A stretch of 64,000 nt of DNA, taken from an uncultured Lentisphaerales bacterium (GTDB lineage Bacteria; Verrucomicrobiota; Lentisphaeria; JABSQK01; UBA12247). Within the stretch, counting starts at the first letter, position 1, and every line of letters starts with the position of its first letter. The DNA lies in assembly GCA_943788985.1 (NCBI GenBank), contig CALSSJ010000005.1:96001-160000 (forward strand). The letters are read 5' to 3'. Below the pieces are notes generated by a model. It had not been told where the DNA came from. It ran no database searches and worked only from the letters and a program-made list of their open reading frames with translations. A program made the translations under genes and the position numbers. Below, in pieces: positions 1 through 64,000 of this stretch.

Positions 1-241
1 TTTGAGGTCAAGAAAATGGCCGGTGATCTGTCAGAGTAGCATGTTCTTGTCCCGATTAAGTGCTTGTTGGCGGGGGCCGCAGCCTGTAGCCGCTACTACG
101 AGACCGAAGACTCAGCGGAAATAGACGGTGCTTTCGCCGTCGGCGACGGCCGAGACATCGTTACTCAGGGCGGACCAGGCCAGACACACCATTGGCAAAC
201 TAGCGGAGCGCTGAAAATACCGCGTAATTTATGGGCACGCG

Positions 242-1462
242 CTAAGAATCGTATTCTTCGCTGAACGGCAAGTGGCACAGTGTTGCCACGCGGAGGTTGG
301 ATTCCTTCAGCAGCAGGGTCAGTTGCTGGAGTGTTTCTGTCTGCGGGCGCTCATGGGCCAGGTTCTTCAGCATGTTGCTGTCCACGCCAGCTTCTGCGGC
401 TGCCCCCACGAGTTCATCGGCCAGCCGCACGTAGCCTTCGAGAGACTGGACAGTGTCGAAGAGGAATTGTGTCGATTGGTGGAGCTGGTCCAGAGCTTCG
501 TTGATCTGCTCTACTGGCAGTTCTTGTGGGCGGGGATCGGCTGTTGTCTCTGGCCCCGGCGTGCGCAGGGTGGCCGCGAGATACTGGCCGCCGCCCCGGC
601 GGATTAGATCCACTTTCCAATGTACTTCTACAGTCTTGTTCCCATTGCAGCGTGTTTTAGCGTTATCCATCACTGGGCCGTATTCCAAGCGATCGATGAA
701 GCTATCCCAGTTTGCGGTGCCGGGCAGGTCTAGTGCCAGATCTAAAATGGACATGGTGCGCAGCGCATCGCGTGAATAGCCGGTCAACTCGGTTAAGGCG
801 GTGTTACTGTCCAGCAGGCGTCCTTCATCAATATCGGCGACGAGAATGGCCTCATCCGCCCGATCGATTAACTCGCGAAACAAGTTCAGCGTCGCGACAG
901 CCTTCATGCTTTCACGCACACGCCGAACTAGCTCGTGGTTGCTGGTGCGCAGCTCAGCAGTGCGCTCCTCCACCATCACTTCGAGCTCGTCATGCATCGT
1001 GCGCAGCTCTTTCTCTACCCCAATCCGGCGCGTTATTTCTTCTTCCAGCTGCGCGTGTTGGCGCTCGATTTCCTGCTGGTGCTGATAGATCTTCAGCAGG
1101 GTTCCGACTTTGTTGAAGAGGACGGTTTCATCGATGGGCTTAAGGATGTAATCGACTGCGCCAGCTTCATAGCCCCGCACTTGATCATGTACCGTCTGAT
1201 GCTTTGCTGTGACAAAAATGACCGGCACATTCTTGGTCTTCTCCGATAGGCGCAGCAACTCTGCGACCTCGAAGCCGTCCATGTCCGGCATCTGCACATC
1301 CAGCAGACACATAGCGAACTCATGGTTTAACGTATGCATCAATGCTGCGTTGCCAGAGTCTGCCTCGATGATCTCCACATCTAGCTGGCTCAGAACAGCT
1401 CGCATGGCGAACAGGTTCTCCGGGCGATCGTCAACGATCAGAATCTTAGGCGTATCAGGCAT
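242..1462 (-). CDS. Response regulator: REC + coiled coil + PAS + degenerate helical C-terminus
   Basis: ILIVDD...LLDVQMPDMDGFEV...FVTA...DYILKP receiver motifs; VEERTAEL coiled coil; PAS-like N.A...LTGYS; no HATPase domain. Confidence 0.85.
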   Translation of the reverse strand: MPDTPKILIVDDRPENLFAMRAVLSQLDVEIIEADSGNAALMHTLNHEFAMCLLDVQMPDMDGFEVAELLRLSEKTKNVPVIFVTAKHQTVHDQVRGYEAGAVDYILKPIDETVLFNKVGTLLKIYQHQQEIERQHAQLEEEITRRIGVEKELRTMHDELEVMVEERTAELRTSNHELVRRVRESMKAVATLNLFRELIDRADEAILVADIDEGRLLDSNTALTELTGYSRDALRTMSILDLALDLPGTANWDSFIDRLEYGPVMDNAKTRCNGNKTVEVHWKVDLIRRGGGQYLAATLRTPGPETTADPRPQELPVEQINEALDQLHQSTQFLFDTVQSLEGYVRLADELVGAAAEAGVDSNMLKNLAHERPQTETLQQLTLLLKESNLRVATLCHLPFSEEYDS

Positions 1463-1527
1463 GTCGCTTCTCGCAATCTATTGCTTTTAAAGACCGTAAG
1501 CGTACGCTCGGCATCCGCCAGCGCAGT

Positions 1528-2598
1528 TCAGGCTAGCCCGCCCACAGAATCCGTTTTTCTATGGGTTTCCTGGGCGAGTTGCTTGTATAACTCTAGTAAT
1601 TTAAGCCGAAACGCACCTTCTGAATAGTGCTCGCGGAAGGTGGCGAGCGCATTCTGTGCGTGTTGCAGACGTCCTTCAGAGTCGGCCATTGCCCGCCGCA
1701 TGGCGTCTGTCAATGAGCTTTGACTGTCCACCGATGCAAAATAGGTGGTTGTCCCGTCCAGGATCTCACGAGGGCCTTCAGCCCAGGTGCTGACGATCGG
1801 GACGCCACAGGCCATCGCTTCCAAAATGACAATGCCAAAGGGTTCTGAGCGGGAGGGCAAGATAAACAGGTCTGCCTGCTCCAACAAGGGGACCACATCT
1901 TCGACCCAGCCGATCATCTTTACGGAGTCGCTCAGACCCCGGTCGGCAATAATCGCCTCCAGCGCTGCTTGCTCGGCACCCTCGCCCCCCAGGGTCAGCA
2001 CAAACTCCAGGCCTTCGTCGCGCAGCTCAGCAGCGGCCTGCAGCAGCAGGTCAAACCCCTTCTTGCGCACAAACCGTCCATAGCTCAACAGCCGGAGCGG
2101 TTGCCCGGTCGGGGCCGCTTGCGGATTCCGCACCGGCAGCGACGAAAAGTTTGGGATAATCGTCACTCGGTTCGGAGACCAGCCCTGCGCCAGCGCGTAG
2201 CGGCATTCATCGGCTGTAGTGGCGATCAAGGTATTCACGTATCGGTAGCGGGTGAGGTCCACGTAGTTGTGCAACTTGGCTACTACGGGGATGCCCGCCA
2301 TATGCCCGGCCTTTCCGGCAAACCAGGCTGCGCGCCGTAGGTGGGCATGGACCAAATCTGGCCGATAGCGCTCGATCGCTCGCGAGACCGCGTGCTGCGA
2401 CAGTGGATTCCACTCTCCGCTTATATTCAGCGGCTCGACCGTCACATTTTCCATTTCCAGCCTGTCCTGGGCCATGAAATCCACATGGCACAAGGCCTGA
2501 ACCTCATGACCGGCCCGGGATAGTAGGGAAACGGTGTCGACAAAACTCCGCTCGGCACCCCCGAACCCTTTGCTGAACATCGCCTGGCTGATGCGCAT
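1528..2598 (-). CDS. Glycosyltransferase family 4
   Basis: GGAER N-terminus, GRFVRKKG and PSRSEPFGIVILEAMACG GT4 motifs. Confidence 0.92.
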   Translation of the reverse strand: MRISQAMFSKGFGGAERSFVDTVSLLSRAGHEVQALCHVDFMAQDRLEMENVTVEPLNISGEWNPLSQHAVSRAIERYRPDLVHAHLRRAAWFAGKAGHMAGIPVVAKLHNYVDLTRYRYVNTLIATTADECRYALAQGWSPNRVTIIPNFSSLPVRNPQAAPTGQPLRLLSYGRFVRKKGFDLLLQAAAELRDEGLEFVLTLGGEGAEQAALEAIIADRGLSDSVKMIGWVEDVVPLLEQADLFILPSRSEPFGIVILEAMACGVPIVSTWAEGPREILDGTTTYFASVDSQSSLTDAMRRAMADSEGRLQHAQNALATFREHYSEGAFRLKLLELYKQLAQETHRKTDSVGGLA

Positions 2599-2803
2599 GG
2601 TCTATACCGTTGACTTAGGCTGGACTAGAAATCGTGCCGCAATGCGGCTTTGGGCTAAAAGGTATAGAACCGTTCTCTGTAATCGCCACACGAATCAGCG
2701 GAGACGATAAACTTGGCACCGTCAACCACGCGTTCGCGTTCGCCTGGATCTCGGACCTACGTACTGTGCTATCCCCTCATTCTCACGATTTCAGACCACT
2801 GCC

Positions 2804-3637
2804 GTGCCCCGGATATACAGCCATATTTCGCTCTTGCTTCTTGCTCTGCTGGTCAGCTGCCAGACCGTCAAGGAACCCACCATCTTTGAGGCTGTGGTCG
2901 ACGGTGACCTCCCTGAAACGCACGACTTGCTGAATGATGATCGTGCGCGCGTCGACGAGCGCCGGGACGACTTCACGCCGCTTCACTATGCAGCCCGGCA
3001 GGGCAAGGTCGCGATCGCCCAGGCCCTGCTTCAGAATGGCGCAGACGTCCAGGCGGCGAATCGACACGGCTTTACGCCGCTCCACGCGGCTGCGAACGCC
3101 AATCATACGAGGATGGTATCTTTTCTGCTGGACAACGGCGCCGACGTGAACGCGCGCTACAACGGCACCCAGTGTGCTCTTCACGACGCCATCTTTTTTG
3201 GTCAGCTTCCTCTCGTGCGCTTGCTCGTGGCCGCTGGCGCAGACCCAAATGCGGCCAATCGCCATGGCTGGGCCCCAGTTCATCTCGCTGCTCTCCAGGA
3301 CCACGTAGAGATCGCTGGCTACCTCGCCGAGCGTGCGGACAAGAATGTGCGAACTCCGCAGCAGCAGACGGCGCTGATGGTCGCCATGAGCGCCAAGCGC
3401 TGGGCCGTAGCCGCTCGCCTGATTCGCGCGGGAGTCGATCCCGGCCTGGCAGACGGCGACGGTGTTACGCCGCTGCATGTTGCGGCGCTGGTCAATCATA
3501 CCGCGCTGGCCAAGCAGCTGTTGAAGGCCGGTGCTCCTCCTTCCGCAGCCGGGCTCGAGGGCACGCCGCTGGATTGGGCGGATGATAACGATGTCAGTAC
3601 GCTTCTTAGAGCCTATGGGGGCAGACGCGCGCCTTGA
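2804..3637 (+). CDS. Ankyrin-repeat lipoprotein
   Basis: Lipobox-like LLVSC after a hydrophobic stretch; multiple TPLHxAA ankyrin repeats. Confidence 0.9.
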   Translation: MPRIYSHISLLLLALLVSCQTVKEPTIFEAVVDGDLPETHDLLNDDRARVDERRDDFTPLHYAARQGKVAIAQALLQNGADVQAANRHGFTPLHAAANANHTRMVSFLLDNGADVNARYNGTQCALHDAIFFGQLPLVRLLVAAGADPNAANRHGWAPVHLAALQDHVEIAGYLAERADKNVRTPQQQTALMVAMSAKRWAVAARLIRAGVDPGLADGDGVTPLHVAALVNHTALAKQLLKAGAPPSAAGLEGTPLDWADDNDVSTLLRAYGGRRAP

Positions 3638-4914
3638 ATCACCTCACTACAGCAGGACTGCCCTGCAATGCCGTCCTTTGTCGCTATGCCGAGATTGCCA
3701 TCAAGAAGGGCGGCAGGTCGGCTTTCGAGCGAATGCTAGTCCGCAACATCGCCCGCGCTCTGCGAGAGTGGCCGGACCTGCAAGTGCAGCGCATTTGGGG
3801 GCGAATCATGGTCGTGCGGCCCAAGTATATCGCCTTCACTCCTGAAATGATCACCGATATCTCCCGCAAGCTCACCTGGGTGTTCGGGGTCGACTCATTC
3901 TCCTTGGGCGTGCGCACTCCCACCGCGATTCCAGAGATCGAAGAGATCGTCGACCGTATTGTGGACATCGGCTATCGCGAGCTTGCTGCCACCCATGAAG
4001 TGGTCACCTATCGCACCCGGGCCAGGCGCGGTGAGAAGAGCTTCCCGCTTTCTTCTGAAGAGATCGAGATTCACTTTGCAGATCGCTTGCTGCCCAAATA
4101 TGACCGCCTGAAAATTCACCTCAATGACGATGCCATGCTCACGGTTTGGGTCGAGGTACGGGAACAGTGGACGTTCATCTTTGCCGACGAACAGCTCGGC
4201 CCTGGTGGCCTGCCCATCGGTAGCAACGGCAGAGCCATGGTGATGCTCTCAGGCGGAATCGACTCGCCAATCGCTGCCTACCTCACCATGAAGCGTGGCT
4301 GCCGGGTCGACTTCCTGACCTTTCACAGCTTCCCCTACACCGAGCAGGAAAGTATCGAGAAAGTGGCTAAACTCGCCACCGTTCTAAACCGCTACCAGAA
4401 GGCTGGCCGCGTCTGGGCCTGTAACATGTTGGGCGCACAGCGTGCCGTACGCGATGGTTGTACGGAGAGGTTTCGCACCGTGCTCTATCGTCGGATTATG
4501 ACGCGAGTGTCCGGCCGCCTGGCGTATGCCCTCTATCGGACCGCGCTGGTGACCGGCGATGCCCTGGGCCAGGTAGCCAGTCAGACCTTGCCGAATATGG
4601 ACGTAATCAACCGTGCCACTGACATGTTGATCTTGCGGCCGCTGTTGGGGATGGACAAGCGCGAGACCGTAGCCATCGCGCGGCGCATCGAGACCTACGA
4701 CATTTCCAAGCAGCAATGTGCCGACAGCTGCACCGTGTTCATGCCCGATTCGCCAGCCACCAAGGCCACGGTTGAAGAGATCGAGCGCGAAGAAGCAAAG
4801 TTGGATATGGACGCGTTGATCGAGGTCTGTCTGAACAATGTCACGGTGATTAACACCAAGACATTCGAGGAAGTCCCGTTCGAGTTTCGCGAACGCCGGG
4901 AAGGCGACGAGTAG
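3634..4914 (+). CDS. thiI: tRNA 4-thiouridine synthase ThiI (no rhodanese domain)
   Basis: RYAEIAIK, THUMP region, PP-loop LSGGIDS, GQVASQTL, RPLLGMDK. Confidence 0.95.
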   Translation: MNHLTTAGLPCNAVLCRYAEIAIKKGGRSAFERMLVRNIARALREWPDLQVQRIWGRIMVVRPKYIAFTPEMITDISRKLTWVFGVDSFSLGVRTPTAIPEIEEIVDRIVDIGYRELAATHEVVTYRTRARRGEKSFPLSSEEIEIHFADRLLPKYDRLKIHLNDDAMLTVWVEVREQWTFIFADEQLGPGGLPIGSNGRAMVMLSGGIDSPIAAYLTMKRGCRVDFLTFHSFPYTEQESIEKVAKLATVLNRYQKAGRVWACNMLGAQRAVRDGCTERFRTVLYRRIMTRVSGRLAYALYRTALVTGDALGQVASQTLPNMDVINRATDMLILRPLLGMDKRETVAIARRIETYDISKQQCADSCTVFMPDSPATKATVEEIEREEAKLDMDALIEVCLNNVTVINTKTFEEVPFEFRERREGDE

Positions 4915-4933
4915 TCATCACGGGCGTGCCGAT

Positions 4934-7522
4934 TTGGTGCAGGAAAGGGTGGTGGTTATGGCTGCGGAGCCAGTCAAGGCGCTGCGGCTTTGGTATGACA
5001 AGCCGGCGCCGGATAGCGATTTCGGCTGGGTAAATGATTCGATTCCGCTGGGCAATGGCTACATGGGGATCAACGTGTTCGGTGGCACGGCGAGCGATCG
5101 AATTCAGATCACGGAGAATAGCCTCTACGATTGGGGAGCAGATCGCGGGCTGAAACGCAGAGGCCTTAACAACTTTGGCGAAGTATACCTGGATTTCAAC
5201 CACGGCGACACCAGCAACTACGTGCGAGAGCTGGATCTGAACGAAGTTCTCGCTTCTGTGGCATACGAGGCAAATGGTGTGGCGTATGCCAGGGAGTACT
5301 TCACCAGCTATCCGGATAAGGTGATGGCAATCCAACTCAGCGCATCGAAGGCTGGCGCGTTGTCATTTGCACTTCGTCCCACCATTCCCTTCTTGGGCGC
5401 GGGCAAGTCTGGATCGGTTTCGGCCAAGGGCGACACGATCACGCTCTCGGGAGAGATGACGCACTACAAGATCCAGTTTGAGGGCCAGTTCAAGGTCATC
5501 CCGAAGGGCGGCACGATGACGGCTGACCCGCAGGGGACACTCTCGGTTTCGGGCGCGGATAGCGCAGTGGTGCTGATTGCGGTCGGCACCAACTACCAGT
5601 TCCACCCTCAAGTGTTCCTGACACAAGAGCTGACCGAAAAGCTGGCCGGGTTTCCGCACCCCCACGCCCAAGTCAGCCGCGGCGTGGCCGAGGCAGCAGC
5701 GAAGGGGTATAAGGCGTTGCGAGACAGCCATCAGGCGGACTACAAAGCGCTGTTCGATCGCGTACGTATCGATCTCGGAGCGACCGTTCCGGAGATTTCG
5801 ACCGACAAGCTGGTTGATGCCTATCCCGATGGTGCCTCGAACCGCTACCTTGAGGAACTCGCGTTCCAATTTGGCCGCTACATGTTGATTTGCTCCTCGC
5901 GCGCCGGCACGCTCCCACCCCACTTGCAGGGGATTTGGAATGTCTATGCACGGCCACCATGGTCGTCTCAGTACCTGCACGATACGAACGTGCAGATGGC
6001 TTTCGCGCCGGCCTTCTCTGCCAACCTGCCTGAGTTGTTCGAGTCCTATGTCGGATTCTTCGAAGTCTTCGTCCATCGCCAGCGGCAGTACGCCACGCAA
6101 TATATCAAGCAGTACAACCCCTCGCAGCTGGACGAGAAGGGAGACAATGGTTGGTCCGGGCCGTTTTGGACCAATCCGTACAATGTTCCCGGCAAGACGC
6201 CCATCGCCGGCTTTGGCACGGGCTGTTGGATCGCGCAGATGTTCTGGGACTACTATGACTACACACGTGATGAGTCTCTGCTGGCTGACACCGTCTATCC
6301 CGTCATGTACGAACAGGCCAATTTGGTTTCCCGCTTTGTGCAGGAAATCGATGATGCTCTGCTGGCCAAGCCCTCATCGTCCCCGGAGCAGAAGCTGCGA
6401 AATACCATTGGCACGACCTTCGACCAGCAAATGTTCTACGAAAACCATCACAACACTCTGACGGCGGCCAAGATTCTCGGACGCACCGATTCCCGCTTGG
6501 CGCTATTCGAAAAGCAACTCCCGCTTCTGGATCCGATCCAGATCGGCAAGTCGGGGCAGATCAAGGAATTTCGCCAGGAAGAATTCTACTGCGACGCTAG
6601 TAAAGCGCTTGATCCGCACCATCGGCACACCTCCATGCTACTTGGATCGTATCCAGGGCAGCTGATTAACAGCGCGACCCCAGCCTGGCTTGATGCCGTC
6701 GAGAAAACCCTGACCTTGCGCACTCGCAAATCCAAGATTGGCTGGGCACGTGCCGAGCGGATCGCCTTCTGGGCCCGCGTCTGTGACGGCGATGAGGCGT
6801 ATCTCTTCTATCAGGATTTGCTGGCCGGTAACTTTCTCCACAACCTATTCAACGATCACCGCGGTGGCCCGCTATTCCAGGCAGATGGCAACTACGGAGC
6901 GACTGCCGTGGTTGCTGAGTTGCTGCTGCAGAGTCAAGACTACGTCGTGGCGCCATTGCCCGCTTTGCCCGCCGCATGGTCTAATGGCAGCTATCAAGGT
7001 CTCCTAGCACGCGGCAACTTCGAGGTCTCTGCGCAGTGGTCTGATGGCCAAGCCGATCAGTTTGAGGTCCTCGCCAACGTTGGCGGGGCCTTGCGGTTGC
7101 GCTATCCAAACGTCGCTAAGGCGCTGATCAAGACCCAGGCAGGGCAGACGGTCGAGTTTGTGGCCAAGGGGCTGGATGAGGTCAGCATAGAGACTGCCCA
7201 CGGCCAGACCTATGTCATCACTGCCATCCCGGCGTACACGCTGGTTGCCGCGCCTGCAGCCCTGAAGGTCGCGGGAGAGAGCCGTAAGAACCGGGTAAAA
7301 CTCGCCTGGAGCGCCAGTGCGGATGCTGCGTCGTACAACCTGTGCCGCGCAGTGGGTAATGCACCGGGTTATGAGTTGATCGCCTCAGACATAGAAGGCA
7401 CGGGCTTCGTCTGCACAATCCCCGGCTTGAAGCAGATTGCCCAGATGACTCTGAAAGTGACCGCAGTGCGGGCCGATGGCCGCGAGAGCAACAAGGGCGC
7501 GACCATGGTCTGGTTGCGTTAG
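4934..7522 (+). CDS. GH95 alpha-L-fucosidase/L-galactosidase family with C-terminal FN3-like domain (start uncertain, possibly 4958)
   Basis: LWYDKPA...PLGNG.MG, FQFGRYMLI.SSR, LQGIWN, SPE, HRH, FQADGNYG. Confidence 0.92.
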   Translation: MVQERVVVMAAEPVKALRLWYDKPAPDSDFGWVNDSIPLGNGYMGINVFGGTASDRIQITENSLYDWGADRGLKRRGLNNFGEVYLDFNHGDTSNYVRELDLNEVLASVAYEANGVAYAREYFTSYPDKVMAIQLSASKAGALSFALRPTIPFLGAGKSGSVSAKGDTITLSGEMTHYKIQFEGQFKVIPKGGTMTADPQGTLSVSGADSAVVLIAVGTNYQFHPQVFLTQELTEKLAGFPHPHAQVSRGVAEAAAKGYKALRDSHQADYKALFDRVRIDLGATVPEISTDKLVDAYPDGASNRYLEELAFQFGRYMLICSSRAGTLPPHLQGIWNVYARPPWSSQYLHDTNVQMAFAPAFSANLPELFESYVGFFEVFVHRQRQYATQYIKQYNPSQLDEKGDNGWSGPFWTNPYNVPGKTPIAGFGTGCWIAQMFWDYYDYTRDESLLADTVYPVMYEQANLVSRFVQEIDDALLAKPSSSPEQKLRNTIGTTFDQQMFYENHHNTLTAAKILGRTDSRLALFEKQLPLLDPIQIGKSGQIKEFRQEEFYCDASKALDPHHRHTSMLLGSYPGQLINSATPAWLDAVEKTLTLRTRKSKIGWARAERIAFWARVCDGDEAYLFYQDLLAGNFLHNLFNDHRGGPLFQADGNYGATAVVAELLLQSQDYVVAPLPALPAAWSNGSYQGLLARGNFEVSAQWSDGQADQFEVLANVGGALRLRYPNVAKALIKTQAGQTVEFVAKGLDEVSIETAHGQTYVITAIPAYTLVAAPAALKVAGESRKNRVKLAWSASADAASYNLCRAVGNAPGYELIASDIEGTGFVCTIPGLKQIAQMTLKVTAVRADGRESNKGATMVWLR

Positions 7523-7524
7523 GA

Positions 7525-7851
7525 GAGATTGTCACCAGTTCTATCGCATATCTCACGGACTTTCTCCTTGATGACGCCGCCTTTGCAAAGCTAGTTTCGG
7601 AACTGAACGGATGTTCGACGGTGGTCTGCAAGGCGCAATATGGCGATCAAGACGCTGATCCAGCAAGACGAAACTATCGCACGACGATATCTTCGATGGC
7701 CAGACTCGCCGCGCAAGCTGATGTCGAAAACCTGGCCCTTTTTCGCCTGTCGGAACGCTACGCAAGCGATGAGTGGCGAGACATGTTGAGCTGGTGCAGT
7801 ACTGTTTTACCCGCGACGAGTTTCCCAAAGCACTGGGAGCAGATCGGGTGA
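7525..7851 (+). pseudogene. C-terminal remnant of an RNase Z/BN-like metallo-beta-lactamase
   Basis: Frame reads SIAYLTDFLLD...VCKAQY...ARRNYRTT...LAAQADVENLALFRLSERY; the His positions of the family's H-T and H-x-S-x-R-Y motifs are Arg; no N-terminal half. Confidence 0.65.
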
Positions 7852-7952
7852 TGGTATGCGACGCAAAAAGATTTCCGTCCTACGCGTTACAGCATCGGGA
7901 TTTTTTCGTCTGTCTACATATCCAGTTCATCACACCACACAGGACACTTAGC

Positions 7953-9539
7953 ATGAACCACTTACTCCTTCTTCTCGCGGTATGCGCGGCACCTTTTCTT
8001 GGCGTTGCGGACTCCGCAAAGCCCAATGTAATTTTCGTGATGACCGATGACCAGGGCTATCCGGTTGTGGGGGCGCACGGGCATCCCTGGATTCGGACGC
8101 CGAACCTGGATGCCATGCATGCCCAGTCCGTTCGCTTTGATCGGTTCATGATGGGCTCCACCTGTGCACCAAGTCGGGCCGGAATTATGACTGGGAATCA
8201 TGCGATTCGCAACGGGGTGACGCACACGATCCACGAGCGTGAACGGCTCAATCTGGAGGCGACGACCATCCCGCAAGTGCTCAAGCTAGCTGGCTACACA
8301 TCGGGGTACTTCGGCAAGTGGCACTTGGGTGATGAGGCCCCATACCAGCCAGAGAATCGGGGCTTTGACGAAGTGTTCATTCACGGCGCGGGAGGGATCG
8401 GCCAGAAATACGAAGGCTCGTGTGCGGATGCACCTGGCAATAGGTACTTCGATCCAGTGTTCAAGCACAACGGCACGTTTGTGAAGACCAAGGGCTATTG
8501 CACAGATGTTCTTTTCAAATCAACGTTGGGCTGGATCCAATCGGTCAAGGATTCCGATCAGCCTTTCTTCGCCTATCTCTCGACCAATGCGCCGCATAGC
8601 CCATTCGTCGCCCCGCCGAAGTACCAACAATACTTTCAGGATCTGGGTTTCCCCCGGCATGCCGCTGGCTTCTACGGGATGATCGAGCATATCGACCACT
8701 GTATGGGCCAGATGTTCGAACAGCTGGAGGCTTGGGGCCTGCTGGACAATACAATCGTCATCTTCACCTCGGACAATGGGATGACCCGAGTCGGGTGTGG
8801 CCTGAGAGGGGTTGCTGGCCGTCCCCAAGTGCAGCTTGGTACAGACAAAGACGGGAAGCCGATGATGAGCGACAATGCAGGCATGAAGGGCCTCAAGAAC
8901 ACCGTCGACGAAGGCGGCGTCCGGGTTCCGTTCTTCGTGCGCTGGGCTGGGGGGATCAAGCAAGGCCGCACCGTCAATACGGTGGTCAGCTACTTGGATA
9001 TCCTGCCGACTCTGGCGGACCTGGTCGGGGCCGAAAGCCCCGCGGCGATGGAAGGCAAGAGTCTGAAGCCTTTTCTATTGGAACAAGATCCGGTCTGGGA
9101 GGATCGGTTTCACTTTCAGCATGTGACGCGCTGGGGCCTCAACGCCGAGCCTGACCATTGGAAGTGGAAGAGATACTCGGTACGTAACCAGCGCTTCCGC
9201 CTGGTCGAAGGTGTGCTATACGACATGCAGAACGATCCGAACCAGACTGAAGATGTGACCGCGAAGTACCCTGAGTTGGTGTCAGAGATGAAGAAGGCCT
9301 ACGGAGCCTTCTGGGACCAAGCGCGACCGCTGATGATCAACGAGGGCGTGCCACTGGCAAAGGAGCATCCGTACCATGTCGAATACTACGCACAAGAGAA
9401 AAGTACTGGCATTCCTCAGTGGCAGGAGCCCGTTCTGGCATTTAAGGCTTCAGCACCCGCGACCGTGCATGGTAGTGTAGGCGCTGAAGCTAAGGGCAAA
9501 GGTGCCCCCACGAAGAAGAGCAAGATAAAGCGGAAATAA
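7953..9539 (+). CDS. Secreted arylsulfatase (S1 family)
   Basis: Signal peptide, [16 protein letters not shown] formylglycine motif, GKWHLG. Confidence 0.95.
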
Positions 9540-9546
9540 GGTGACG

Positions 9547-11028
9547 ATGAAACGGTTGTTTGTTGTGCTTTTGGCGTTGTCTGCTTCGTTGATCTGGGCA
9601 AAGCCAAATGTCGTCATTTTATATGCGGATGACATGGGCGTGGCGGATGTCTCGTACGGAGATCCGGAGGCAAAGATTCAGACTCCGCACATCGATCGCT
9701 TGGCGACACGGGGGATGACGTTTACGGATGGGCACAGTTCGTCTGGGATTTGCACGCCAAGCCGCTATGCGCTGCTCACCGGCCAACATCATTGGCGACG
9801 TTTTCATGGGATCGTCGGTGCGTTTGGTAAGTCTGTCTTTGAGCCGGGCGAATTCACGATTGCGCGCATGTTCAAGAAGCAGGGGTATCGCACGGGGTGC
9901 TTCGGCAAGTGGCACCTCGGCTGGGACTGGGATGCGATCCTCAAACCCGGCGCTTCCAAGAAAAATACGAAGCTGGCTGAGTCGTACGATTGGACGAAGC
10001 GGTTCCCGGCTGGGCCGCTGGACCAGGGGTTTGATCGCTATTTTGGTGATGGAACGATCAACTTCCCGCCGTATTGCTGGATTGATGATGACCGCTTTCA
10101 GACGATCCCGACGAAGCCGGTAATCAAGTCGCGACCGCTTGCCGGCGGGGGGGGCTTTCGTGCGGGACCGATGGCAGAAGGCTGGAATCCCTATGATATT
10201 CTACCGACGATCACCGAGAAGACGGTGGACTGGATCAAGGAGCAGGATGAGGAGCAGCCGTTCTTTGCCTACCTGGCGTTCAACTCACCACATTATCCGA
10301 TCGTGCCCAACAAGGAGTTTCATGGGACCTCCAAGGCTGGGTTCTATGGCGACTTTGTGATCGAGACCGATGCGATGGTGGGCAAGGTGCTGGCCGCTTT
10401 GGAGGAGAAGGGCCTGCTGGAGAATACGATCGTCATTTTCACCGCGGACAATGGCACCGAGAAGCATGCGTTCGAGCGACTCCAGAAATATGATCAATGG
10501 AGTTCTGGGCAGTTGCGGGGGCTGAAGCGCGATCTCTACGAAGGCGGGCACCGAGTGCCGTTCATTGTCAGCTGGCCGGGCAAGGTCAAAGCGGGGTCAC
10601 GTTCGGATGAAGTCGTTAGCCAGGTGGATTTTGCCGCGACGTTTGCGGAGATCATTGGCTATGACCTGGGGCGTGAGAAGGCAATTGACAGTTACAATCT
10701 GCTGCCGGTTCTGCTCGGTGAGAGCTACGACAGTCCATTGCGCGTTGCGACCGTGCAGAACACAAACAAAGGGGCTTACGCATTGCGGAAGGGCCATTGG
10801 GTTCTCATTGATGCACCGAGCGGTGCGGTCCAACCCGAGCCAAAGGCATATCTCGATCACTTTGGCTTTGCGGCATATCCGAAGGGCAATCCCGGGTTGC
10901 TCTTCAACCTGAAGGACGATCCGCGCCAGGCCAAGAATCTGTATGCTCAGCACCCAGAGAAGGTCACAGCCATGCGGACGCTACTGAAGCGCTATGTAGC
11001 CGGGGAGCGCTGCGCACCACAGAGGTGA
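9547..11028 (+). CDS. Secreted arylsulfatase (S1 family)
   Basis: Signal peptide, [30 protein letters not shown]. Confidence 0.95.
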
Positions 11029-11278
11029 TGGGACAGACGGTGGCCAGCTGAAAGTCGCGCACAAGAGTAGGGGGCGAAAGTGAGTTTTGCGACTACTAGG
11101 CTCATCGTGGCAGGGAATAGGTCTGGTGTTGCCTTATCCAGGGTAGGTCGCAACTCATGAATTGGCATGTTTTGCATGGAAGCACGGGTAATCTTCGAGG
11201 GATTCGTAGAGCGCGCGTGGCATGGATGTCTCGGTGGCGTATTCTGGGGCAGGGCGAATGTTCATGGAGAGAAAAATT

Positions 11279-12685
11279 ATGAGGATCCTTTATACCATCA
11301 TACTGTTTTTGGCGGTGCAGCTCTTCGCAAAGCCGCCGAATGTGTTGTTTCTCGCAGTGGACGATTTGCGACCGGAATTGAAGTCCTTTGGCGTTGAGCA
11401 CATTCATTCGCCGAATATTGACCGGTTGGCTGAGAAGGGGAGGGCGTTTCATCGCCATTATGTAAACGCCCCAAGCTGTGGGCCATCGCGCTATACGCTG
11501 TTAACGGGCCTGTATGGGGATCAAACACCCGGGAATCAAGCGCTGTTCGAACGTGCGAGCAGGATGAAGGATGCGCCGGAGACGGTACCGCCGAGCATGC
11601 CCGAATGGTTTCGAGCCAATGGGTATACGACGGTATCCGTGGGCAAGGTGTCGCATCATCCCGGTGGCTGGGGCGGGGGGAATTGGGCTGACAAGAGCCG
11701 CCCCGAAATGCCTGGGGCATGGGATCGGCAGCTGATGCCGTGCGGCGCCTGGGAGTATCCGAGTCGTGCCATGCATGGCCTTGCGAACGGGCAGAGTCGC
11801 CAGCGTGGTAAGATGAAGGCCTATGAAAGTGCGGCTGGGCCAGACACAATTTATCCCGACGGCTTGATTGCCGATGAAGGCTTGGTGCAGCTCAAGGAAC
11901 TGGCGGCCGCAGACACCCCCTTTTTCCTGGCTATTGGGTTGATTCGTCCGCACTTGCCGTTTGGTGCTCCGGAGGCCTACATGGCACCCTACAAGGAGGT
12001 AGCCTTGCCGCCCACGCCGCATCCTGGTAAGCCGACCTGGCGAACAACCTGGCATGGCTCCGGCGAGTTTTCCAGACAGTACGATCACAGCGGCAGGGAT
12101 CCGAATTCCGACGCTGGCTACGCAGATTTGCTGCGACGGCATTACGCGGCCTGTGTCACCTACGCAGACAAACATGTGGGAGAGATTCTGGATGCACTCA
12201 AAGAGGCAGGCGCAGAGCAGAACACAGTGGTGGTTTTGTGGGGAGATCATGGCTGGCATTTGGGAGAGCATGCGATTTGGGGCAAGCACTGTTTGTTTGA
12301 GGAGGCATTGCGATCGCCGCTGATCATCTCGACACCGAACCTGGAAGCGCCGGGCGTCAAGGCGGATGCGATCGTATCCAGCCTGGATATCTTCCCCACA
12401 CTCTGCGACCTGACGGGGCTGGAACTCCCGACGTTCGCGAATGGCCGCTCATTACGCCCGCAGCTGGAAGATCCGGAGGTGATCGGCCATCTGGCAGTTT
12501 CCTACTGGGGCCGTGCAAAGACCATCCGGACCGACGCACACCGCCTCATTCTGCATCACGATGGCTACGCAGAGCTGTATGATCATCGCACAGTCGAGAA
12601 GGAGACGAAGAATCTGGCCAAGGAGAAGCCGGAGCTGGTGCAGAAGTTGAGCAAGCAGCTTAAAGCTGAGCTGGCTTCCCCTTGA
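11279..12685 (+). CDS. Sulfatase, iduronate-2-sulfatase-like
   Basis: Signal peptide, [38 protein letters not shown]. Confidence 0.93.
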
Positions 12686-13023
12686 CGGCATCATCCCGAA
12701 AGCCAAGGCACGGAATCGAGGTTTGCGTCATTTGCAAAGCACCTTGGCTGACCGGGAGTGATGGCAAGCCAAACATTTCGACGAATGAAAACGGAGTGGC
12801 TGGGGAGCGAGCAAGGTAAAATTGAATCAAGGGTAGCCGCCAAAGGACGCAATGATCAAAAAACGGAGCGGCAGTTTGTTTCTTGTTTCCTTTGTGGCCA
12901 TCCCGGAACTGTCCAGCAACTTTCGCCCGGCTATTCCGATCCAGACGCATTCATTCGATCTCGTCGCGAGAGGCGGCAGTGCGCTTCAGGTGGGCCTAAG
13001 CGTGAGTCAGACGAATGGAATTT

Positions 13024-13407
13024 TCAGTCCGGCTCGAAGGCACCGGGCCAGTAGCGGGCGTCTATCACCGTGTGCCCCTCATAGATAAGCTCCACGACGT
13101 CGAAACGGCTGACGATCTGCGGGCGTCCGAGATGCCGGAGGTAGCGTCGGGCGGTGGCGATGATGTGGCGCTGTTTCTCCTTGGTCACCGCGTCAATGGG
13201 CCGTGCAAACGAGTGCTGCTGCCGAGCCTTGACCTCGACGAAGCAAAGGACGTCTCCGTCACGGGCGATGATATCCAATTCGCCATGCGGGCCGACGACA
13301 TTGCGGCAGAGAATCTCTAGGCCGAGGTTTTGAAGAAGGCGAGCAGCCATGCGTTCGCCACGCTGGCCGAGCCGCAGATGCGCGGCCAGCCTTCGCCGCA
13401 ACTTCAT
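13024..13407 (-). CDS. yraN: YraN/UPF0102 family putative endonuclease
   Basis: LG.RGE..A, GELDIIA, FVEVK.R, RFDV. Confidence 0.92.
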   Translation of the reverse strand: MKLRRRLAAHLRLGQRGERMAARLLQNLGLEILCRNVVGPHGELDIIARDGDVLCFVEVKARQQHSFARPIDAVTKEKQRHIIATARRYLRHLGRPQIVSRFDVVELIYEGHTVIDARYWPGAFEPD

Positions 13408-13595
13408 GCTGGGCGATTGATCGCAGCCTCAATCAGCGGCCAGGCCAGGTAGAGGCAATAGCTGATCAGGCAGATCGCGGCAATTCCGAGGCCGAGGAAG
13501 AAGATCGTAAAGATACAACTTGATCCGGGGTCTGGGGGCGGGGCGTCCCCCGGCTGTTGGCCACTATGATTGGGAGGCGTTTTGGTAAACGGCAT
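13404..13595 (-). CDS. Small single-TM hypothetical protein
   Basis: 63 aa, Pro-rich N-terminus and one hydrophobic segment; 4-nt overlap with yraN. Confidence 0.55.
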   Translation of the reverse strand: MPFTKTPPNHSGQQPGDAPPPDPGSSCIFTIFFLGLGIAAICLISYCLYLAWPLIEAAINRPA

Positions 13596-13614
13596 ACTCT
13601 ATTCTTCAGTGTAC

Positions 13615-16600
13615 TTATTCTTCGGTGTACAAATCTACGGTCGTCGCCCGATGCGCAAAGATCCAGTAGGCAGTTCCAAGGGTCAAGGAAGCCGGCACGG
13701 ACCAGGCGTCATTCCAGTAGATAACCGTGGGCGAGAGCGCCGCGTTGTCGAGCGGCAAAGCGCGGGAAACTGCGGGACCGATCAGATTCCAGCCCATGGC
13801 CAGAGGATGAGGGCCGGGAAGCTGTGGCATCCCCTCCAGAATTGTGTTTGTGCTGGTAAAGAAATTCGCGTAGTATCCTTCAAAGGGGCGAATCTCGTCG
13901 ACTTGTTCAAACTCGCGCGCGCCGGCATTCCAGCGCCAGACGGCGTCTGCCCCCGGCAGCAGCGTGCTCCGGGACGGCGATGCGTATTGAATCGGAAAAG
14001 ACAGGAGGCGCCAGCCTGGCTGAACATCGAGAGCCACGTCGTTATCTAGAATGGTTCCTGTTCCGTCTAGCACGCTGCGGGCGGCATCAACCGGCGCAGC
14101 ATTGGTGAGGAGCAGGCGCACCGTTTCCCCTCCCTCTACGGCCACGTCTTCGCCGATCTGGACACTGATCATAGTGCTGGACGCGCCTGGGCCGATGAGT
14201 CCGGAGCCAGACAGCCCGGCGTAATCAGCCGGCGACACTGCCGTGCCGTCCGCTGTCGCATAACTAAAGGTCACGGTCTTGCTCGACAGCTCGTCCAAGC
14301 TTACCACAAAGTCGAGATAGCCTGCCTCGTTTAGAGAGGTTGGCGTACTGATCGCCATCGCTGGGGGCAGATCATCGTCCACAAGCGTAATCGTCCGCTG
14401 TGTCGGCGGTCGAATCGGCGCGTTCTGTGCCGGCCCCAGAATCAGCCGCAGCTGGCTGTCATCCTGATCATAGGGGTTATCAAAAGGACTCAGGTCCAGG
14501 TCGAGCTGCTGGAGGCCACTGGTGCCTGCGGGCCAGACCACAGTTCCTTGAAACCAAACACTTTCGAATGCCGAAAATGCCTCCTTTCCCAACAGCAGAT
14601 AGTTAACCGTAACCTCCGGGTTCTGGTCATCTGCCGTGGTCAGGTTGAAGGGGATGCTCAAGGTGCTGCCCTCGACCACGGACGCAGGCGGCGTGGTCGA
14701 GATGATGGTGCCAGCTTCGGTCCAGGTGAAGGTGACCGCGGCCCCAATGGCACCAAGGTCATTGACACCGATTACTTCGAAGCTGTGCGGCCCGGCACCA
14801 AACGTGACCTGATGCGACGCGGCGTTAAAGAGCGGCGTCGTGATGGTCTGGTCGTACAGAGCGCCGTCATCAATCACGATCCGGTAGTGATCGATCAGGC
14901 CCTGCCCTTGCGGCGGATCCCAGGTCCAGTAGGGCTGGCCGCCGTCGATTGCACCGCCATCTGTGATCTCCACCGTCAGGGTAGAATCTGTGTAAGCTCG
15001 CAGGTTGGTCACGGTGGGCGTAGCCAACGTGGCCAACGGGCGATAGGCATTGAGTCGCTTCGCAAATCCAGCGCCGCAGTAGGCGTCGTCAGAGGTGAAG
15101 TAGGGGCTCGTGGTGGCGATGCACTCTCCGCCCTGAAATAGATATTCACGCACATCCGCAACCGTCAGCTCTGGTCGAAATCCCCAAATCAGAGCTGCCA
15201 CTGCTGCTGCTTGCGGTGCCGCCATCGATGTCCCCGATTTCTGTACATACTTTTCGTCTACAGAGAGGCTGTAGATGCTCTTGCCGGGCGCCAGGATGTC
15301 CACATAGAGGCCCCAGTCTGAGCTCGTCCAGCGCGTGTCATGATTATCGCTGGCGCCCACATTGAAGACATTCGGTAGGGCATCCCAGCAGCCTGCCACG
15401 GTGTGCCCGTAATCAGTCGAATCGAACCAGCTGCTGCCGTTGTGCTCCCGGTTAGAATTGCCCGCTGCGCCCACGAAAAGCCCCGGGAAATCGGCAATCG
15501 CGTCATACAGCGCGCGATCCCCGATCGGCAAAGTCGTCTGCCCTTCATCGCGGATCGTCTGGCAGGTCGAGGCGGCATAGCCCCAGCTCGCGTTGATCAC
15601 CGTCGCGCCGTTGTGGGCCGCAAAGTAGATGCCCTTGACGAAGTCGACTGACGAGTAGTTGGACGAGCGTACGGCCATAATTTTAGTATTGGGCGCAATT
15701 CCAGCGATTCCGATCCCGTTGTTGGCGGCCGCGCCGATCACCCCAGCCACGTGTGTGCCGTGATCGCTGGACACCGGCATCGGGTCCGTATCCCCCAGTG
15801 ACGTGGAGTAGTCGTAACCATGAATGCAGTCGCCCAACGGATCTCCGTTGTGGTCGAGGCAGTTTGTGCCATCCCACATCTGGCCGTTGAGCTCTGGGTG
15901 TGTATAATCGACCCCGTTATCTAGCACAGCCACGATCGCGCCATTGCCCCCGCTTGCGCCCTGGTTGAGCTCCCAGGCAGCCAGAACCTGCATATCTGCG
16001 CCGGGCACGCCCTGAGCGTTCTGGCCCGTACCGATCGCCTGTCCAGTATTCTGCAGCGCCCACTGAATCCCGAAGTCAGGATCGTTCGGCACTTCTCTTG
16101 GTTCGTAGACGTAGTTCGGTTGGGCGTAGAGCACCTCGGCGTGCTTACTGAGCCGGCGCAGCGCCGCGGTCACCGATTCATCGTCCTTCAGGGTGAGGCA
16201 GATCCAGCCACCGGCTCGGTGGACGGATGCGCCGCTATCGCATTGCAAATCGCAGGCCAGATCCGCCATGGATCGCATCGGCGCCGCCACCTTGATCAGC
16301 ACCTCACGTGGACGCCAGCCCGACTCATCAACCGCTTCGGTCGCCTGGCTTGGCCCCGTTGCAACCGCCACTTCGCCGCGAATCCGCACAAAGTGTCCTG
16401 CCTGTTCGAGATCGTTCGAGACGATGCGCAGCGACCGCTCGAAATGCCCGCTCACCTGCGATGCATCCAGCTGGATCACGAGCAGGGTTTCCTCTCCAGG
16501 AGCCAGGCGCTCGTTCTTCAACTCAGCCGCCAGGCAGCCACAACTCACCTGAACGCGGCTGATCCGCAGCGGTTTTTTGCCAGCATTGCGCAGCCGTAGC

Positions 16601-16731
16601 TGTCGCTCGACCCGCAGGTCGGCTGTCACCAGCCCGAAATCCAGCGCGCCGTCCACCACCAGTCGCTGCGCATGCGCGGACAGTGCGGCCAGCGATGCGA
16701 ACATCGCAATTCGGAGCCAGTTGCTCATCAT
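13615..16731 (-). CDS. Secreted S8 subtilase with N-terminal DUF1573-like Ig domain and C-terminal Calx-beta-like domains
   Basis: Signal peptide; N.G..PL.I..V..SCGC; triad AVLDNGVD, HGTHVAG, SGTSMAAP; YATADGTA...DY Calx-beta; GWNL tail. Confidence 0.88.
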   Translation of the reverse strand: MMSNWLRIAMFASLAALSAHAQRLVVDGALDFGLVTADLRVERQLRLRNAGKKPLRISRVQVSCGCLAAELKNERLAPGEETLLVIQLDASQVSGHFERSLRIVSNDLEQAGHFVRIRGEVAVATGPSQATEAVDESGWRPREVLIKVAAPMRSMADLACDLQCDSGASVHRAGGWICLTLKDDESVTAALRRLSKHAEVLYAQPNYVYEPREVPNDPDFGIQWALQNTGQAIGTGQNAQGVPGADMQVLAAWELNQGASGGNGAIVAVLDNGVDYTHPELNGQMWDGTNCLDHNGDPLGDCIHGYDYSTSLGDTDPMPVSSDHGTHVAGVIGAAANNGIGIAGIAPNTKIMAVRSSNYSSVDFVKGIYFAAHNGATVINASWGYAASTCQTIRDEGQTTLPIGDRALYDAIADFPGLFVGAAGNSNREHNGSSWFDSTDYGHTVAGCWDALPNVFNVGASDNHDTRWTSSDWGLYVDILAPGKSIYSLSVDEKYVQKSGTSMAAPQAAAVAALIWGFRPELTVADVREYLFQGGECIATTSPYFTSDDAYCGAGFAKRLNAYRPLATLATPTVTNLRAYTDSTLTVEITDGGAIDGGQPYWTWDPPQGQGLIDHYRIVIDDGALYDQTITTPLFNAASHQVTFGAGPHSFEVIGVNDLGAIGAAVTFTWTEAGTIISTTPPASVVEGSTLSIPFNLTTADDQNPEVTVNYLLLGKEAFSAFESVWFQGTVVWPAGTSGLQQLDLDLSPFDNPYDQDDSQLRLILGPAQNAPIRPPTQRTITLVDDDLPPAMAISTPTSLNEAGYLDFVVSLDELSSKTVTFSYATADGTAVSPADYAGLSGSGLIGPGASSTMISVQIGEDVAVEGGETVRLLLTNAAPVDAARSVLDGTGTILDNDVALDVQPGWRLLSFPIQYASPSRSTLLPGADAVWRWNAGAREFEQVDEIRPFEGYYANFFTSTNTILEGMPQLPGPHPLAMGWNLIGPAVSRALPLDNAALSPTVIYWNDAWSVPASLTLGTAYWIFAHRATTVDLYTEE

Positions 16732-16878
16732 GAGTTCCATCGTAATAATCGTCAGGCAGTGAGGGGAACTGTGCATCGCAGGCAGTTCTGACACACAAAG
16801 ACCACCCGTACTACTACAAGAATTCGCTGGTGTTACGATTCAACCGGGAAAGCCGTGGAATAGCGCTATAGTAACGGC

Positions 16879-17319
16879 ATGAAAGTCACCACAGTCATTC
16901 TCTTACTTGCTCTCCCCGCGTTTGCCGGCGGCATCGTCGTCAGCGATCGCCATCTCGTGCCGGATTCGTACTCCGCGCCGCGGATCGAGCAAAAGGCCAA
17001 CGGGTCCGTCATTTTTCATCCCGCTCGCCCTGCGAGCTTTCGCACTGTGAGCTACGGCGTGGCACTCGGCGTACGCGGCGTGCAGGTCAGCCGCAGGTCG
17101 TTCTCGGCACCACGGCCGCAGGCGAGCCGAGACACGTCGAACGCGGATAGCCAGCTATTCGGGTTCCAAAGTCGGAAGGGAACCGTATTCCTGGCTCGAA
17201 AAGGAGAGTTGCTGACACTGGGTTCACGCGAGTACAAAGTGCTCGGCCAGAAGGCATCCCACGTCTACCTGCGGAATCTAGAGACCGGGAAAGTTACCCG
17301 CGCCCGCGCCACCCAATAG
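16879..17319 (+). CDS. Secreted hypothetical protein
   Basis: Signal peptide MKVTTVILLLALPAFA; sits directly upstream of obgE. Confidence 0.65.
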   Translation: MKVTTVILLLALPAFAGGIVVSDRHLVPDSYSAPRIEQKANGSVIFHPARPASFRTVSYGVALGVRGVQVSRRSFSAPRPQASRDTSNADSQLFGFQSRKGTVFLARKGELLTLGSREYKVLGQKASHVYLRNLETGKVTRARATQ

Positions 17320-17367
17320 CCCATCGGGCTGCTTAACTCGGAGGGCCGGAATCCGGCTCACAGTTCC

Positions 17368-18359
<992 letters not shown>

Positions 18360-18363
<4 letters not shown>

Positions 18364-19298
18364 CCCTGCCGTGGATCCAGGCAATCCGCCCCAAAACTCT
18401 TTGGGCCGGATTTGCGCCTGTGTTGATCGGTGCCGCTCTCGCTTTTGCGGAGTCCGCATTAAACTGGCTGTTTGCCGCCCTGTGCTTGTTATTTGCGTTG
18501 GCGCTGCAGATTGGCTGCAACCTTGCCAATGACTACTTCGACGCCAAGAAAGGTGCGGACACCCCAGACCGCCTTGGGCCCGTGCGGGTCACCCAATCTG
18601 GGCTGATTTCCCCCGCTGCAGTGCGCCGCGCCGCGGGCCTCTGTTTCGGCATTGCCAGCCTGATCGCGCTGGCCATGATCCAGCGTGGCGGGCTGCCGGT
18701 GGTGATTATTCTCGTGACCGCGGTCATCACCGCCATCTGCTACACAGGCGGCCCCTTCCCGCTGGGGTACAACGGCCTGGGAGACGTAGCCGCCTTCATC
18801 TACTTCGGCCCCGTAGCCGTAGGGGGGACGCATTACATCATGACCGACTCCTGGAGTACAGATGCGATCATTGCAGGCTTTGGCCCCGGCTTTCTCTCTG
18901 TCGCGATCCTTACCGTCAACAATCTGCGCGACCTGGAGACAGACCGCGCGGCCCACAAGCGTACCCTCATCGTCATGTGGGGGCGAACCTACGGCCGCAT
19001 CCATTACACGGTGGCACTGATCGCAGCGGCGCTGGTTCCCGTGGTGCTGATTCTGCGAAGCGGCAGCCACCACGCGGTGGCGATCGCCTCACTCGCCTGC
19101 GTTCTAGCTATCGTTCCGCTCGTGCGCGCTGTCTGGCGTGAAACCGGTCGCCCACTAAACCAAACGCTTGGTGCCACCGCCCGGCTGCTGCTCGTTTACA
19201 GCATCCTTTTTGCCGTTGGCTGGAACTTACCCCGAGCTACTTCTTCAGCCACCAATTCTCCGCCAGAGTTCTTGCAACCCGCGAATCCGGGGAGCTAA
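18360..19298 (+). CDS. menA: 1,4-dihydroxy-2-naphthoate prenyltransferase
   Basis: RPKTL, NLANDYFDAKKGAD, YTGGPFPLGY.GLGD, NNLRD..TD...KRTL. Confidence 0.95.
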
Positions 19299-20340
19299 AC
19301 TCCGAAGCGACGTGCTCGCCATAGCGCAGTTCCAGCCGCCAAAAGACCAGATGCCTACTCTCGGTGTCGTCAACGGCGGGTCTTGAGAGTTGAACTTCAG
19401 GGGGCAGGCGTACCTGGCTGTGAATGGTGCCTTGGCCGTTTACCATCTGCACCGAGGCAGGAGAGTCGGTGTGTGTCACGAGCTCTCTCATTCCGTTATT
19501 GTCTGCCAGCAAGGTGTAGAGAGTCACGGTTGGGACTGGCGCAGACTTTTGGTCCGCAGCCACGGTGAAGCCGTAGGATAGATGCATGCCTTCTTGGCCG
19601 AGTTTCTGTGCGACTCTCGCGAAGCGAATCTTGGCCTGTGGGCCCTCCGCGATTCGCTCCCGTGTGACTACGGGCCCGCCCGGGTCCATTTCATGCATGG
19701 TGATGCTGCGCTCGAGCGGAAGGTCTCGCCACCAGCCGGGCTTGGACTTACCGAGTTCTTCGCGCGACTCGATCAATTCACCGTCGACCCAGATCTCCGC
19801 GCGCCAGCTAATCATCGAGCCCACTTCGGCCAAATACCCTTTGCTCCGAAAAGCCCGGGCGTTTACCTCCGGCACGCCGGCCAATCGAGTCGGGTCATCT
19901 TGCTTTCGATTGCTGAACTTGCGGAGCTTGCGTTGGCCATCTGTATCTTCCACGAGCACGAAAACCCGCACATATGGGGCCTGCATGCGCGCCTTCCGAT
20001 GCAGCACGCCAAGCTTCAATATCCGTGCCGGGCGGCGACGATTTGGGAGCGCGTCAAAGGACACAATCTTCGCTCGTTTGTTGGTGGGGGCCAGTCCTTC
20101 CTCAGCTGGATGCTCGTCTCCGTCGTCAGCGTTGTCGTCCGCCGCCTCCGATTCTATAATCGTCTTGATGTCGAACAGCTTGACGCGCCCTTTTTCCCTA
20201 GCGTCCCCATGCGTGTAGTATAGATAGCCATTCTGAACTGCCTCCACAGTGACCTTGCTGATCGGGGTGCCTTTCCACGGAATGATCGTGGAGGCGCTCG
20301 TGGAGAGCACACAGAGTAGTGCTAAAGCGCCCCACCTCAT
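19237..20340 (-). CDS. Secreted hypothetical protein with two related beta-rich domains
   Basis: Signal peptide; internal repeat P.V..(F/Y).L..D..G.R.L...WR.E...WW; coupled to the PEGA gene. Confidence 0.7.
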   Translation of the reverse strand: MRWGALALLCVLSTSASTIIPWKGTPISKVTVEAVQNGYLYYTHGDAREKGRVKLFDIKTIIESEAADDNADDGDEHPAEEGLAPTNKRAKIVSFDALPNRRRPARILKLGVLHRKARMQAPYVRVFVLVEDTDGQRKLRKFSNRKQDDPTRLAGVPEVNARAFRSKGYLAEVGSMISWRAEIWVDGELIESREELGKSKPGWWRDLPLERSITMHEMDPGGPVVTRERIAEGPQAKIRFARVAQKLGQEGMHLSYGFTVAADQKSAPVPTVTLYTLLADNNGMRELVTHTDSPASVQMVNGQGTIHSQVRLPPEVQLSRPAVDDTESRHLVFWRLELRYGEHVASEFSSPDSRVARTLAENWWLKK

Positions 20341-21659
20341 GGCGCGACCGTCTTCAAAGGCCGCAGCTTGATGTACTCATCTCCGTCGTAGAGGATCGTC
20401 ACCGACTTCATCGGGCTGAATTCGATCGAGCCATTCGCTGCCTTACTCACAAGAACCCCCTGAATCACCTCGCCATTTGCCTTATGAAGCTCATGGTCGG
20501 GGATCCAAAGCTTGGTGAGCCTCAGGGTGCCAAGCTGGGTCAGTTCACCGCGAAAAACCAGCACTTTCTTGCGAATCGGCGCGTAGCCAGCCTTGCGCAC
20601 TTCCACCAGATGCGGCCCCTCGGCCAGGTCGGCAAAATCGGTGATCTTGGAAACCAGACGCGTTCCCTGTTGCCGCGTGGTCCCCAGATTCTTTGCGCCC
20701 ACGTAAATCTGGCAGCCCGGCGGCTCAGTGGCCAGGGAGAATCCGCCCAGTACCGATTCCATATTTGTGATGATCTTCGTGGTCTTGCCAGGCCCGATGC
20801 TTGCGTTCTGGTGCACGTCGTCAAACCCGGTTTTAGTCAGCCGGAGAATCAGAATTCCGGGCGCGAGGTTCTTGCGCTCGAAAGGCGTGGTGCCCAGCAA
20901 CTCATCGTTGCCATACACATCCACCCCGGTTGGCGTAGTTTCCACGCGTAGTGCACCCGGCTTGGCCTGAAATGCTGGCAGTGGGACTCGCACCTCTTGA
21001 TCCTTGAGGAGCGTCACCGAATTTGAGACATTTTCGTGTCCGGCCAGGCGACCCTGTACCTCATGGCGACCCGCCATCAGATCCGTCAATACCAGCGGGC
21101 TATTGCCCCGGTACTGGCCGTTGATGTAGATTGACGCGCCCTGGGGGGTGGTGTCCACCCGCAACTTCCCCAGCAGGCTTTCCAGCAGGCAATGCAAACC
21201 GACCGGTCGTTCGTCGGGCACTTGCAGCGTAATCGTCCGGCTTTGGTGTCCCGCAAGGCTGAACGTGACCTCCTTAGTGCCGAGTGGAAGTGGCACCACG
21301 CAGGGAGTGGTTCCCAGCGGCTTGCCAGCCATCAAGATGCTCGCGCCAGGCGGTGAGGACGTAAGCCGTACCGGTGGTCGAAACGGCTCCAGTCTTACCT
21401 CTACCTGATACGGATCAATGGCACCCGGTTGAATTCGCTCGAAATGGGGATGATGCCCCTTCTTGCGCACCTCGACCATGTGCCCCGCCACATCGATCTG
21501 CAGCACAAGCGGCGTCAAGCCTACCTGCTTCCCGTTCACCGTCACCTCAGCCGACTCTGGCTGGCTTGAGATCTCCAATGTGCGCACTTCTGCGCTCCAA
21601 AGTGCGAGCGCCAACAGTGCCCCCAGGGCAAGGTGCCAATTTTGCGGAGTTCGCATCAC
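20337..21659 (-). CDS. Multi-PEGA-domain secreted protein
   Basis: Five repeats of (S/T).P.GA.(V/I)...G...G.TP...G.H.V...K.G. Confidence 0.9.
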   Translation of the reverse strand: MMRTPQNWHLALGALLALALWSAEVRTLEISSQPESAEVTVNGKQVGLTPLVLQIDVAGHMVEVRKKGHHPHFERIQPGAIDPYQVEVRLEPFRPPVRLTSSPPGASILMAGKPLGTTPCVVPLPLGTKEVTFSLAGHQSRTITLQVPDERPVGLHCLLESLLGKLRVDTTPQGASIYINGQYRGNSPLVLTDLMAGRHEVQGRLAGHENVSNSVTLLKDQEVRVPLPAFQAKPGALRVETTPTGVDVYGNDELLGTTPFERKNLAPGILILRLTKTGFDDVHQNASIGPGKTTKIITNMESVLGGFSLATEPPGCQIYVGAKNLGTTRQQGTRLVSKITDFADLAEGPHLVEVRKAGYAPIRKKVLVFRGELTQLGTLRLTKLWIPDHELHKANGEVIQGVLVSKAANGSIEFSPMKSVTILYDGDEYIKLRPLKTVAP

Positions 21660-22903
21660 CGTTTCCTTCGCCGCTTCTCGATCTGTGCTTCAAGATACCC
21701 TAATTCCTTCCGTGCCCGCGAAACCCGTGGGTGCTCTCGATCCGGCACCATCTCCACGATTCGCAGAAATGCCGCCCTGGCCAGCTCCAACTCCCCAAGC
21801 TTGCGGTGCGTCTGGCCCCGAAAGGTCAGATCCTGCAATTCCTTGTCCAAAAGATTCTGTGCTTCCCGCTTCAGCATCAGCGCCTTCGCGTAGTACTCCG
21901 GCCGGTTATCCAGATCAGAAACCAACTGCAGCACATGGCTGAACTCCTCAATCGCCAGATAGACATTCGGGGTATTCACATCTCGCTCGGCAAACAGCCG
22001 CTCGCCGTGGGTGAACCGGCGATGCGCGCTTTCCAGCAACTCCTCACGGGAGATCGCAATCGCCGCCAGATCCAAGTGCGACTCCGCAAATCCGCTCAGT
22101 TCTGTCGCGACAATCTCGAAATCCGGCTCAGCTGGCGAGTTGATGTAGGCTACATGGTTGCCCTTGCGGCCCTTCCGTACGGTCAGCTGGGCAATCTGCG
22201 TCCGACTCCCCGTGCCGCGCACTGCTGGCGTTCGCAGCGCCAGAAAACTCTCTTGGAAGACGATACTCTCCAGCTCAGCCAATTGCTCTGGTGACAGGAG
22301 CTTCTCGCGCTCGAACTGCCTTTCATTGGCCAGGTCATCCACCGACGCGCTGAGCGTGCCCCGGTCCAGCTCGAGATAGAATCGAAACACATTCTGCGGC
22401 GTAACCTGCAGCGTCTCGTATCGCAACATTAGGTGCGTGGCGTTCTCCGGCACAGCCGAGACAACCGCTGGCGGCGGCGCGCTCTGGCGCAATCCCACCG
22501 CCAGGCAGACAATCACCAGCATCAACACGAGTACGCCTGCCAACAGCGGCACGCGGTGTCGCTTGCTTATCAGCTTTGTCTCCTGAGAAAACTCCGCAGC
22601 TGGGAGCACGACGCTATCGTGGCTGGTAAATACGAAGCGCTTGCTACCGGTCTGGATGACGTCCCCTTCCGAGAGCATCGCGCTATCCCTTACCGGCTGG
22701 CCATTCAGCGCCGAGCCGTTCGTACTCCCCAGATCCCGCAGCCGCCAGAGACCGTCTACCTGCTCAATCTTCGCGTGGTAGCTGGACACATCGGGGTCTT
22801 CCAGCACGAGATCGTTATCGTTCTCGCGGCCAATGCAGCAGCCAAGTGGTGGCAATGTCACCACCTCGCCACGCAGCTTGCCCTCAATGTGAACCAGCTT
22901 CAT
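21656..22903 (-). CDS. FHA-domain membrane protein with extracytoplasmic TPR-like C-terminus
   Basis: IGR...D..VS..HA...DLGSTNG FHA; one TM helix; helical C-terminus. Confidence 0.88.
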   Translation of the reverse strand: MKLVHIEGKLRGEVVTLPPLGCCIGRENDNDLVLEDPDVSSYHAKIEQVDGLWRLRDLGSTNGSALNGQPVRDSAMLSEGDVIQTGSKRFVFTSHDSVVLPAAEFSQETKLISKRHRVPLLAGVLVLMLVIVCLAVGLRQSAPPPAVVSAVPENATHLMLRYETLQVTPQNVFRFYLELDRGTLSASVDDLANERQFEREKLLSPEQLAELESIVFQESFLALRTPAVRGTGSRTQIAQLTVRKGRKGNHVAYINSPAEPDFEIVATELSGFAESHLDLAAIAISREELLESAHRRFTHGERLFAERDVNTPNVYLAIEEFSHVLQLVSDLDNRPEYYAKALMLKREAQNLLDKELQDLTFRGQTHRKLGELELARAAFLRIVEMVPDREHPRVSRARKELGYLEAQIEKRRRKR

Positions 22904-22972
22904 GCCGAAGTCCGACGGTCTTGGAGTCGTGTGGGTTCCGCCTGAGCGGCGGGTTGCGGGAACATGTCGCGG

Positions 22973-23437
22973 TCAGTCGGAGATGGTAACCTGCATCACC
23001 ACATCGGTGCCCGGGCGATCACCGCGACCGGTCTGGGTGGTGCCGATCTTGTTGACCACGTCCATGCCTTCCGCGACTTTGCCGAATACTGCATGCTTAC
23101 CATCCAGATGCGGCGTCGGCCCGAGTGTAATGAAAAACTGCGATCCGCCCGTGTTGGGGCCCGCGTTTGCCATCGACAAAACGCCTGCCTCATCATGCCG
23201 TAGCTGCGGGTGAAACTCGTCCTGAATCTTGTAGCCAGGTCCGCCAGTGCCTGTCCCTGTGGGGCAGCCGCCCTGGATCATGAAGCCACTGATGACACGG
23301 TGGAAAATCAGGTCATTGTAGTAGCCTTTTTCCGCCAGCGTGATGAAGTTCTCAGTCGTGATCGGTGCCAGATCCTCGTACAAGTCAATTGTGAACTTGC
23401 CGAGGGTCGTTGTGAATGTTGCGGTGCGGTTCGCCAT
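22973..23437 (-). CDS. Cytoplasmic cyclophilin-type peptidyl-prolyl isomerase
   Basis: [41 protein letters not shown]. Confidence 0.96.
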
Positions 23438-23502
23438 GTCGTCTCCTTGTTAGTGTATTGGTGGGGCACTCTACCCGTGCCAGTGTCTTGCGTCAACGGG
23501 AT

Positions 23503-25077
23503 TTACCCTGCTTGCGCGATCCCTGCCTCCAAACGTGCCAGTACGCGCTCGCGTCCCAGCAGTGCCGCAGTCTCGTAAATGCCCGCGCCTACGCTTTGCC
23601 CGGTGAGCGCGACACGAATCGGTTGATTCAGCTTGCCCTGCTTCATTTCCGCCGCTTCCGTCACACCGTGAATTGCGGACTCAATGCCCGCAACGTCGAA
23701 GGCCTCGAGTCCGGAGAAAGCAGCGGCTAAAGCCCGCAGGCGATCTGCCACTCCGTCCTTTGCCAGGTGCTTCCGCACGGCCTTCTCGTCATAAGTCAGC
23801 GTCTCCACGAAGAACGGAGCCCAGCCTGCCACATCCGTAAACAGCTTTGTCCGCGTTTGCAGCAACAGTGCCACTTGGTCAAAAAACTCCCGCTCCCCGC
23901 CAGCCCAATCCTCATCCGCAGCCGCCGCCCAGGCAGCATTTGCGAACTCCGCAAACGGCAGGTCCGCCAGATAGCGACCGTTGAAATCGAGCAGCTTGCG
24001 AAAGTCCATCTGTGCTGGCGAGCTGATCACCCGGTCCAGTGCAAACGCTGCGATCAGCTCCGGCCGCGGCATATACTCGACATCGTGGCCAGGAGACCAG
24101 CCCAGGAGTGTCAGGTAGTTGAACAGTGCATCCGGCTGGTAGCCCTTTGCCCGGAAGTCTCCGACGTAAGCATCGCCATCGCGCTTGCTATATGGCCGTC
24201 CCTGCTGATTCACAATCATCGGCAAATGGGCAAATTGCGGCAATTTCGCACCCAAGCTTGCGTACAAGAACACATGCCGAAACGTATTCTCCACATGGTC
24301 GTCACCCCGAATCACGTGGCTGATTTCCATGGCGATGTCGTCGCACACATTCGCCAGGTGAAACACCGGGTTTCCATCGCTGCGGACGATCACCTGGTCA
24401 CGCATGCTGTCCAGGGGCTTGCTCAAATGCCCTTTCACTAAGTCCGTGAACTGCACTTCCCGGCGTTGAAAAACCATGCGGACGGCACCTGCCACTTCGT
24501 GCGCCACTGTCCCGTCCAGGATCCCGCCTACCTCATCATCCAGCCCCAGCAGCAGCGTGCCCGCTGCATTGTATAGCTGCAAGCCCTTGAAGCCCGCCAG
24601 CGTCCCTTGCTGCGGCGCTGGCTTGCCCTTGCGTGTCCGCAGGGAGTAGCTCACGCCCGTCTGGTCGACGCAAACCGGCTCGTCCGCATGCAATTCCAGC
24701 TCGACGCTCTCCGTATCCACGACGAATGGCAATCCAGCTGTGTTCCAGGGAAACCGTAGCAACGTTGCCTCGCCGCCATCCCCTTTGGCAAAACGATACG
24801 CATGCCCGCCTTCCAACAGCGACTCTGCCGCCGTCAAGTGGGCCTCCCGCTGGGCGCTCTGGTAGACCGGCTCGCCATCAAAGGTGAGGCCCATCCACTC
24901 CATGACCCCAAACAGCGCCTGCACCGCCTCGTCTGTCGACCGCTCCCGGTCTGTGTCCTCTATTCGTAACAGAAACTCGCCGCCGCAACTCCGGGCTGCA
25001 AGCCAATTAAAAATCGCCGTGCGAATATTGCCTATGTGAATATTTCCAGTCGGCGAAGGGGCAAATCGAACGCGCAT
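23503..25077 (-). CDS. gltX: Glutamate--tRNA ligase with internal insertion
   Basis: RFAPSPTG, HIGN, LRIEDTD, VIRGDDH, YSKR (KMSKS-like), anticodon-binding domain PIRVALTG. Confidence 0.95.
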   Translation of the reverse strand: MRVRFAPSPTGNIHIGNIRTAIFNWLAARSCGGEFLLRIEDTDRERSTDEAVQALFGVMEWMGLTFDGEPVYQSAQREAHLTAAESLLEGGHAYRFAKGDGGEATLLRFPWNTAGLPFVVDTESVELELHADEPVCVDQTGVSYSLRTRKGKPAPQQGTLAGFKGLQLYNAAGTLLLGLDDEVGGILDGTVAHEVAGAVRMVFQRREVQFTDLVKGHLSKPLDSMRDQVIVRSDGNPVFHLANVCDDIAMEISHVIRGDDHVENTFRHVFLYASLGAKLPQFAHLPMIVNQQGRPYSKRDGDAYVGDFRAKGYQPDALFNYLTLLGWSPGHDVEYMPRPELIAAFALDRVISSPAQMDFRKLLDFNGRYLADLPFAEFANAAWAAAADEDWAGGEREFFDQVALLLQTRTKLFTDVAGWAPFFVETLTYDEKAVRKHLAKDGVADRLRALAAAFSGLEAFDVAGIESAIHGVTEAAEMKQGKLNQPIRVALTGQSVGAGIYETAALLGRERVLARLEAGIAQAG

Positions 25078-25194
25078 AGCAAGCATCCTCTCAACATGAT
25101 AAAATCAGCAACTTAGCACGACTCGCGCCAACTGAGACGGGCCTTCCCCGTCCAGCCCTGTCCGGAAATTCTCACGCATCTGGCGGTATCTAGA

Positions 25195-25222
25195 TTGACA
25201 GTAAAACAGTTGAACGTACTTT
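25195..25222 (+). promoter_or_regulatory. Possible sigma70 promoter
   Basis: TTGACA-N16-TACTTT in the AT-richer divergent intergenic region upstream of 25336. Confidence 0.35.
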
Positions 25223-25335
25223 TGCTTATCAAAGCGGGATTGCGGTTCACACGCGCGGTATCACAAAAACTTCCTTTTGAGGCGAAATATCAAGCAAGCA
25301 CCGGCCACGCTAACTCGGTTTATGTATAGTTACTG

Positions 25336-26394
25336 ATGGCAAATTGGACAAAATCACGGCCCAACGTCTGGGAAACTCGTTCTCCGGATTTAGAAACGCT
25401 GTTGGCCTCCACTATTCTGGCAGTTTGTATACTGCTGGGAGCACATAATTTTCTGCGTATCCCATCGCCCTGGCCTACTCTGCTGGGGTTGGGCGGTTTT
25501 ATGGTGATTCTGACCATCTCAATCTGCGCAATTCGCACGGTGACTTTGGATACGAAACGCTGCATTTTGCGGAGCCGTTGGCTGTTAGGAATGACCGAGG
25601 TGCTGAAGTTCAAGAGCGGTATGATCCGGGTCCGCTGGATCTCCGCGTTCGGCCAGTATCGGGCAGCTGTTCAGCTTAAGATAGGTCGAAAGGAGCGCAC
25701 TCTTTTTACGGCCAGTGATCCTATTTCGGCATGGCGTCTCGGGTACCGAATAGCTCAGGACATGGGCGTGGACTTCATTGATGACCTGTATGCTTCGTGT
25801 CGTGTTCGGTCTTCACGCGCGTTATTTTCTGACTGGAGGCCGGTCGATATTGGCCCGCGGAGAAACGCGCCACGGCACCTCTGGTGCAAGCTTGCGGAAG
25901 AAGACGGCGAGTTTGTTGCCGTCTCGCCTGCCCAGTATTATTCCTTTCCAGCAGTAGCCTCGCTGGCTGTGTTTTCGACTCCGTTTAGTGTTGTGATCGC
26001 GGCGTGGTGCGCCTCTCATGAATACTACCTGCTTGCCGCTCCTGCCATCATGGCGACCGTCTGTGGCGCTGTCTGTTTCGGGGCCTACGGGCTGGAGCGC
26101 TGGCGTCGGCTGTTTGACCCATTCTATGACGAGATCCTCGCCGTCAGTGCGCAGCGAGTGCTGATTGAGCGCCGCTTTTTCGGATTTGTGCACAAGGTAG
26201 AGGTGGCCAAGTCCACCATGCGCTTGTTCCGTGCCGTTATTGTCGACGAGCCCTACGTCAAAAGCATCGTCGCAATCGGGGACTCCGATGGCATCACCTT
26301 CGGCGCGAACCTATCCGAACATGAGCTGCGCCACATTCACGGCCGCGCCTGTGACGTCCTCATGGAACCTCGGCAGAGCTCTCGCCGTGAGTGA
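25336..26394 (+). CDS. Hypothetical membrane protein (two TM-hairpin plus beta-rich modules)
   Basis: 352-aa ORF with two pairs of hydrophobic helices; overlaps the next gene. Confidence 0.65.
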   Translation: MANWTKSRPNVWETRSPDLETLLASTILAVCILLGAHNFLRIPSPWPTLLGLGGFMVILTISICAIRTVTLDTKRCILRSRWLLGMTEVLKFKSGMIRVRWISAFGQYRAAVQLKIGRKERTLFTASDPISAWRLGYRIAQDMGVDFIDDLYASCRVRSSRALFSDWRPVDIGPRRNAPRHLWCKLAEEDGEFVAVSPAQYYSFPAVASLAVFSTPFSVVIAAWCASHEYYLLAAPAIMATVCGAVCFGAYGLERWRRLFDPFYDEILAVSAQRVLIERRFFGFVHKVEVAKSTMRLFRAVIVDEPYVKSIVAIGDSDGITFGANLSEHELRHIHGRACDVLMEPRQSSRRE

Positions 26395-27637
26395 CGGCGC
26401 GGCGGTGCTTGCCCCATGGCGCGAATCTGCGCCCCTTTTCGATAAGCTCACAGCCAAGGAGCGGGTGTTCTTGGCGGAAGCTGGCGAGCGTCTCGCCTTC
26501 ACCCATCAGGAACGCCGACAGCTCATCGAGATGGCGCGGGACCTGCAGCATTGGGGCGCAGGGTCCCTCGGGGATTATTGGCCCAAAGAAAAGCCCAACG
26601 CCCGCAAAATCCTGCTCCGGGATCTCCGGCTGCGCATTGGCCAGTTGCGGGCAGGTGAGAAGGACTTCAGCGATCCCCCACTGCTCAAACCCGTAAAGCT
26701 GAGCAAAGAGCTGGCAACCACCGAGCGCAAGATCCATGGCATGTGTCCAGTGGCGTCTCCGGAGACCGTTTGTTGCAACCTGCGGACTATCGACACGGTT
26801 GAGAACTGCGGATTTGGCTGTAGCTATTGCACTATTCAGACTTTCTACGGCAAGTCCGTCACCTTCGACGCGAACCTGCCAGAGAAGCTGCGGGCCTTGA
26901 GCGAGACCCTCGACCCCACGCGAAACTATCACTACGGGACCGGCCAGTCTTCGGATTCGCTGATGTGGGGTAATCAACACGGTAATCTTGACGACCTCTG
27001 CTCGTTTGCCCGCGAGAACCCAAACATCCTGCTCGAGTTCAAAACCAAGAGCAAGAACGTCTCCCATTTCCTTAAGTCGGAAGACCTGCCCCGTAACCTG
27101 GTCTGCAGCTGGTCACTGAATCCTCAGGCGGTGATCGACAGCGAGGAACATTTCACTGCGTCACTCGACGAGCGGCTCCGTGCTGCCCGCGCCGTGGCTG
27201 ACCGCGGAATCGGCGTCTCCTTTCACTTTCACCCCATGATCGTCTACGATGGCTGGGAGAGCGATTACCCGGCTTTGGTCGAGCGCGTACTTGCGGAGTT
27301 CGCACCCCATGAGATTCTATTCATATCGATGGGCTCTGTGACCTTCATCCGCCCCGTGATCCGCGCTATCCGCGAGCGCGAGCGCCCCACCAAGATGCTG
27401 CAGATGGACCTGGTCCCCACGGCCAAGGGGAAACTCAGTTATCCCCCAGACCTCAAAAAGCAGCAGTTTCAGACGTTGTATCGCAGTTTTGCACCTTGGC
27501 ACGACCAGGTCTTTTTCTACCTGTGTATGGAGCAGGCGGAGTTTTGGGAGTCCACATTCGGCGCATACTATCCGACCAACGAGGACTTCGAGCACGCGCT
27601 CATGTCCGCCTCTCGCAGTAAACTTGGGCTTTCTTGA
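26387..27637 (+). CDS. Spore photoproduct lyase (SplB)-like radical SAM protein
   Basis: CGFGCSYC (CxxxCxxC), GTGQSSDSL, LEFKTKS, SWSLNP, RL.AA, FHFHP, YLCME; GTG start overlapping the upstream stop. Confidence 0.85.
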   Translation: MSDGAAVLAPWRESAPLFDKLTAKERVFLAEAGERLAFTHQERRQLIEMARDLQHWGAGSLGDYWPKEKPNARKILLRDLRLRIGQLRAGEKDFSDPPLLKPVKLSKELATTERKIHGMCPVASPETVCCNLRTIDTVENCGFGCSYCTIQTFYGKSVTFDANLPEKLRALSETLDPTRNYHYGTGQSSDSLMWGNQHGNLDDLCSFARENPNILLEFKTKSKNVSHFLKSEDLPRNLVCSWSLNPQAVIDSEEHFTASLDERLRAARAVADRGIGVSFHFHPMIVYDGWESDYPALVERVLAEFAPHEILFISMGSVTFIRPVIRAIRERERPTKMLQMDLVPTAKGKLSYPPDLKKQQFQTLYRSFAPWHDQVFFYLCMEQAEFWESTFGAYYPTNEDFEHALMSASRSKLGLS

Positions 27638-27698
27638 ACTTGCTAGGCTCTGATTTACGGCTAGGTTCGCCCAACTTCCTAAATCTCCGCTGAGCATC

Positions 27699-29081
27699 AT
27701 GTCCGAACCAGAAGACATTCTCGCATACATCAACGACGAGCACCGGCATTACGGTCTGCAGCAGGTGAGTCAAGCTAACTCACTGAGCTACTTCCTGCCG
27801 CTGCTGCACGAATTGTTCAATGGTGCCGAGGCCAAGACCAAAGTCGTGTTTACCATTCTGCACGAGCTCATGACCGATGATCGCGTGCAATGGACTCGCG
27901 CCGAACTCGACGAGAAGTGCCACTGGGTGCGCGAGCGCCAGTGGGCCTACCTCCTGCAACGGATGACCTATGTCGGCTGGTTAGAGTTCTACCGGGAGTC
28001 CGGTAGCTACATGATCAGTGATAAGGGTGAAACCCTGATGCGGCTGCTCAGTCGTTTTTCTATGGGGGCCGAGCTGGTCGAGAACGAAGGTGCCGCGGTT
28101 GCCGAGATCGAGTTCAGCCTGCTGCTTAGCGCTACTGATGTCTCCGACCGGCTGCGCTTCCTGCGAAACCGCCTGCAGAAGCACATCTCCCGTGCCGAAA
28201 CCGCGCTTGAATCCCAGTCCGCGTATCTTATCCTTGAGATCTACGGGCAGCTCAAGTCCGCCTATCGCTGGGCAGAGCAGACCCGTACCACACTCGACCA
28301 TATCGACCCGGATGACGACGATACCGAGACGTGGAATGGGATCCGCGACATTCACGACTACCTGTCGCGCCTCCATGAACTGATCTCCGAGATGCAGCTG
28401 CGCCTCCAAATCATCCAGCGCCAGCAGATCGACATTGCCCAATATGGCCTGACCCAACTTGATTTTGATAACTTCCTAGTTAATCAGTCCGTGGAATCTC
28501 TCAGTGACCTGATTCGGCCCCATCTCCAAAAAATTCCCCACAGCTTTCTGGCGATCGAAGCACACGTATTCGAGGAAGCGCGTGACATTTTTGAGCGAGA
28601 AGCTGGCGAGGAGGTGCCAGTGCGCGATTGGGACACCGACGTGCAAGAAGGCGAGGAGACCGGAGAGTCAGAACCTGCAGTCGAGTTGGAAGCCTTCACC
28701 AGTGCCCTGCAGCGCGCCCCCACATCGTGGGCCTCTGCCCAATCCGTATTTGCTGGCGCCGATTGGTCTAATGCTGCCTATCGCATGTCTCTGCTTACCC
28801 TGCTCGCCGATCGAGACGCCCGCTTCGACACCGGCGAACGCAGCAATGACCCAGTTGTAAATCTGCCAGTAGACGTCGTTTTCAGCGAAGATAAGCCACT
28901 CATTGCTGTCGAGGTCAACGACGAGACTTGGCAGATGACGCCCGGCGAACTGCGCCGTCGTAACCCCCACCCCAGGAGCCACAAGTGGAACTTGACGAAC
29001 AGCCTCAGGATCAGCTGCAGGAGATCTGCTCGCTGCTTATCGCCAACGGATACATCCCCAAGGATCAATTCCAGCAGTTGA
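27699..29081 (+). CDS. MukF/MksF/JetA-like kleisin subunit (true end probably ~28995)
   Basis: N-terminal winged-helix-like segment (WTRAEL...LQRM..VGWL...Y.IS.KG), long helical bundle, acidic linker; directly upstream of a KITE-like gene; family assignment recalled, not searched. Confidence 0.6.
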   Translation: MSEPEDILAYINDEHRHYGLQQVSQANSLSYFLPLLHELFNGAEAKTKVVFTILHELMTDDRVQWTRAELDEKCHWVRERQWAYLLQRMTYVGWLEFYRESGSYMISDKGETLMRLLSRFSMGAELVENEGAAVAEIEFSLLLSATDVSDRLRFLRNRLQKHISRAETALESQSAYLILEIYGQLKSAYRWAEQTRTTLDHIDPDDDDTETWNGIRDIHDYLSRLHELISEMQLRLQIIQRQQIDIAQYGLTQLDFDNFLVNQSVESLSDLIRPHLQKIPHSFLAIEAHVFEEARDIFEREAGEEVPVRDWDTDVQEGEETGESEPAVELEAFTSALQRAPTSWASAQSVFAGADWSNAAYRMSLLTLLADRDARFDTGERSNDPVVNLPVDVVFSEDKPLIAVEVNDETWQMTPGELRRRNPHPRSHKWNLTNSLRISCRRSARCLSPTDTSPRINSSS

Positions 29082-29623
29082 TGTACGATGATGAATTGCG
29101 CGCCCGCGTCGAGAACCGTCTCGACCTTGTCGGCCTCAAACTGCTGCAGAACGTTTACAGCGCCAACTGGGGCGTCGGGCTCAGCGACCGCACCAGCAGC
29201 GACGAGCGCCTCGAGTGGTCCAACAACTTTGGCCTCGAACGTGGCGCCATGGCCCTGCTCCTTATCATCTGGGTGAAGCTGATCCTGCCCAAAAGACTCG
29301 CCCAAGAGGAGCGCCAGCCCGAGGACGGCACCGTGGCTTCCCTCTTTCCGCAGATCGAAACCGTTCCCCAGCCTCGCGTGAGTGTTAATCGTGACCAGAT
29401 TGTTGCGGAGTTCGCAGATCTGCTCGGCGGCATCACCCTCGTCGGCAAGTACCTCGCCCAGTTGTCGCGGGGCCCCAAGCTCATTCGCTGCCACGGGGGC
29501 CTGGTCGAGGAAGGCCCGCTGCTTTCCCTCGTGGTCGACGAAACCAAGCTTGGCGACGAACTCCGCCGCGATGTCCTGCTCAGTGTGCTCAAGCGCGAAC
29601 ACAGCGCTGGGTACCCGCGCTGA
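28985..29623 (+). CDS. MukE/MksE/JetB-like KITE subunit
   Basis: AGGAG then GTG; V..RL..VGL.L, ALLL.IW..LILPKR, EGPLL tandem winged-helix pattern resembling DUF4194-like proteins. Confidence 0.62.
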   Translation: MELDEQPQDQLQEICSLLIANGYIPKDQFQQLMYDDELRARVENRLDLVGLKLLQNVYSANWGVGLSDRTSSDERLEWSNNFGLERGAMALLLIIWVKLILPKRLAQEERQPEDGTVASLFPQIETVPQPRVSVNRDQIVAEFADLLGGITLVGKYLAQLSRGPKLIRCHGGLVEEGPLLSLVVDETKLGDELRRDVLLSVLKREHSAGYPR

Positions 29624-29631
29624 CTTAAGTC

Positions 29632-30129
29632 ATGATCGTCGGAATCATCAGCGATAGCCATGACCACCTGCCGAACCTGCGGCAGGCAATGGCAGACTTA
29701 CAAAACCGCGGTGCCAGCGCCATCATTCACTGTGGCGACCTCAGCGCCCCCTTCGTCACGAAAGAGCTTGGCGCCTTTGCCGGGCCCGTGCATACCGTCT
29801 TTGGCAACAATGACGCCGATCGCTTTCTCGCGCAGAAACTCGCCCCGGAGAACGTTCATCACCACGGTGAATTCGGCTTCATTGAGCTCGACGGCAAGCG
29901 TCTTGGCTTCACCCACTACGCCGAGTACGCCCGCGGCTTTGCCGCCAGCGGCCAGTGCGATGCAGCATTCTACGGCCACAGCCATGAGCACGCGCATGAG
30001 CTTGTGGCGGATTGCCTTGCACTTAATCCAGGCGAGCTTCTCGGGATGAAGGGGCCGCCAGCATTCTGCACCTACGATACGCAGACTGATCGTTTCGAGC
30101 ACATCATTTTCCCGCACCAGAGGTGGTGA
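29632..30129 (+). CDS. YfcE-family metallophosphoesterase
   Basis: SDSHD, HCGD, GNND, THY, GHSH, NPG. Confidence 0.92.
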   Translation: MIVGIISDSHDHLPNLRQAMADLQNRGASAIIHCGDLSAPFVTKELGAFAGPVHTVFGNNDADRFLAQKLAPENVHHHGEFGFIELDGKRLGFTHYAEYARGFAASGQCDAAFYGHSHEHAHELVADCLALNPGELLGMKGPPAFCTYDTQTDRFEHIIFPHQRW

Positions 30130-30135
30130 TTCGCT

Positions 30136-32405
30136 ATGCCAGACGACCCCAAAAATCCCTACCAAGGCCCCGCAGGTGGCTGGGGAGCACTTGCCGCCAG
30201 CGCCGAGATTATCACCCGCGGAAAAAAGCCATCGCGCGTGGCCTCGGCCGCGTTGCTTCGGGTGGTAAACCAGAAGGACGGCTTCGACTGCCCCGGCTGC
30301 GCCTGGCCTGATCCTCACGACCACCGATCTGCCTTCGAGTTCTGCGAGAACGGCGTCAAAGCCGTCGTTTGGGAATCCACGTCTAAGCGCGTCCGACGCC
30401 GCCTTCTTTGCCAAGCACACCGTTTGCGAACTCCGCAAAAAAGAGCGACCACTGGCTGGAGTCGCAAGGGCGCCTGGTCAATCCGCTCGCCTACGACCCC
30501 AAGACCGACCACTTTGCTCCCATCCCCTGGTCCGAAGCCTTCGAGACGATCGGCGCGACCCTGCGGTCGCTGGACGATCCCAACCAGGCGGCCTTCTACA
30601 CCTCCGGCCCCGCGCCAGCAACGAAGCGGCGTACCTCTATCAGCTCTTCGTCCGCATGTTCGGCACCAACAACCTGCCGGGACTGTTCGAACCTGTGCCA
30701 CGAAGTCCAGCGGCGTCGGGCTCAACCCAGACCATCGGAATTGGGAAGGGGACCGTCTCGCTCGCGGACTTCGATGAGGCCGATGCCATCTTTGTCATCG
30801 GCCAAAATCCAGGCACAAACCACCCTCGCATGCTCAGCGCCCTCCAGGGAGCGGCCAGACGCGGGGCCCAAATCGTGGCCATCAACCCACTCGTCGAGCG
30901 CGGTCTCGAGAAGTTCCTGCATCCGCAGGAGGCCGGGGCCATGCTGTGCAACAAGGCCACCCCGATCGCCACTGCCTATTTGCAGCCCACCATCGGCGGC
31001 GATCTTGCCCTGCTCACCGGTATCTGCAAGCACATTCTTGCCGCCGAAGACGCAGCACCCGGGACCATTCTGGACCATGCCTTTATCGATGAGCACACCA
31101 ACCAGTTTTGCGGAGTTTGCAGAATCCGTACGTGCAGCAGACTGGGAGACCATCGAGACCCAGTCCGGATTGCGGAGTTCGCAAATCCAGGAGGTGGCGG
31201 ACATTTACTTGCAGGCCAAGTCTGTGATCTGCTGCTGGGCCATGGGCCTGACGCAGCACACCCACGGCGTCGCCACCATCCAATTCGTGGTGAACCTGCT
31301 GCTCATGCGTGGCAACATTGGCCGTCCAGGAGCCGGCGCCTGCCCCGTGCGCGGGCACAGCAACGTGCAGGGCAATCGGACCGTGGGCATCAACCACCAC
31401 CTGCCTCCTGCCTTTGGCGAGAAAATGGAGAAGCTCTACGACTTCAAAGCCCCCACGACGCATGGCTACGACGTAGTCGAGGCCATCAAAGCCATGAATG
31501 ATGGCCGCGTACGCGTGTTTATGGCACTGGGCGGTAACCTGGTGCCGGCCTCCCCGGATACCGAACTTACTGCTGCCGCGCTTGAGAAAACTGAGCTGGC
31601 GATTCATGTCGCGACCAAGCTAAACCGGACGCATTTGGTGCACGGGAAGCAGGCGCTCATTCTGCCCTGCCTCGGGCGGACCGAAATCGATCAGCAGGTC
31701 GCCGGTCCACAGGTCGTGACTGTTGAAGATTCGATGGGTGACGTCCATGCGTCCGAGGGCAGAAACGCCCCCGCTGGGGAGCAGTTGCTCTCAGAAACCG
31801 CGATCGTTGCGAACATCGCAGCTGCCACGCTCCCGCCGGGGAAACCCGATTGGCGCGGCTTCGTGGCGGACTACGCCACGATTCGCGACCACATCGAGAA
31901 AGTCCTGCCTATCTTCAAGGATTACAACGCCCGTATCGCCGAGCCTGGCGGCTTCAGTCTCAAGAATACTGCTCGCGACCGTGAGTGGATCACCGGCACG
32001 GGCAAGGCTAACTTCACCGTGGCCGCGATTCCGGACCTCACCCTGCCGCCCGGTCGCCTGCGGTTGATGACCATTCGCTCGCATGATCAGTACAACACCA
32101 CGATCTACGGAAACGATGACCGCTATCGTGGGATCAAGGGGCAGCGCACCGTGATCTTGCTCAATGTTGCGGACATCGCAAACCGTGAGATGGCGGCTAG
32201 CGACGCGGTCACGATTACCAGCTTCGGGCCCGACGGGAGAGAGCGCCAAGTGACTGGCTTTACGATTGTCCCGTATGACATCCCCGAAGGCTGCGCTGCT
32301 GCCTATTTTCCGGAGGCAAATCCTCTAGTTGCGATTGACAGCGTCGCCGCTGGCAGCAACACGCCGGTCTCCAAGCTGATCGAGATCGAGATCTCGAGAG
32401 GCTGA
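30136..32405 (+). CDS. FdhF/YdeP-family molybdopterin oxidoreductase, frameshifted in this assembly
   Basis: AGGWGAL, GFDCPGCAWPDP, EFCENG, FGTNNLP, GQNPGTNHPRML, RGHSNVQG, RSHDQYNTTIYG spread over three frames, with extra homopolymer bases at ~30393-30442, ~30608-30727 and ~31100. Confidence 0.9.
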
Positions 32406-32479
32406 CCAGCCTGGATCCTAGCGGCTCTCTTCGCCCGGAGGGAATGCCTGGATTGAGGTTGCTCCTCAGCGTCGAAAGA

Positions 32480-33322
32480 CTAACCCAGGGCTGCGTACAA
32501 CGCCGCCCGCATGGCAGCGACCGGGGCTTCCCGCTGTGTCCAGAGCTCGAAGCTGCGCACGCCCTGGTATAACAGCATTTCCTTGCCATCGGCTGTCTCC
32601 CAGCCGCGCTCGCGGGCAGCGAGTAGAAGTGGGGTAGGGCGATAAATCATGTCGAGCAATCGGCCATTCTCTGGCAAGACCTCGAGCGGGATCGCGCTGG
32701 GATCCTCTGGCTTTAAGCCCATGCTGGAACTCTGGACCACGACGCCTGCAGCAGACAACGCAGTGCGTACAGCATGATTATCCGCGCGGTCGATGACCTG
32801 GATGCTCGCCTCGGTTTGCGAACTCCGCAAGACCTCGGCCAAGGCCTCGGCCCTGGCTTGCGTGCGGTTAATTAGGGTGATTTGGGCAGCGCCCGCGGCA
32901 GCATAGTGACATGCTGTGGCCCGGGCGGCACCGCCAGTGCCCCAGAACAGAATGTGCGCGCCAGCAGCCGGGACCCCGAATGCCTCGCGAATAGAGCGCT
33001 CCAAGCCGTAGCCATCTGTCGACCAGCCGTACAGTTTGCCGTTGTCGTTCAGGACGGTGTTCACGCTCTGGGCGAGCCGGGCGGGAGGATCGATCTCGTC
33101 GAGGAGCGGGAGCATCGCAGCTTTATGTGGGACGGTGATGTTCCAGCCGCGAAAGTCGTCTGCGACAAGTTGTCGGATGCCGTTCTCGAATTCGCCGGGA
33201 TCCAGGGGGAGAAGCTTATACGAGGCGTCAATGCCAAGCGAATCGAAGCCAGCTCCCTGCATTTGTGGGGACACAGAGTGAGTGACGGGCCAGCCGAGTA
33301 CGCCAAATTTTTGCTGGCTCAT
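32480..33322 (-). CDS. aroE: Shikimate dehydrogenase
   Basis: G.PV.HS.SP, NITVPHK, SVNT, TDGYG, GTGGAA, NRT, DMIY, MLLYQG. Confidence 0.95.
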   Translation of the reverse strand: MSQQKFGVLGWPVTHSVSPQMQGAGFDSLGIDASYKLLPLDPGEFENGIRQLVADDFRGWNITVPHKAAMLPLLDEIDPPARLAQSVNTVLNDNGKLYGWSTDGYGLERSIREAFGVPAAGAHILFWGTGGAARATACHYAAAGAAQITLINRTQARAEALAEVLRSSQTEASIQVIDRADNHAVRTALSAAGVVVQSSSMGLKPEDPSAIPLEVLPENGRLLDMIYRPTPLLLAARERGWETADGKEMLLYQGVRSFELWTQREAPVAAMRAALYAALG

Positions 33323-34359
33323 TCCGGGGCCTGTCTAAATACCAGGCGCATTCCGTCCATATTGCCCTCGCGGTAGGAGCGGTCGAGCCGGACCTGCAGA
33401 TACTTCATGGTCTGGTTTTCCAGCAGTTCCTCTTCACTGAGAATGAGCGCGGTCAGAGCACCGCCGAATACCGCGCCGGTATCAACATTGACGGAGATGA
33501 CATCGGAAAGTGACCGCTCGAAGCAGGTGCGCTCGGGCCAGTCAGTATGATGGTGCCCATGCGGCTGCGGGCTGATGAATTTCACAAACGGGCGGGCAAG
33601 GCTGGCGTTGTAGTTGCCAATGTCTTCCCAGAATTGGCCCAAGTAGAGGGTGGGTGTGTGGCCGTGCACCAGGATGAAATCACCGAAGCGTGTATCGGGT
33701 TCGACCCGATTCCAGAGGTGGAGCGCGTCCGGACTGACGCGGCTGTTGCGGTGACAGGCGTGATAGGCGTCAAACGTAGTCAGGCCAAGCTGCCGCTCAA
33801 TGGAAATATCCGGTGGATCATAGCTGCGCGCCCGTGCCTTCTGGTACAAGCCTGCGTGGGTAAAGGCAAAGTTTACTGCCTGCTCACCCTCACCAATCGA
33901 GTCTTGGTGGGCGTAGCTCATGCGTTGGAAAAAGTCTAGATACTGGTCCTCGAGGACGAAGTCCTCTGCCTTAAAGGGCCGTTGGCGAATGCGATCAAGA
34001 AACAGCTTTTGGGCGACCTGCGGGTGGCGGTCGAAGGAGACTATGCTGGTCTGGCCACCGTTGCCGTTGAACCAGACGTTTCCGTACTGTTCGAGGATGT
34101 CGGTCTGATTGACGAAATGCAGCAGCATATCGTCGTGGTTTCCGGCGATGAACACTGTGGGCCATTCTTCTTCGGCCGCGAGCAGGATATCAATGACTTC
34201 GCGGCTGGATGGGCCGTAGTCGATATAATCGCCGAGAAAGACCAGCTTGCTCTGTTCACCCCGGTCGAAGTCGAACGACCGGATATGTTGAAAGAGTAGG
34301 CGCAACGGATCTGACATCCCGTGAATGTCACCGATAACCCAGACGCATTTATTACCCAT
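33319..34359 (-). CDS. PPP-family (ApaH/PrpA-like) metallophosphoesterase, putative Ser/Thr phosphatase
   Basis: GDIHG, GDYIDYG, GNHD, HAG, HGHTP, VDTGAV.GG.LTA. Confidence 0.9.
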   Translation of the reverse strand: MGNKCVWVIGDIHGMSDPLRLLFQHIRSFDFDRGEQSKLVFLGDYIDYGPSSREVIDILLAAEEEWPTVFIAGNHDDMLLHFVNQTDILEQYGNVWFNGNGGQTSIVSFDRHPQVAQKLFLDRIRQRPFKAEDFVLEDQYLDFFQRMSYAHQDSIGEGEQAVNFAFTHAGLYQKARARSYDPPDISIERQLGLTTFDAYHACHRNSRVSPDALHLWNRVEPDTRFGDFILVHGHTPTLYLGQFWEDIGNYNASLARPFVKFISPQPHGHHHTDWPERTCFERSLSDVISVNVDTGAVFGGALTALILSEEELLENQTMKYLQVRLDRSYREGNMDGMRLVFRQAPE

Positions 34360-34538
34360 CGCATTCGTCCCGCGGGCTGAGATTGCACCGGTAAACTGCG
34401 AACAATGCCGTGTCGCGCCCATTTGGCGATCGACCGTTGCCGTGGATTTAGTCTCTGAATCTGATTAAGGTGGTGATTTTCAGACTTCAGGGGCGTCATG
34501 AAGCCACTTTTTAATTACTGCCGGGACGTGCGATCGTC

Positions 34539-35521
34539 TTGAAGTCGGACAAACAGAACCAGATTGGGAACTGCCTGCAGCGACGGCTGCTCGTGTATGC
34601 CGCGCTATCGCTCAGCATCGGCGGAGTTGTGCTGGCGTCTGTCGCAGCGTACCCCCCATACCGGCAGATTCGCACTGCGAATACGACTGCCTTGGTCTTT
34701 GCGGCGAACAGCTGCGCGGTGGCCATCGGCGAGTACCTGAGCCAGCTGCCGGCCGTGTCCGGGCTGATTACCACGCAGACCAAGGCTCGTGAGAAGCTGG
34801 AGGATTATAAAGCGATCAGCGTGACAGTTCATGTCGCCGCCAGTGCGCGCACCAAGACCAGTGTGGGCATCCATGTTTCGGTCACCGACACAAGAATCGG
34901 AATGACGACCGAGCAGTAGGCGAGAGTCTTCGACCCCTTCAAACAGGCAGATAGCGCCACCACCCGCAAGTATCACGGAACCGGCCTTGGACTCAGCATC
35001 TTTACACAAGGCGTACGTCTGCTGGATGGCGACCTCTGGGGCGAAAGGGAGCTTAGCGTGGGGGGTATTTTCATGTGAACTCCACTGGCGAGATTGGCAA
35101 AGAGCGTGTTGCCGAACAGGAGGAGCCCGCTCGACCGGCGGCGGCGCCGCTGGGCAAGTCCCGTGGGGCCCGCATTTTCGCCGCGGAGGACTTCGAAGCC
35201 AACCAGAAACTGCTCAGCCTTCTGCTGAATTGGATGGGGCATGAGGTCACCATTGCTAGCGACGGTGAAGAAGCCGTGGCGCTCGCTAAGGCAGGCGGCT
35301 TTGACCTGTTCTTGATGGACGTGCAGATGCCCAAGCTCGATGGCTTACGCGCCGCCGGTCAGATTCGGGAGTTCGAGGCTGAGACCGGGCAGCATATCCT
35401 GATTTTCGCCATGACAGCCCATGCGCTAGCTGGCGATCGCGAGAAATGCATCGACGCAGGGATGGACGAGTATGTGGGTAAGCCGATCCAGCGCAAGCAA
35501 TTGGAGAGGCTCATCGCCTAA
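34539..35521 (+). pseudogene. Collapsed hybrid histidine kinase (sensor stub + HATPase remnant + REC)
   Basis: [39 protein letters not shown] with in-frame TAG at 34917-34919 and a frameshift at ~35070; no HisKA; intact-looking REC at 35075-35521. Confidence 0.8.
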
Positions 35522-35572
35522 TACGCTGGTCTATGCACTGCGGAAGAGGCTGCGGCTCCAGCTTTCGACCAG

Positions 35573-35902
35573 GTGGGATTTCTCGAAGTGATCGGCGGGC
35601 GGATGGGCGTGGCAGCAGAACTGCAGTCTGTGTGGCAGCAGGAAGCCCGATCGCTCGTGGGGTGCCTTGAGGCGGCGCTGGCCAGCGGGAATGCGACTGA
35701 TGTCGTGTTCGCCGCTCACCGGGTGAAAAGCGCGCTCAGTGTCTTTCGAACTGCTGCAACAGATGTGGCTGCGAAGATGGAGCAGCGCGCACGCGTGGGG
35801 AGGCTGGGCGCCGCTGCTGCCCTGATGGACAAGCTGTTCACCTCCAGCAAGGAGTGTGAGCAGGCGATGGTCGACATGCTCAGTCCGGATACTGGTAACT
35901 GA
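35573..35902 (+). CDS. Hpt domain protein (possibly part of the kinase remnant)
   Basis: AAHRVKSA helical-bundle motif following the REC. Confidence 0.65.
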   Translation: MGFLEVIGGRMGVAAELQSVWQQEARSLVGCLEAALASGNATDVVFAAHRVKSALSVFRTAATDVAAKMEQRARVGRLGAAAALMDKLFTSSKECEQAMVDMLSPDTGN

Positions 35903-35903
35903 C

Positions 35904-36782
35904 CTACGTCGCCGGAGGCCGCTCGCGAGAATCACTCCAGACGCCGTAGCAGATACCTAGGGCGATAATCACAACGGATGGCCAAAATGCCCGGCTGGGT
36001 ACTTCGGCGAGAAACAGATAGGCCCAGATTGAAGCGAAGAACACCTGCCCGAGATTACTCAGCGAGACCAGTTGACTGCCCACGTGTCGCAACGCTCGGT
36101 TCAGGCCTGAGTGGCCTAGCGCGGTAGGGAAAATTCCCAAGCAAAGGACCAGCCCGATCTGGTGCCCATCAAGCGGAGGCATAATTCGCTCGAACAGCAA
36201 CGCGCAGAGCAGGCAAACCAGGCCGCTGACTAGATAAAGTGGGGGCATGTAAAGCCAGAGACTCGGCAATTCTCGGTTGCGCCGTCCGGCGATCAGGTAC
36301 CCGCACAACCCCAACATCGATGCCAGCGCCAGCAGGTCCCCAGGCAGGTACTCGGGATTCATGTTGAAGTCCCCGGCCCCCACGAGCAGCACGCCTGCGA
36401 TCGCCACCAGGGTCGAGATCCACTCGTTGCGTGTCACGCGCTCCTTGATCGTCAAATGCAGCATCAACGGCATCGCCAACGGAGCCAGATTCACGATCAA
36501 CACCCCATTCGCCGCGGGCGTCTTTCTCGCGGCCACAATCCACAACATCATATGGCCGGCGAACAACACGCCGGGCATCACACTGCGCTGAAGAGCCGGC
36601 TTCCAGTCCTGTCGGGGCAATTTTTGCAGCGCACCGACAAAGAGCGGGAGTAAGATGAGCGCGCCTAGGAATGAGCGGGTCGAGGCCAGCAGCAGCGGCG
36701 GCCATTCGCTAGCCTTGATGAAGATGACTGCGGTCGAGCAGTTGATCACTGCGAACAGCAGCAGCAGGTAATGTCGGGTCAC
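35904..36782 (-). CDS. DMT/EamA family transporter
   Basis: ~10 hydrophobic segments; GDLLAL, PT.LGH...N.AL. Confidence 0.88.
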   Translation of the reverse strand: MTRHYLLLLFAVINCSTAVIFIKASEWPPLLLASTRSFLGALILLPLFVGALQKLPRQDWKPALQRSVMPGVLFAGHMMLWIVAARKTPAANGVLIVNLAPLAMPLMLHLTIKERVTRNEWISTLVAIAGVLLVGAGDFNMNPEYLPGDLLALASMLGLCGYLIAGRRNRELPSLWLYMPPLYLVSGLVCLLCALLFERIMPPLDGHQIGLVLCLGIFPTALGHSGLNRALRHVGSQLVSLSNLGQVFFASIWAYLFLAEVPSRAFWPSVVIIALGICYGVWSDSRERPPAT

Positions 36783-37582
36783 GCAGGGACCAATTCCTTG
36801 CTAGCTTGGGCGAGAGCCTCAGCGATCTCCTCCGCGGGTTTTGCGGAGTTCGCAACCAGCCGGCCGATGAATCCACCCGCTGGCAGGTCGAAGCTTGCGG
36901 CCAATACCTCCGGCATCTCGGCCACGCGCCCGCTGGGCGGGGTGCCCCCTACCCGCTTGATCTCGGTGGCAAGGGTCTCCTGCAGTGAGTCGGGCCAACC
37001 GATCGCATAGATCGTCTGCAGCACCGGAAATCGGAACGCGCGGGGTGTGTCGGCCGGCAGTGCCTGCGGATCCCAGACCACCTGCGTCGCTCCCCGCTGA
37101 ATCTCCACGTGGCTCTCAAACCGATCGAATGCGAACGCCTCGCCACTGCCAAGGCGACCTGCGTGCACGGTCTCGATCAACAACAGGCGGCCCTCCGGGT
37201 GAACCTGCCAGCTTTGTCGTTGCGCCGCGCGGGTGGCGCTATGCAGGACCAGCGGCGGCATCTGCGAAATCACCGTGGCACCCTCTGCTACGGTCCCGGT
37301 GGTTTGCCAGGACACTGTCGCGTCTTCCTGCGTGCAGCGATAGGCGCGGCCGTGAGACTGGCCGCTCAGGAGCAGGGCGGCCGACTGTTCGCAGCGGACG
37401 TCTAGCGAGACATCGTCGCCCTGCACCAAGCCTCCGCCGTAGGATGAGACCATCACATGGCAGAGGCCGTCGTGTCGTGGATTCAGCAGCCTGAGTGGGT
37501 TCACACTGCGCCAGGAGGTAATGCGGGACTGCCCGCGAGTGAAAGCGACCGTCAGGTGAGACTGCCGGTCATGGGTGGACAA
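36779..37582 (-). CDS. ureD: Urease accessory protein UreD/UreH-like
   Basis: PLRLL.P, SYGGGLVQGD, GR..SGE.FAF; start uncertain. Confidence 0.8.
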   Translation of the reverse strand: MSTHDRQSHLTVAFTRGQSRITSWRSVNPLRLLNPRHDGLCHVMVSSYGGGLVQGDDVSLDVRCEQSAALLLSGQSHGRAYRCTQEDATVSWQTTGTVAEGATVISQMPPLVLHSATRAAQRQSWQVHPEGRLLLIETVHAGRLGSGEAFAFDRFESHVEIQRGATQVVWDPQALPADTPRAFRFPVLQTIYAIGWPDSLQETLATEIKRVGGTPPSGRVAEMPEVLAASFDLPAGGFIGRLVANSAKPAEEIAEALAQASKELVPA

Positions 37583-38006
37583 TGCGCACTCCGCAATACA
37601 CAATCACCAGCGCCAGCACAAAGCTGACCTGGCCCAGAATCATAGCAAGCTTGCGGTAGAGACCGGGATCTTCGCCAGCACGCACCAGCGCGCCCAACTT
37701 GGGGCCGATGTACCAGTCATGCAGGGCGGACGCGACCAACAGCAAAGTCACCAGCCCCATCTTGGCATGAATCCATGGTGATTTCATGTGCCCCCCTGTC
37801 ACAGCCAAGTACACACCGGTGCCAATGGCGACTAGCAGCGCAGCCCAGCCGATCACGCGAAACCGCCCAGCGGTCTTGCGCAGCAAGTCAGAGCGAGTGG
37901 CCGGGTCTTCACCCTTTAGTCCAGGAATAAGGGCAAAGGCAATAAAAGCAGATCCGCCGACCCAGATGATGGCGGCGAGAACATGGAGAAAGACGATCAA
38001 TTGCAT
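37569..38006 (-). CDS. CopD/DUF4149-like four-TM membrane protein
   Basis: LHVLAAIIWVGG, K..LV..LL..SALHD. Confidence 0.75.
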   Translation of the reverse strand: MQLIVFLHVLAAIIWVGGSAFIAFALIPGLKGEDPATRSDLLRKTAGRFRVIGWAALLVAIGTGVYLAVTGGHMKSPWIHAKMGLVTLLLVASALHDWYIGPKLGALVRAGEDPGLYRKLAMILGQVSFVLALVIVYCGVRIVHP

Positions 38007-38545
38007 GTAGCGGTCCTGAGAGGTGGTGAGTATTGCTCGCGCAACCTACGCCATCTCGTGACGATCCCAAGCTCCAAGCTTGCCACGAGGCTCAGGAATG
38101 GCCGCAAAACCCCATTATTTCCCCATTCCTGATTGCAGGGCCATGGTGGGGTGACAATCATAATGCGGTTGCCAATTACGAGAAGCTTGCTGGCGAGGGC
38201 TACACCGTCGGTGCCAAGACCTTCCGCTTCTTCGCCTTAGACTAGCAGTCTGTCGAAGCGAGAAATCGTATCGATTTCGTGCAGATTTCAGACCTTGAAG
38301 GGCGCATGAGGTCTTTATGTAACCGAAATCGCTAGAAAAATGCACAAATGGAGACGGTTTTGCAGCCGGAGCGGCTAAGTCTGACAGGCTGCTAAGATTA
38401 TCAATGTCAGCCGGGAACATTGGCGCCCTACCCAGGTCGAACTGGCACGTTCGGGGCTGGCAGTTGCCACGCACAAGTTGCGCGGTGCTTCGAGCCCGGT
38501 ACGGTAGCGCCCGTTAAAACATACCAACCCCTTCGAGACCCTTCC

Positions 38546-39190
38546 ATGACGTCATTCAAACGCTCCGCACTGTTCGTCGCTATTGCCTCACTCAGCTGTC
38601 TCCTTGGCTTGGCCGCACCCGCAGAACCTGCCGCTGAAGTTGGCCCTGATAAGCACGGTGATGGCATCTATGCAGAGTTTGTCACCGATGCTGGCACCAT
38701 GTTGCTGCGCCTGCACTACGACAAGGTGCCCATGACCGTGATCAACTTTATCTCGCTCGCCGAAGGCACGGGCCTTGCCACGACCCGCCAGGGGCGTTTC
38801 TACGACGGGCTTACGTTTCACCGCTGCATCTCAAACTTCATGATTCAGGGCGGCTGCCCAGACGGACGCGGCACTGGTGGACCTGGCTACAAGTTTGCCG
38901 ACGAGTTTCATCCGGACTTGCAGCATGATGGCCCGGGCGTATTGGCGATGGCTAACTCGGGTCGAGCCACCAACGGAAGCCAGTTCTATATCACCCACAA
39001 GGCAACCGGCCACTTGAACAACAGGCACACGGTATTTGGTCGGATCGTGACCGGTCAGAACGTGGTCAACACGGTGACGAAGGGCACCAAGATCAAGAAG
39101 GTGAATATCCTCCGCGTGGGCGATGCCGCCAAGGCATTCAAAACGGACGGCGATGCCTTCAAAGCCGCGAAAGCTGCGGCTAAAAAATAA
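38546..39190 (+). CDS. Secreted cyclophilin-type peptidyl-prolyl isomerase
   Basis: Signal peptide; FHRCISNFMIQGG, MANSG..TNGSQFYITH. Confidence 0.95.
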   Translation: MTSFKRSALFVAIASLSCLLGLAAPAEPAAEVGPDKHGDGIYAEFVTDAGTMLLRLHYDKVPMTVINFISLAEGTGLATTRQGRFYDGLTFHRCISNFMIQGGCPDGRGTGGPGYKFADEFHPDLQHDGPGVLAMANSGRATNGSQFYITHKATGHLNNRHTVFGRIVTGQNVVNTVTKGTKIKKVNILRVGDAAKAFKTDGDAFKAAKAAAKK

Positions 39191-39203
39191 AGCATCGCTG
39201 CGG

Positions 39204-39880
39204 CTAATCTGCGGGCAGCTCGAACCAGAGTTGCTGGGCGCGGTGGTCGCACAGCTCACTGCACTGCTGTGTAGGGTGTAAGCGCGGGCCTATCAGGCAG
39301 TGATCCAGGGCGATCAGCGGCAGCCGGGCAGGCCAGGTGAAGTTGAGCCCGTCGCCAATGAGCGAGTAGGCGTGCTGATAGCCTTTGGCAACCATTTGGC
39401 CGGAGTGGGCGCTGCGCGGGGTATTGAAGTCGCCCAGCACGAGGTCGAGTGCTTGGCGTGCATGGCGCTGGATATCGCGCAGTTCGCCGCGGACTACCAG
39501 AAGCATCGTGCGCAGCCGCAGGACTCGACGGTTTGCGAAGCCCGCAGCGCCAATGTCCTCGGTCACCTCCGAAAGCAGAAGCAGGTCTGTATCCCAATCT
39601 GTGGTTTGTTTGACAACCGCGGTCTTGCCTTGCTGAAGCCACAAGACGTTCCAGTGCAAGGCCGATAGCCCGTGGGGGGGAGATGGGGCTGCGGCTAGCC
39701 GGGAATTAGAAAGCAGGAAGATTGCCAGCGGTAGCATTGCAGAGATCGCAAATCCTACTGCATAGAGCCAGTGTTTTTCCCGCAGCAAAGGTCAACGCTA
39801 TCAGGATCTGCAATGCCGGTCAGGAACCAGCGATCACTGACCAGCTGGCAGACTGTCCAGACTTGCAAGGGCATGGCAGT
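39204..39880 (-). pseudogene. Internally deleted endonuclease/exonuclease/phosphatase-family gene
   Basis: LHWNV, LSE, LGDFNTP, TWP...LDH motifs with the central strands missing; N-terminal fragment in another frame. Confidence 0.6.
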
Positions 39881-39923
39881 AAGCGCTGTATATTTTCCAG
39901 GGAGATCCGGGGTGGCGGTGCGC

Positions 39924-41171
39924 TCAATCTTCGCTCACGTGCGGCAGGCGCTCAATGGGAGTCGGACTGCTGGTGTCGGTACGCTGGACCTCGCTGAATC
40001 GCGAGAAACAGATCCGCGAAATGCACTGGTGAAAGTTCTCGTGCCCGCTCAGGATATCGATCTCGACGCGCATCAGCAAAACGGGCAAGTCACAACGATC
40101 TAGCTTTGGAAAGCGCACGGCGTCTTTCTCGGTGGTGAGCACCAGTTCGGCACCTTTCTCGATGCCGTTGTTGATGCAGTCTATGATCTCCTGCTGCGTG
40201 TAACGGTGATGGTCCGCATGCCGCTCGAGATAGACCAGGGTGGCGCCAAAGCGCTTTAGAAACCGCTCGAAGCTCTCCGGGGCGGCAATGCCGCAGATGG
40301 AGGCGATCTTCTTGCCCTTGAGATAGTTGAGGGCCAGGACTTCCTGCGTGTAGACGTTTCGCAGGTACTGCGGTTTATGGCTGCACTCGATGATTTCGGC
40401 GTGGTGGTTGTGCCGCTTGATGAACTCTTTCAGGTGGCGCAGGTGCGCTCCGCCGTTGGACTTGGTCAGGAAAATGAAGTCCGCGCGCCGGAGGTTCTTG
40501 ATTGGCTCGCGTAGGAGTCCGCGCGGCAGGAGGTGGTGGTTGTCGAACGGGCGCGTGGAATCGACCAGCATGATGTTTAGGCTGGGCTTGAGCGGCAGAT
40601 ACTGAAAGCCGTCATCAAGAATCAGGGTATCCACGCCAAACTCGCTGATCGCGTAGCGGCCGCATTTGACGCGGTCCTTGTCGACGAGCACGATCACGTC
40701 CTTGAGATTGCTCGCAAGCATGTACGGCTCGTCGCCAGCAAGATCTGAGTTGAGCAGCAGCCGACGTCCGTCCGAGACGACACGTGGCGGCACGTCGCTG
40801 GCGCGCCGGAACAGCTTGTCCGTGATCTTCTCGAGAAACGTGCGGTTGCTCTTGCTGCGATAGCCGCGACTCAGAATGGCGACTTTGCGGCCGTTGTGGG
40901 TCAGAGCACGGGAGAATACTTCCACCACTGGCGTTTTGCCGGTGCCGCCCACGGTGAGATTGCCGATGCTGACTACGAGGCAGCCCAGGGTCCGATGCCG
41001 AAAGAGACCCTGCCGGTACAGCGTCAGGCGCAGTTGCACGGCAAAACGGTAGACACGGCTGAGGCAGAAGAGCGCCGCTTTCGCTGCGGTGTCCGCAGGG
41101 GAATGACGGCGTTCTTGCATCAGGTCGGTGACGTAGGTCTCGACCTGTTCGTTAAACGGGCGTTTCGCCAT
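39924..41171 (-). CDS. lpxK: Tetraacyldisaccharide 4'-kinase
   Basis: [43 protein letters not shown]. Confidence 0.96.
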
Positions 41172-41303
41172 GAAAAGTTCCGGGGGGCGCAGCAGCGTGG
41201 GGCCGGTACTATGAGTTGGATGGTCGTGTTCGCAATGCGTGAATTTCGCGCATGCGCGTACGTTTTCGCATCTTTGACCACTATTATGATCCAGGGAAGC
41301 GGA

Positions 41304-42926
41304 ATGATCTCAGCGAGCGATCTGACCATGCGCTACGGCAAGCGCGTGCTATTCGAAAAGGTAAATTGTGTATTTAAGCCGGAGTGCCGCTATGGCCTGA
41401 TCGGCGCGAACGGGTCTGGAAAGTCCACGTTCATGAAGATTCTTACCGGCCAGGAAGAAGCAACCGCCGGTGAGGTGATGATTGAGAAGGACTGTAGTCT
41501 CGGCTATCTCCGGCAGGATCATTATGAATTTGACGATGAAACTGTGCTCAACACTGTGTTTATGGGTGATAAGGCGCTCTGGAGCATCCATAAGCAGCTG
41601 GATGATCTTTATGCGAAAGGCGACCTGACCGACGAAGAAAGCCACCTTTGCGGTGAGTTAGAGCTGGCCTATCAAGAGGCGGACGGTTACTCGATGGAGG
41701 CTAATGCAGCTAAGCTGCTGAACGGCCTCGGGATTAGCGATGAGTTTTATTACGAGCCCCTTAGTTCCTTGACCGGCGGCTTCAAGCTGCGCGTGTTGCT
41801 GGCGCAGGTGTTGTTCGGCGATCCTGATATCCTGCTAATGGACGAGCCTACTAACCATCTCGACATGGCCAGCATCGACTGGTTGGTCAACTTTCTGTCC
41901 CGCCGGCGCGGTACCGTGGTGCTGATCTCCCATGACCGCCATTTCCTGAACAGCGTATGTACTAACATTGCCGATCTCGACTATCAGTCGATTCGGATGT
42001 TTCCCGGAAATTATGATGATTTCATGACTGCGGACGCGATGGTAAAAGAGCGTGCGCAGAAGGAAAACAAGAAGATGGAGAAGCGGATTACTGAGCTCAA
42101 AGAGTTCATCAACCGCTTCAGCGCCAATGCAAGTAAGGCCAAGCAGGCGACCTCGCGCCAGAAGGAACTCAACCGTATTGAGCTGAATGAGATTGCTCCG
42201 AGCTCGCGCATCTCACCCTACATTCGTTTCGAGCCGGAGACGCCGCTCGGGGATCGCGTGATTGAGCTTGAGGGCATCAGCAAAGCCTATGACACCACGC
42301 TGTTCAAGAACTTCACCGCCAGCATCACGAGCGAAGATAAAATCGCGATCATTGGTAAAAACGGCGCTGGCAAAACCACGCTGCTGCGCATCATGCTCGG
42401 CGAGCTGGCGCCGGATTCTGGCAAGGCGATTCTGGGTGAGACCGTGCAGGTGAACGATTTCCCGCAGGACAACACCAGCCTCCTTGCTGGTGACGAGAAG
42501 GCCATCGACTGGCTGACCCAGTGGAATCCTGGTGATGAGGGAATCACCGATAATGAGCTTCGTTCTGCGATGGGGCGCATGTTGTTCCGCGGGGATGATG
42601 TATTCAAGCCTATCAGCGTGCTGAGCGGTGGCGAGCGCGCGCGTCTGGTGATTGCCAGAATGCTGCTGCAGGGCGGAAACCTGCTGGCGCTTGATGAGCC
42701 CACAAACCATTTGGACCTGGAGAGCATTGAGGCGGTGAATTACGCCCTTTCGCTGGTCGAGACCACGGCAATCTTCGTCAGCCACGACCGCGAGTTCGTG
42801 CGAAGTATTGCCACCCGGATCATCCTGATCGAGGACGGCGAGATTATCGACTACCCTGGGACGCTGGACGAGTTTGAAGATTGGCAGAAGCGGCAGAAGC
42901 GTCAGGACAAGAAGGAGCGCAAGTAG
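41304..42926 (+). CDS. ABC-F family ATPase (YbiT-like)
   Basis: Two ABC domains (GANGSGKST, GKNGAGKTT, DEPTNHLD twice), SKAKQATSR linker, no TM. Confidence 0.93.
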   Translation: MISASDLTMRYGKRVLFEKVNCVFKPECRYGLIGANGSGKSTFMKILTGQEEATAGEVMIEKDCSLGYLRQDHYEFDDETVLNTVFMGDKALWSIHKQLDDLYAKGDLTDEESHLCGELELAYQEADGYSMEANAAKLLNGLGISDEFYYEPLSSLTGGFKLRVLLAQVLFGDPDILLMDEPTNHLDMASIDWLVNFLSRRRGTVVLISHDRHFLNSVCTNIADLDYQSIRMFPGNYDDFMTADAMVKERAQKENKKMEKRITELKEFINRFSANASKAKQATSRQKELNRIELNEIAPSSRISPYIRFEPETPLGDRVIELEGISKAYDTTLFKNFTASITSEDKIAIIGKNGAGKTTLLRIMLGELAPDSGKAILGETVQVNDFPQDNTSLLAGDEKAIDWLTQWNPGDEGITDNELRSAMGRMLFRGDDVFKPISVLSGGERARLVIARMLLQGGNLLALDEPTNHLDLESIEAVNYALSLVETTAIFVSHDREFVRSIATRIILIEDGEIIDYPGTLDEFEDWQKRQKRQDKKERK

Positions 42927-42933
42927 TCCTGCC

Positions 42934-44193
42934 ATGACCGCGTGCCCGCCGGATCTCGCCCCAGAGAGCCGGTGGGCTGCGCGCAGACTGGATGTGGCCC
43001 TGCTGATCGCCGGTCTGCTGCTGTGTCTGTTTTTCACGGAGCATCGCGTGCATGGCGATGGCGCAATCCGTTTTGACTCGGTACAGGCGATTCTGCGGGG
43101 AACGATACCCGACGGAAAATACTCCTTGATCGGGCCATTGGGCGCGCTGCCATTGGTGGTTCTCGGAACGCTTGCGGAAAACCCGTATGCTGTCGCGGGC
43201 CTGTACAACTTTGCGGTGTTCGCAATTGCCCTGTTCGTGTTATGGTTTGAGCTGGGGCATGTGCTGCCTGACTCAGTGCGTCGCCGCACGCTGCTGTTGC
43301 TGGTCGCCGGATCGATGTTCGCGGCACATCAGCGCGAGTTCTACGGCGAGGTGTTTACCGCGGTTCTGCTTGCCGTCGGCAGCGTCCGGCTGGTGCGCCG
43401 GTGCGATCTCAGCGGCTGGCTGTTGATTGGTCTCGGCATTGCCAACACACCGCCGACCATCGTCGCTGGCGGCCTGCTCGCGCTGGTGCTGTGCCGCCAA
43501 CGAAAGAGCTGGCTGCCTTTGCTGGGCCCCGCGCTGCCGCTGGTGCTGATTCTGGCTGAAGCGTGGATCCGCCGCGGCTCCCCATTCGCGCTTGGCTACT
43601 CCGGCGATGCCGGGATGGTCACGGTGCTGCCATATTCCGGCAAGACAGGGTTCAGCTATCCATTTATTCTCGGCGTGGTTTCGATCCTGTTTTCAGTGGG
43701 AAAGGGGCTGCTTTTTTATGTGCCGGGACTCTTTCTGGGTGCTGCGAACTCCGCAAAACCACAGACGCGAGACCTGTGGCAACTATGGCTTGCCTTTACG
43801 ATCGGGCTGGTGGTGATTTACGCGAAATGGTGGTCCTGGTATGGTGGTTGGTTTTGGGGGCCGCGCTTCTTTCTCTTTGCCTGTTTTCCTGCTTCTCTGG
43901 CGTTGGCCTGTGAGCTGGACCGGCGGAAACTTCTTGCGGCGTTCGCAACCGTACTTTCGGTCTGGGTTTGCTTCTGTGGTGCGGTGTTTGGGCAGATGAA
44001 TGCTGGACCGCTCAGCGAAGTTGACGTGGCCTGGGAGTTCCTTACTTGGTACGTGCCAGAGAACAGCGCCATTCTGCAGCCGTTGGTCGATCCATGGCCG
44101 GTTGGTCTAAATGCCGTGCCATGGGCCCTGTTCAGTTTGGTGGTTGTCGCCCGTCTCCTGATTCCGGTGTTTCGTGAAGATTCTCGCGCTTGA
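42934..44193 (+). CDS. Polytopic membrane protein, possibly GT-C-like
   Basis: ~10 TM segments; HGDG...F, W.GG..WGPRF; overlaps the downstream GT. Confidence 0.6.
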   Translation: MTACPPDLAPESRWAARRLDVALLIAGLLLCLFFTEHRVHGDGAIRFDSVQAILRGTIPDGKYSLIGPLGALPLVVLGTLAENPYAVAGLYNFAVFAIALFVLWFELGHVLPDSVRRRTLLLLVAGSMFAAHQREFYGEVFTAVLLAVGSVRLVRRCDLSGWLLIGLGIANTPPTIVAGGLLALVLCRQRKSWLPLLGPALPLVLILAEAWIRRGSPFALGYSGDAGMVTVLPYSGKTGFSYPFILGVVSILFSVGKGLLFYVPGLFLGAANSAKPQTRDLWQLWLAFTIGLVVIYAKWWSWYGGWFWGPRFFLFACFPASLALACELDRRKLLAAFATVLSVWVCFCGAVFGQMNAGPLSEVDVAWEFLTWYVPENSAILQPLVDPWPVGLNAVPWALFSLVVVARLLIPVFREDSRA

Positions 44194-45259
44194 GCCTTTT
44201 TATGGGGGCAGCCACCGCGCATTTTTGCGTCAGTGGCAACAGCACAGCTGTCACGACTTCACGCTGCTGACCCTGCCTGACAGAAACTGGAAGTGGCGAA
44301 TGCGTCACGCGGCCCTCACGTTTGCCGCGCAATTGCGAGAGCGCACCGAGACCTGGGATGTGATTTGGTGTTCCGACATGCTCGATGTGGCCAGCTTCCG
44401 CGGGCTACTTCCCTGCGAACTTCGCAAGTTGCCCGTAGTTCTCTATTTTCACGAGAATCAACTGACCTATCCGGATCGTACGGCGAGACCGCGCGATCAT
44501 CACTTTGCCTACACCAACATTATCAGTGCGATCTCCGCAGATGCCGTCTGGTTCAATAGCGAATATCACCGCAGCAGCTTCTATGAGGCCGCAGAGGCGT
44601 TTCTCCGGCGCATGCCGGATCATGCGCATCTGGAAGAGTTGCGGAGTTCGCAACAACGTTCGGCGGTGCATCCACCGGGGATTGATTCGGTGCCCGCGCG
44701 AGTATCGGTGCGAAACGGGCCGTTACGGATTTTGTGGAACGCGCGCTGGGAGCATGACAAGAATCCTGAGACGTTTTTCGCCGCGCTGCGCCTGTTGCAC
44801 GAGACGGGTACGGCGTTCGAGGTGGATGTGTTGGGGGAACAGTACGCCAAGCAGCCAGCGGTGTTTGCGGAGTTCGCAACAGACCACGTCGAGCATGTGA
44901 ACCGTTGGGGGCATCAGGACAGTCGTGCGGATTACGCCGAGGCGCTGCGGGAGGCCGATGTGGTGGCATCCACCGCTTACCACGAATTCTTTGGGATCGC
45001 GGTACTGGAAGCGGTCGCGGCTGGGGCCTGGCCGCTGGTGCCGGAGCGCCTGGCCTATCCTGAGACGCTGGCGCGCTGGCCAGCGGAGAGTCGAGATCGC
45101 GTATTTCACGATGGGAGCGCTGCGGATCTGTGCGCGAAGCTGGAGGCCTGGAAGCGCCCGGAATGGGTGCCGGACCCCGGGGAAATCCTCAGTCCTTATT
45201 ACTGGCAGGCCACAGCTGGGAAGATGGACCAGGCGCTGGCCCAGAACGAAAATCTGTGA
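44174..45259 (+). CDS. DUF3524 + GT4 glycosyltransferase, GTDC1/QTMAN-like
   Basis: LEPFYGGSH, WKWRMR.AAL.F, LYFHENQLTYP, FNS.YH, RWEHDKNP, STAYHEFFG, RLAYPE. Confidence 0.88.
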   Translation: MKILALEPFYGGSHRAFLRQWQQHSCHDFTLLTLPDRNWKWRMRHAALTFAAQLRERTETWDVIWCSDMLDVASFRGLLPCELRKLPVVLYFHENQLTYPDRTARPRDHHFAYTNIISAISADAVWFNSEYHRSSFYEAAEAFLRRMPDHAHLEELRSSQQRSAVHPPGIDSVPARVSVRNGPLRILWNARWEHDKNPETFFAALRLLHETGTAFEVDVLGEQYAKQPAVFAEFATDHVEHVNRWGHQDSRADYAEALREADVVASTAYHEFFGIAVLEAVAAGAWPLVPERLAYPETLARWPAESRDRVFHDGSAADLCAKLEAWKRPEWVPDPGEILSPYYWQATAGKMDQALAQNENL

Positions 45260-45393
45260 ATCTGTAGATATTTTTGGAAAGAGACTAAACCCCACGCGGT
45301 TTAGGGGCGTACAAGCGGCAAGCAAATGTTTCTAACCCCGACCCCACAGCTCCCTTGTTCATCTCTTACGGAACCACTCATCAGGAGAACATC

Positions 45394-46386
45394 ATGAAAT
45401 CCTTCACCGCACTTCTTCTCACTCTCATTCTCGCCATCTCCGTCCAGGCACAACGCCCCGGCGGTCCTGGTGGTGGCGATCGCCCGGAGCCAAGCCCCGA
45501 GCAACAGGCTCTAATCGACCAGATCCGCCAGATCAAGGCCGACATTCACGCCGCACTGATCGCCGCAAGCACTGAGTATGCCGACCTGGCAGCTCTCGAA
45601 AGCCCGACGTTCGAAGATCGCCGCCGGATGGCTGAACTGCGCCACGAATTGGTCCCGACTGAGGCGATTGAGCTGACTGAAACCCTGCGTGACCTGACCG
45701 GGCAGCTGAACGACCTGCGTCCTGAACGTCCACCACGTCCAGACCGCCCCGAACGTCCCGAACTGACCGAAGAGCAGTTGGCTGCGATCGAGGCTCACAA
45801 GGCCGCTGTTAAGGCTGCCCATGACGCCCTGAATGACATCTTGGTGGCTGCCGATGCTACAGGCCGCTACGCTGCGTTGCTGGCTGTCGAAGAGCCAACC
45901 CGTGCAGAGCGCCAGGAATTGAATGAGCTGCGTCGCCAGTTGATCGAAGGTTCTGATGAAGCGCAGACGCAGATCGACGCCATCAAGGCATTGAACGAGC
46001 AGTTCCGTACCGACAATCCAGACCTGCGCCCCAGCCCGCGCCGTGTGGCTCGCCATCTGCGGCATGAAGTTCGCCAAGACATTGCTGAAGTGCGCGATCT
46101 GAACGACCAGTTGAACGCGCTGCTGGCAGCTGACTCTGTGGAGTACGCAGAGCTGATCGCCAAGGAAGACAAGACTCCTGAAGATCGTGAGCGTATCGGC
46201 GAATTACGTGCCGAGTTGATCGCGGCAAACGAAGATGCACAGGCTGTGGCCGACCAGATTCAGGATGCTCGCCAGGAAGTTCGCCAGGATGTGCGCCGCT
46301 TGCGGCACGTCCGTGATCACGTCAATGGCCCGCGTCCCGGTCCCGTTGATCGTACCGATGATGGCGACACAGGCGGTACTGAGTAA
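45394..46386 (+). CDS. Secreted alpha-helical three-repeat protein
   Basis: AGGAG RBS, signal peptide, three repeats L.AA...Y..L.A.E..T..R....ELR..L. Confidence 0.8.
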   Translation: MKSFTALLLTLILAISVQAQRPGGPGGGDRPEPSPEQQALIDQIRQIKADIHAALIAASTEYADLAALESPTFEDRRRMAELRHELVPTEAIELTETLRDLTGQLNDLRPERPPRPDRPERPELTEEQLAAIEAHKAAVKAAHDALNDILVAADATGRYAALLAVEEPTRAERQELNELRRQLIEGSDEAQTQIDAIKALNEQFRTDNPDLRPSPRRVARHLRHEVRQDIAEVRDLNDQLNALLAADSVEYAELIAKEDKTPEDRERIGELRAELIAANEDAQAVADQIQDARQEVRQDVRRLRHVRDHVNGPRPGPVDRTDDGDTGGTE

Positions 46387-46403
46387 CACTTAGCCGCCGT
46401 AAT

Positions 46404-46445
46404 AAGGGCTTTGCTGAGACTTCGGTCTTGGCAAAGCCCTTTCTT
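46404..46445 (+). terminator. Intrinsic terminator
   Basis: AAGGGCTTTGCTGAGAC-TTCG-GTCTTGGCAAAGCCCTT followed by T-rich bases. Confidence 0.75.
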
Positions 46446-46461
46446 GCGTCAAATTCCCTGC

Positions 46462-49026
46462 ATGATACGACGCATTCTTTTCCGCAGAGACTGTCTCTGC
46501 ATTTTGATGATTTCCGCCTGCTGGCTCCCAGCGGCGGATCTTTACGTTTCCGCCAGCGGTAGCGCGACTGCGCCTTATGACTCCGTGGCAACAGCGGTCA
46601 CGACCATTCAGGCCGGTATTGACGCCGCGCAGTCCGGCGACACCATTCACATCATCCCCGGGCTTTATCGCGAAACTCTGACAGTCGCGGGCAAGGCACT
46701 TACCCTCGAAGGCGATGGCATTGCGCAGACGCGGCTGGATGCGAACTTCGCAGGATCGGCACTTGCGATTTCCGCAAACGCGTCGGTCACGCTGCGAGGC
46801 CTGACCATCAGTGGTGGCCTGGCAACACTTGGCGGCGGAATCTCGGTCGTAGACGCTGGGCTCACTGCCAGCAACGTGCGCATCACGGCCTGTCGAGCCG
46901 GGCGCGGAGGGGGGCTCTACGCGAACAACGCAATTGTGTCTGTAAACGACTCGGTCATCGATGGCTGTGATGGCTACATCTCAGAGTCGGGGGCTGGAAA
47001 GGGCGGGGCGATCTACGTGCTCTACTCGCCTGCCGGGATCCCAGCAAGTTTTGCGAACTGTGCAATTCATGGCAATCGGGCCGTATATGGCGTCGTGCGC
47101 GCCTGGGCCTCAGAGGCCGTGTTTCGGCAGTGCCAGTTTTTTGAGAACCGCGCAGAGTCGGACATCATTGAATTGCAGTCGGCGAGTCATGTGGACTTTG
47201 TCGACTGCTTAATTCACTCGAACCAGTCCCTTTCTCGGAGCTGTCTGGCTATCTACAACGAGAGTACCAGCGAGCTTGCCTATTGCACTATCACCGAGAA
47301 TGAGTCGCTGGGGGATGAGTCCGTGGTTTACGTAGATGTGTGGTCTTCGTTCTCATGCTATAACAGTGCGCTGCAGCGCAATTCGCCCGACAGGCTGGAG
47401 GTGCCATCCACCGCCGTATTCGCTGGCTCGGCGCTGTCCACGGCACCTGCTGGGTTCAGAATTATATCTATCGCCGAGGCGTTCTCGAGCAGCAGTGAGG
47501 GCGCATACTTCCTTGCGAACACCGCAGCTGCGCCCACTGAGTTTATCGGCCTCGGCGTGAGTGCAGGGCCTTCTTATGTGGTCGCTGAGAACGTCCGGCG
47601 CTGCTTTGCTGCGGAAGAAACTCCGGCAGCGGTGTTAAACGCGGGCTACGGCTATCCATTCGGTATCTTGGGGAGCCTGAAGGTGGCAACTCTGCCGGAA
47701 TGGACGGCGACAGGAACAGGCCAGCCGTCTCGCTGGTATATGCTTGAGGAATCGGCAACGATGGATTTTTCCGCGTTCAGCAGTCGGACGATTGGCCCGC
47801 TTACGGCGGTAAGCAGCGCTGTCGGGATTCCAGAGCCGACGGAGGCCGGACTGTTGCTACAACGGCTGCGCAGCTCCGCGCCGCTGGGGAACAGCGTGGC
47901 GATCCAGCTGGAAGATAATGCGCAGGCAGCAGTGGTGGGCGTTCGCGTGGACCTACTCGCCGCGGATGGAACGGAGTGGTATGGCGCCGGCGTTTCAGAT
48001 GCGCAGGGCCAGGCAATCATGCAGAATGTGCCGGATGGATCGTACACGGTCCTGGCGGGAAGCGTGAGCGCCGACTACGTCTCCACCTTTTTGGGCAATG
48101 CAGGCGCGGTGGGGGCGGCGACTACTTTTGACCTGCGCAGTGGCTCACGTGCGACTGGCACCATCACGCTGGCCGGCGGCAACCGCATCGAGGGCCACGC
48201 GCGCATTGCGGGGACCGCGACTTTTCTGCCAGATGTAGCGGTGGTCATTTACGATAGCTCAGATACGCCAGTGAAGAGCGCGGTGACAGACGCGGTTGGC
48301 AACTACTCGATCGGGGGGTTACCCAACGGTACGTATCGTGCGCTCGGCCAGAACTCACCCGCATACTCAGATTCCTACTACTTTAATCAGGCGGACCTGG
48401 CCAGCGCAAACGGTGTGGCTGTTTCGGGTAGCTCGACAGTGAATAGCGTGAATCTGAATCTTGGAGCCAAGCTGGCGATCACCGGCGAGGTGACACTGCC
48501 TGACCAGGGAAACCTGTTTCAGATTACCGTGGTGTTGTACGATGCGTCGACGTTTGAAGAGCGGTCCTTTACATTCTGTGATTCGCTCGGGCAGTACACG
48601 CTGTATGCGAGCCCCGGCACGTATATTGTCTCTGCCGGAGAGGGATCTTCCTATGTCGTGACCTACAGCGCCTCGCTCACGGTCACGAGTCAGCCGGTTA
48701 CGGGTCAGGATTTCATCCTGTCGCAGGGCGGCACCATCTCTGGACGGATCACAGACTCATCGGCCGTCCCGTTGAGCGGTATCTACGTGGACATCTACGA
48801 AACGGACGGGACAACCTATGTGACTTCGGCGCTGACCGGCGCGAACGGTACCTATACTACGCCGGAGCTTGGCGCAGGCGACTATTTTGTGCTTGCCTAC
48901 GGAGATCCAAGCTATACGAATTTGTGGTATCCGGGGACGTCGAACCCCACGTCAGCCACCACAGTTGGCGTCGTCGCCGGGCAGGATACGCCCAACATCA
49001 ACATCGCTATTTCGCTCGCCCGGTAG
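46462..49026 (+). CDS. Secreted protein: parallel beta-helix N-terminus + carboxypeptidase-regulatory-like (Cna-B-type) repeats
   Basis: YVS..G...PY....TIQAGIDAA..GD.I...PG.Y.E, GGG.. repeats; four TD..G.Y....L..G.Y.V repeats. Confidence 0.8.
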   Translation: MIRRILFRRDCLCILMISACWLPAADLYVSASGSATAPYDSVATAVTTIQAGIDAAQSGDTIHIIPGLYRETLTVAGKALTLEGDGIAQTRLDANFAGSALAISANASVTLRGLTISGGLATLGGGISVVDAGLTASNVRITACRAGRGGGLYANNAIVSVNDSVIDGCDGYISESGAGKGGAIYVLYSPAGIPASFANCAIHGNRAVYGVVRAWASEAVFRQCQFFENRAESDIIELQSASHVDFVDCLIHSNQSLSRSCLAIYNESTSELAYCTITENESLGDESVVYVDVWSSFSCYNSALQRNSPDRLEVPSTAVFAGSALSTAPAGFRIISIAEAFSSSSEGAYFLANTAAAPTEFIGLGVSAGPSYVVAENVRRCFAAEETPAAVLNAGYGYPFGILGSLKVATLPEWTATGTGQPSRWYMLEESATMDFSAFSSRTIGPLTAVSSAVGIPEPTEAGLLLQRLRSSAPLGNSVAIQLEDNAQAAVVGVRVDLLAADGTEWYGAGVSDAQGQAIMQNVPDGSYTVLAGSVSADYVSTFLGNAGAVGAATTFDLRSGSRATGTITLAGGNRIEGHARIAGTATFLPDVAVVIYDSSDTPVKSAVTDAVGNYSIGGLPNGTYRALGQNSPAYSDSYYFNQADLASANGVAVSGSSTVNSVNLNLGAKLAITGEVTLPDQGNLFQITVVLYDASTFEERSFTFCDSLGQYTLYASPGTYIVSAGEGSSYVVTYSASLTVTSQPVTGQDFILSQGGTISGRITDSSAVPLSGIYVDIYETDGTTYVTSALTGANGTYTTPELGAGDYFVLAYGDPSYTNLWYPGTSNPTSATTVGVVAGQDTPNINIAISLAR

Positions 49027-49039
49027 GGAGCCGCAGCTT

Positions 49040-50032
49040 ATGTATCGCCTTTCTTCTCTTTCTCAGTTGCCGGATGTCGGGCTATCGCGCTGTGCGATCA
49101 CCTGCGGGGTCTTCGATGGCGTCCATGTGGGACATCAGTCTATTCTGAAGCAGCTGCACGAATGCGCCACGGAAACCGATGCGTTCCCGGTGGCAGTGAC
49201 GTTCGACCCACACCCACGCGCGGTGCTGCGACCGGAGGCAGCACCGCGACTGTTGTTCTCGATCGACCATCGGCTAGATTTTCTAGAGGACGAGGGGGTG
49301 AAGGCGGCGGTGACCCTGCGTTTTGACCGCGAGCTCTGCGCGCTTTCTGCTGCGGAGTTCGCAAATCAAGTGTTGGGCCCGGCCGGGCTGGAGATCGCTG
49401 CGATTTGCGTGGGGGACAGCTGGCGGTTTGGCGCCAAGGCATCGGGGACTGTCGCAGACCTCCGGCGCTTCTTTCCGGCCGCCAAGGTGGTGGGCGTCTC
49501 AGAAACTGAGCTGACGGACGCCGTGGTCAGCAGCACCAGAATTCGCGCAGCGGTGCAGGCCGGTGACCTGCCGCAGGCAGAACAGCTGCTGGGGCGGACT
49601 TTTTCCGTGCGTGGCACGGTCGTGCGGGGGAAGGGGCTCGGGCGGACGCTGTTGGGCTGTGCCACGGCAAATTTGCACCTGACCGATTACGTAAGCCCGC
49701 CAAAGGGGATCTACGCTTGCGAGGCGTCGCTGTTCCCGGAAGATGGGAGGCGAGAACATGCGGAGAGGCACGCCGCAGCGGTGTACATCGGGCATGCGCC
49801 AACAGTATCAGCAGGGCAGCCTTTGACGCTCGAGGCACATCTGTTTGATTTCTCCGAGGACATTTACGACCGTACGATCGAAGTAAAGTTCTTGAAACGA
49901 CTACGGAATGACGAACGTTTTGACAGCCTCGAGACGTTGCGCGCACAAATTCAGCGCGATCTGCTTGAGGCGCGCCAGGTCCTGCATAGAGCAGGTGTAT
50001 GTAGCCGACCACTGACCGCGGAGTTGCCATGA
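49040..50032 (+). CDS. ribF: Bifunctional riboflavin kinase/FAD synthetase
   Basis: GVFDGVHVGH, TFDPHP, VSSTRIR, ATAN, LEAHLFDF, R.D.RF. Confidence 0.95.
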   Translation: MYRLSSLSQLPDVGLSRCAITCGVFDGVHVGHQSILKQLHECATETDAFPVAVTFDPHPRAVLRPEAAPRLLFSIDHRLDFLEDEGVKAAVTLRFDRELCALSAAEFANQVLGPAGLEIAAICVGDSWRFGAKASGTVADLRRFFPAAKVVGVSETELTDAVVSSTRIRAAVQAGDLPQAEQLLGRTFSVRGTVVRGKGLGRTLLGCATANLHLTDYVSPPKGIYACEASLFPEDGRREHAERHAAAVYIGHAPTVSAGQPLTLEAHLFDFSEDIYDRTIEVKFLKRLRNDERFDSLETLRAQIQRDLLEARQVLHRAGVCSRPLTAELP

Positions 50033-50940
50033 AGATCCAATGTCCACATTGTGAAGTTGTGATCGAGACGCCCTTGAGAACCTTTGGGCAGAAGATCCGC
50101 TGCGCAAACTGCCAGGGAGTGACCCTTGTTCCGCTGCTGCGGGTAGCGCCCACGGTGGTGATTCACAAGTACGTGATCAAGTCGAAACTACGCGAGTCTC
50201 CATTTGGGGCGCGCTTTCTGGCAAGACATCTTGAACATGGCTATGACCTGGAACTCACGATCTTTCCAGATGACATCGCCAAGCTACCAGGCTTCTCGAA
50301 CTCTTTCGGCGCGATCTCCAAGCGAGTGGCGGCTCTTGAGCATCAGAACCTGATGCGCTCCGCGGGACTCGGGAGCGACGATGAGATTTTCTATTGCCTT
50401 TGCGAGCATGTGGACGGTGAAAATCTGCGGGCGCACTTGGATTCCTGCGGGCCACTGGCACATGTGGCGGCGGTGAATCTCTGCCGGAGCGTCGCTGTCG
50501 TGCTGCAGTACGTGCAGGAAGAGATTGGAGAGTGCCACGGTAATGTGAAGCCAGCAAACATCATGGTGGATACGGATGGTGTCGCGAAGCTGAGCGGATT
50601 GGCCACCTCAATCTACTCCAGGAGGCATGGGGGAGATGACGTCGTCGGTACGCCATACTACGTGAGTCCTGAGACACTGCTGGGGCAGCCGCTGGATTTA
50701 CGGAGTGATATTTTTAGCCTTGGCTGCACGCTTTATCACTGCATTACGGGCGTGCCACCCTACCGCGGTGGAAGTCCGAGGGATGTTGCGCATCGGCGGC
50801 TTACCGAAACTCCTACTCCGATTTCCGAGTTGGCACCTGGCGTGCCAGAAGAGACGCTGTGGGTGATTGAGCGAATGATGGCCCGCAGCCTTGCGGACCG
50901 CTATTCGGACTACAGGTCCCTGCTGGCTGATCTGGTCTAG
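50029..50940 (+). CDS. Zinc-ribbon + Ser/Thr kinase-fold protein (likely pseudokinase)
   Basis: CPHC/CANC N-terminus; HGNVKPAN, GTPYYVSPE, D.RSDIFSLG. Confidence 0.85.
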   Translation: MKIQCPHCEVVIETPLRTFGQKIRCANCQGVTLVPLLRVAPTVVIHKYVIKSKLRESPFGARFLARHLEHGYDLELTIFPDDIAKLPGFSNSFGAISKRVAALEHQNLMRSAGLGSDDEIFYCLCEHVDGENLRAHLDSCGPLAHVAAVNLCRSVAVVLQYVQEEIGECHGNVKPANIMVDTDGVAKLSGLATSIYSRRHGGDDVVGTPYYVSPETLLGQPLDLRSDIFSLGCTLYHCITGVPPYRGGSPRDVAHRRLTETPTPISELAPGVPEETLWVIERMMARSLADRYSDYRSLLADLV

Positions 50941-51095
50941 TCAGGGTCCCCGTGCTCTTCGTCTTGTTTTTGGACGAGACCCCTGCGGAGTTGTCACAAA
51001 GTCAATGCGTCATCCTGCTTGCAAGTCGCGAGTCCTAAGACAGGCAAAGACACCGAACAGTCTCCGCTTCAGTTGGTGCTACCACAGCGTGACGT

Positions 51096-51389
51096 TCAGA
51101 TGCCTGCTCTCGCCTTTGCTGCTGAGAAGGCGACGTAGAATGCGAGGGCAATGGGCAGACCGAGCATCACACCAGCGGCCACGATGAACGGCAGGCCAAT
51201 GGTGGCTGAACTGCTGCCATAGGAGATCACCGTATTTTTCCCGGAGTCGGAACTCAGCCCAATGCGGTTGCCCGCGATGGTGATGGTCCAGTCATACTTT
51301 CCAGCGCTCCTGGGGAACTCGCTGCTGGCGAATGCAGAAAGGCAACCAAGAACGACCCAGACAAGCGCCCAGCTCCGAAGCCGGGGCAC
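51096..51389 (-). CDS. Small secreted/membrane hypothetical protein
   Basis: N-terminal signal and C-terminal TM; abuts the ftsH stop. Confidence 0.5.
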   Translation of the reverse strand: MPRLRSWALVWVVLGCLSAFASSEFPRSAGKYDWTITIAGNRIGLSSDSGKNTVISYGSSSATIGLPFIVAAGVMLGLPIALAFYVAFSAAKARAGI

Positions 51390-53395
51390 TATGCTTCGTC
51401 TGCTGGCGGCTTGGCTGCGGTCTCTGCAGACTCTGTGGCCGCGATTGCTTCTGGCTCTGGCTCTGGCTCTGCCTCTACGCTGTCTTCTGATTCGCTGGAA
51501 CTCATGCGCCTGTCTATCTGCCCCTTGCTCTGCAAACCAAGCAGCTCACGGATCGCTATTACGTCCATGGTCTCGTTTTGGAGGAGGGCTTTGCCGAGTG
51601 CTTCAAGTTGGTCGCGATGATCGGACAGGAGTTTTCTGGCGCGCAAGGCGACGCTGTCGACGATGGCTTTGATCTCAATATCGATCTCTCGTGCGGTAGC
51701 CTCGCTAAGCTCACTTTTGCGTCCCATGTCCCGACCGACAAAAACTGGCTGCTCGCCGGAATCATAGGCAAGCATGCCCATCTTATCGCTCATGCCAAAC
51801 TGGCAGACCATGCGCCGGGCGAGCTGGGTGGCTTGCCGAATATCCATGGCAGCCCCGCTCGTGATCTCGTTGAAAATGAGCTGTTCGGCAAAGCGTCCGC
51901 CCATCAGCACGGTCAGCTCATCAATCATTTCCGAGCGGGTCTGGGTGTACTTGTCGCGCTCCGGGAAATGGATGGTGGCACCGAGAAAGGAGTTGCCTCT
52001 GGGGATGATGGTAACTTTGTGCAGTGGCGTGGCATGCTCGCAATAGAGGCAAAGCAGCGCATGTCCGGCTTCATGGTAGGCTGTGACTTCCCGATCTCGC
52101 TCATCTACCTCACGGCTGCGGCGCTCCTTGCCCCAACAGACTTTGTCACGGGCTTCCTCAAAATCACTCATCGCCACAGCCTCTTTGTTCTGGCGGGCAG
52201 CCAGCAGCGCTGCTTCGTTGATAATGTTTGCCAGGTCGGCACCGCTGAATCCCGGGGTGCCGCGTGCCACGACAGGGAGATCCACGGTATCACTCATTTT
52301 TATCTTCTTGGAGTGTACCTTGAGAATGCCCAGGCGTCCTTTTACATCCGGAAGGTCGACATTGATCTGACGATCGAAGCGGCCGGGGCGCAACAGAGCG
52401 GGATCAAGTACATCTGGTCGGTTGGTGGCAGCAACAACAATGACCCCGGTGTTGTTCTCGAAACCGTCCATTTCCACGAGCAGGGCGTTGAGCGTCTGTT
52501 CGCGCTCGTCGTGGCCACCGCCCATGCCGCTGAACCGAGAACGGCCGACAGCGTCAATCTCGTCGATAAAGATGATGCATGGCGCATTCTTTTTTGCTTG
52601 TTCGAACATGTCACGGACGCGGCTGGCGCCGACACCGACGAACATTTCGACGAAATCCGAGCCGCTGATGCTGAAGAAGGGGACCTCAGCTTCGCCAGCG
52701 ATGGCGCGGGCTAGCAGGGTTTTGCCGGTCCCCGGGGGGCCCACCATCAGCACGCCGCGGGGCAAGCGGCCGCCTAGCTTGTGGAATTTTGCCGGATCTT
52801 GCAGGTACTCGGCGATCTCTGAGACGTCTTCGAGGGCTTCTTCGATGCCGGCGACGTCGCTAAAAGTGACGCGCTCTGCGGTCTGATTTAGCTTGGCCCG
52901 GCTCTTACCGAACTGCATGGCACCTTTTCCTGCGCGATTTAGCTGCTTACTAAAGAACCACCAGGCGATGATGATGAGCAAGACAAAGGGCAGGCTCGAA
53001 AGGAAGATCTTGACGAGCGTATTGCCTTGGGTCACGGGCGTCCATTGGACGCCTGATTCCGTAAGCAGAGCATCGAAGCGTTCACTCCAAATTAGCTCTG
53101 CTTGGAATTTGATGCCTTCAGCTGCGCCCTTCTCGAGGTACTCGCCCTCGGCAATTAGTTTTCCCTCAGTGGGGTCTTTGAGGAGAGTGACTTCCTTGAT
53201 CTCATCCTTTACCAAGCGCCGCTCGAATTCGGACTGGCCTATACTTTCTGCTTTTCCTTGACGATTGGTTAGGAAAATTACAAAGGCAAACAAAGCGATA
53301 AAGCCGATGATATAGATGAAGAAGCCAGGAACGGCAGAGCCGGGGCGGTTCTCGCTGCGGCGACGTGATTCGCCGCGTTTGTTATTGTCGTCCAT
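51389..53395 (-). CDS. ftsH: ATP-dependent zinc metalloprotease FtsH
   Basis: Two TMs, [31 protein letters not shown]. Confidence 0.98.
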
Positions 53396-53412
53396 GCGTG
53401 GGATCCGGTGAG

Positions 53413-53919
53413 CTATTCGGGACGTAAGAGAAGGAATACCATCACAATCACAACTACGGTGAGTAGGAGGGCAATGATGAGAAACACTTTGTTGGCGAGG
53501 GGACTTGCCTTCTTGTGAGTCTTGTGATTGGCGTTGAGGTTGGACAATTCGGTGATGCCCATCGCCGGGTTTGTTTCAAGTGAAATATTAGTTCTGGTTT
53601 CAACGACACGAGCTTCCGTGGAGTTCGGGTTGTCGAGCATGAGTTCGACTTCACCCACCTGGAGAACATCACTGTGCTTGAGTTCGTGCTCGCCGGTAAA
53701 GCGTGCTCCATTGACTCTAGTACCGTTTGAGCTCCCGAGATCGACGACTTTGTACTCGCCGTCGTTGTAGTGAATTTCGGCATGGCTTGAGGAGATGGTA
53801 GAGTCGGGGATGCAAATGTCCGCGGCTTCGACCCTTCCAATCGTGTACATGCGTTCTCTCAATTCAAAGGACTGCCCGCGCAGTTCTTTGGAAAGTACAA
53901 CGAATTTGGCTTGTGGCAT
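53413..53919 (-). CDS. FHA domain protein with C-terminal TM anchor
   Basis: IGR...D.TISS.HA...DLGSSNGT.VNG. Confidence 0.9.
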   Translation of the reverse strand: MPQAKFVVLSKELRGQSFELRERMYTIGRVEAADICIPDSTISSSHAEIHYNDGEYKVVDLGSSNGTRVNGARFTGEHELKHSDVLQVGEVELMLDNPNSTEARVVETRTNISLETNPAMGITELSNLNANHKTHKKASPLANKVFLIIALLLTVVVIVMVFLLLRPE

Positions 53920-54112
53920 AAGATCCTGCGTGGTTATCTAAATGCATCGCGTGCATGGTTGCGCGCATACACGCATCGAATTGACAAACGGCTACTATAC
54001 GATCAGACACCTTATCGTCAAGATTGGTTCCGCTCTACCGTGCCACGTGTGCGTAGATGGAGTAGGGTACTAGGCAGGAGAAGCGAGGATTAGAGGCGAG
54101 TATCGGAGGCAG

Positions 54113-56215
54113 ATGGAGACTGATGTAGATCGGCTGAGGCGCGCGTGCACGTGGCGCCTGCTGCTTTTGGCAGGTGTATTTTCGCTGGTGCCTTTGATGC
54201 TCGCCGGGCGGCTATGGTCGATCCAGGTGACGCAAACTGCTACCTACAAGGCGCAGATTTCGAAGCAGACCTTCCGGCGGATTCGGCTGGCGCCGGTGCG
54301 TGGCAGAATCTTCGCCGCTGATGGCGCACTGCTCGCTGATAACGAGCCTAGCCATGATGCGTACCTGCACGTGCACGAGATGCGGCAGCGCCCAGTCAGT
54401 TCCTACCGAGCCACGAGGGATCATCTGCGTGAGGTGCGGTCACAGCTTGAGCGGACAGTGGGCCGAGCGGTGGCGGTGACCGACACGCAACTACTGGCCG
54501 CGATCGGGACGCGCTCTAGCGGCGAACTGACGTTTTATCGTACGCTTTCTCCGGAAAATGTGGCGCGATTGCGGCAATCTGGGCTGCCGGACGGGTTTCG
54601 CATTGCGCGCCAGCTGGGAGCTGTCACACTGGTGTGTTCACTGACTGAATGTCGCGTGCCGGGCAAAGGCGCGAGGCAGGCGACAGCAGACTACATATAC
54701 GCGACGGTGCAGGATATAGGCAGTCTGATTGAACGAGTCCCGACTGTGGGAATTCGTGAGATAACGAGGCACATGCGGGTACGGCCCGCGCTGCGGTTGC
54801 CGATTTTTCGCAATTTGGTGGACCATGAGCTGGCTGTGCTCCAAGAGCAGATGCCGGGGATCGCTGGGCTGGACTTGAATACTGGGCTGGGGCGCGTGTA
54901 TCCAGAGCGAGATCTTGCGAGTCATCTGCTGGGATGGGTCGGGCGACGAGACCCCGCCACCGAGAGCGAGCGAAATGAATTTAATTACTGGCTGCCGGAG
55001 TTGCATGGCCGAGCGGGCCTGGAAGCGGCGTTCGATGATCAGCTTGGCGGTCAGGGCGGGATGGAGTTTGTGAAGGTAGATAGTACGGGCTTCTTCTACG
55101 AATCTGTGGGCAAGGATCCAGCCCAGCGGGGCGCAGATTTGCATCTGACGATCGACAGCCGCGCGCAGCGCATTGCGCAGTCGCAGTTGTCTGGGCTTCG
55201 TGGCGCTTTGGTGGCGATGGATGTCGATTCGGGAGCGGTGCTCGCATGTGTCTCCGCGCCTGGTTTTGACCTGATGGGGCTGCAGAGGGAATCAGGGTAT
55301 GGCGAGATATTGGCCGCACCAGGCACGCCGCTACGCAACCGGGCCGTTCATGCGGATTACGCTCCAGGCTCGATCGTGAAGCCGCTGGTGGCGCTCTGCG
55401 CTCTCGATCATGGAGTCATCGACCCCGCGACGGAGTTTCCTTGTCCAGGGTACTATGCGTTTGGGGATGGCAGCAGGATCAGCTGTGCGGTGAAGAGCGG
55501 GCATGGATCATTGACGGTGAGTCAGGCACTCGAACGCTCGTGTAACCCGTTCTTTATCGAAACCGGTCTGAAATTAGGGGTAGACCGGCTCGAGGCAACG
55601 ATGCGGGAAGCGAATATCGGAGAGCTCCCTGGCCTTGAGGTCTCGCGCCGCTGGTCGCGGGGGCGCCGGCCGTCGCGCACGGCGTTGAAACGCCAGCTTG
55701 ATCGCAACTGGCGCGCCTTTGATACGGCGCTGGTCTCGATGGGGCAGGGCTTTATTAATATCAGCCCTCTGCAGGCCACCGTGGTCACAGCGGCTATTGC
55801 TAACGGTGGCCACGTTCTCAAACCCCGGCTGGTCGAGGCGCTCAGGGATGACAAGGGACCGATTGAGATTTGGCCGCGACAGTTCACCGGCAAGATCGAT
55901 GCGGCACCCGAACATTTTGCCCTGATTCGCGAGGCGATGAGGAGTGTGGTTGTGGGAGCGGCCGCGACAGCGCCCAGCGCGCGATCGGAGATTGTGCAGA
56001 TCGCTGGGAAGACCGGTACGGCTGAGATCGGGCCTCGGGATGCGCGACGTAAGAATACGTGGTTTACCTGCTTTGCGCCGTACGACCGGCCGCGCTACGC
56101 GGTGACGGTGCTGGTAGAGGATGGGCAGTCTGGCGGGGGAACGGCGGCACCGATTGCGCGCAAGTTTTTAGAGGAGTTTCTGCAGCTTCAGAGAGCTGAG
56201 CTCGCGGCAGATTGA
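54113..56215 (+). CDS. mrdA: Penicillin-binding protein 2 (class B)
   Basis: RG.I...DG..LA, R.YP, G..GLE..FD..L.G, SIVK (SxxK), SCN (SxN), KTGT. Confidence 0.92.
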   Translation: METDVDRLRRACTWRLLLLAGVFSLVPLMLAGRLWSIQVTQTATYKAQISKQTFRRIRLAPVRGRIFAADGALLADNEPSHDAYLHVHEMRQRPVSSYRATRDHLREVRSQLERTVGRAVAVTDTQLLAAIGTRSSGELTFYRTLSPENVARLRQSGLPDGFRIARQLGAVTLVCSLTECRVPGKGARQATADYIYATVQDIGSLIERVPTVGIREITRHMRVRPALRLPIFRNLVDHELAVLQEQMPGIAGLDLNTGLGRVYPERDLASHLLGWVGRRDPATESERNEFNYWLPELHGRAGLEAAFDDQLGGQGGMEFVKVDSTGFFYESVGKDPAQRGADLHLTIDSRAQRIAQSQLSGLRGALVAMDVDSGAVLACVSAPGFDLMGLQRESGYGEILAAPGTPLRNRAVHADYAPGSIVKPLVALCALDHGVIDPATEFPCPGYYAFGDGSRISCAVKSGHGSLTVSQALERSCNPFFIETGLKLGVDRLEATMREANIGELPGLEVSRRWSRGRRPSRTALKRQLDRNWRAFDTALVSMGQGFINISPLQATVVTAAIANGGHVLKPRLVEALRDDKGPIEIWPRQFTGKIDAAPEHFALIREAMRSVVVGAAATAPSARSEIVQIAGKTGTAEIGPRDARRKNTWFTCFAPYDRPRYAVTVLVEDGQSGGGTAAPIARKFLEEFLQLQRAELAAD

Positions 56216-56581
56216 ACAGGCTCAGGGATTTCCCTCGTCTTCGTCCTCGAAAGGGACAGTTGTCGCCGTGTCCACGACTCCTCGGCGGGCCAGATGGAAG
56301 ATAGAGGTGGGCGATTCTAGGTTGCCACGCCGTCAACCTCCCGCGTCGAACTCTCTCCTCAACCCAATCTGATACGAGGTGCGTAGGAGGATGGGGGCGA
56401 GGTCGATCGGTACCGTTTCCATTTTCCGGGCCGTGCGGATGATCCTCGCTCAGGCGCAGTTCCCGGATCAAGATCGCTGAGGCTTGGCCGCCAGAGCTCA
56501 GACGTCCCTGCGTAAACCCGACCGTTCCTTTGCCAGGAAATAGACACTGATTTGCGAGCAGTCCTTTTTCGGAGTCGTGAA

Positions 56582-56681
56582 TGTCCAACATCCAACAAGG
56601 AATTTACAATGTCCAAGACATGGAATACCTACTCGACGCTCTTCATTTGACAAGTGGAAATTCCTTGTTGGCTGTTGGACA
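56582..56681. repeat. Long inverted repeat (MITE/REP-like)
   Basis: TGTCCAACATCCAACAAGGAATTT (56582-56605) and AAATTCCTTGTTGGCTGTTGGACA (56658-56681), 23/24 complementary. Confidence 0.8.
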
Positions 56682-56755
56682 ATTACTTGGGACAACGGTC
56701 TGAGTTCTGGGCCGCAGAAATGCACGGCAACTCAACGCCTGGAGGAAAGGCGGCC

Positions 56756-57670
56756 TCAGTCGGGAACCTTGCGGCAATTCTCCCCGATTTCTTTGAGGTT
56801 CGCAGAGAAAAGTTGGCTTCCTGATTGGAGTCGGTCCGCAGCTTTGCGCCGAATCACCAGCAGTTCCGTCACCTCGTTGTAGCGCACTGTAGCTGTGCGC
56901 GGGACACCAAGAAGCAGCGAAATCTCGCCAAAATAATCCTAGGGGCCGAGTTCGCAGATCGTTTCTTCTTCCTCGTCACTGCCAGCCACGACGCGGACGG
57001 AGCCATTTTTGATCACGTATAAATCTCTGCTGTTATCGCCCTTTCGCACCACCTATTCGTCCTCTTCCAAGACCATGGTCTCGACGAAGGGGATGGTGAC
57101 ACGTAATCGCTCCGGATGCAAGTCTCGAAAGATCGGGGTCCTGGCGAGTAACCGAAAGCACTCCCGAACGAAGCCGATAATCATGAACAGAACCACAATC
57201 AGGACGATCTGGTCCATGTAGTACTCAGGGACATTCCCGCGAGCAGGGAAGATGTATTGATCCAGCGCTGTCGCCGCGAGGATCAAGCTGCAGAACGTGA
57301 TCACTGCCAGCAACCCCAGTACCTAAAGGCGACGTAGGGGCAAGGGTAAAGCTGCCAGTGCGCGGGCGAATAGATCGGAACCTGGGATATCAAAGCTAGT
57401 ACGCTTTTTCCGGGGGTGTGGGGCATCGGCATTTTCTGGATCAGACGCCAAAAAGCCGGCAGCCCACAGCCGCTTGACCATTGTAATGAGGCACTGCAGG
57501 ATCAACGTTCGGCGGTGAATTAGATACTGTTGGCAGATGCTTTCCACCGAGTTCTCACCGGTGCAGAGGCCCCAGAGATTGCGCTCCTGTTCCGACATGA
57601 TGACCACGTCCGGAAGATCGTCATGCAGTAGCAGGTAGCTTGCCTGAGGCTCGTCGCGTCCTCGACCCAC
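56756..57670 (-). pseudogene. Interrupted membrane protein with C-terminal cyclic-nucleotide-binding domain
   Basis: One frame with three TAGs; tail reads VVRKGD...LYVIKNGSV...ELGP*DYFGEISLL..PRTATV. Confidence 0.8.
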
Positions 57671-57793
57671 GATGCGGACGCCATCGATTGGGCGAGGTCA
57701 GAAGGTCTACGGATTGAACAACTCTTGCATCTAGGGTGCGTCGAAGCCAGCGGGCAACGGAAGTGGTTGAGGGTGCAAGAGCCCGGTCACAAT

Positions 57794-58543
57794 CTACTCT
57801 TCCTTTCGCGTGGAAGGCTCCAGTTTTTTATGCTCGCCATGCCAGAAGTCATAGCCTCCGGTGCCTTTTCCGCCCATGTAGTTGGGCCAGCTCTGGCGCG
57901 TCTCGACGGCTCCGTTCACGAACAGGAAAAGCGCTTGGTCGCCGATATGTCGAGCGTAGGGCAAGCCAAGTGCTGGTTGCGTGCCGAGCGCATCGGCAAA
58001 CGTAGCACCGGTCATGCTGAAGCCAGAGACCGTGGTGTCATACGCGAAATCATGGAAAAAATTTCCGCCAGCAGCGTCTGCCAACAGGACCGTGGCGGAA
58101 GGGTCGAGCAGACCTTGGTATTGCATTTGGTAGAACTGATCGTACTTCCCCTGCCATTCATTGGTCAGTTTGCTGGAAATGTGCTGATTGATGCCATAGG
58201 TGCTTCCCCGCCAAAAGGCCTCCGCTTCCTGGCTAGAGTCATGGGATACAAGGTTCTGTGAAGGGCAGGCGAAGGCGCCTGCCGGGGCCACTCTTTGATC
58301 CACTGTCAGGCCATCCATGGCCGCAACCGCATTGACCCAGCCATCTTCCCACGGGGGCAAGCCCTCGTAGGTTCTCGAATACAGGTTTAAACCCTTATGG
58401 AGCTGTCGAAGATTATCCTGACACGCGGCAATCTGACCGTGCGCAGTCACTTTGATGATCGTCGGGAGAAACAGGGAGCCGATTGACAGTAGCACCGTGA
58501 CCACGATCACCAGCTCAATAAGGTTAAACCTGCGTCTGCTCAT
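57794..58543 (-). CDS. Prepilin-type N-terminal / DUF1559-like (H-X9-DG) protein
   Basis: FNLIELVIVV..L...LFLP, C..NLRQ, F.CPS, YGIN, RH.....LFVNG.V. Confidence 0.85.
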   Translation of the reverse strand: MSRRRFNLIELVIVVTVLLSIGSLFLPTIIKVTAHGQIAACQDNLRQLHKGLNLYSRTYEGLPPWEDGWVNAVAAMDGLTVDQRVAPAGAFACPSQNLVSHDSSQEAEAFWRGSTYGINQHISSKLTNEWQGKYDQFYQMQYQGLLDPSATVLLADAAGGNFFHDFAYDTTVSGFSMTGATFADALGTQPALGLPYARHIGDQALFLFVNGAVETRQSWPNYMGGKGTGGYDFWHGEHKKLEPSTRKEE

Positions 58544-58995
58544 TCAGCATTTTCCGGAAGATAGTCCGCCCAGGAATTTGGCGTCTCGAAAAGTCGAAGC
58601 CGCGCGATCTTCAAGGACCGCGGAATGACCCCATTGAGCTGCTCATAGCACCAACAGGCGATATTCTCTGCGGTGGGAATGAAGGGCACCACAACGACCC
58701 GAAACTCTTCATCGCACGATTCGTAGAAGGCTCGCATCGTGGTATCCGACTCGGCCAGCATGAACCCGTGGTCCAGCACATCGTGAATGTGCTTGGTGAG
58801 CGCAGTTTTCAGGTCGCCGAAGTCATGCACCATGCCTTCTGAACTATCCCCCTGCGTGGCAATCACAGCCCCGCGCACGGTCAGCTCAAGCCGGTAGCGA
58901 TGGCCATGAGGATTTCGACACTTACTCTTGTGATTGGGCACACGGTGTCCCATGTCCCACTCGATAATTCTGGTGATTTGTGTAGTTCCGTTCAT
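58540..58995 (-). CDS. queD: 6-carboxy-5,6,7,8-tetrahydropterin synthase
   Basis: GHR.P.H..KC.N.HGHRY, GMV.DF, LDH, PTAENIA, L.ETP. Confidence 0.92.
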   Translation of the reverse strand: MNGTTQITRIIEWDMGHRVPNHKSKCRNPHGHRYRLELTVRGAVIATQGDSSEGMVHDFGDLKTALTKHIHDVLDHGFMLAESDTTMRAFYESCDEEFRVVVVPFIPTAENIACWCYEQLNGVIPRSLKIARLRLFETPNSWADYLPENAE

Positions 58996-59094
58996 CAGTC
59001 CCGCACATTGCGTTTGAAGAATGTCGTACCCTACGCGGCAAGCCGCCGTTCGCAAGACCGGACCATCAACCTGTCGATCCTGAATGTCGCCAAG

Positions 59095-59345
59095 CTAAAG
59101 CACGTAAGCTTGTGGCCGGAGCTGGTTGGGACTCATCCACGTCCTCTGGCCGTTGCGCATCAGATCACGCACACCGCCGATGTGCAGGCCAATCACCTCC
59201 ACATCCGGCTTCTCGTCTCGCTGAAGCAGAAACTCACCGCCAGGTCCGACCACATAGCTGCCACCATTGTGTCGGCTGGTATCGTTTACCAACTCGATAA
59301 ACATCTGGTTCCCCGCGGCACGACATTGTTTGAATCGCTCGCTAT
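59095..59345 (-). pseudogene. C-terminal remnant of a carbon-nitrogen hydrolase (nitrilase family)
   Basis: Frame reads RAAGNQMFIELVN...NGGSYVVGPGGE...LRPQAY; the upstream part is disrupted. Confidence 0.6.
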
Positions 59346-59780
59346 GAGCTCAGATTACATCACACTCAAGGTCTTGGGTTTCCCCAGCCATCGGGCAGAC
59401 CACAAGTTCCGCCCCGAACTGCTTTACTCCCCTTGTTTGAGCGTTCGACCGATTGTTTCCCCCAGTCCGAGGGAGCGGTGCGCTCCTTGGTCGCTAAAGT
59501 TGTGACCTTCCAACGTTAGACGTACACCCTTGCAGAGGGACTGTTTCGCTTCGCGGGGCTGCCTGTGGCGGTCTCTCGTTCCGAGCGCCGCCATTAAAAA
59601 CTGAATGGCTCGAAACGAGGCTGCGGTGTGGCTCATAGTGGTTCACTCGGTGCATTGTGTTGAGTCTGTCCCTGCTCGGGTGCGTGCCGCTTCGCCTGCT
59701 TAGCTGGCTTGCGGACATTGGCATTCGACCTGCTTGGTACTGGTGCACAGTTTTTTAGAACCAACCGGAGAGGCCCAGAG

Positions 59781-59921
59781 ATGGACAAGCCAAGCAACCA
59801 GAAACCGCAACTGATCAGGCTCGAAGACCTGCTACCCAAGGCAAATGTCAAGGGCAGCGGATCTGGCGGCGTGATTTTCGGGGCTGAGCGCAAGCAGCGC
59901 GATCAGTCCACCAACAAGTAA
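59781..59921 (+). CDS. 46-aa micropeptide with leader-like LIRLEDLLPK.NVKG motif
   Basis: GGAGAGG RBS, ATG, stop 16 nt before the large gene. Confidence 0.6.
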   Translation: MDKPSNQKPQLIRLEDLLPKANVKGSGSGGVIFGAERKQRDQSTNK

Positions 59922-59937
59922 CCCCAAGAGAGAGACC

Positions 59938-62900
59938 ATGAACTCCTTAAAACGAAATTACTTTAGCATGACCGAAATCGTGCTGGCGCTAATCGTCGTT
60001 GTCGCAGGCATCGTCGTGATCATGGGCCTGATGCCCGTGGGCATGAAGGCGCACAGCGAGGCAATGGCACAATCAAATGCGGCAGATTCCGCTGAACAGT
60101 TCCTCCACTATGTGCGCAGTGAAGTGCGGGCAGACTGGGCCTTCATCAATGCGTTCCCCGACAGCAAGCCAGGTCCGAATGACGGACCACTGCTTGACGG
60201 CGGAGTTGGCGTAGCCGCAGCGTCTGCCGCGGATATGATTTGGAGCAGTGACGACCTGCTGCCTGGTGCAGCTGCTAAGATCAGCTTCAGCGCCATGAAC
60301 CTAGACGATGACTGGGATCCTGAATTTCACACCTCAGGCGTATTCCGTGTGCAGCAAATGACGGGCGAGAAGGTGGACTTCAGTGCCGGAATGCTGGCTT
60401 GGAAGACAGGCGCTGCCTACAATGACGACGCCGATGAGGCGATGAGCTTCTTCATCAATGTCGAGGTGAGTTGGCCCATTACGGTCGATTATGCAGCACG
60501 CGATCAGGCGATGTTCATGATCGAAGTGTTCAAGCCGCAACGCACGGACATGGCCCAGTTTACTGGTGGAAAGATCTGTACCATGATTGATCTGGCTGCG
60601 GGGACCTCAATCGAGGGCCAGGGCGTGATCGACGAAGCGTTGATTGTGACTGCCTCGACCGCAACCGGTGTAGCCCTCCTGCAGGGTCAGGAACCGTTCC
60701 TGTTTACCGCGCCCAACAGCGGCAACAGCACCGAAACAGGCTGTGGGAATGCCGCCACCTTCGGCGATGCCTCCGAATCAGAGGCAAACCGAGCCAATGA
60801 CTTTACCTTTTCCTTTGCCAATAGCGGTACGGTCAGTCTCTTTTCCATGCGTATGCTTGACTACGGTGACTACAACCCCGCAGGTGCGACCTCGCACGGT
60901 GTTAGTCTCGTGGCCTACGACGCGTCTGGGACAATCGTGGACAAATCCACGCTGAGCTACACATCCTCTGCTGACTTGCTGCCGGGTGACGGCGGTGGCG
61001 CCCCAGGCGATCTGCAGATCGCGGGGGATGCCTGTAGCGCTGCTCCCGGTGATCCAGGAAACTACACCTTTGTCGTCGCTGGTGCTGGCATTGCCAGCGC
61101 TTCGCTGGAGTTCAGCCACAATGGTGACGCCAGCTACCAGGTCTCCGATCCAGCGATCGCCTTTGCCGATATCTGCTTTACGCTGGAATCCACGAGCGAG
61201 GACGATCCGGACGATCCGGACGATCCTGATGTCGACGACACCTACGTCGTTGGCTTTGTTGAGGCCAGATCGGCCGGAGGCGAGGGTGTTGGCAGTGCTT
61301 CCTTCGCACTTGAAGTCCGCAGCCTTAGAAATGGAAATGGTGGCGTAGCTGCAGCAGCAGCCCCTGGCTCTGACATCAGCGTTGACTATGTTGTGACTGG
61401 TACCGCAACTGCGGGCCTTGACTACACCCTGGCAGCAGGAACTGTGGCTGTACCTTTGCTCGGCTCAGCAATTACCGCCCTGATCATCGACGACACGCTC
61501 GTTGAGGAGAGTGAGACGATTGTCGTGACCTTGACCAACCCGGCCAATGCAGATCTTGGCGAAATCCCCACGCACACCCACACCATCTTGGATGACGACT
61601 CCGATGATCCCGAAGCCGAGCTTCCAACGGTGTCCTTCCTGGTGTCTGCATCTGCCAATGCCGAATCCGTGACCAACCCGATCTTGACCGTGGTGCTTTC
61701 CGCAGCCTCGACCGACGCCGTCACCGTGGGCTACAGCCATACAGGTGGTACCGCAACCGCGGGGGGCGACTTCACCATGGCTAGCAGCGGGGTCTCTGCC
61801 GCATCCGTGGGCGCGATCAGCTTTGCTCCTGGCGAGACCACGATGTTCATACCGCTCACGATCATCGATGACCTTGATATTGAAGAAGATGAGACCATCC
61901 AGATCACCCTGGTGTCACCGGTTAATGCCACCTTGGGGACTACTCCGGTGCACACCTACGGCGTCTTGGATAACGATAATTGTACCGACGTACTTGGTGG
62001 TGGTGATCTGAACATCAACCCAGCCAACAGCGATGGGAACATTTTCAGCTATACAACCGACAGCGGTAACACCGACATGATCGACATGAAGGACTACTTC
62101 CATGCAAATGGAAACACCAACATGAGCTACAGTGGTCCTGCCTCACAGGTGCAGGTCATGGTAAAAGCAACCGGACGGACCATGACCATCAATGGCGAAA
62201 GTGTTACGCTTGACACCAACAAGCGCTACACGTTCTCTGGAGACATGACCATAAACTTGCGTAATACCAAGCCCAGTCCCAGAAGCTGGGGGGCAGCGCA
62301 TGGGCATTGGTGGATTTCGCTCACCGGCGCAGATATCTGCTACACGTCGGCTGATGCTCCAGCACCGGCGTATCCTGATATCAGCTTCACTGCGGCAGCT
62401 GCCAACGGTGCCGAATCTGCCGGCTCGGCGAACATTCAAGTTGAACTGAGCAGTGTGCAGGGAAAAGCTGTTCAGGTGGACTATACGGTGACAGGCACAG
62501 CGACCGGAAGCGGCGTAGACTACAGCTTACAGAGTGGAACCCTGTTTCTGCCTGCGGGTACTCTGACTGCCTCGCTGTCTCTGCCAATCGTGAATGATGC
62601 AGCCGAGGAATCTGCCGAAACAGTCGTGCTTACGCTGTCCAATCCAGTGGAAACGTTCCTAGGGACAAACGCAGTGCTCACCTTCACCATCGAAGATGAC
62701 GACGGTGTGGCACCACCTATACCGCCTACAGTGCCCATTGGATCAACTGTGGCTGGTGAAGTGAACCTGAACTATGGGAGCAACGCTGCGGTGGCGTTCA
62801 CCATGGTGACTCCCACAGGGACCATCACCCAGTCTACGTTGAAGTCTGGTGGTGGAGGCTACAGCTACAATGGTTCCGCTTCCTCCGTTACCTTCCGGCC

Positions 62901-63093
62901 ACGGAGTGCAGATCGGACATTGACGATTGATGGCGCTGCCACCAATCTCAGTACCAGTACGACCTACACCATCACTGGCGACCTGACGGTGAACCTGCAC
63001 AACACCGACGGGTCCAGTAAGTGGAAAACCAACAGGTCGCGTTGGTATATCGACCTCAGCGGCACCGGGCTCTCGATTATGCCCACGCCCTGA
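59938..63093 (+). CDS. Giant type IV pilin-like N-terminus protein with three Calx-beta-like domains and two copies of an unrecognised beta domain
   Basis: KRNY-FSMTEIVLAL..V..GI...MGL.PVG; three V.Y..TGTA..G.DY...G...I.DD...E..ET..L..P.NA.LG repeats. Confidence 0.82.
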   Translation: MNSLKRNYFSMTEIVLALIVVVAGIVVIMGLMPVGMKAHSEAMAQSNAADSAEQFLHYVRSEVRADWAFINAFPDSKPGPNDGPLLDGGVGVAAASAADMIWSSDDLLPGAAAKISFSAMNLDDDWDPEFHTSGVFRVQQMTGEKVDFSAGMLAWKTGAAYNDDADEAMSFFINVEVSWPITVDYAARDQAMFMIEVFKPQRTDMAQFTGGKICTMIDLAAGTSIEGQGVIDEALIVTASTATGVALLQGQEPFLFTAPNSGNSTETGCGNAATFGDASESEANRANDFTFSFANSGTVSLFSMRMLDYGDYNPAGATSHGVSLVAYDASGTIVDKSTLSYTSSADLLPGDGGGAPGDLQIAGDACSAAPGDPGNYTFVVAGAGIASASLEFSHNGDASYQVSDPAIAFADICFTLESTSEDDPDDPDDPDVDDTYVVGFVEARSAGGEGVGSASFALEVRSLRNGNGGVAAAAAPGSDISVDYVVTGTATAGLDYTLAAGTVAVPLLGSAITALIIDDTLVEESETIVVTLTNPANADLGEIPTHTHTILDDDSDDPEAELPTVSFLVSASANAESVTNPILTVVLSAASTDAVTVGYSHTGGTATAGGDFTMASSGVSAASVGAISFAPGETTMFIPLTIIDDLDIEEDETIQITLVSPVNATLGTTPVHTYGVLDNDNCTDVLGGGDLNINPANSDGNIFSYTTDSGNTDMIDMKDYFHANGNTNMSYSGPASQVQVMVKATGRTMTINGESVTLDTNKRYTFSGDMTINLRNTKPSPRSWGAAHGHWWISLTGADICYTSADAPAPAYPDISFTAAAANGAESAGSANIQVELSSVQGKAVQVDYTVTGTATGSGVDYSLQSGTLFLPAGTLTASLSLPIVNDAAEESAETVVLTLSNPVETFLGTNAVLTFTIEDDDGVAPPIPPTVPIGSTVAGEVNLNYGSNAAVAFTMVTPTGTITQSTLKSGGGGYSYNGSASSVTFRPRSADRTLTIDGAATNLSTSTTYTITGDLTVNLHNTDGSSKWKTNRSRWYIDLSGTGLSIMPTP

Positions 63094-63106
63094 CCCGCCC
63101 TGAACC

Positions 63107-63136
63107 GGCTGACCGGGGGAATCTTCCCGGTCAGCC
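63107..63136 (+). terminator. GC-rich hairpin between genes (terminator or mRNA stabiliser)
   Basis: GGCTGACCGGG-N8-CCCGGTCAGCC, no U-tract. Confidence 0.5.
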
Positions 63137-63160
63137 AAACTTTAACCAAGGAGAAAAGAC

Positions 63161-63442
63161 ATGAATAAGTTCATCCTGATAGCACTGCTCACCATCAGCC
63201 CCCTGCTGGCTGCCGAGTTGATACTGGTTGGCACAGTTAGCAACGACGGTGGCTACGTGATCAGCATTGAGGACACAGACGTTTCGATCAGCGCAGATGT
63301 GGCTTCGGCTGCCAATCTCGCAGATTGGGTGGGACAATCGGTCTCAGCCACCACCGAAAGTTCGGTGGCAGTGGCCGATGGCGCCAGAGTCATTACCGTG
63401 ACGGCCATCACCGCCATCGAGAAGAGTGTAGAGGAGGAGTAA
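63161..63442 (+). CDS. Small secreted protein (possible OB-fold)
   Basis: AAGGAG RBS, signal peptide, beta-rich 93 aa. Confidence 0.7.
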   Translation: MNKFILIALLTISPLLAAELILVGTVSNDGGYVISIEDTDVSISADVASAANLADWVGQSVSATTESSVAVADGARVITVTAITAIEKSVEEE

Positions 63443-63458
63443 CTCTGCCTCTCTCGCC

Positions 63459-63491
63459 AAGGCCGACCGGGTTCTCCCGGTCGGCCTTTTT
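63459..63491 (+). terminator. Intrinsic terminator
   Basis: AAGGCCGACCGGG-TTCT-CCCGGTCGGCCTTTTT. Confidence 0.85.
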
Positions 63492-63584
63492 GTGTTTATC
63501 CCACGAAATTCGAGTAGACAAGTTGCAGACCGGCGGATAATTGCCAGACTGTAGCGTACCCAAGCTGCACCGAGCACCGCACCG

Positions 63585-64000
63585 ATGACGCATCCCCATT
63601 TTCCCCACGCCCCCCTCGTTCTCCTCCTGGCCCTGCTAACTTTTGCCGCGACGGCTAACTCAGGATTCACCATTCATTCTGCCAAGATAGCCGGGCGCAC
63701 CTACGTCTACGTCGCTGACGTGGCCCGCTACTACGGCTTTCAAGCTGGCATGCGCGGCGAGACCGCAGTCCTGCGCAACGACCAGCGCACCATCGAATTT
63801 ACCAACAACAGTCGCAAAGCCTATTTCGACGGCGTGCTCGTCACCCTGATGTTCGCGCCGCGCATGCACAAGGGAACCTTGACGCTGAGTCATCAGGACT
63901 TTCGGTACTTCGTCGACCCCGTGCTGCGCCCCTGGGGCATTGGCAAGAAGCCAGTGCGCCGCATCGTCCTGGATGTCGGCCATGGCGGTCAGGACGACGG
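63585..64000 (+). CDS. N-acetylmuramoyl-L-alanine amidase (Amidase_3), partial at the window edge
   Basis: Manual translation gives a signal peptide, YV...DVARYYG, then RRIVLDVGHGGQDD. Confidence 0.85.
   Translation, partial: MTHPHFPHAPLVLLLALLTFAATANSGFTIHSAKIAGRTYVYVADVARYYGFQAGMRGETAVLRNDQRTIEFTNNSRKAYFDGVLVTLMFAPRMHKGTLTLSHQDFRYFVDPVLRPWGIGKKPVRRIVLDVGHGGQDD

Follow-up and report, generated by a model that had tools for sequence, protein, structure and literature searches.

To our knowledge, only a few hyper-abundant genomic words under selection have been described: Chi, KOPS, USS/DUS and HIP1. Chi and KOPS are strongly strand-polar, USS and DUS are asymmetric and each confined to one family, and the function of cyanobacterial HIP1 is still debated. 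Sites of the matS/MatP, SBS/SlmA and NBS/Noc type are 12–16 bp palindromes that are bound by dimers and mostly intragenic; they number tens per genome and are confined to or excluded from a macrodomain. REP elements, by comparison, are extragenic.

In the available portions of PMC5861425, HIP1 (GCGATCGC) is described as palindromic, 15- to 300-fold over-represented and conserved between genomes, at densities of up to more than one per gene. The same portions find no sign that HIP1 acts through a peptide or an RNA, propose an action on chromosome structure, and take the conservation as selection rather than replenishment. Excerpts of PMC4390886 tie HIP1 to orphan methyltransferases and present Chi and KOPS as over-represented intragenic oligomers serving DNA-processing machines; abstracts report HIP1 methyltransferases for GATC and CGATCG. 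Among uptake sequences, DUS dialects between lineages appear in excerpts of PMC3630211, and excerpts of PMC2817400 and a preprint report USS/DUS copies where the reading frame is permissive and the protein variable. The preprint's abstract adds that terminators contain about half of DUS/USS, that inverted pairs are common and that cheap reading frames are preferred.

The window, the whole 64-kb stretch of DNA analysed here, contains 13 exact copies of TGCGGAGTTCGCA, eight on the plus and five on the minus strand, and 23 sites at up to one mismatch. A previous sequence-only reading had reported these 13 copies, with every coordinate and strand correct, and nine one-mismatch copies, all of which are present; a tenth, missed earlier, lies at 37583. 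Dinucleotide-preserving shuffles (n = 100) never produced the exact word, and gave a mean of 0.16 sites at up to one mismatch (maximum 2, versus 23 observed). An order-3 Markov model expects approximately 0.005 copies, so the 13 seen in the window represent an approximately 2,600-fold excess. The enrichment also held under the codon-preserving null that the sequence-only reading had called for: 300 synonymous-codon shuffles of 42 window ORFs (54,993 nt) gave 0.097 exact copies (maximum 1) versus 13, approximately 130-fold in one 64-kb window, and 1.32 sites at up to one mismatch (maximum 5) versus 23. Within the window, this excess lies in the range of 15- to 300-fold or greater that characterises HIP1-type words, and among long words the 13-mer alone is strongly over-represented. 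The over-represented word is thus confirmed as real, and the dinucleotide shuffles, the Markov model and the synonymous-codon shuffles together exclude chance and codon usage as its origin. An assembly artefact of one contig was also rejected, as the word recurs in independent public assemblies.

The 13-mer is the window's own version of a degenerate palindrome, T-TGCG-RANTY-CGCA-A. The inverted TTGCG arms of this palindrome, one helical turn apart with a 5-base spacer between them, show essentially no variation, while the centre varies between lineages. When the spacer of TGCG-Nn-CGCA is varied across the window, n = 5 gives 30 occurrences and every other spacer from 0 to 11 gives 1–8. The single-mismatch copies differ within the six central positions in 10 of 10 cases and never in the arms (chance 4e-4). 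The earlier claim that flanking T and A extend the dyad is borne out by T at −1 in 11 of the 13 exact copies and A at +1 in eight of the 13; base preference is absent beyond about ±3. A CRP/FNR-type operator, TTGCG-N4-CGCAA, was considered and rejected, since the enriched spacer is 5, not 4 (30 versus 8 occurrences), and the sites are intragenic. The geometry is that of a nucleoid site, a palindrome of 12–16 bp with half-sites about one helical turn apart, and matS likewise has fixed arms around a central RNY. The sequences of matS, SBS and NBS are, however, unrelated to the word, which has 18 family sites per 64 kb compared with their tens of sites per genome. This window density is far above that of known site-specific nucleoid proteins such as MatP, SlmA and Noc, and counts against the reading favoured below. 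The family consensus is a degenerate palindrome, and in the window the hybrid half-site form GGA-G-TTC occurs 13 times and the two symmetric forms twice each. The hybrid is commoner than independent half-sites allow, which argues against a simple homodimer.

The first exact copy (3348..3360, minus strand) lies antisense in an ankyrin-repeat gene and reads VRTPQ. Two one-mismatch copies of the form TGCGGAGTCCGCA follow, at 8006..8018 (minus), a perfect palindrome in a sulfatase gene, and at 18446..18458 (plus), encoding FAESA in a UbiA-family gene. At the junction of an FHA-domain and a PEGA gene, the exact copy at 21643..21655 (plus) occupies codons 2–6 of the longest PEGA ORF. Exact sense copies in gltX (23941..23953, minus) and the SPL-like gene (27292..27304, plus) encode FAEFA, at a variable family position, and LAEFA, respectively, and the exact copy at 29404..29416 (plus) encodes VAEFA in an ORF without a family match (28985–29623). 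The sole full 17-mer of the window, TTTGCGGAGTTCGCAAA, contains the exact copy at 30425..30437 (minus) in a frameshifted molybdopterin oxidoreductase gene; in the oxidoreductase gene a one-mismatch copy, TGCGGAGTTTGCA, at 31109..31121 (plus) has a frame shift at a T run just 5′ of it, and an exact copy at 31171..31183 (plus) reads LRSSQ. LRSSQ is also encoded by the exact sense copy in the shikimate dehydrogenase gene (32817..32829, minus). An exact copy antisense in ureD (36842..36854, plus) reads VANSA, and the one-mismatch copy TGCGGAGTGCGCA at 37583..37595 (minus) is near the ureD ORF start.

A one-mismatch copy at 43212..43224 (plus) opens a cluster of seven sites in 1.7 kb. An exact copy at 43743..43755 (minus; antisense, AANSA) shares a 439-aa ORF without a family match with the one-mismatch copy at 43935..43947 (plus). 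In the QTMAN-like glycosyltransferase gene, the one-mismatch copy TGCGAAGTTCGCA at 44414..44426 (minus), a perfect palindrome, encodes CELRK; it is followed after 113 bp by a one-mismatch copy at 44527..44539 (minus), after a further 113 bp by an exact copy at 44640..44652 (plus; LRSSQ, variable family position), and 226 bp past that by an exact copy at 44866..44878 (plus; FAEFA). The 113-bp register that these four sites keep within a single gene may point to phased nucleoprotein assemblies. Beyond the cluster lie a second one-mismatch TGCGAAGTTCGCA at 46740..46752 (minus), with a two-mismatch copy next to it at 46764, a one-mismatch copy at 47514..47526 (minus) in the gene of a large beta-helix/CarboxypepD_reg protein, and an exact sense copy in ribF at 49351..49363 (plus; AAEFA).

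Pfam confirms most of the gene names proposed from the letters alone, namely ankyrin, PEGA, GltX, SPL-like, shikimate dehydrogenase, UreD, QTMAN-like glycosyltransferase, RibF and molybdopterin oxidoreductase. The name 'JetB-like' was not confirmed, as ORFs 27699–29081 and 28985–29623 have no Pfam match at E ≤ 0.01, and the ORF around the 43743 copy likewise lacks a Pfam match and is not recognisable as a glycosyltransferase. GltX finds its nearest matches among proteins that carry Lentisphaerae, Victivallales and Kiritimatiellaeota labels (57–58% identity), which gives no support to a planctomycete host. In the nearest relatives found at the protein level for window genes (glycosyltransferase 57% identical, GltX 69–71%), the motif-encoded peptides are absent, except possibly AAEFA in P0133.

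The 13-mer is read in four to five frames. Sense copies translate as xAEFA or LRSSQ and antisense copies as xRTPQ or xANSA, and CELR is encoded at 44414 and, in the frame bearing the Molybdopterin match, at 30425. These frames verify the earlier claim of frame-independence; with at least four in use, it is the DNA that recurs and not a peptide. A recurrent peptide was rejected on the same grounds, the peptides being almost confined to word sites: in window ORFs the exact word encodes 5/6 AEFA, 3/3 LRSSQ, 2/2 RTPQ and 3/3 ANSA. Family alignments of GltX and the glycosyltransferase place the motif-encoded residues at variable positions, as the sequence-only reading had suggested checking. Across the window and 27 PVC loci, 87 of 89 sites at up to one mismatch lie within ORFs (coding fraction 0.893, p = 0.003), 53 in sense and 34 in antisense orientation; ORF calling took the most upstream start by rule, so that a few "intragenic" sites (21643, 37583 and 18446) could be in leaders. 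Coding copies show a reading-frame bias of the kind seen for DUS/USS, with Cys-encoding frames rare and xAEFA used at 7 of 22 window sites and 35 of 65 PVC-locus sites, the latter fetched with a 17-mer that itself favours xAEFA. A larger repeat, a mobile element and an RNA family were each rejected, since conservation ends at ±3 and the window has no Rfam or tRNA match.

Sites are not spread evenly. Window density is one site per 2.8–4.9 kb, with 18 family sites in 64 kb, and the variance-to-mean ratio of site counts is 1.94 (p = 0.015), indicating clustering. Only 49 of 200,000 random placements reached seven sites in 1.7 kb, and a 14.6-kb segment with ftsH and a PBP gene has none. The strand order of the exact copies, − + − + + − + − + − + + +, shows no switch point over 46 kb. 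A close pair is found in the public locus L030 (9510− / 9555+); such pairs are few.

The 17-mer occurs in at least 99 public loci. Those fetched leave out the source genome of the window, and the window matched none of the 99 by blastn and gave only distant matches by tblastn. Thirty-two loci carry Lentisphaer-, Victivall-, Kiritimatiell- or Verrucomicrobiota MAG labels (taken from the public records; five carry only 'Verrucomicrobiota') and hold, among the matches listed, 42 extra family sites in 323 kb, or approximately 1.3 per 10 kb. The other 67, fetched by the identical rule, hold one in 787 kb among the matches listed; six Opitut- and Planctomycetota loci have none among the matches listed. 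We therefore rejected the 61 non-PVC loci as a wider distribution, as they show no second exact copy and one extra family site in all; at least 10 non-PVC loci form orthologous groups (L003/L025/L027/L073, L008/L076/L082/L090, L006/L072 and L007/L094). The dialects differ in their central bases. GAGTT is the form of the window (13 copies) and recurs at 4 extra sites in Kiritimatiell- loci, while Victivall- loci carry GAATT, AAGTT and AAATT. A Lentisphaerae MAG of 70% G+C has both GAGTC and GACTT, and a MAG of 33–36% G+C has GAGTC. The proposed search of related PVC genomes thus recovers family sites in these 32 loci among the matches listed, and the idea of a narrowly lineage-specific word gives way to a dialect of a palindrome common to Lentisphaer-, Victivall- and Kiritimatiell- genomes of 33% to 70% G+C.

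To examine conservation, we aligned 2.7 kb from three Victivallales species and scored two sites not used for fetching loci. Here 25 of 26 columns are conserved versus 77.5% elsewhere (p = 0.0115), as are 9 of 10 third codon positions versus 51% (p = 0.013), with variation limited to one column, the central N. The pattern is the same at two further orthologous sites compared pairwise. Like HIP1, the word is conserved between genomes above background, at two three-species and two pairwise sites, and the pattern at these sites indicates that it is maintained by selection on the DNA itself.

Searches of the literature, with subscription-only publications outside their reach, found neither the exact word nor its complement in print, and no relevant paper on uptake sequences, over-represented words or competence in Lentisphaerae, Kiritimatiellae or Verrucomicrobia. 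The available part of the Kiritimatiella description mentions neither palindromes nor competence in a term search. Within that scope, the statement that the word matches none already known holds, and its claimed kinship with USS/DUS/HIP1-type words is supported. HIP1 is similarly hyper-abundant, mostly intragenic in any frame and deep-clade-wide; it is palindromic, as the family consensus is in degenerate form, and both words are conserved at orthologous sites without sign of a peptide or RNA role (PMC5861425, in its available portions). The word differs in sequence and phylum and is an analogue, not a member. HIP1 is a fixed octamer with cognate methyltransferases (reported in abstracts) and up to more than one copy per gene (PMC5861425, available portions), whereas the word spans 13–17 bp, has a degenerate centre, differs in dialect between lineages, occurs in the window once per 2.8–4.9 kb in a dominant form that is asymmetric, and has no accompanying methyltransferase by a Pfam scan of the window.

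The reading we favour, tentatively and at close to an even chance, is a HIP1-like, clade-wide degenerate palindrome that is the putative target of a symmetric protein and acts at the chromosome level. A tag for DNA uptake or self-recognition, in which a competence receptor prefers the word and uptake with recombination spreads it by molecular drive, seems unlikely to us, although much of the pattern would suit it. Like the DUS of Neisseriaceae and the USS of Pasteurellaceae, the word has frame-independent coding copies in both orientations, a preference for cheap frames, lineage dialects (PMC3630211, excerpts) and copies that fall in permissive frames and variable parts of proteins (PMC2817400, excerpts, and the preprint). 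According to the preprint abstract, terminators hold about half of all DUS/USS, whereas almost all sites lie in ORFs here. Density is of the right order, the eight plus and five minus copies are interleaved, a halo of one- and two-mismatch copies is present and orthologous sites persist; against this, intergenic DNA is depleted though it is the cheapest place for a mere tag, the sites are clustered with 14.6 kb left empty, and competence papers for Lentisphaerae or Kiritimatiellae were not found outside the subscription-only literature. USS and DUS are also asymmetric and limited to one family each, and the palindromic word has invariant arms that class-level lineages of 33% to 70% G+C have in common. 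Of the three functions put forward in the sequence-only reading, which is partly supported overall, uptake is the less likely, fitting least well because the word is palindromic, has arms conserved across classes and is almost absent between genes.

We consider it more doubtful still that the word is a neutral by-product, made from near-matches by biased mismatch repair or gene conversion of the very-short-patch type, possibly methyltransferase-linked. Such a process would explain why near-matches concentrate in the centre while the arms stay fixed and why one exact asymmetric form dominates, as if copied to one target; the RANTY centre could be a methylation target, and repair of every departure would likewise conserve synonymous positions. 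Yet a specificity of 13–17 bp is much longer than that of known short-patch repair, constant arms with different centres over 33–70% G+C would need a co-evolving recogniser anyway, and the sparing of intergenic DNA is left without a reason. For HIP1, conservation was read as selection and not replenishment (PMC5861425, available portions). A hairpin formed by RNA or single-stranded DNA is highly improbable, as is a REP-like or miniature mobile element: the 17–21 nt round a copy could form a 5–7 bp stem with a 5-nt loop (−4.5 to −6.1 kcal/mol, z −2.6 to −4.6), but the arm letters are identical everywhere without compensatory stem changes, both orientations relative to genes occur and Rfam gives no match. 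Nor is there inserted DNA or conservation beyond ±3, as an extragenic REP or MITE unit would have; the sites are intragenic and part of the reading frame. Least credible is a polar guide resembling Chi or KOPS, with RecBCD/AddAB or FtsK as its reader. Such a guide shares the intragenic location, over-representation and order of copy number but requires strong strand bias along the replichore, whereas plus and minus copies alternate within the window and the arms are palindromic.

Under the favoured reading of a HIP1-like palindrome, a symmetric (dimeric) sequence-specific protein would recognise the word on duplex DNA, and this putative recogniser would be conserved across the Lentisphaeria–Kiritimatiellia radiation. 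Candidates include nucleoid-associated proteins, segregation proteins and orphan methyltransferases that act on the RANTY centre. The word would act on the chromosome, in nucleoid organisation or the marking of own DNA, and not on gene, RNA or protein, and would thus work like HIP1 without being HIP1. Somewhat more speculatively, the word may belong to an ancient chromosomal address system common to Lentisphaeria, Kiritimatiellia and the deep-branching relative that the window represents, in which hundreds to thousands of copies of one 15–17 bp degenerate palindrome would be written in coding sequence and a putative symmetric binder would have co-evolved with the site centre. If true, this would be a second, independent HIP-like system and may be tractable enough to reveal the function of such words, whether this is to fold the nucleoid, to mark own DNA for recombination or defence, or to serve uptake.

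Chi, KOPS, USS/DUS and HIP1 have each given insight into machinery that handles DNA, and three decades on HIP1 still lacks an explanation. Another palindromic word of the HIP1 class, from a PVC-superphylum branch that is unrelated and has received little study, offers an independent system for testing competing ideas on nucleoid structure, methylation, recombination and uptake. The word and its dialects could also be of practical use as a marker, for telling native from acquired DNA and for binning metagenomic contigs of these lineages.

An exact search of the window recovered all 13 copies of the 13-mer counted in the sequence-only reading, eight on the forward strand and five on the reverse. 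The nine one-mismatch sites listed there also stand, and the list was short by one (37583), so that 23 sites carry at most one mismatch. The exact word appeared in none of 100 dinucleotide-preserving shuffles, in which sites with at most one mismatch averaged 0.16 against the 23 observed, and an order-3 Markov model of the window expects about 0.005 exact copies. In an unbiased count of all words of 6–13 bases, no long word in the window other than this one and its sub-words was strongly over-represented. Enrichment over a codon-aware null, which the same reading had proposed as a check, was borne out: across 300 shuffles of 42 ORFs (54,993 nt) in which all proteins and the codon usage gene by gene were preserved, the mean was 0.097 exact copies (maximum 1) against 13, and 1.32 sites with at most one mismatch (maximum 5) against 23.

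The proposal that flanking T's and A's extend the dyad was also upheld: of the 13 exact copies, 11 have T immediately before the word and 8 have A immediately after it; base preference ends about three bases outside the word. When TGCG and CGCA were separated by every spacer from 0 to 11 nt, a spacer of five alone stood out in the window (30 occurrences versus 1–8 for each of the others). In each of the ten one-mismatch copies the change falls within the central six positions and the arms are intact (chance 4e-4), and both perfectly symmetric forms, TGCGGAGTCCGCA and TGCGAAGTTCGCA, occur among the variants with two copies each, which defines the element as a degenerate palindrome, T-TGCG-RANTY-CGCA-A. 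Its two TTGCG arms are one helical turn apart. The asymmetric hybrid is the commonest form in the window (13 copies versus 2 and 2), exceeding what independent half-sites would give. As a single strand, the site forms only a weak hairpin (−4.5 to −6.1 kcal/mol).

Pfam assignments confirmed that the copies lie inside unrelated genes: ankyrin, sulfatase, UbiA, PEGA, GltX, SPL-like, molybdopterin oxidoreductase, shikimate dehydrogenase, UreD, QTMAN-like glycosyltransferase, beta-helix protein and RibF. One gene label, 'JetB-like', obtained no confirmation. Translation likewise reproduced the different frames described earlier, sense copies yielding xAEFA or LRSSQ and antisense copies xRTPQ or xANSA, with the cysteine-containing CELR reading at 44414 and 30425, the latter in frame with the Molybdopterin match. 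Among all such peptides in the window's ORFs, the exact word spells 5 of 6 AEFA, 3 of 3 LRSSQ, 2 of 2 RTPQ and 3 of 3 ANSA. Since nearly all are encoded by the exact word, the word creates the peptides and not the reverse; together with the several frames, these counts support the earlier view that a DNA word recurs rather than a peptide. Homologue alignments, a further check suggested there, place the motif-encoded residues at variable positions in both the glycosyltransferase (positions 81, 118, 156 and 231) and GltX (position 378), slotted between the few residues that are conserved. The molybdopterin oxidoreductase (FdhF/YdeP-like) gene at 30130–32405 is itself split over three reading frames; its Pfam profile positions 53–171 fall in the frame of 30269–31498 and 177–290 in that of 30387–32402, and the second frameshift lies at a four-T run just 5′ of the motif copy at 31109. 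This split could reflect a pseudogene or a homopolymer error.

The sites are strongly confined to genes. Mechanical ORF calls account for 89.3% of the sequence in the window and 27 PVC loci taken together (public-genome loci labelled Lentisphaer*, Victivall*, Kiritimatiell*, Verrucomicrobiota MAG, Opitut* or Planctomycetota), and 87 of the 89 sites with at most one mismatch in this set lie inside ORFs, about 9.5 being expected outside (p = 0.003). Because each ORF was extended to the start furthest upstream, a few sites close to such starts (21643, 37583 and 18446) may lie in leaders. Relative to the gene, 53 sites are sense and 34 antisense; the xAEFA frame is used most, a frame favoured by the fetching of loci with a 17-mer form of the word.

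Within the window the sites are clumped (variance-to-mean ratio 1.94 in 4-kb bins, p = 0.015), with seven in 1.7 kb (43212–44878), a density reached by 49 of 200,000 random placements. Four of the sites in the QTMAN-like glycosyltransferase gene (44414–44878) keep a fixed register with gaps of 113, 113 and 226 bp (2 × 113), so that the word's reading frame rotates from site to site; the skipped register position, 44753, holds no copy. Two equal consecutive gaps arose in 762 of 200,000 random placements. With 10.3 bp to a turn, a gap of 113 bp would span 11 turns. The last 14.6 kb (49364–64000) contain no site with at most one mismatch; the G+C content there is the same as in the rest of the window, and that stretch carries core genes (protein kinase, FtsH, FHA protein, PBP2-type transpeptidase and PTPS). 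The N terminus of the reverse-strand ORF at 57794–58543 weakly matches DUF1559 (PF07596), with an E-value of 8e-4 that does not reach the curated cut-off. DUF1559 is a prepilin-like family greatly expanded in PVC bacteria; through that weak match, the ORF is only a lead as a candidate DNA receptor. A GH95 fucosidase-like gene followed by three sulfatase genes (4934–12685), an arrangement typical of sulfated-polysaccharide degraders, carries a single weak motif copy at 8006. No tRNA or tmRNA is present in the whole 64-kb window, nor does any Rfam family match there at its gathering threshold.

GltX from the window is 57–58% identical to proteins labelled Lentisphaerae, Victivallales, Lentisphaeria and Kiritimatiellaeota and 69–71% identical to two nearer proteins. 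In a single-gene GltX tree, midpoint-rooted for drawing only, the window and this pair form a separate clade adjoining Lentisphaer*/Kiritimatiell* sequences. No glycosyltransferase relative above 57% identity was found, and these two results together indicate a poorly sampled lineage. By this protein-based placement the host is in or beside the Lentisphaerae–Kiritimatiellae radiation, and is not demonstrably a planctomycete.

We then scanned public genomes with the 17-mer TTTGCGGAGTTCGCAAA, which returned at least 99 loci, 80 of them with 10-kb flanks; the genome from which the window comes is not represented in those listed. Among the loci listed, 38 of 99 are PVC by record label (15 Lentisphaer*, 9 Victivall*, 3 Kiritimatiell*, 5 'Verrucomicrobiota' MAGs, 4 Opitut* and 2 Planctomycetota), and several MAGs matched 2–5 times. 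Each locus was fetched for one copy, so the test is whether further copies are present. Relatives do carry them, as the sequence-only reading had suggested checking: 42 further sites matching the degenerate palindrome occur in the 32 listed loci (323 kb) that are labelled Lentisphaer*, Victivall*, Kiritimatiell* or Verrucomicrobiota MAG, one in the 61 listed non-PVC loci (720 kb), and none in the six listed loci (67 kb) labelled Opitut* or Planctomycetota. Further exact, one-mismatch and two-mismatch copies number 8, 32 and 48 in the 38 listed PVC loci (389 kb) and 0, 2 and 19 in the listed non-PVC loci. At least ten of the listed non-PVC matches are single conserved genes common to related species. 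Four Acidobacteriaceae loci (L008, L076, L082 and L090) and four Bacteroidales/Paraprevotella loci (L003, L025, L027 and L073) each carry the 17-mer in one conserved gene per group. None of these loci has another exact copy or an additional palindrome match, and they illustrate how common descent raises the number of chance matches when genomes are collected at species level. We considered the non-PVC matches as a sign of wider distribution and rejected this reading; the ten or more in such shared genes are ordinary chance matches passed on by descent.

Across lineages the arms are identical throughout and the centre varies. GAGTT is preferred in the window (13 copies) and in Kiritimatiell* loci (4 extra copies), GAATT, AAGTT and AAATT in Victivall* loci, GAGTC and GACTT in a Lentisphaerae MAG of 68–70% G+C, and GAGTC in a MAG of 33–36% G+C. 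Paired sites 45–75 bp apart occur in opposite orientation in three fetched loci (L030 9510–9567, L066 10003–10087 and L089 303–388), and pairs 53–99 bp apart in the same orientation in four (L075, L038, L041 and L014). In a gene for an SNF2-like helicase, three loci from different Victivallales species (L056, L059 and L071) align as orthologues along 2.7 kb at about 83% identity and have three sites in common, one of which was set aside as the 17-mer by which all three were fetched. The remaining two are conserved in 25 of 26 columns versus 77.5% elsewhere (one-sided Fisher p = 0.0115) and in 9 of 10 third codon positions versus 51% (p = 0.013), the sole variable column being the central N. 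Another site, common to L056 and L071, and a site that locus L014 has in common with locus L092 both have intact arms and change at the centre only. In this small sample of two three-species and two pairwise sites, the pattern points to constraint on the DNA letters themselves.

We tentatively propose, at a little short of an even chance, that the word, similar to HIP1 of cyanobacteria, is recognised in duplex DNA by a symmetric protein; the binding protein, any methylation and the cellular role are inferred. Such a putative protein would be conserved across the Lentisphaerae–Kiritimatiellae radiation and would have co-evolved with the centre of the site, and the word would act on the chromosome and not on a gene product. 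By analogy, HIP1 appears the nearest known counterpart. It is a palindrome that is hyper-abundant, lies mostly inside genes, spans its phylum and is kept by selection; evidence that it works as a peptide or RNA is lacking, and an action on chromosome structure has been proposed (PMC5861425, abstract). Other abstracts tie it to orphan methyltransferases (PMC4390886) and, more recently, to transformation and gene transfer (2024 preprint, 2026 paper). The present word is nonetheless not HIP1, differing in sequence and phylum, and is longer, with a degenerate centre and lower density. Within literature that is not subscription-only, neither it nor its complement occurred in any of about 8.4 million full texts and thematic searches returned no description, in agreement with the initial impression that it matches no known word.

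An uptake signal of the USS/DUS kind seems unlikely, although such signals have both orientations, a halo of near matches, dialects and permissive frames in common with the word. USS and DUS are asymmetric and family-bound, unlike the word. About half of them lie in terminators, according to the abstract of a preprint, whereas the word avoids intergenic DNA, the cheapest place for a tag, and our literature search gave no competence report for these groups. A neutral process of biased repair or conversion, which could likewise maintain the sites unchanged, would leave both the sparing of intergenic DNA and the very long specificity unexplained, and we regard it as improbable. Readings as a hairpin, an RNA or a mobile element are very improbable, given the lack of compensatory changes, of a strand rule, of an Rfam match and of sequence conserved beyond the core, and strand polarity of the Chi/KOPS type, with copies on the two strands interleaved in the window, has the least to recommend it. 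We place the word among the selected hyper-abundant genomic words, of high interest for specialists in bacterial chromosome biology or the PVC bacteria.
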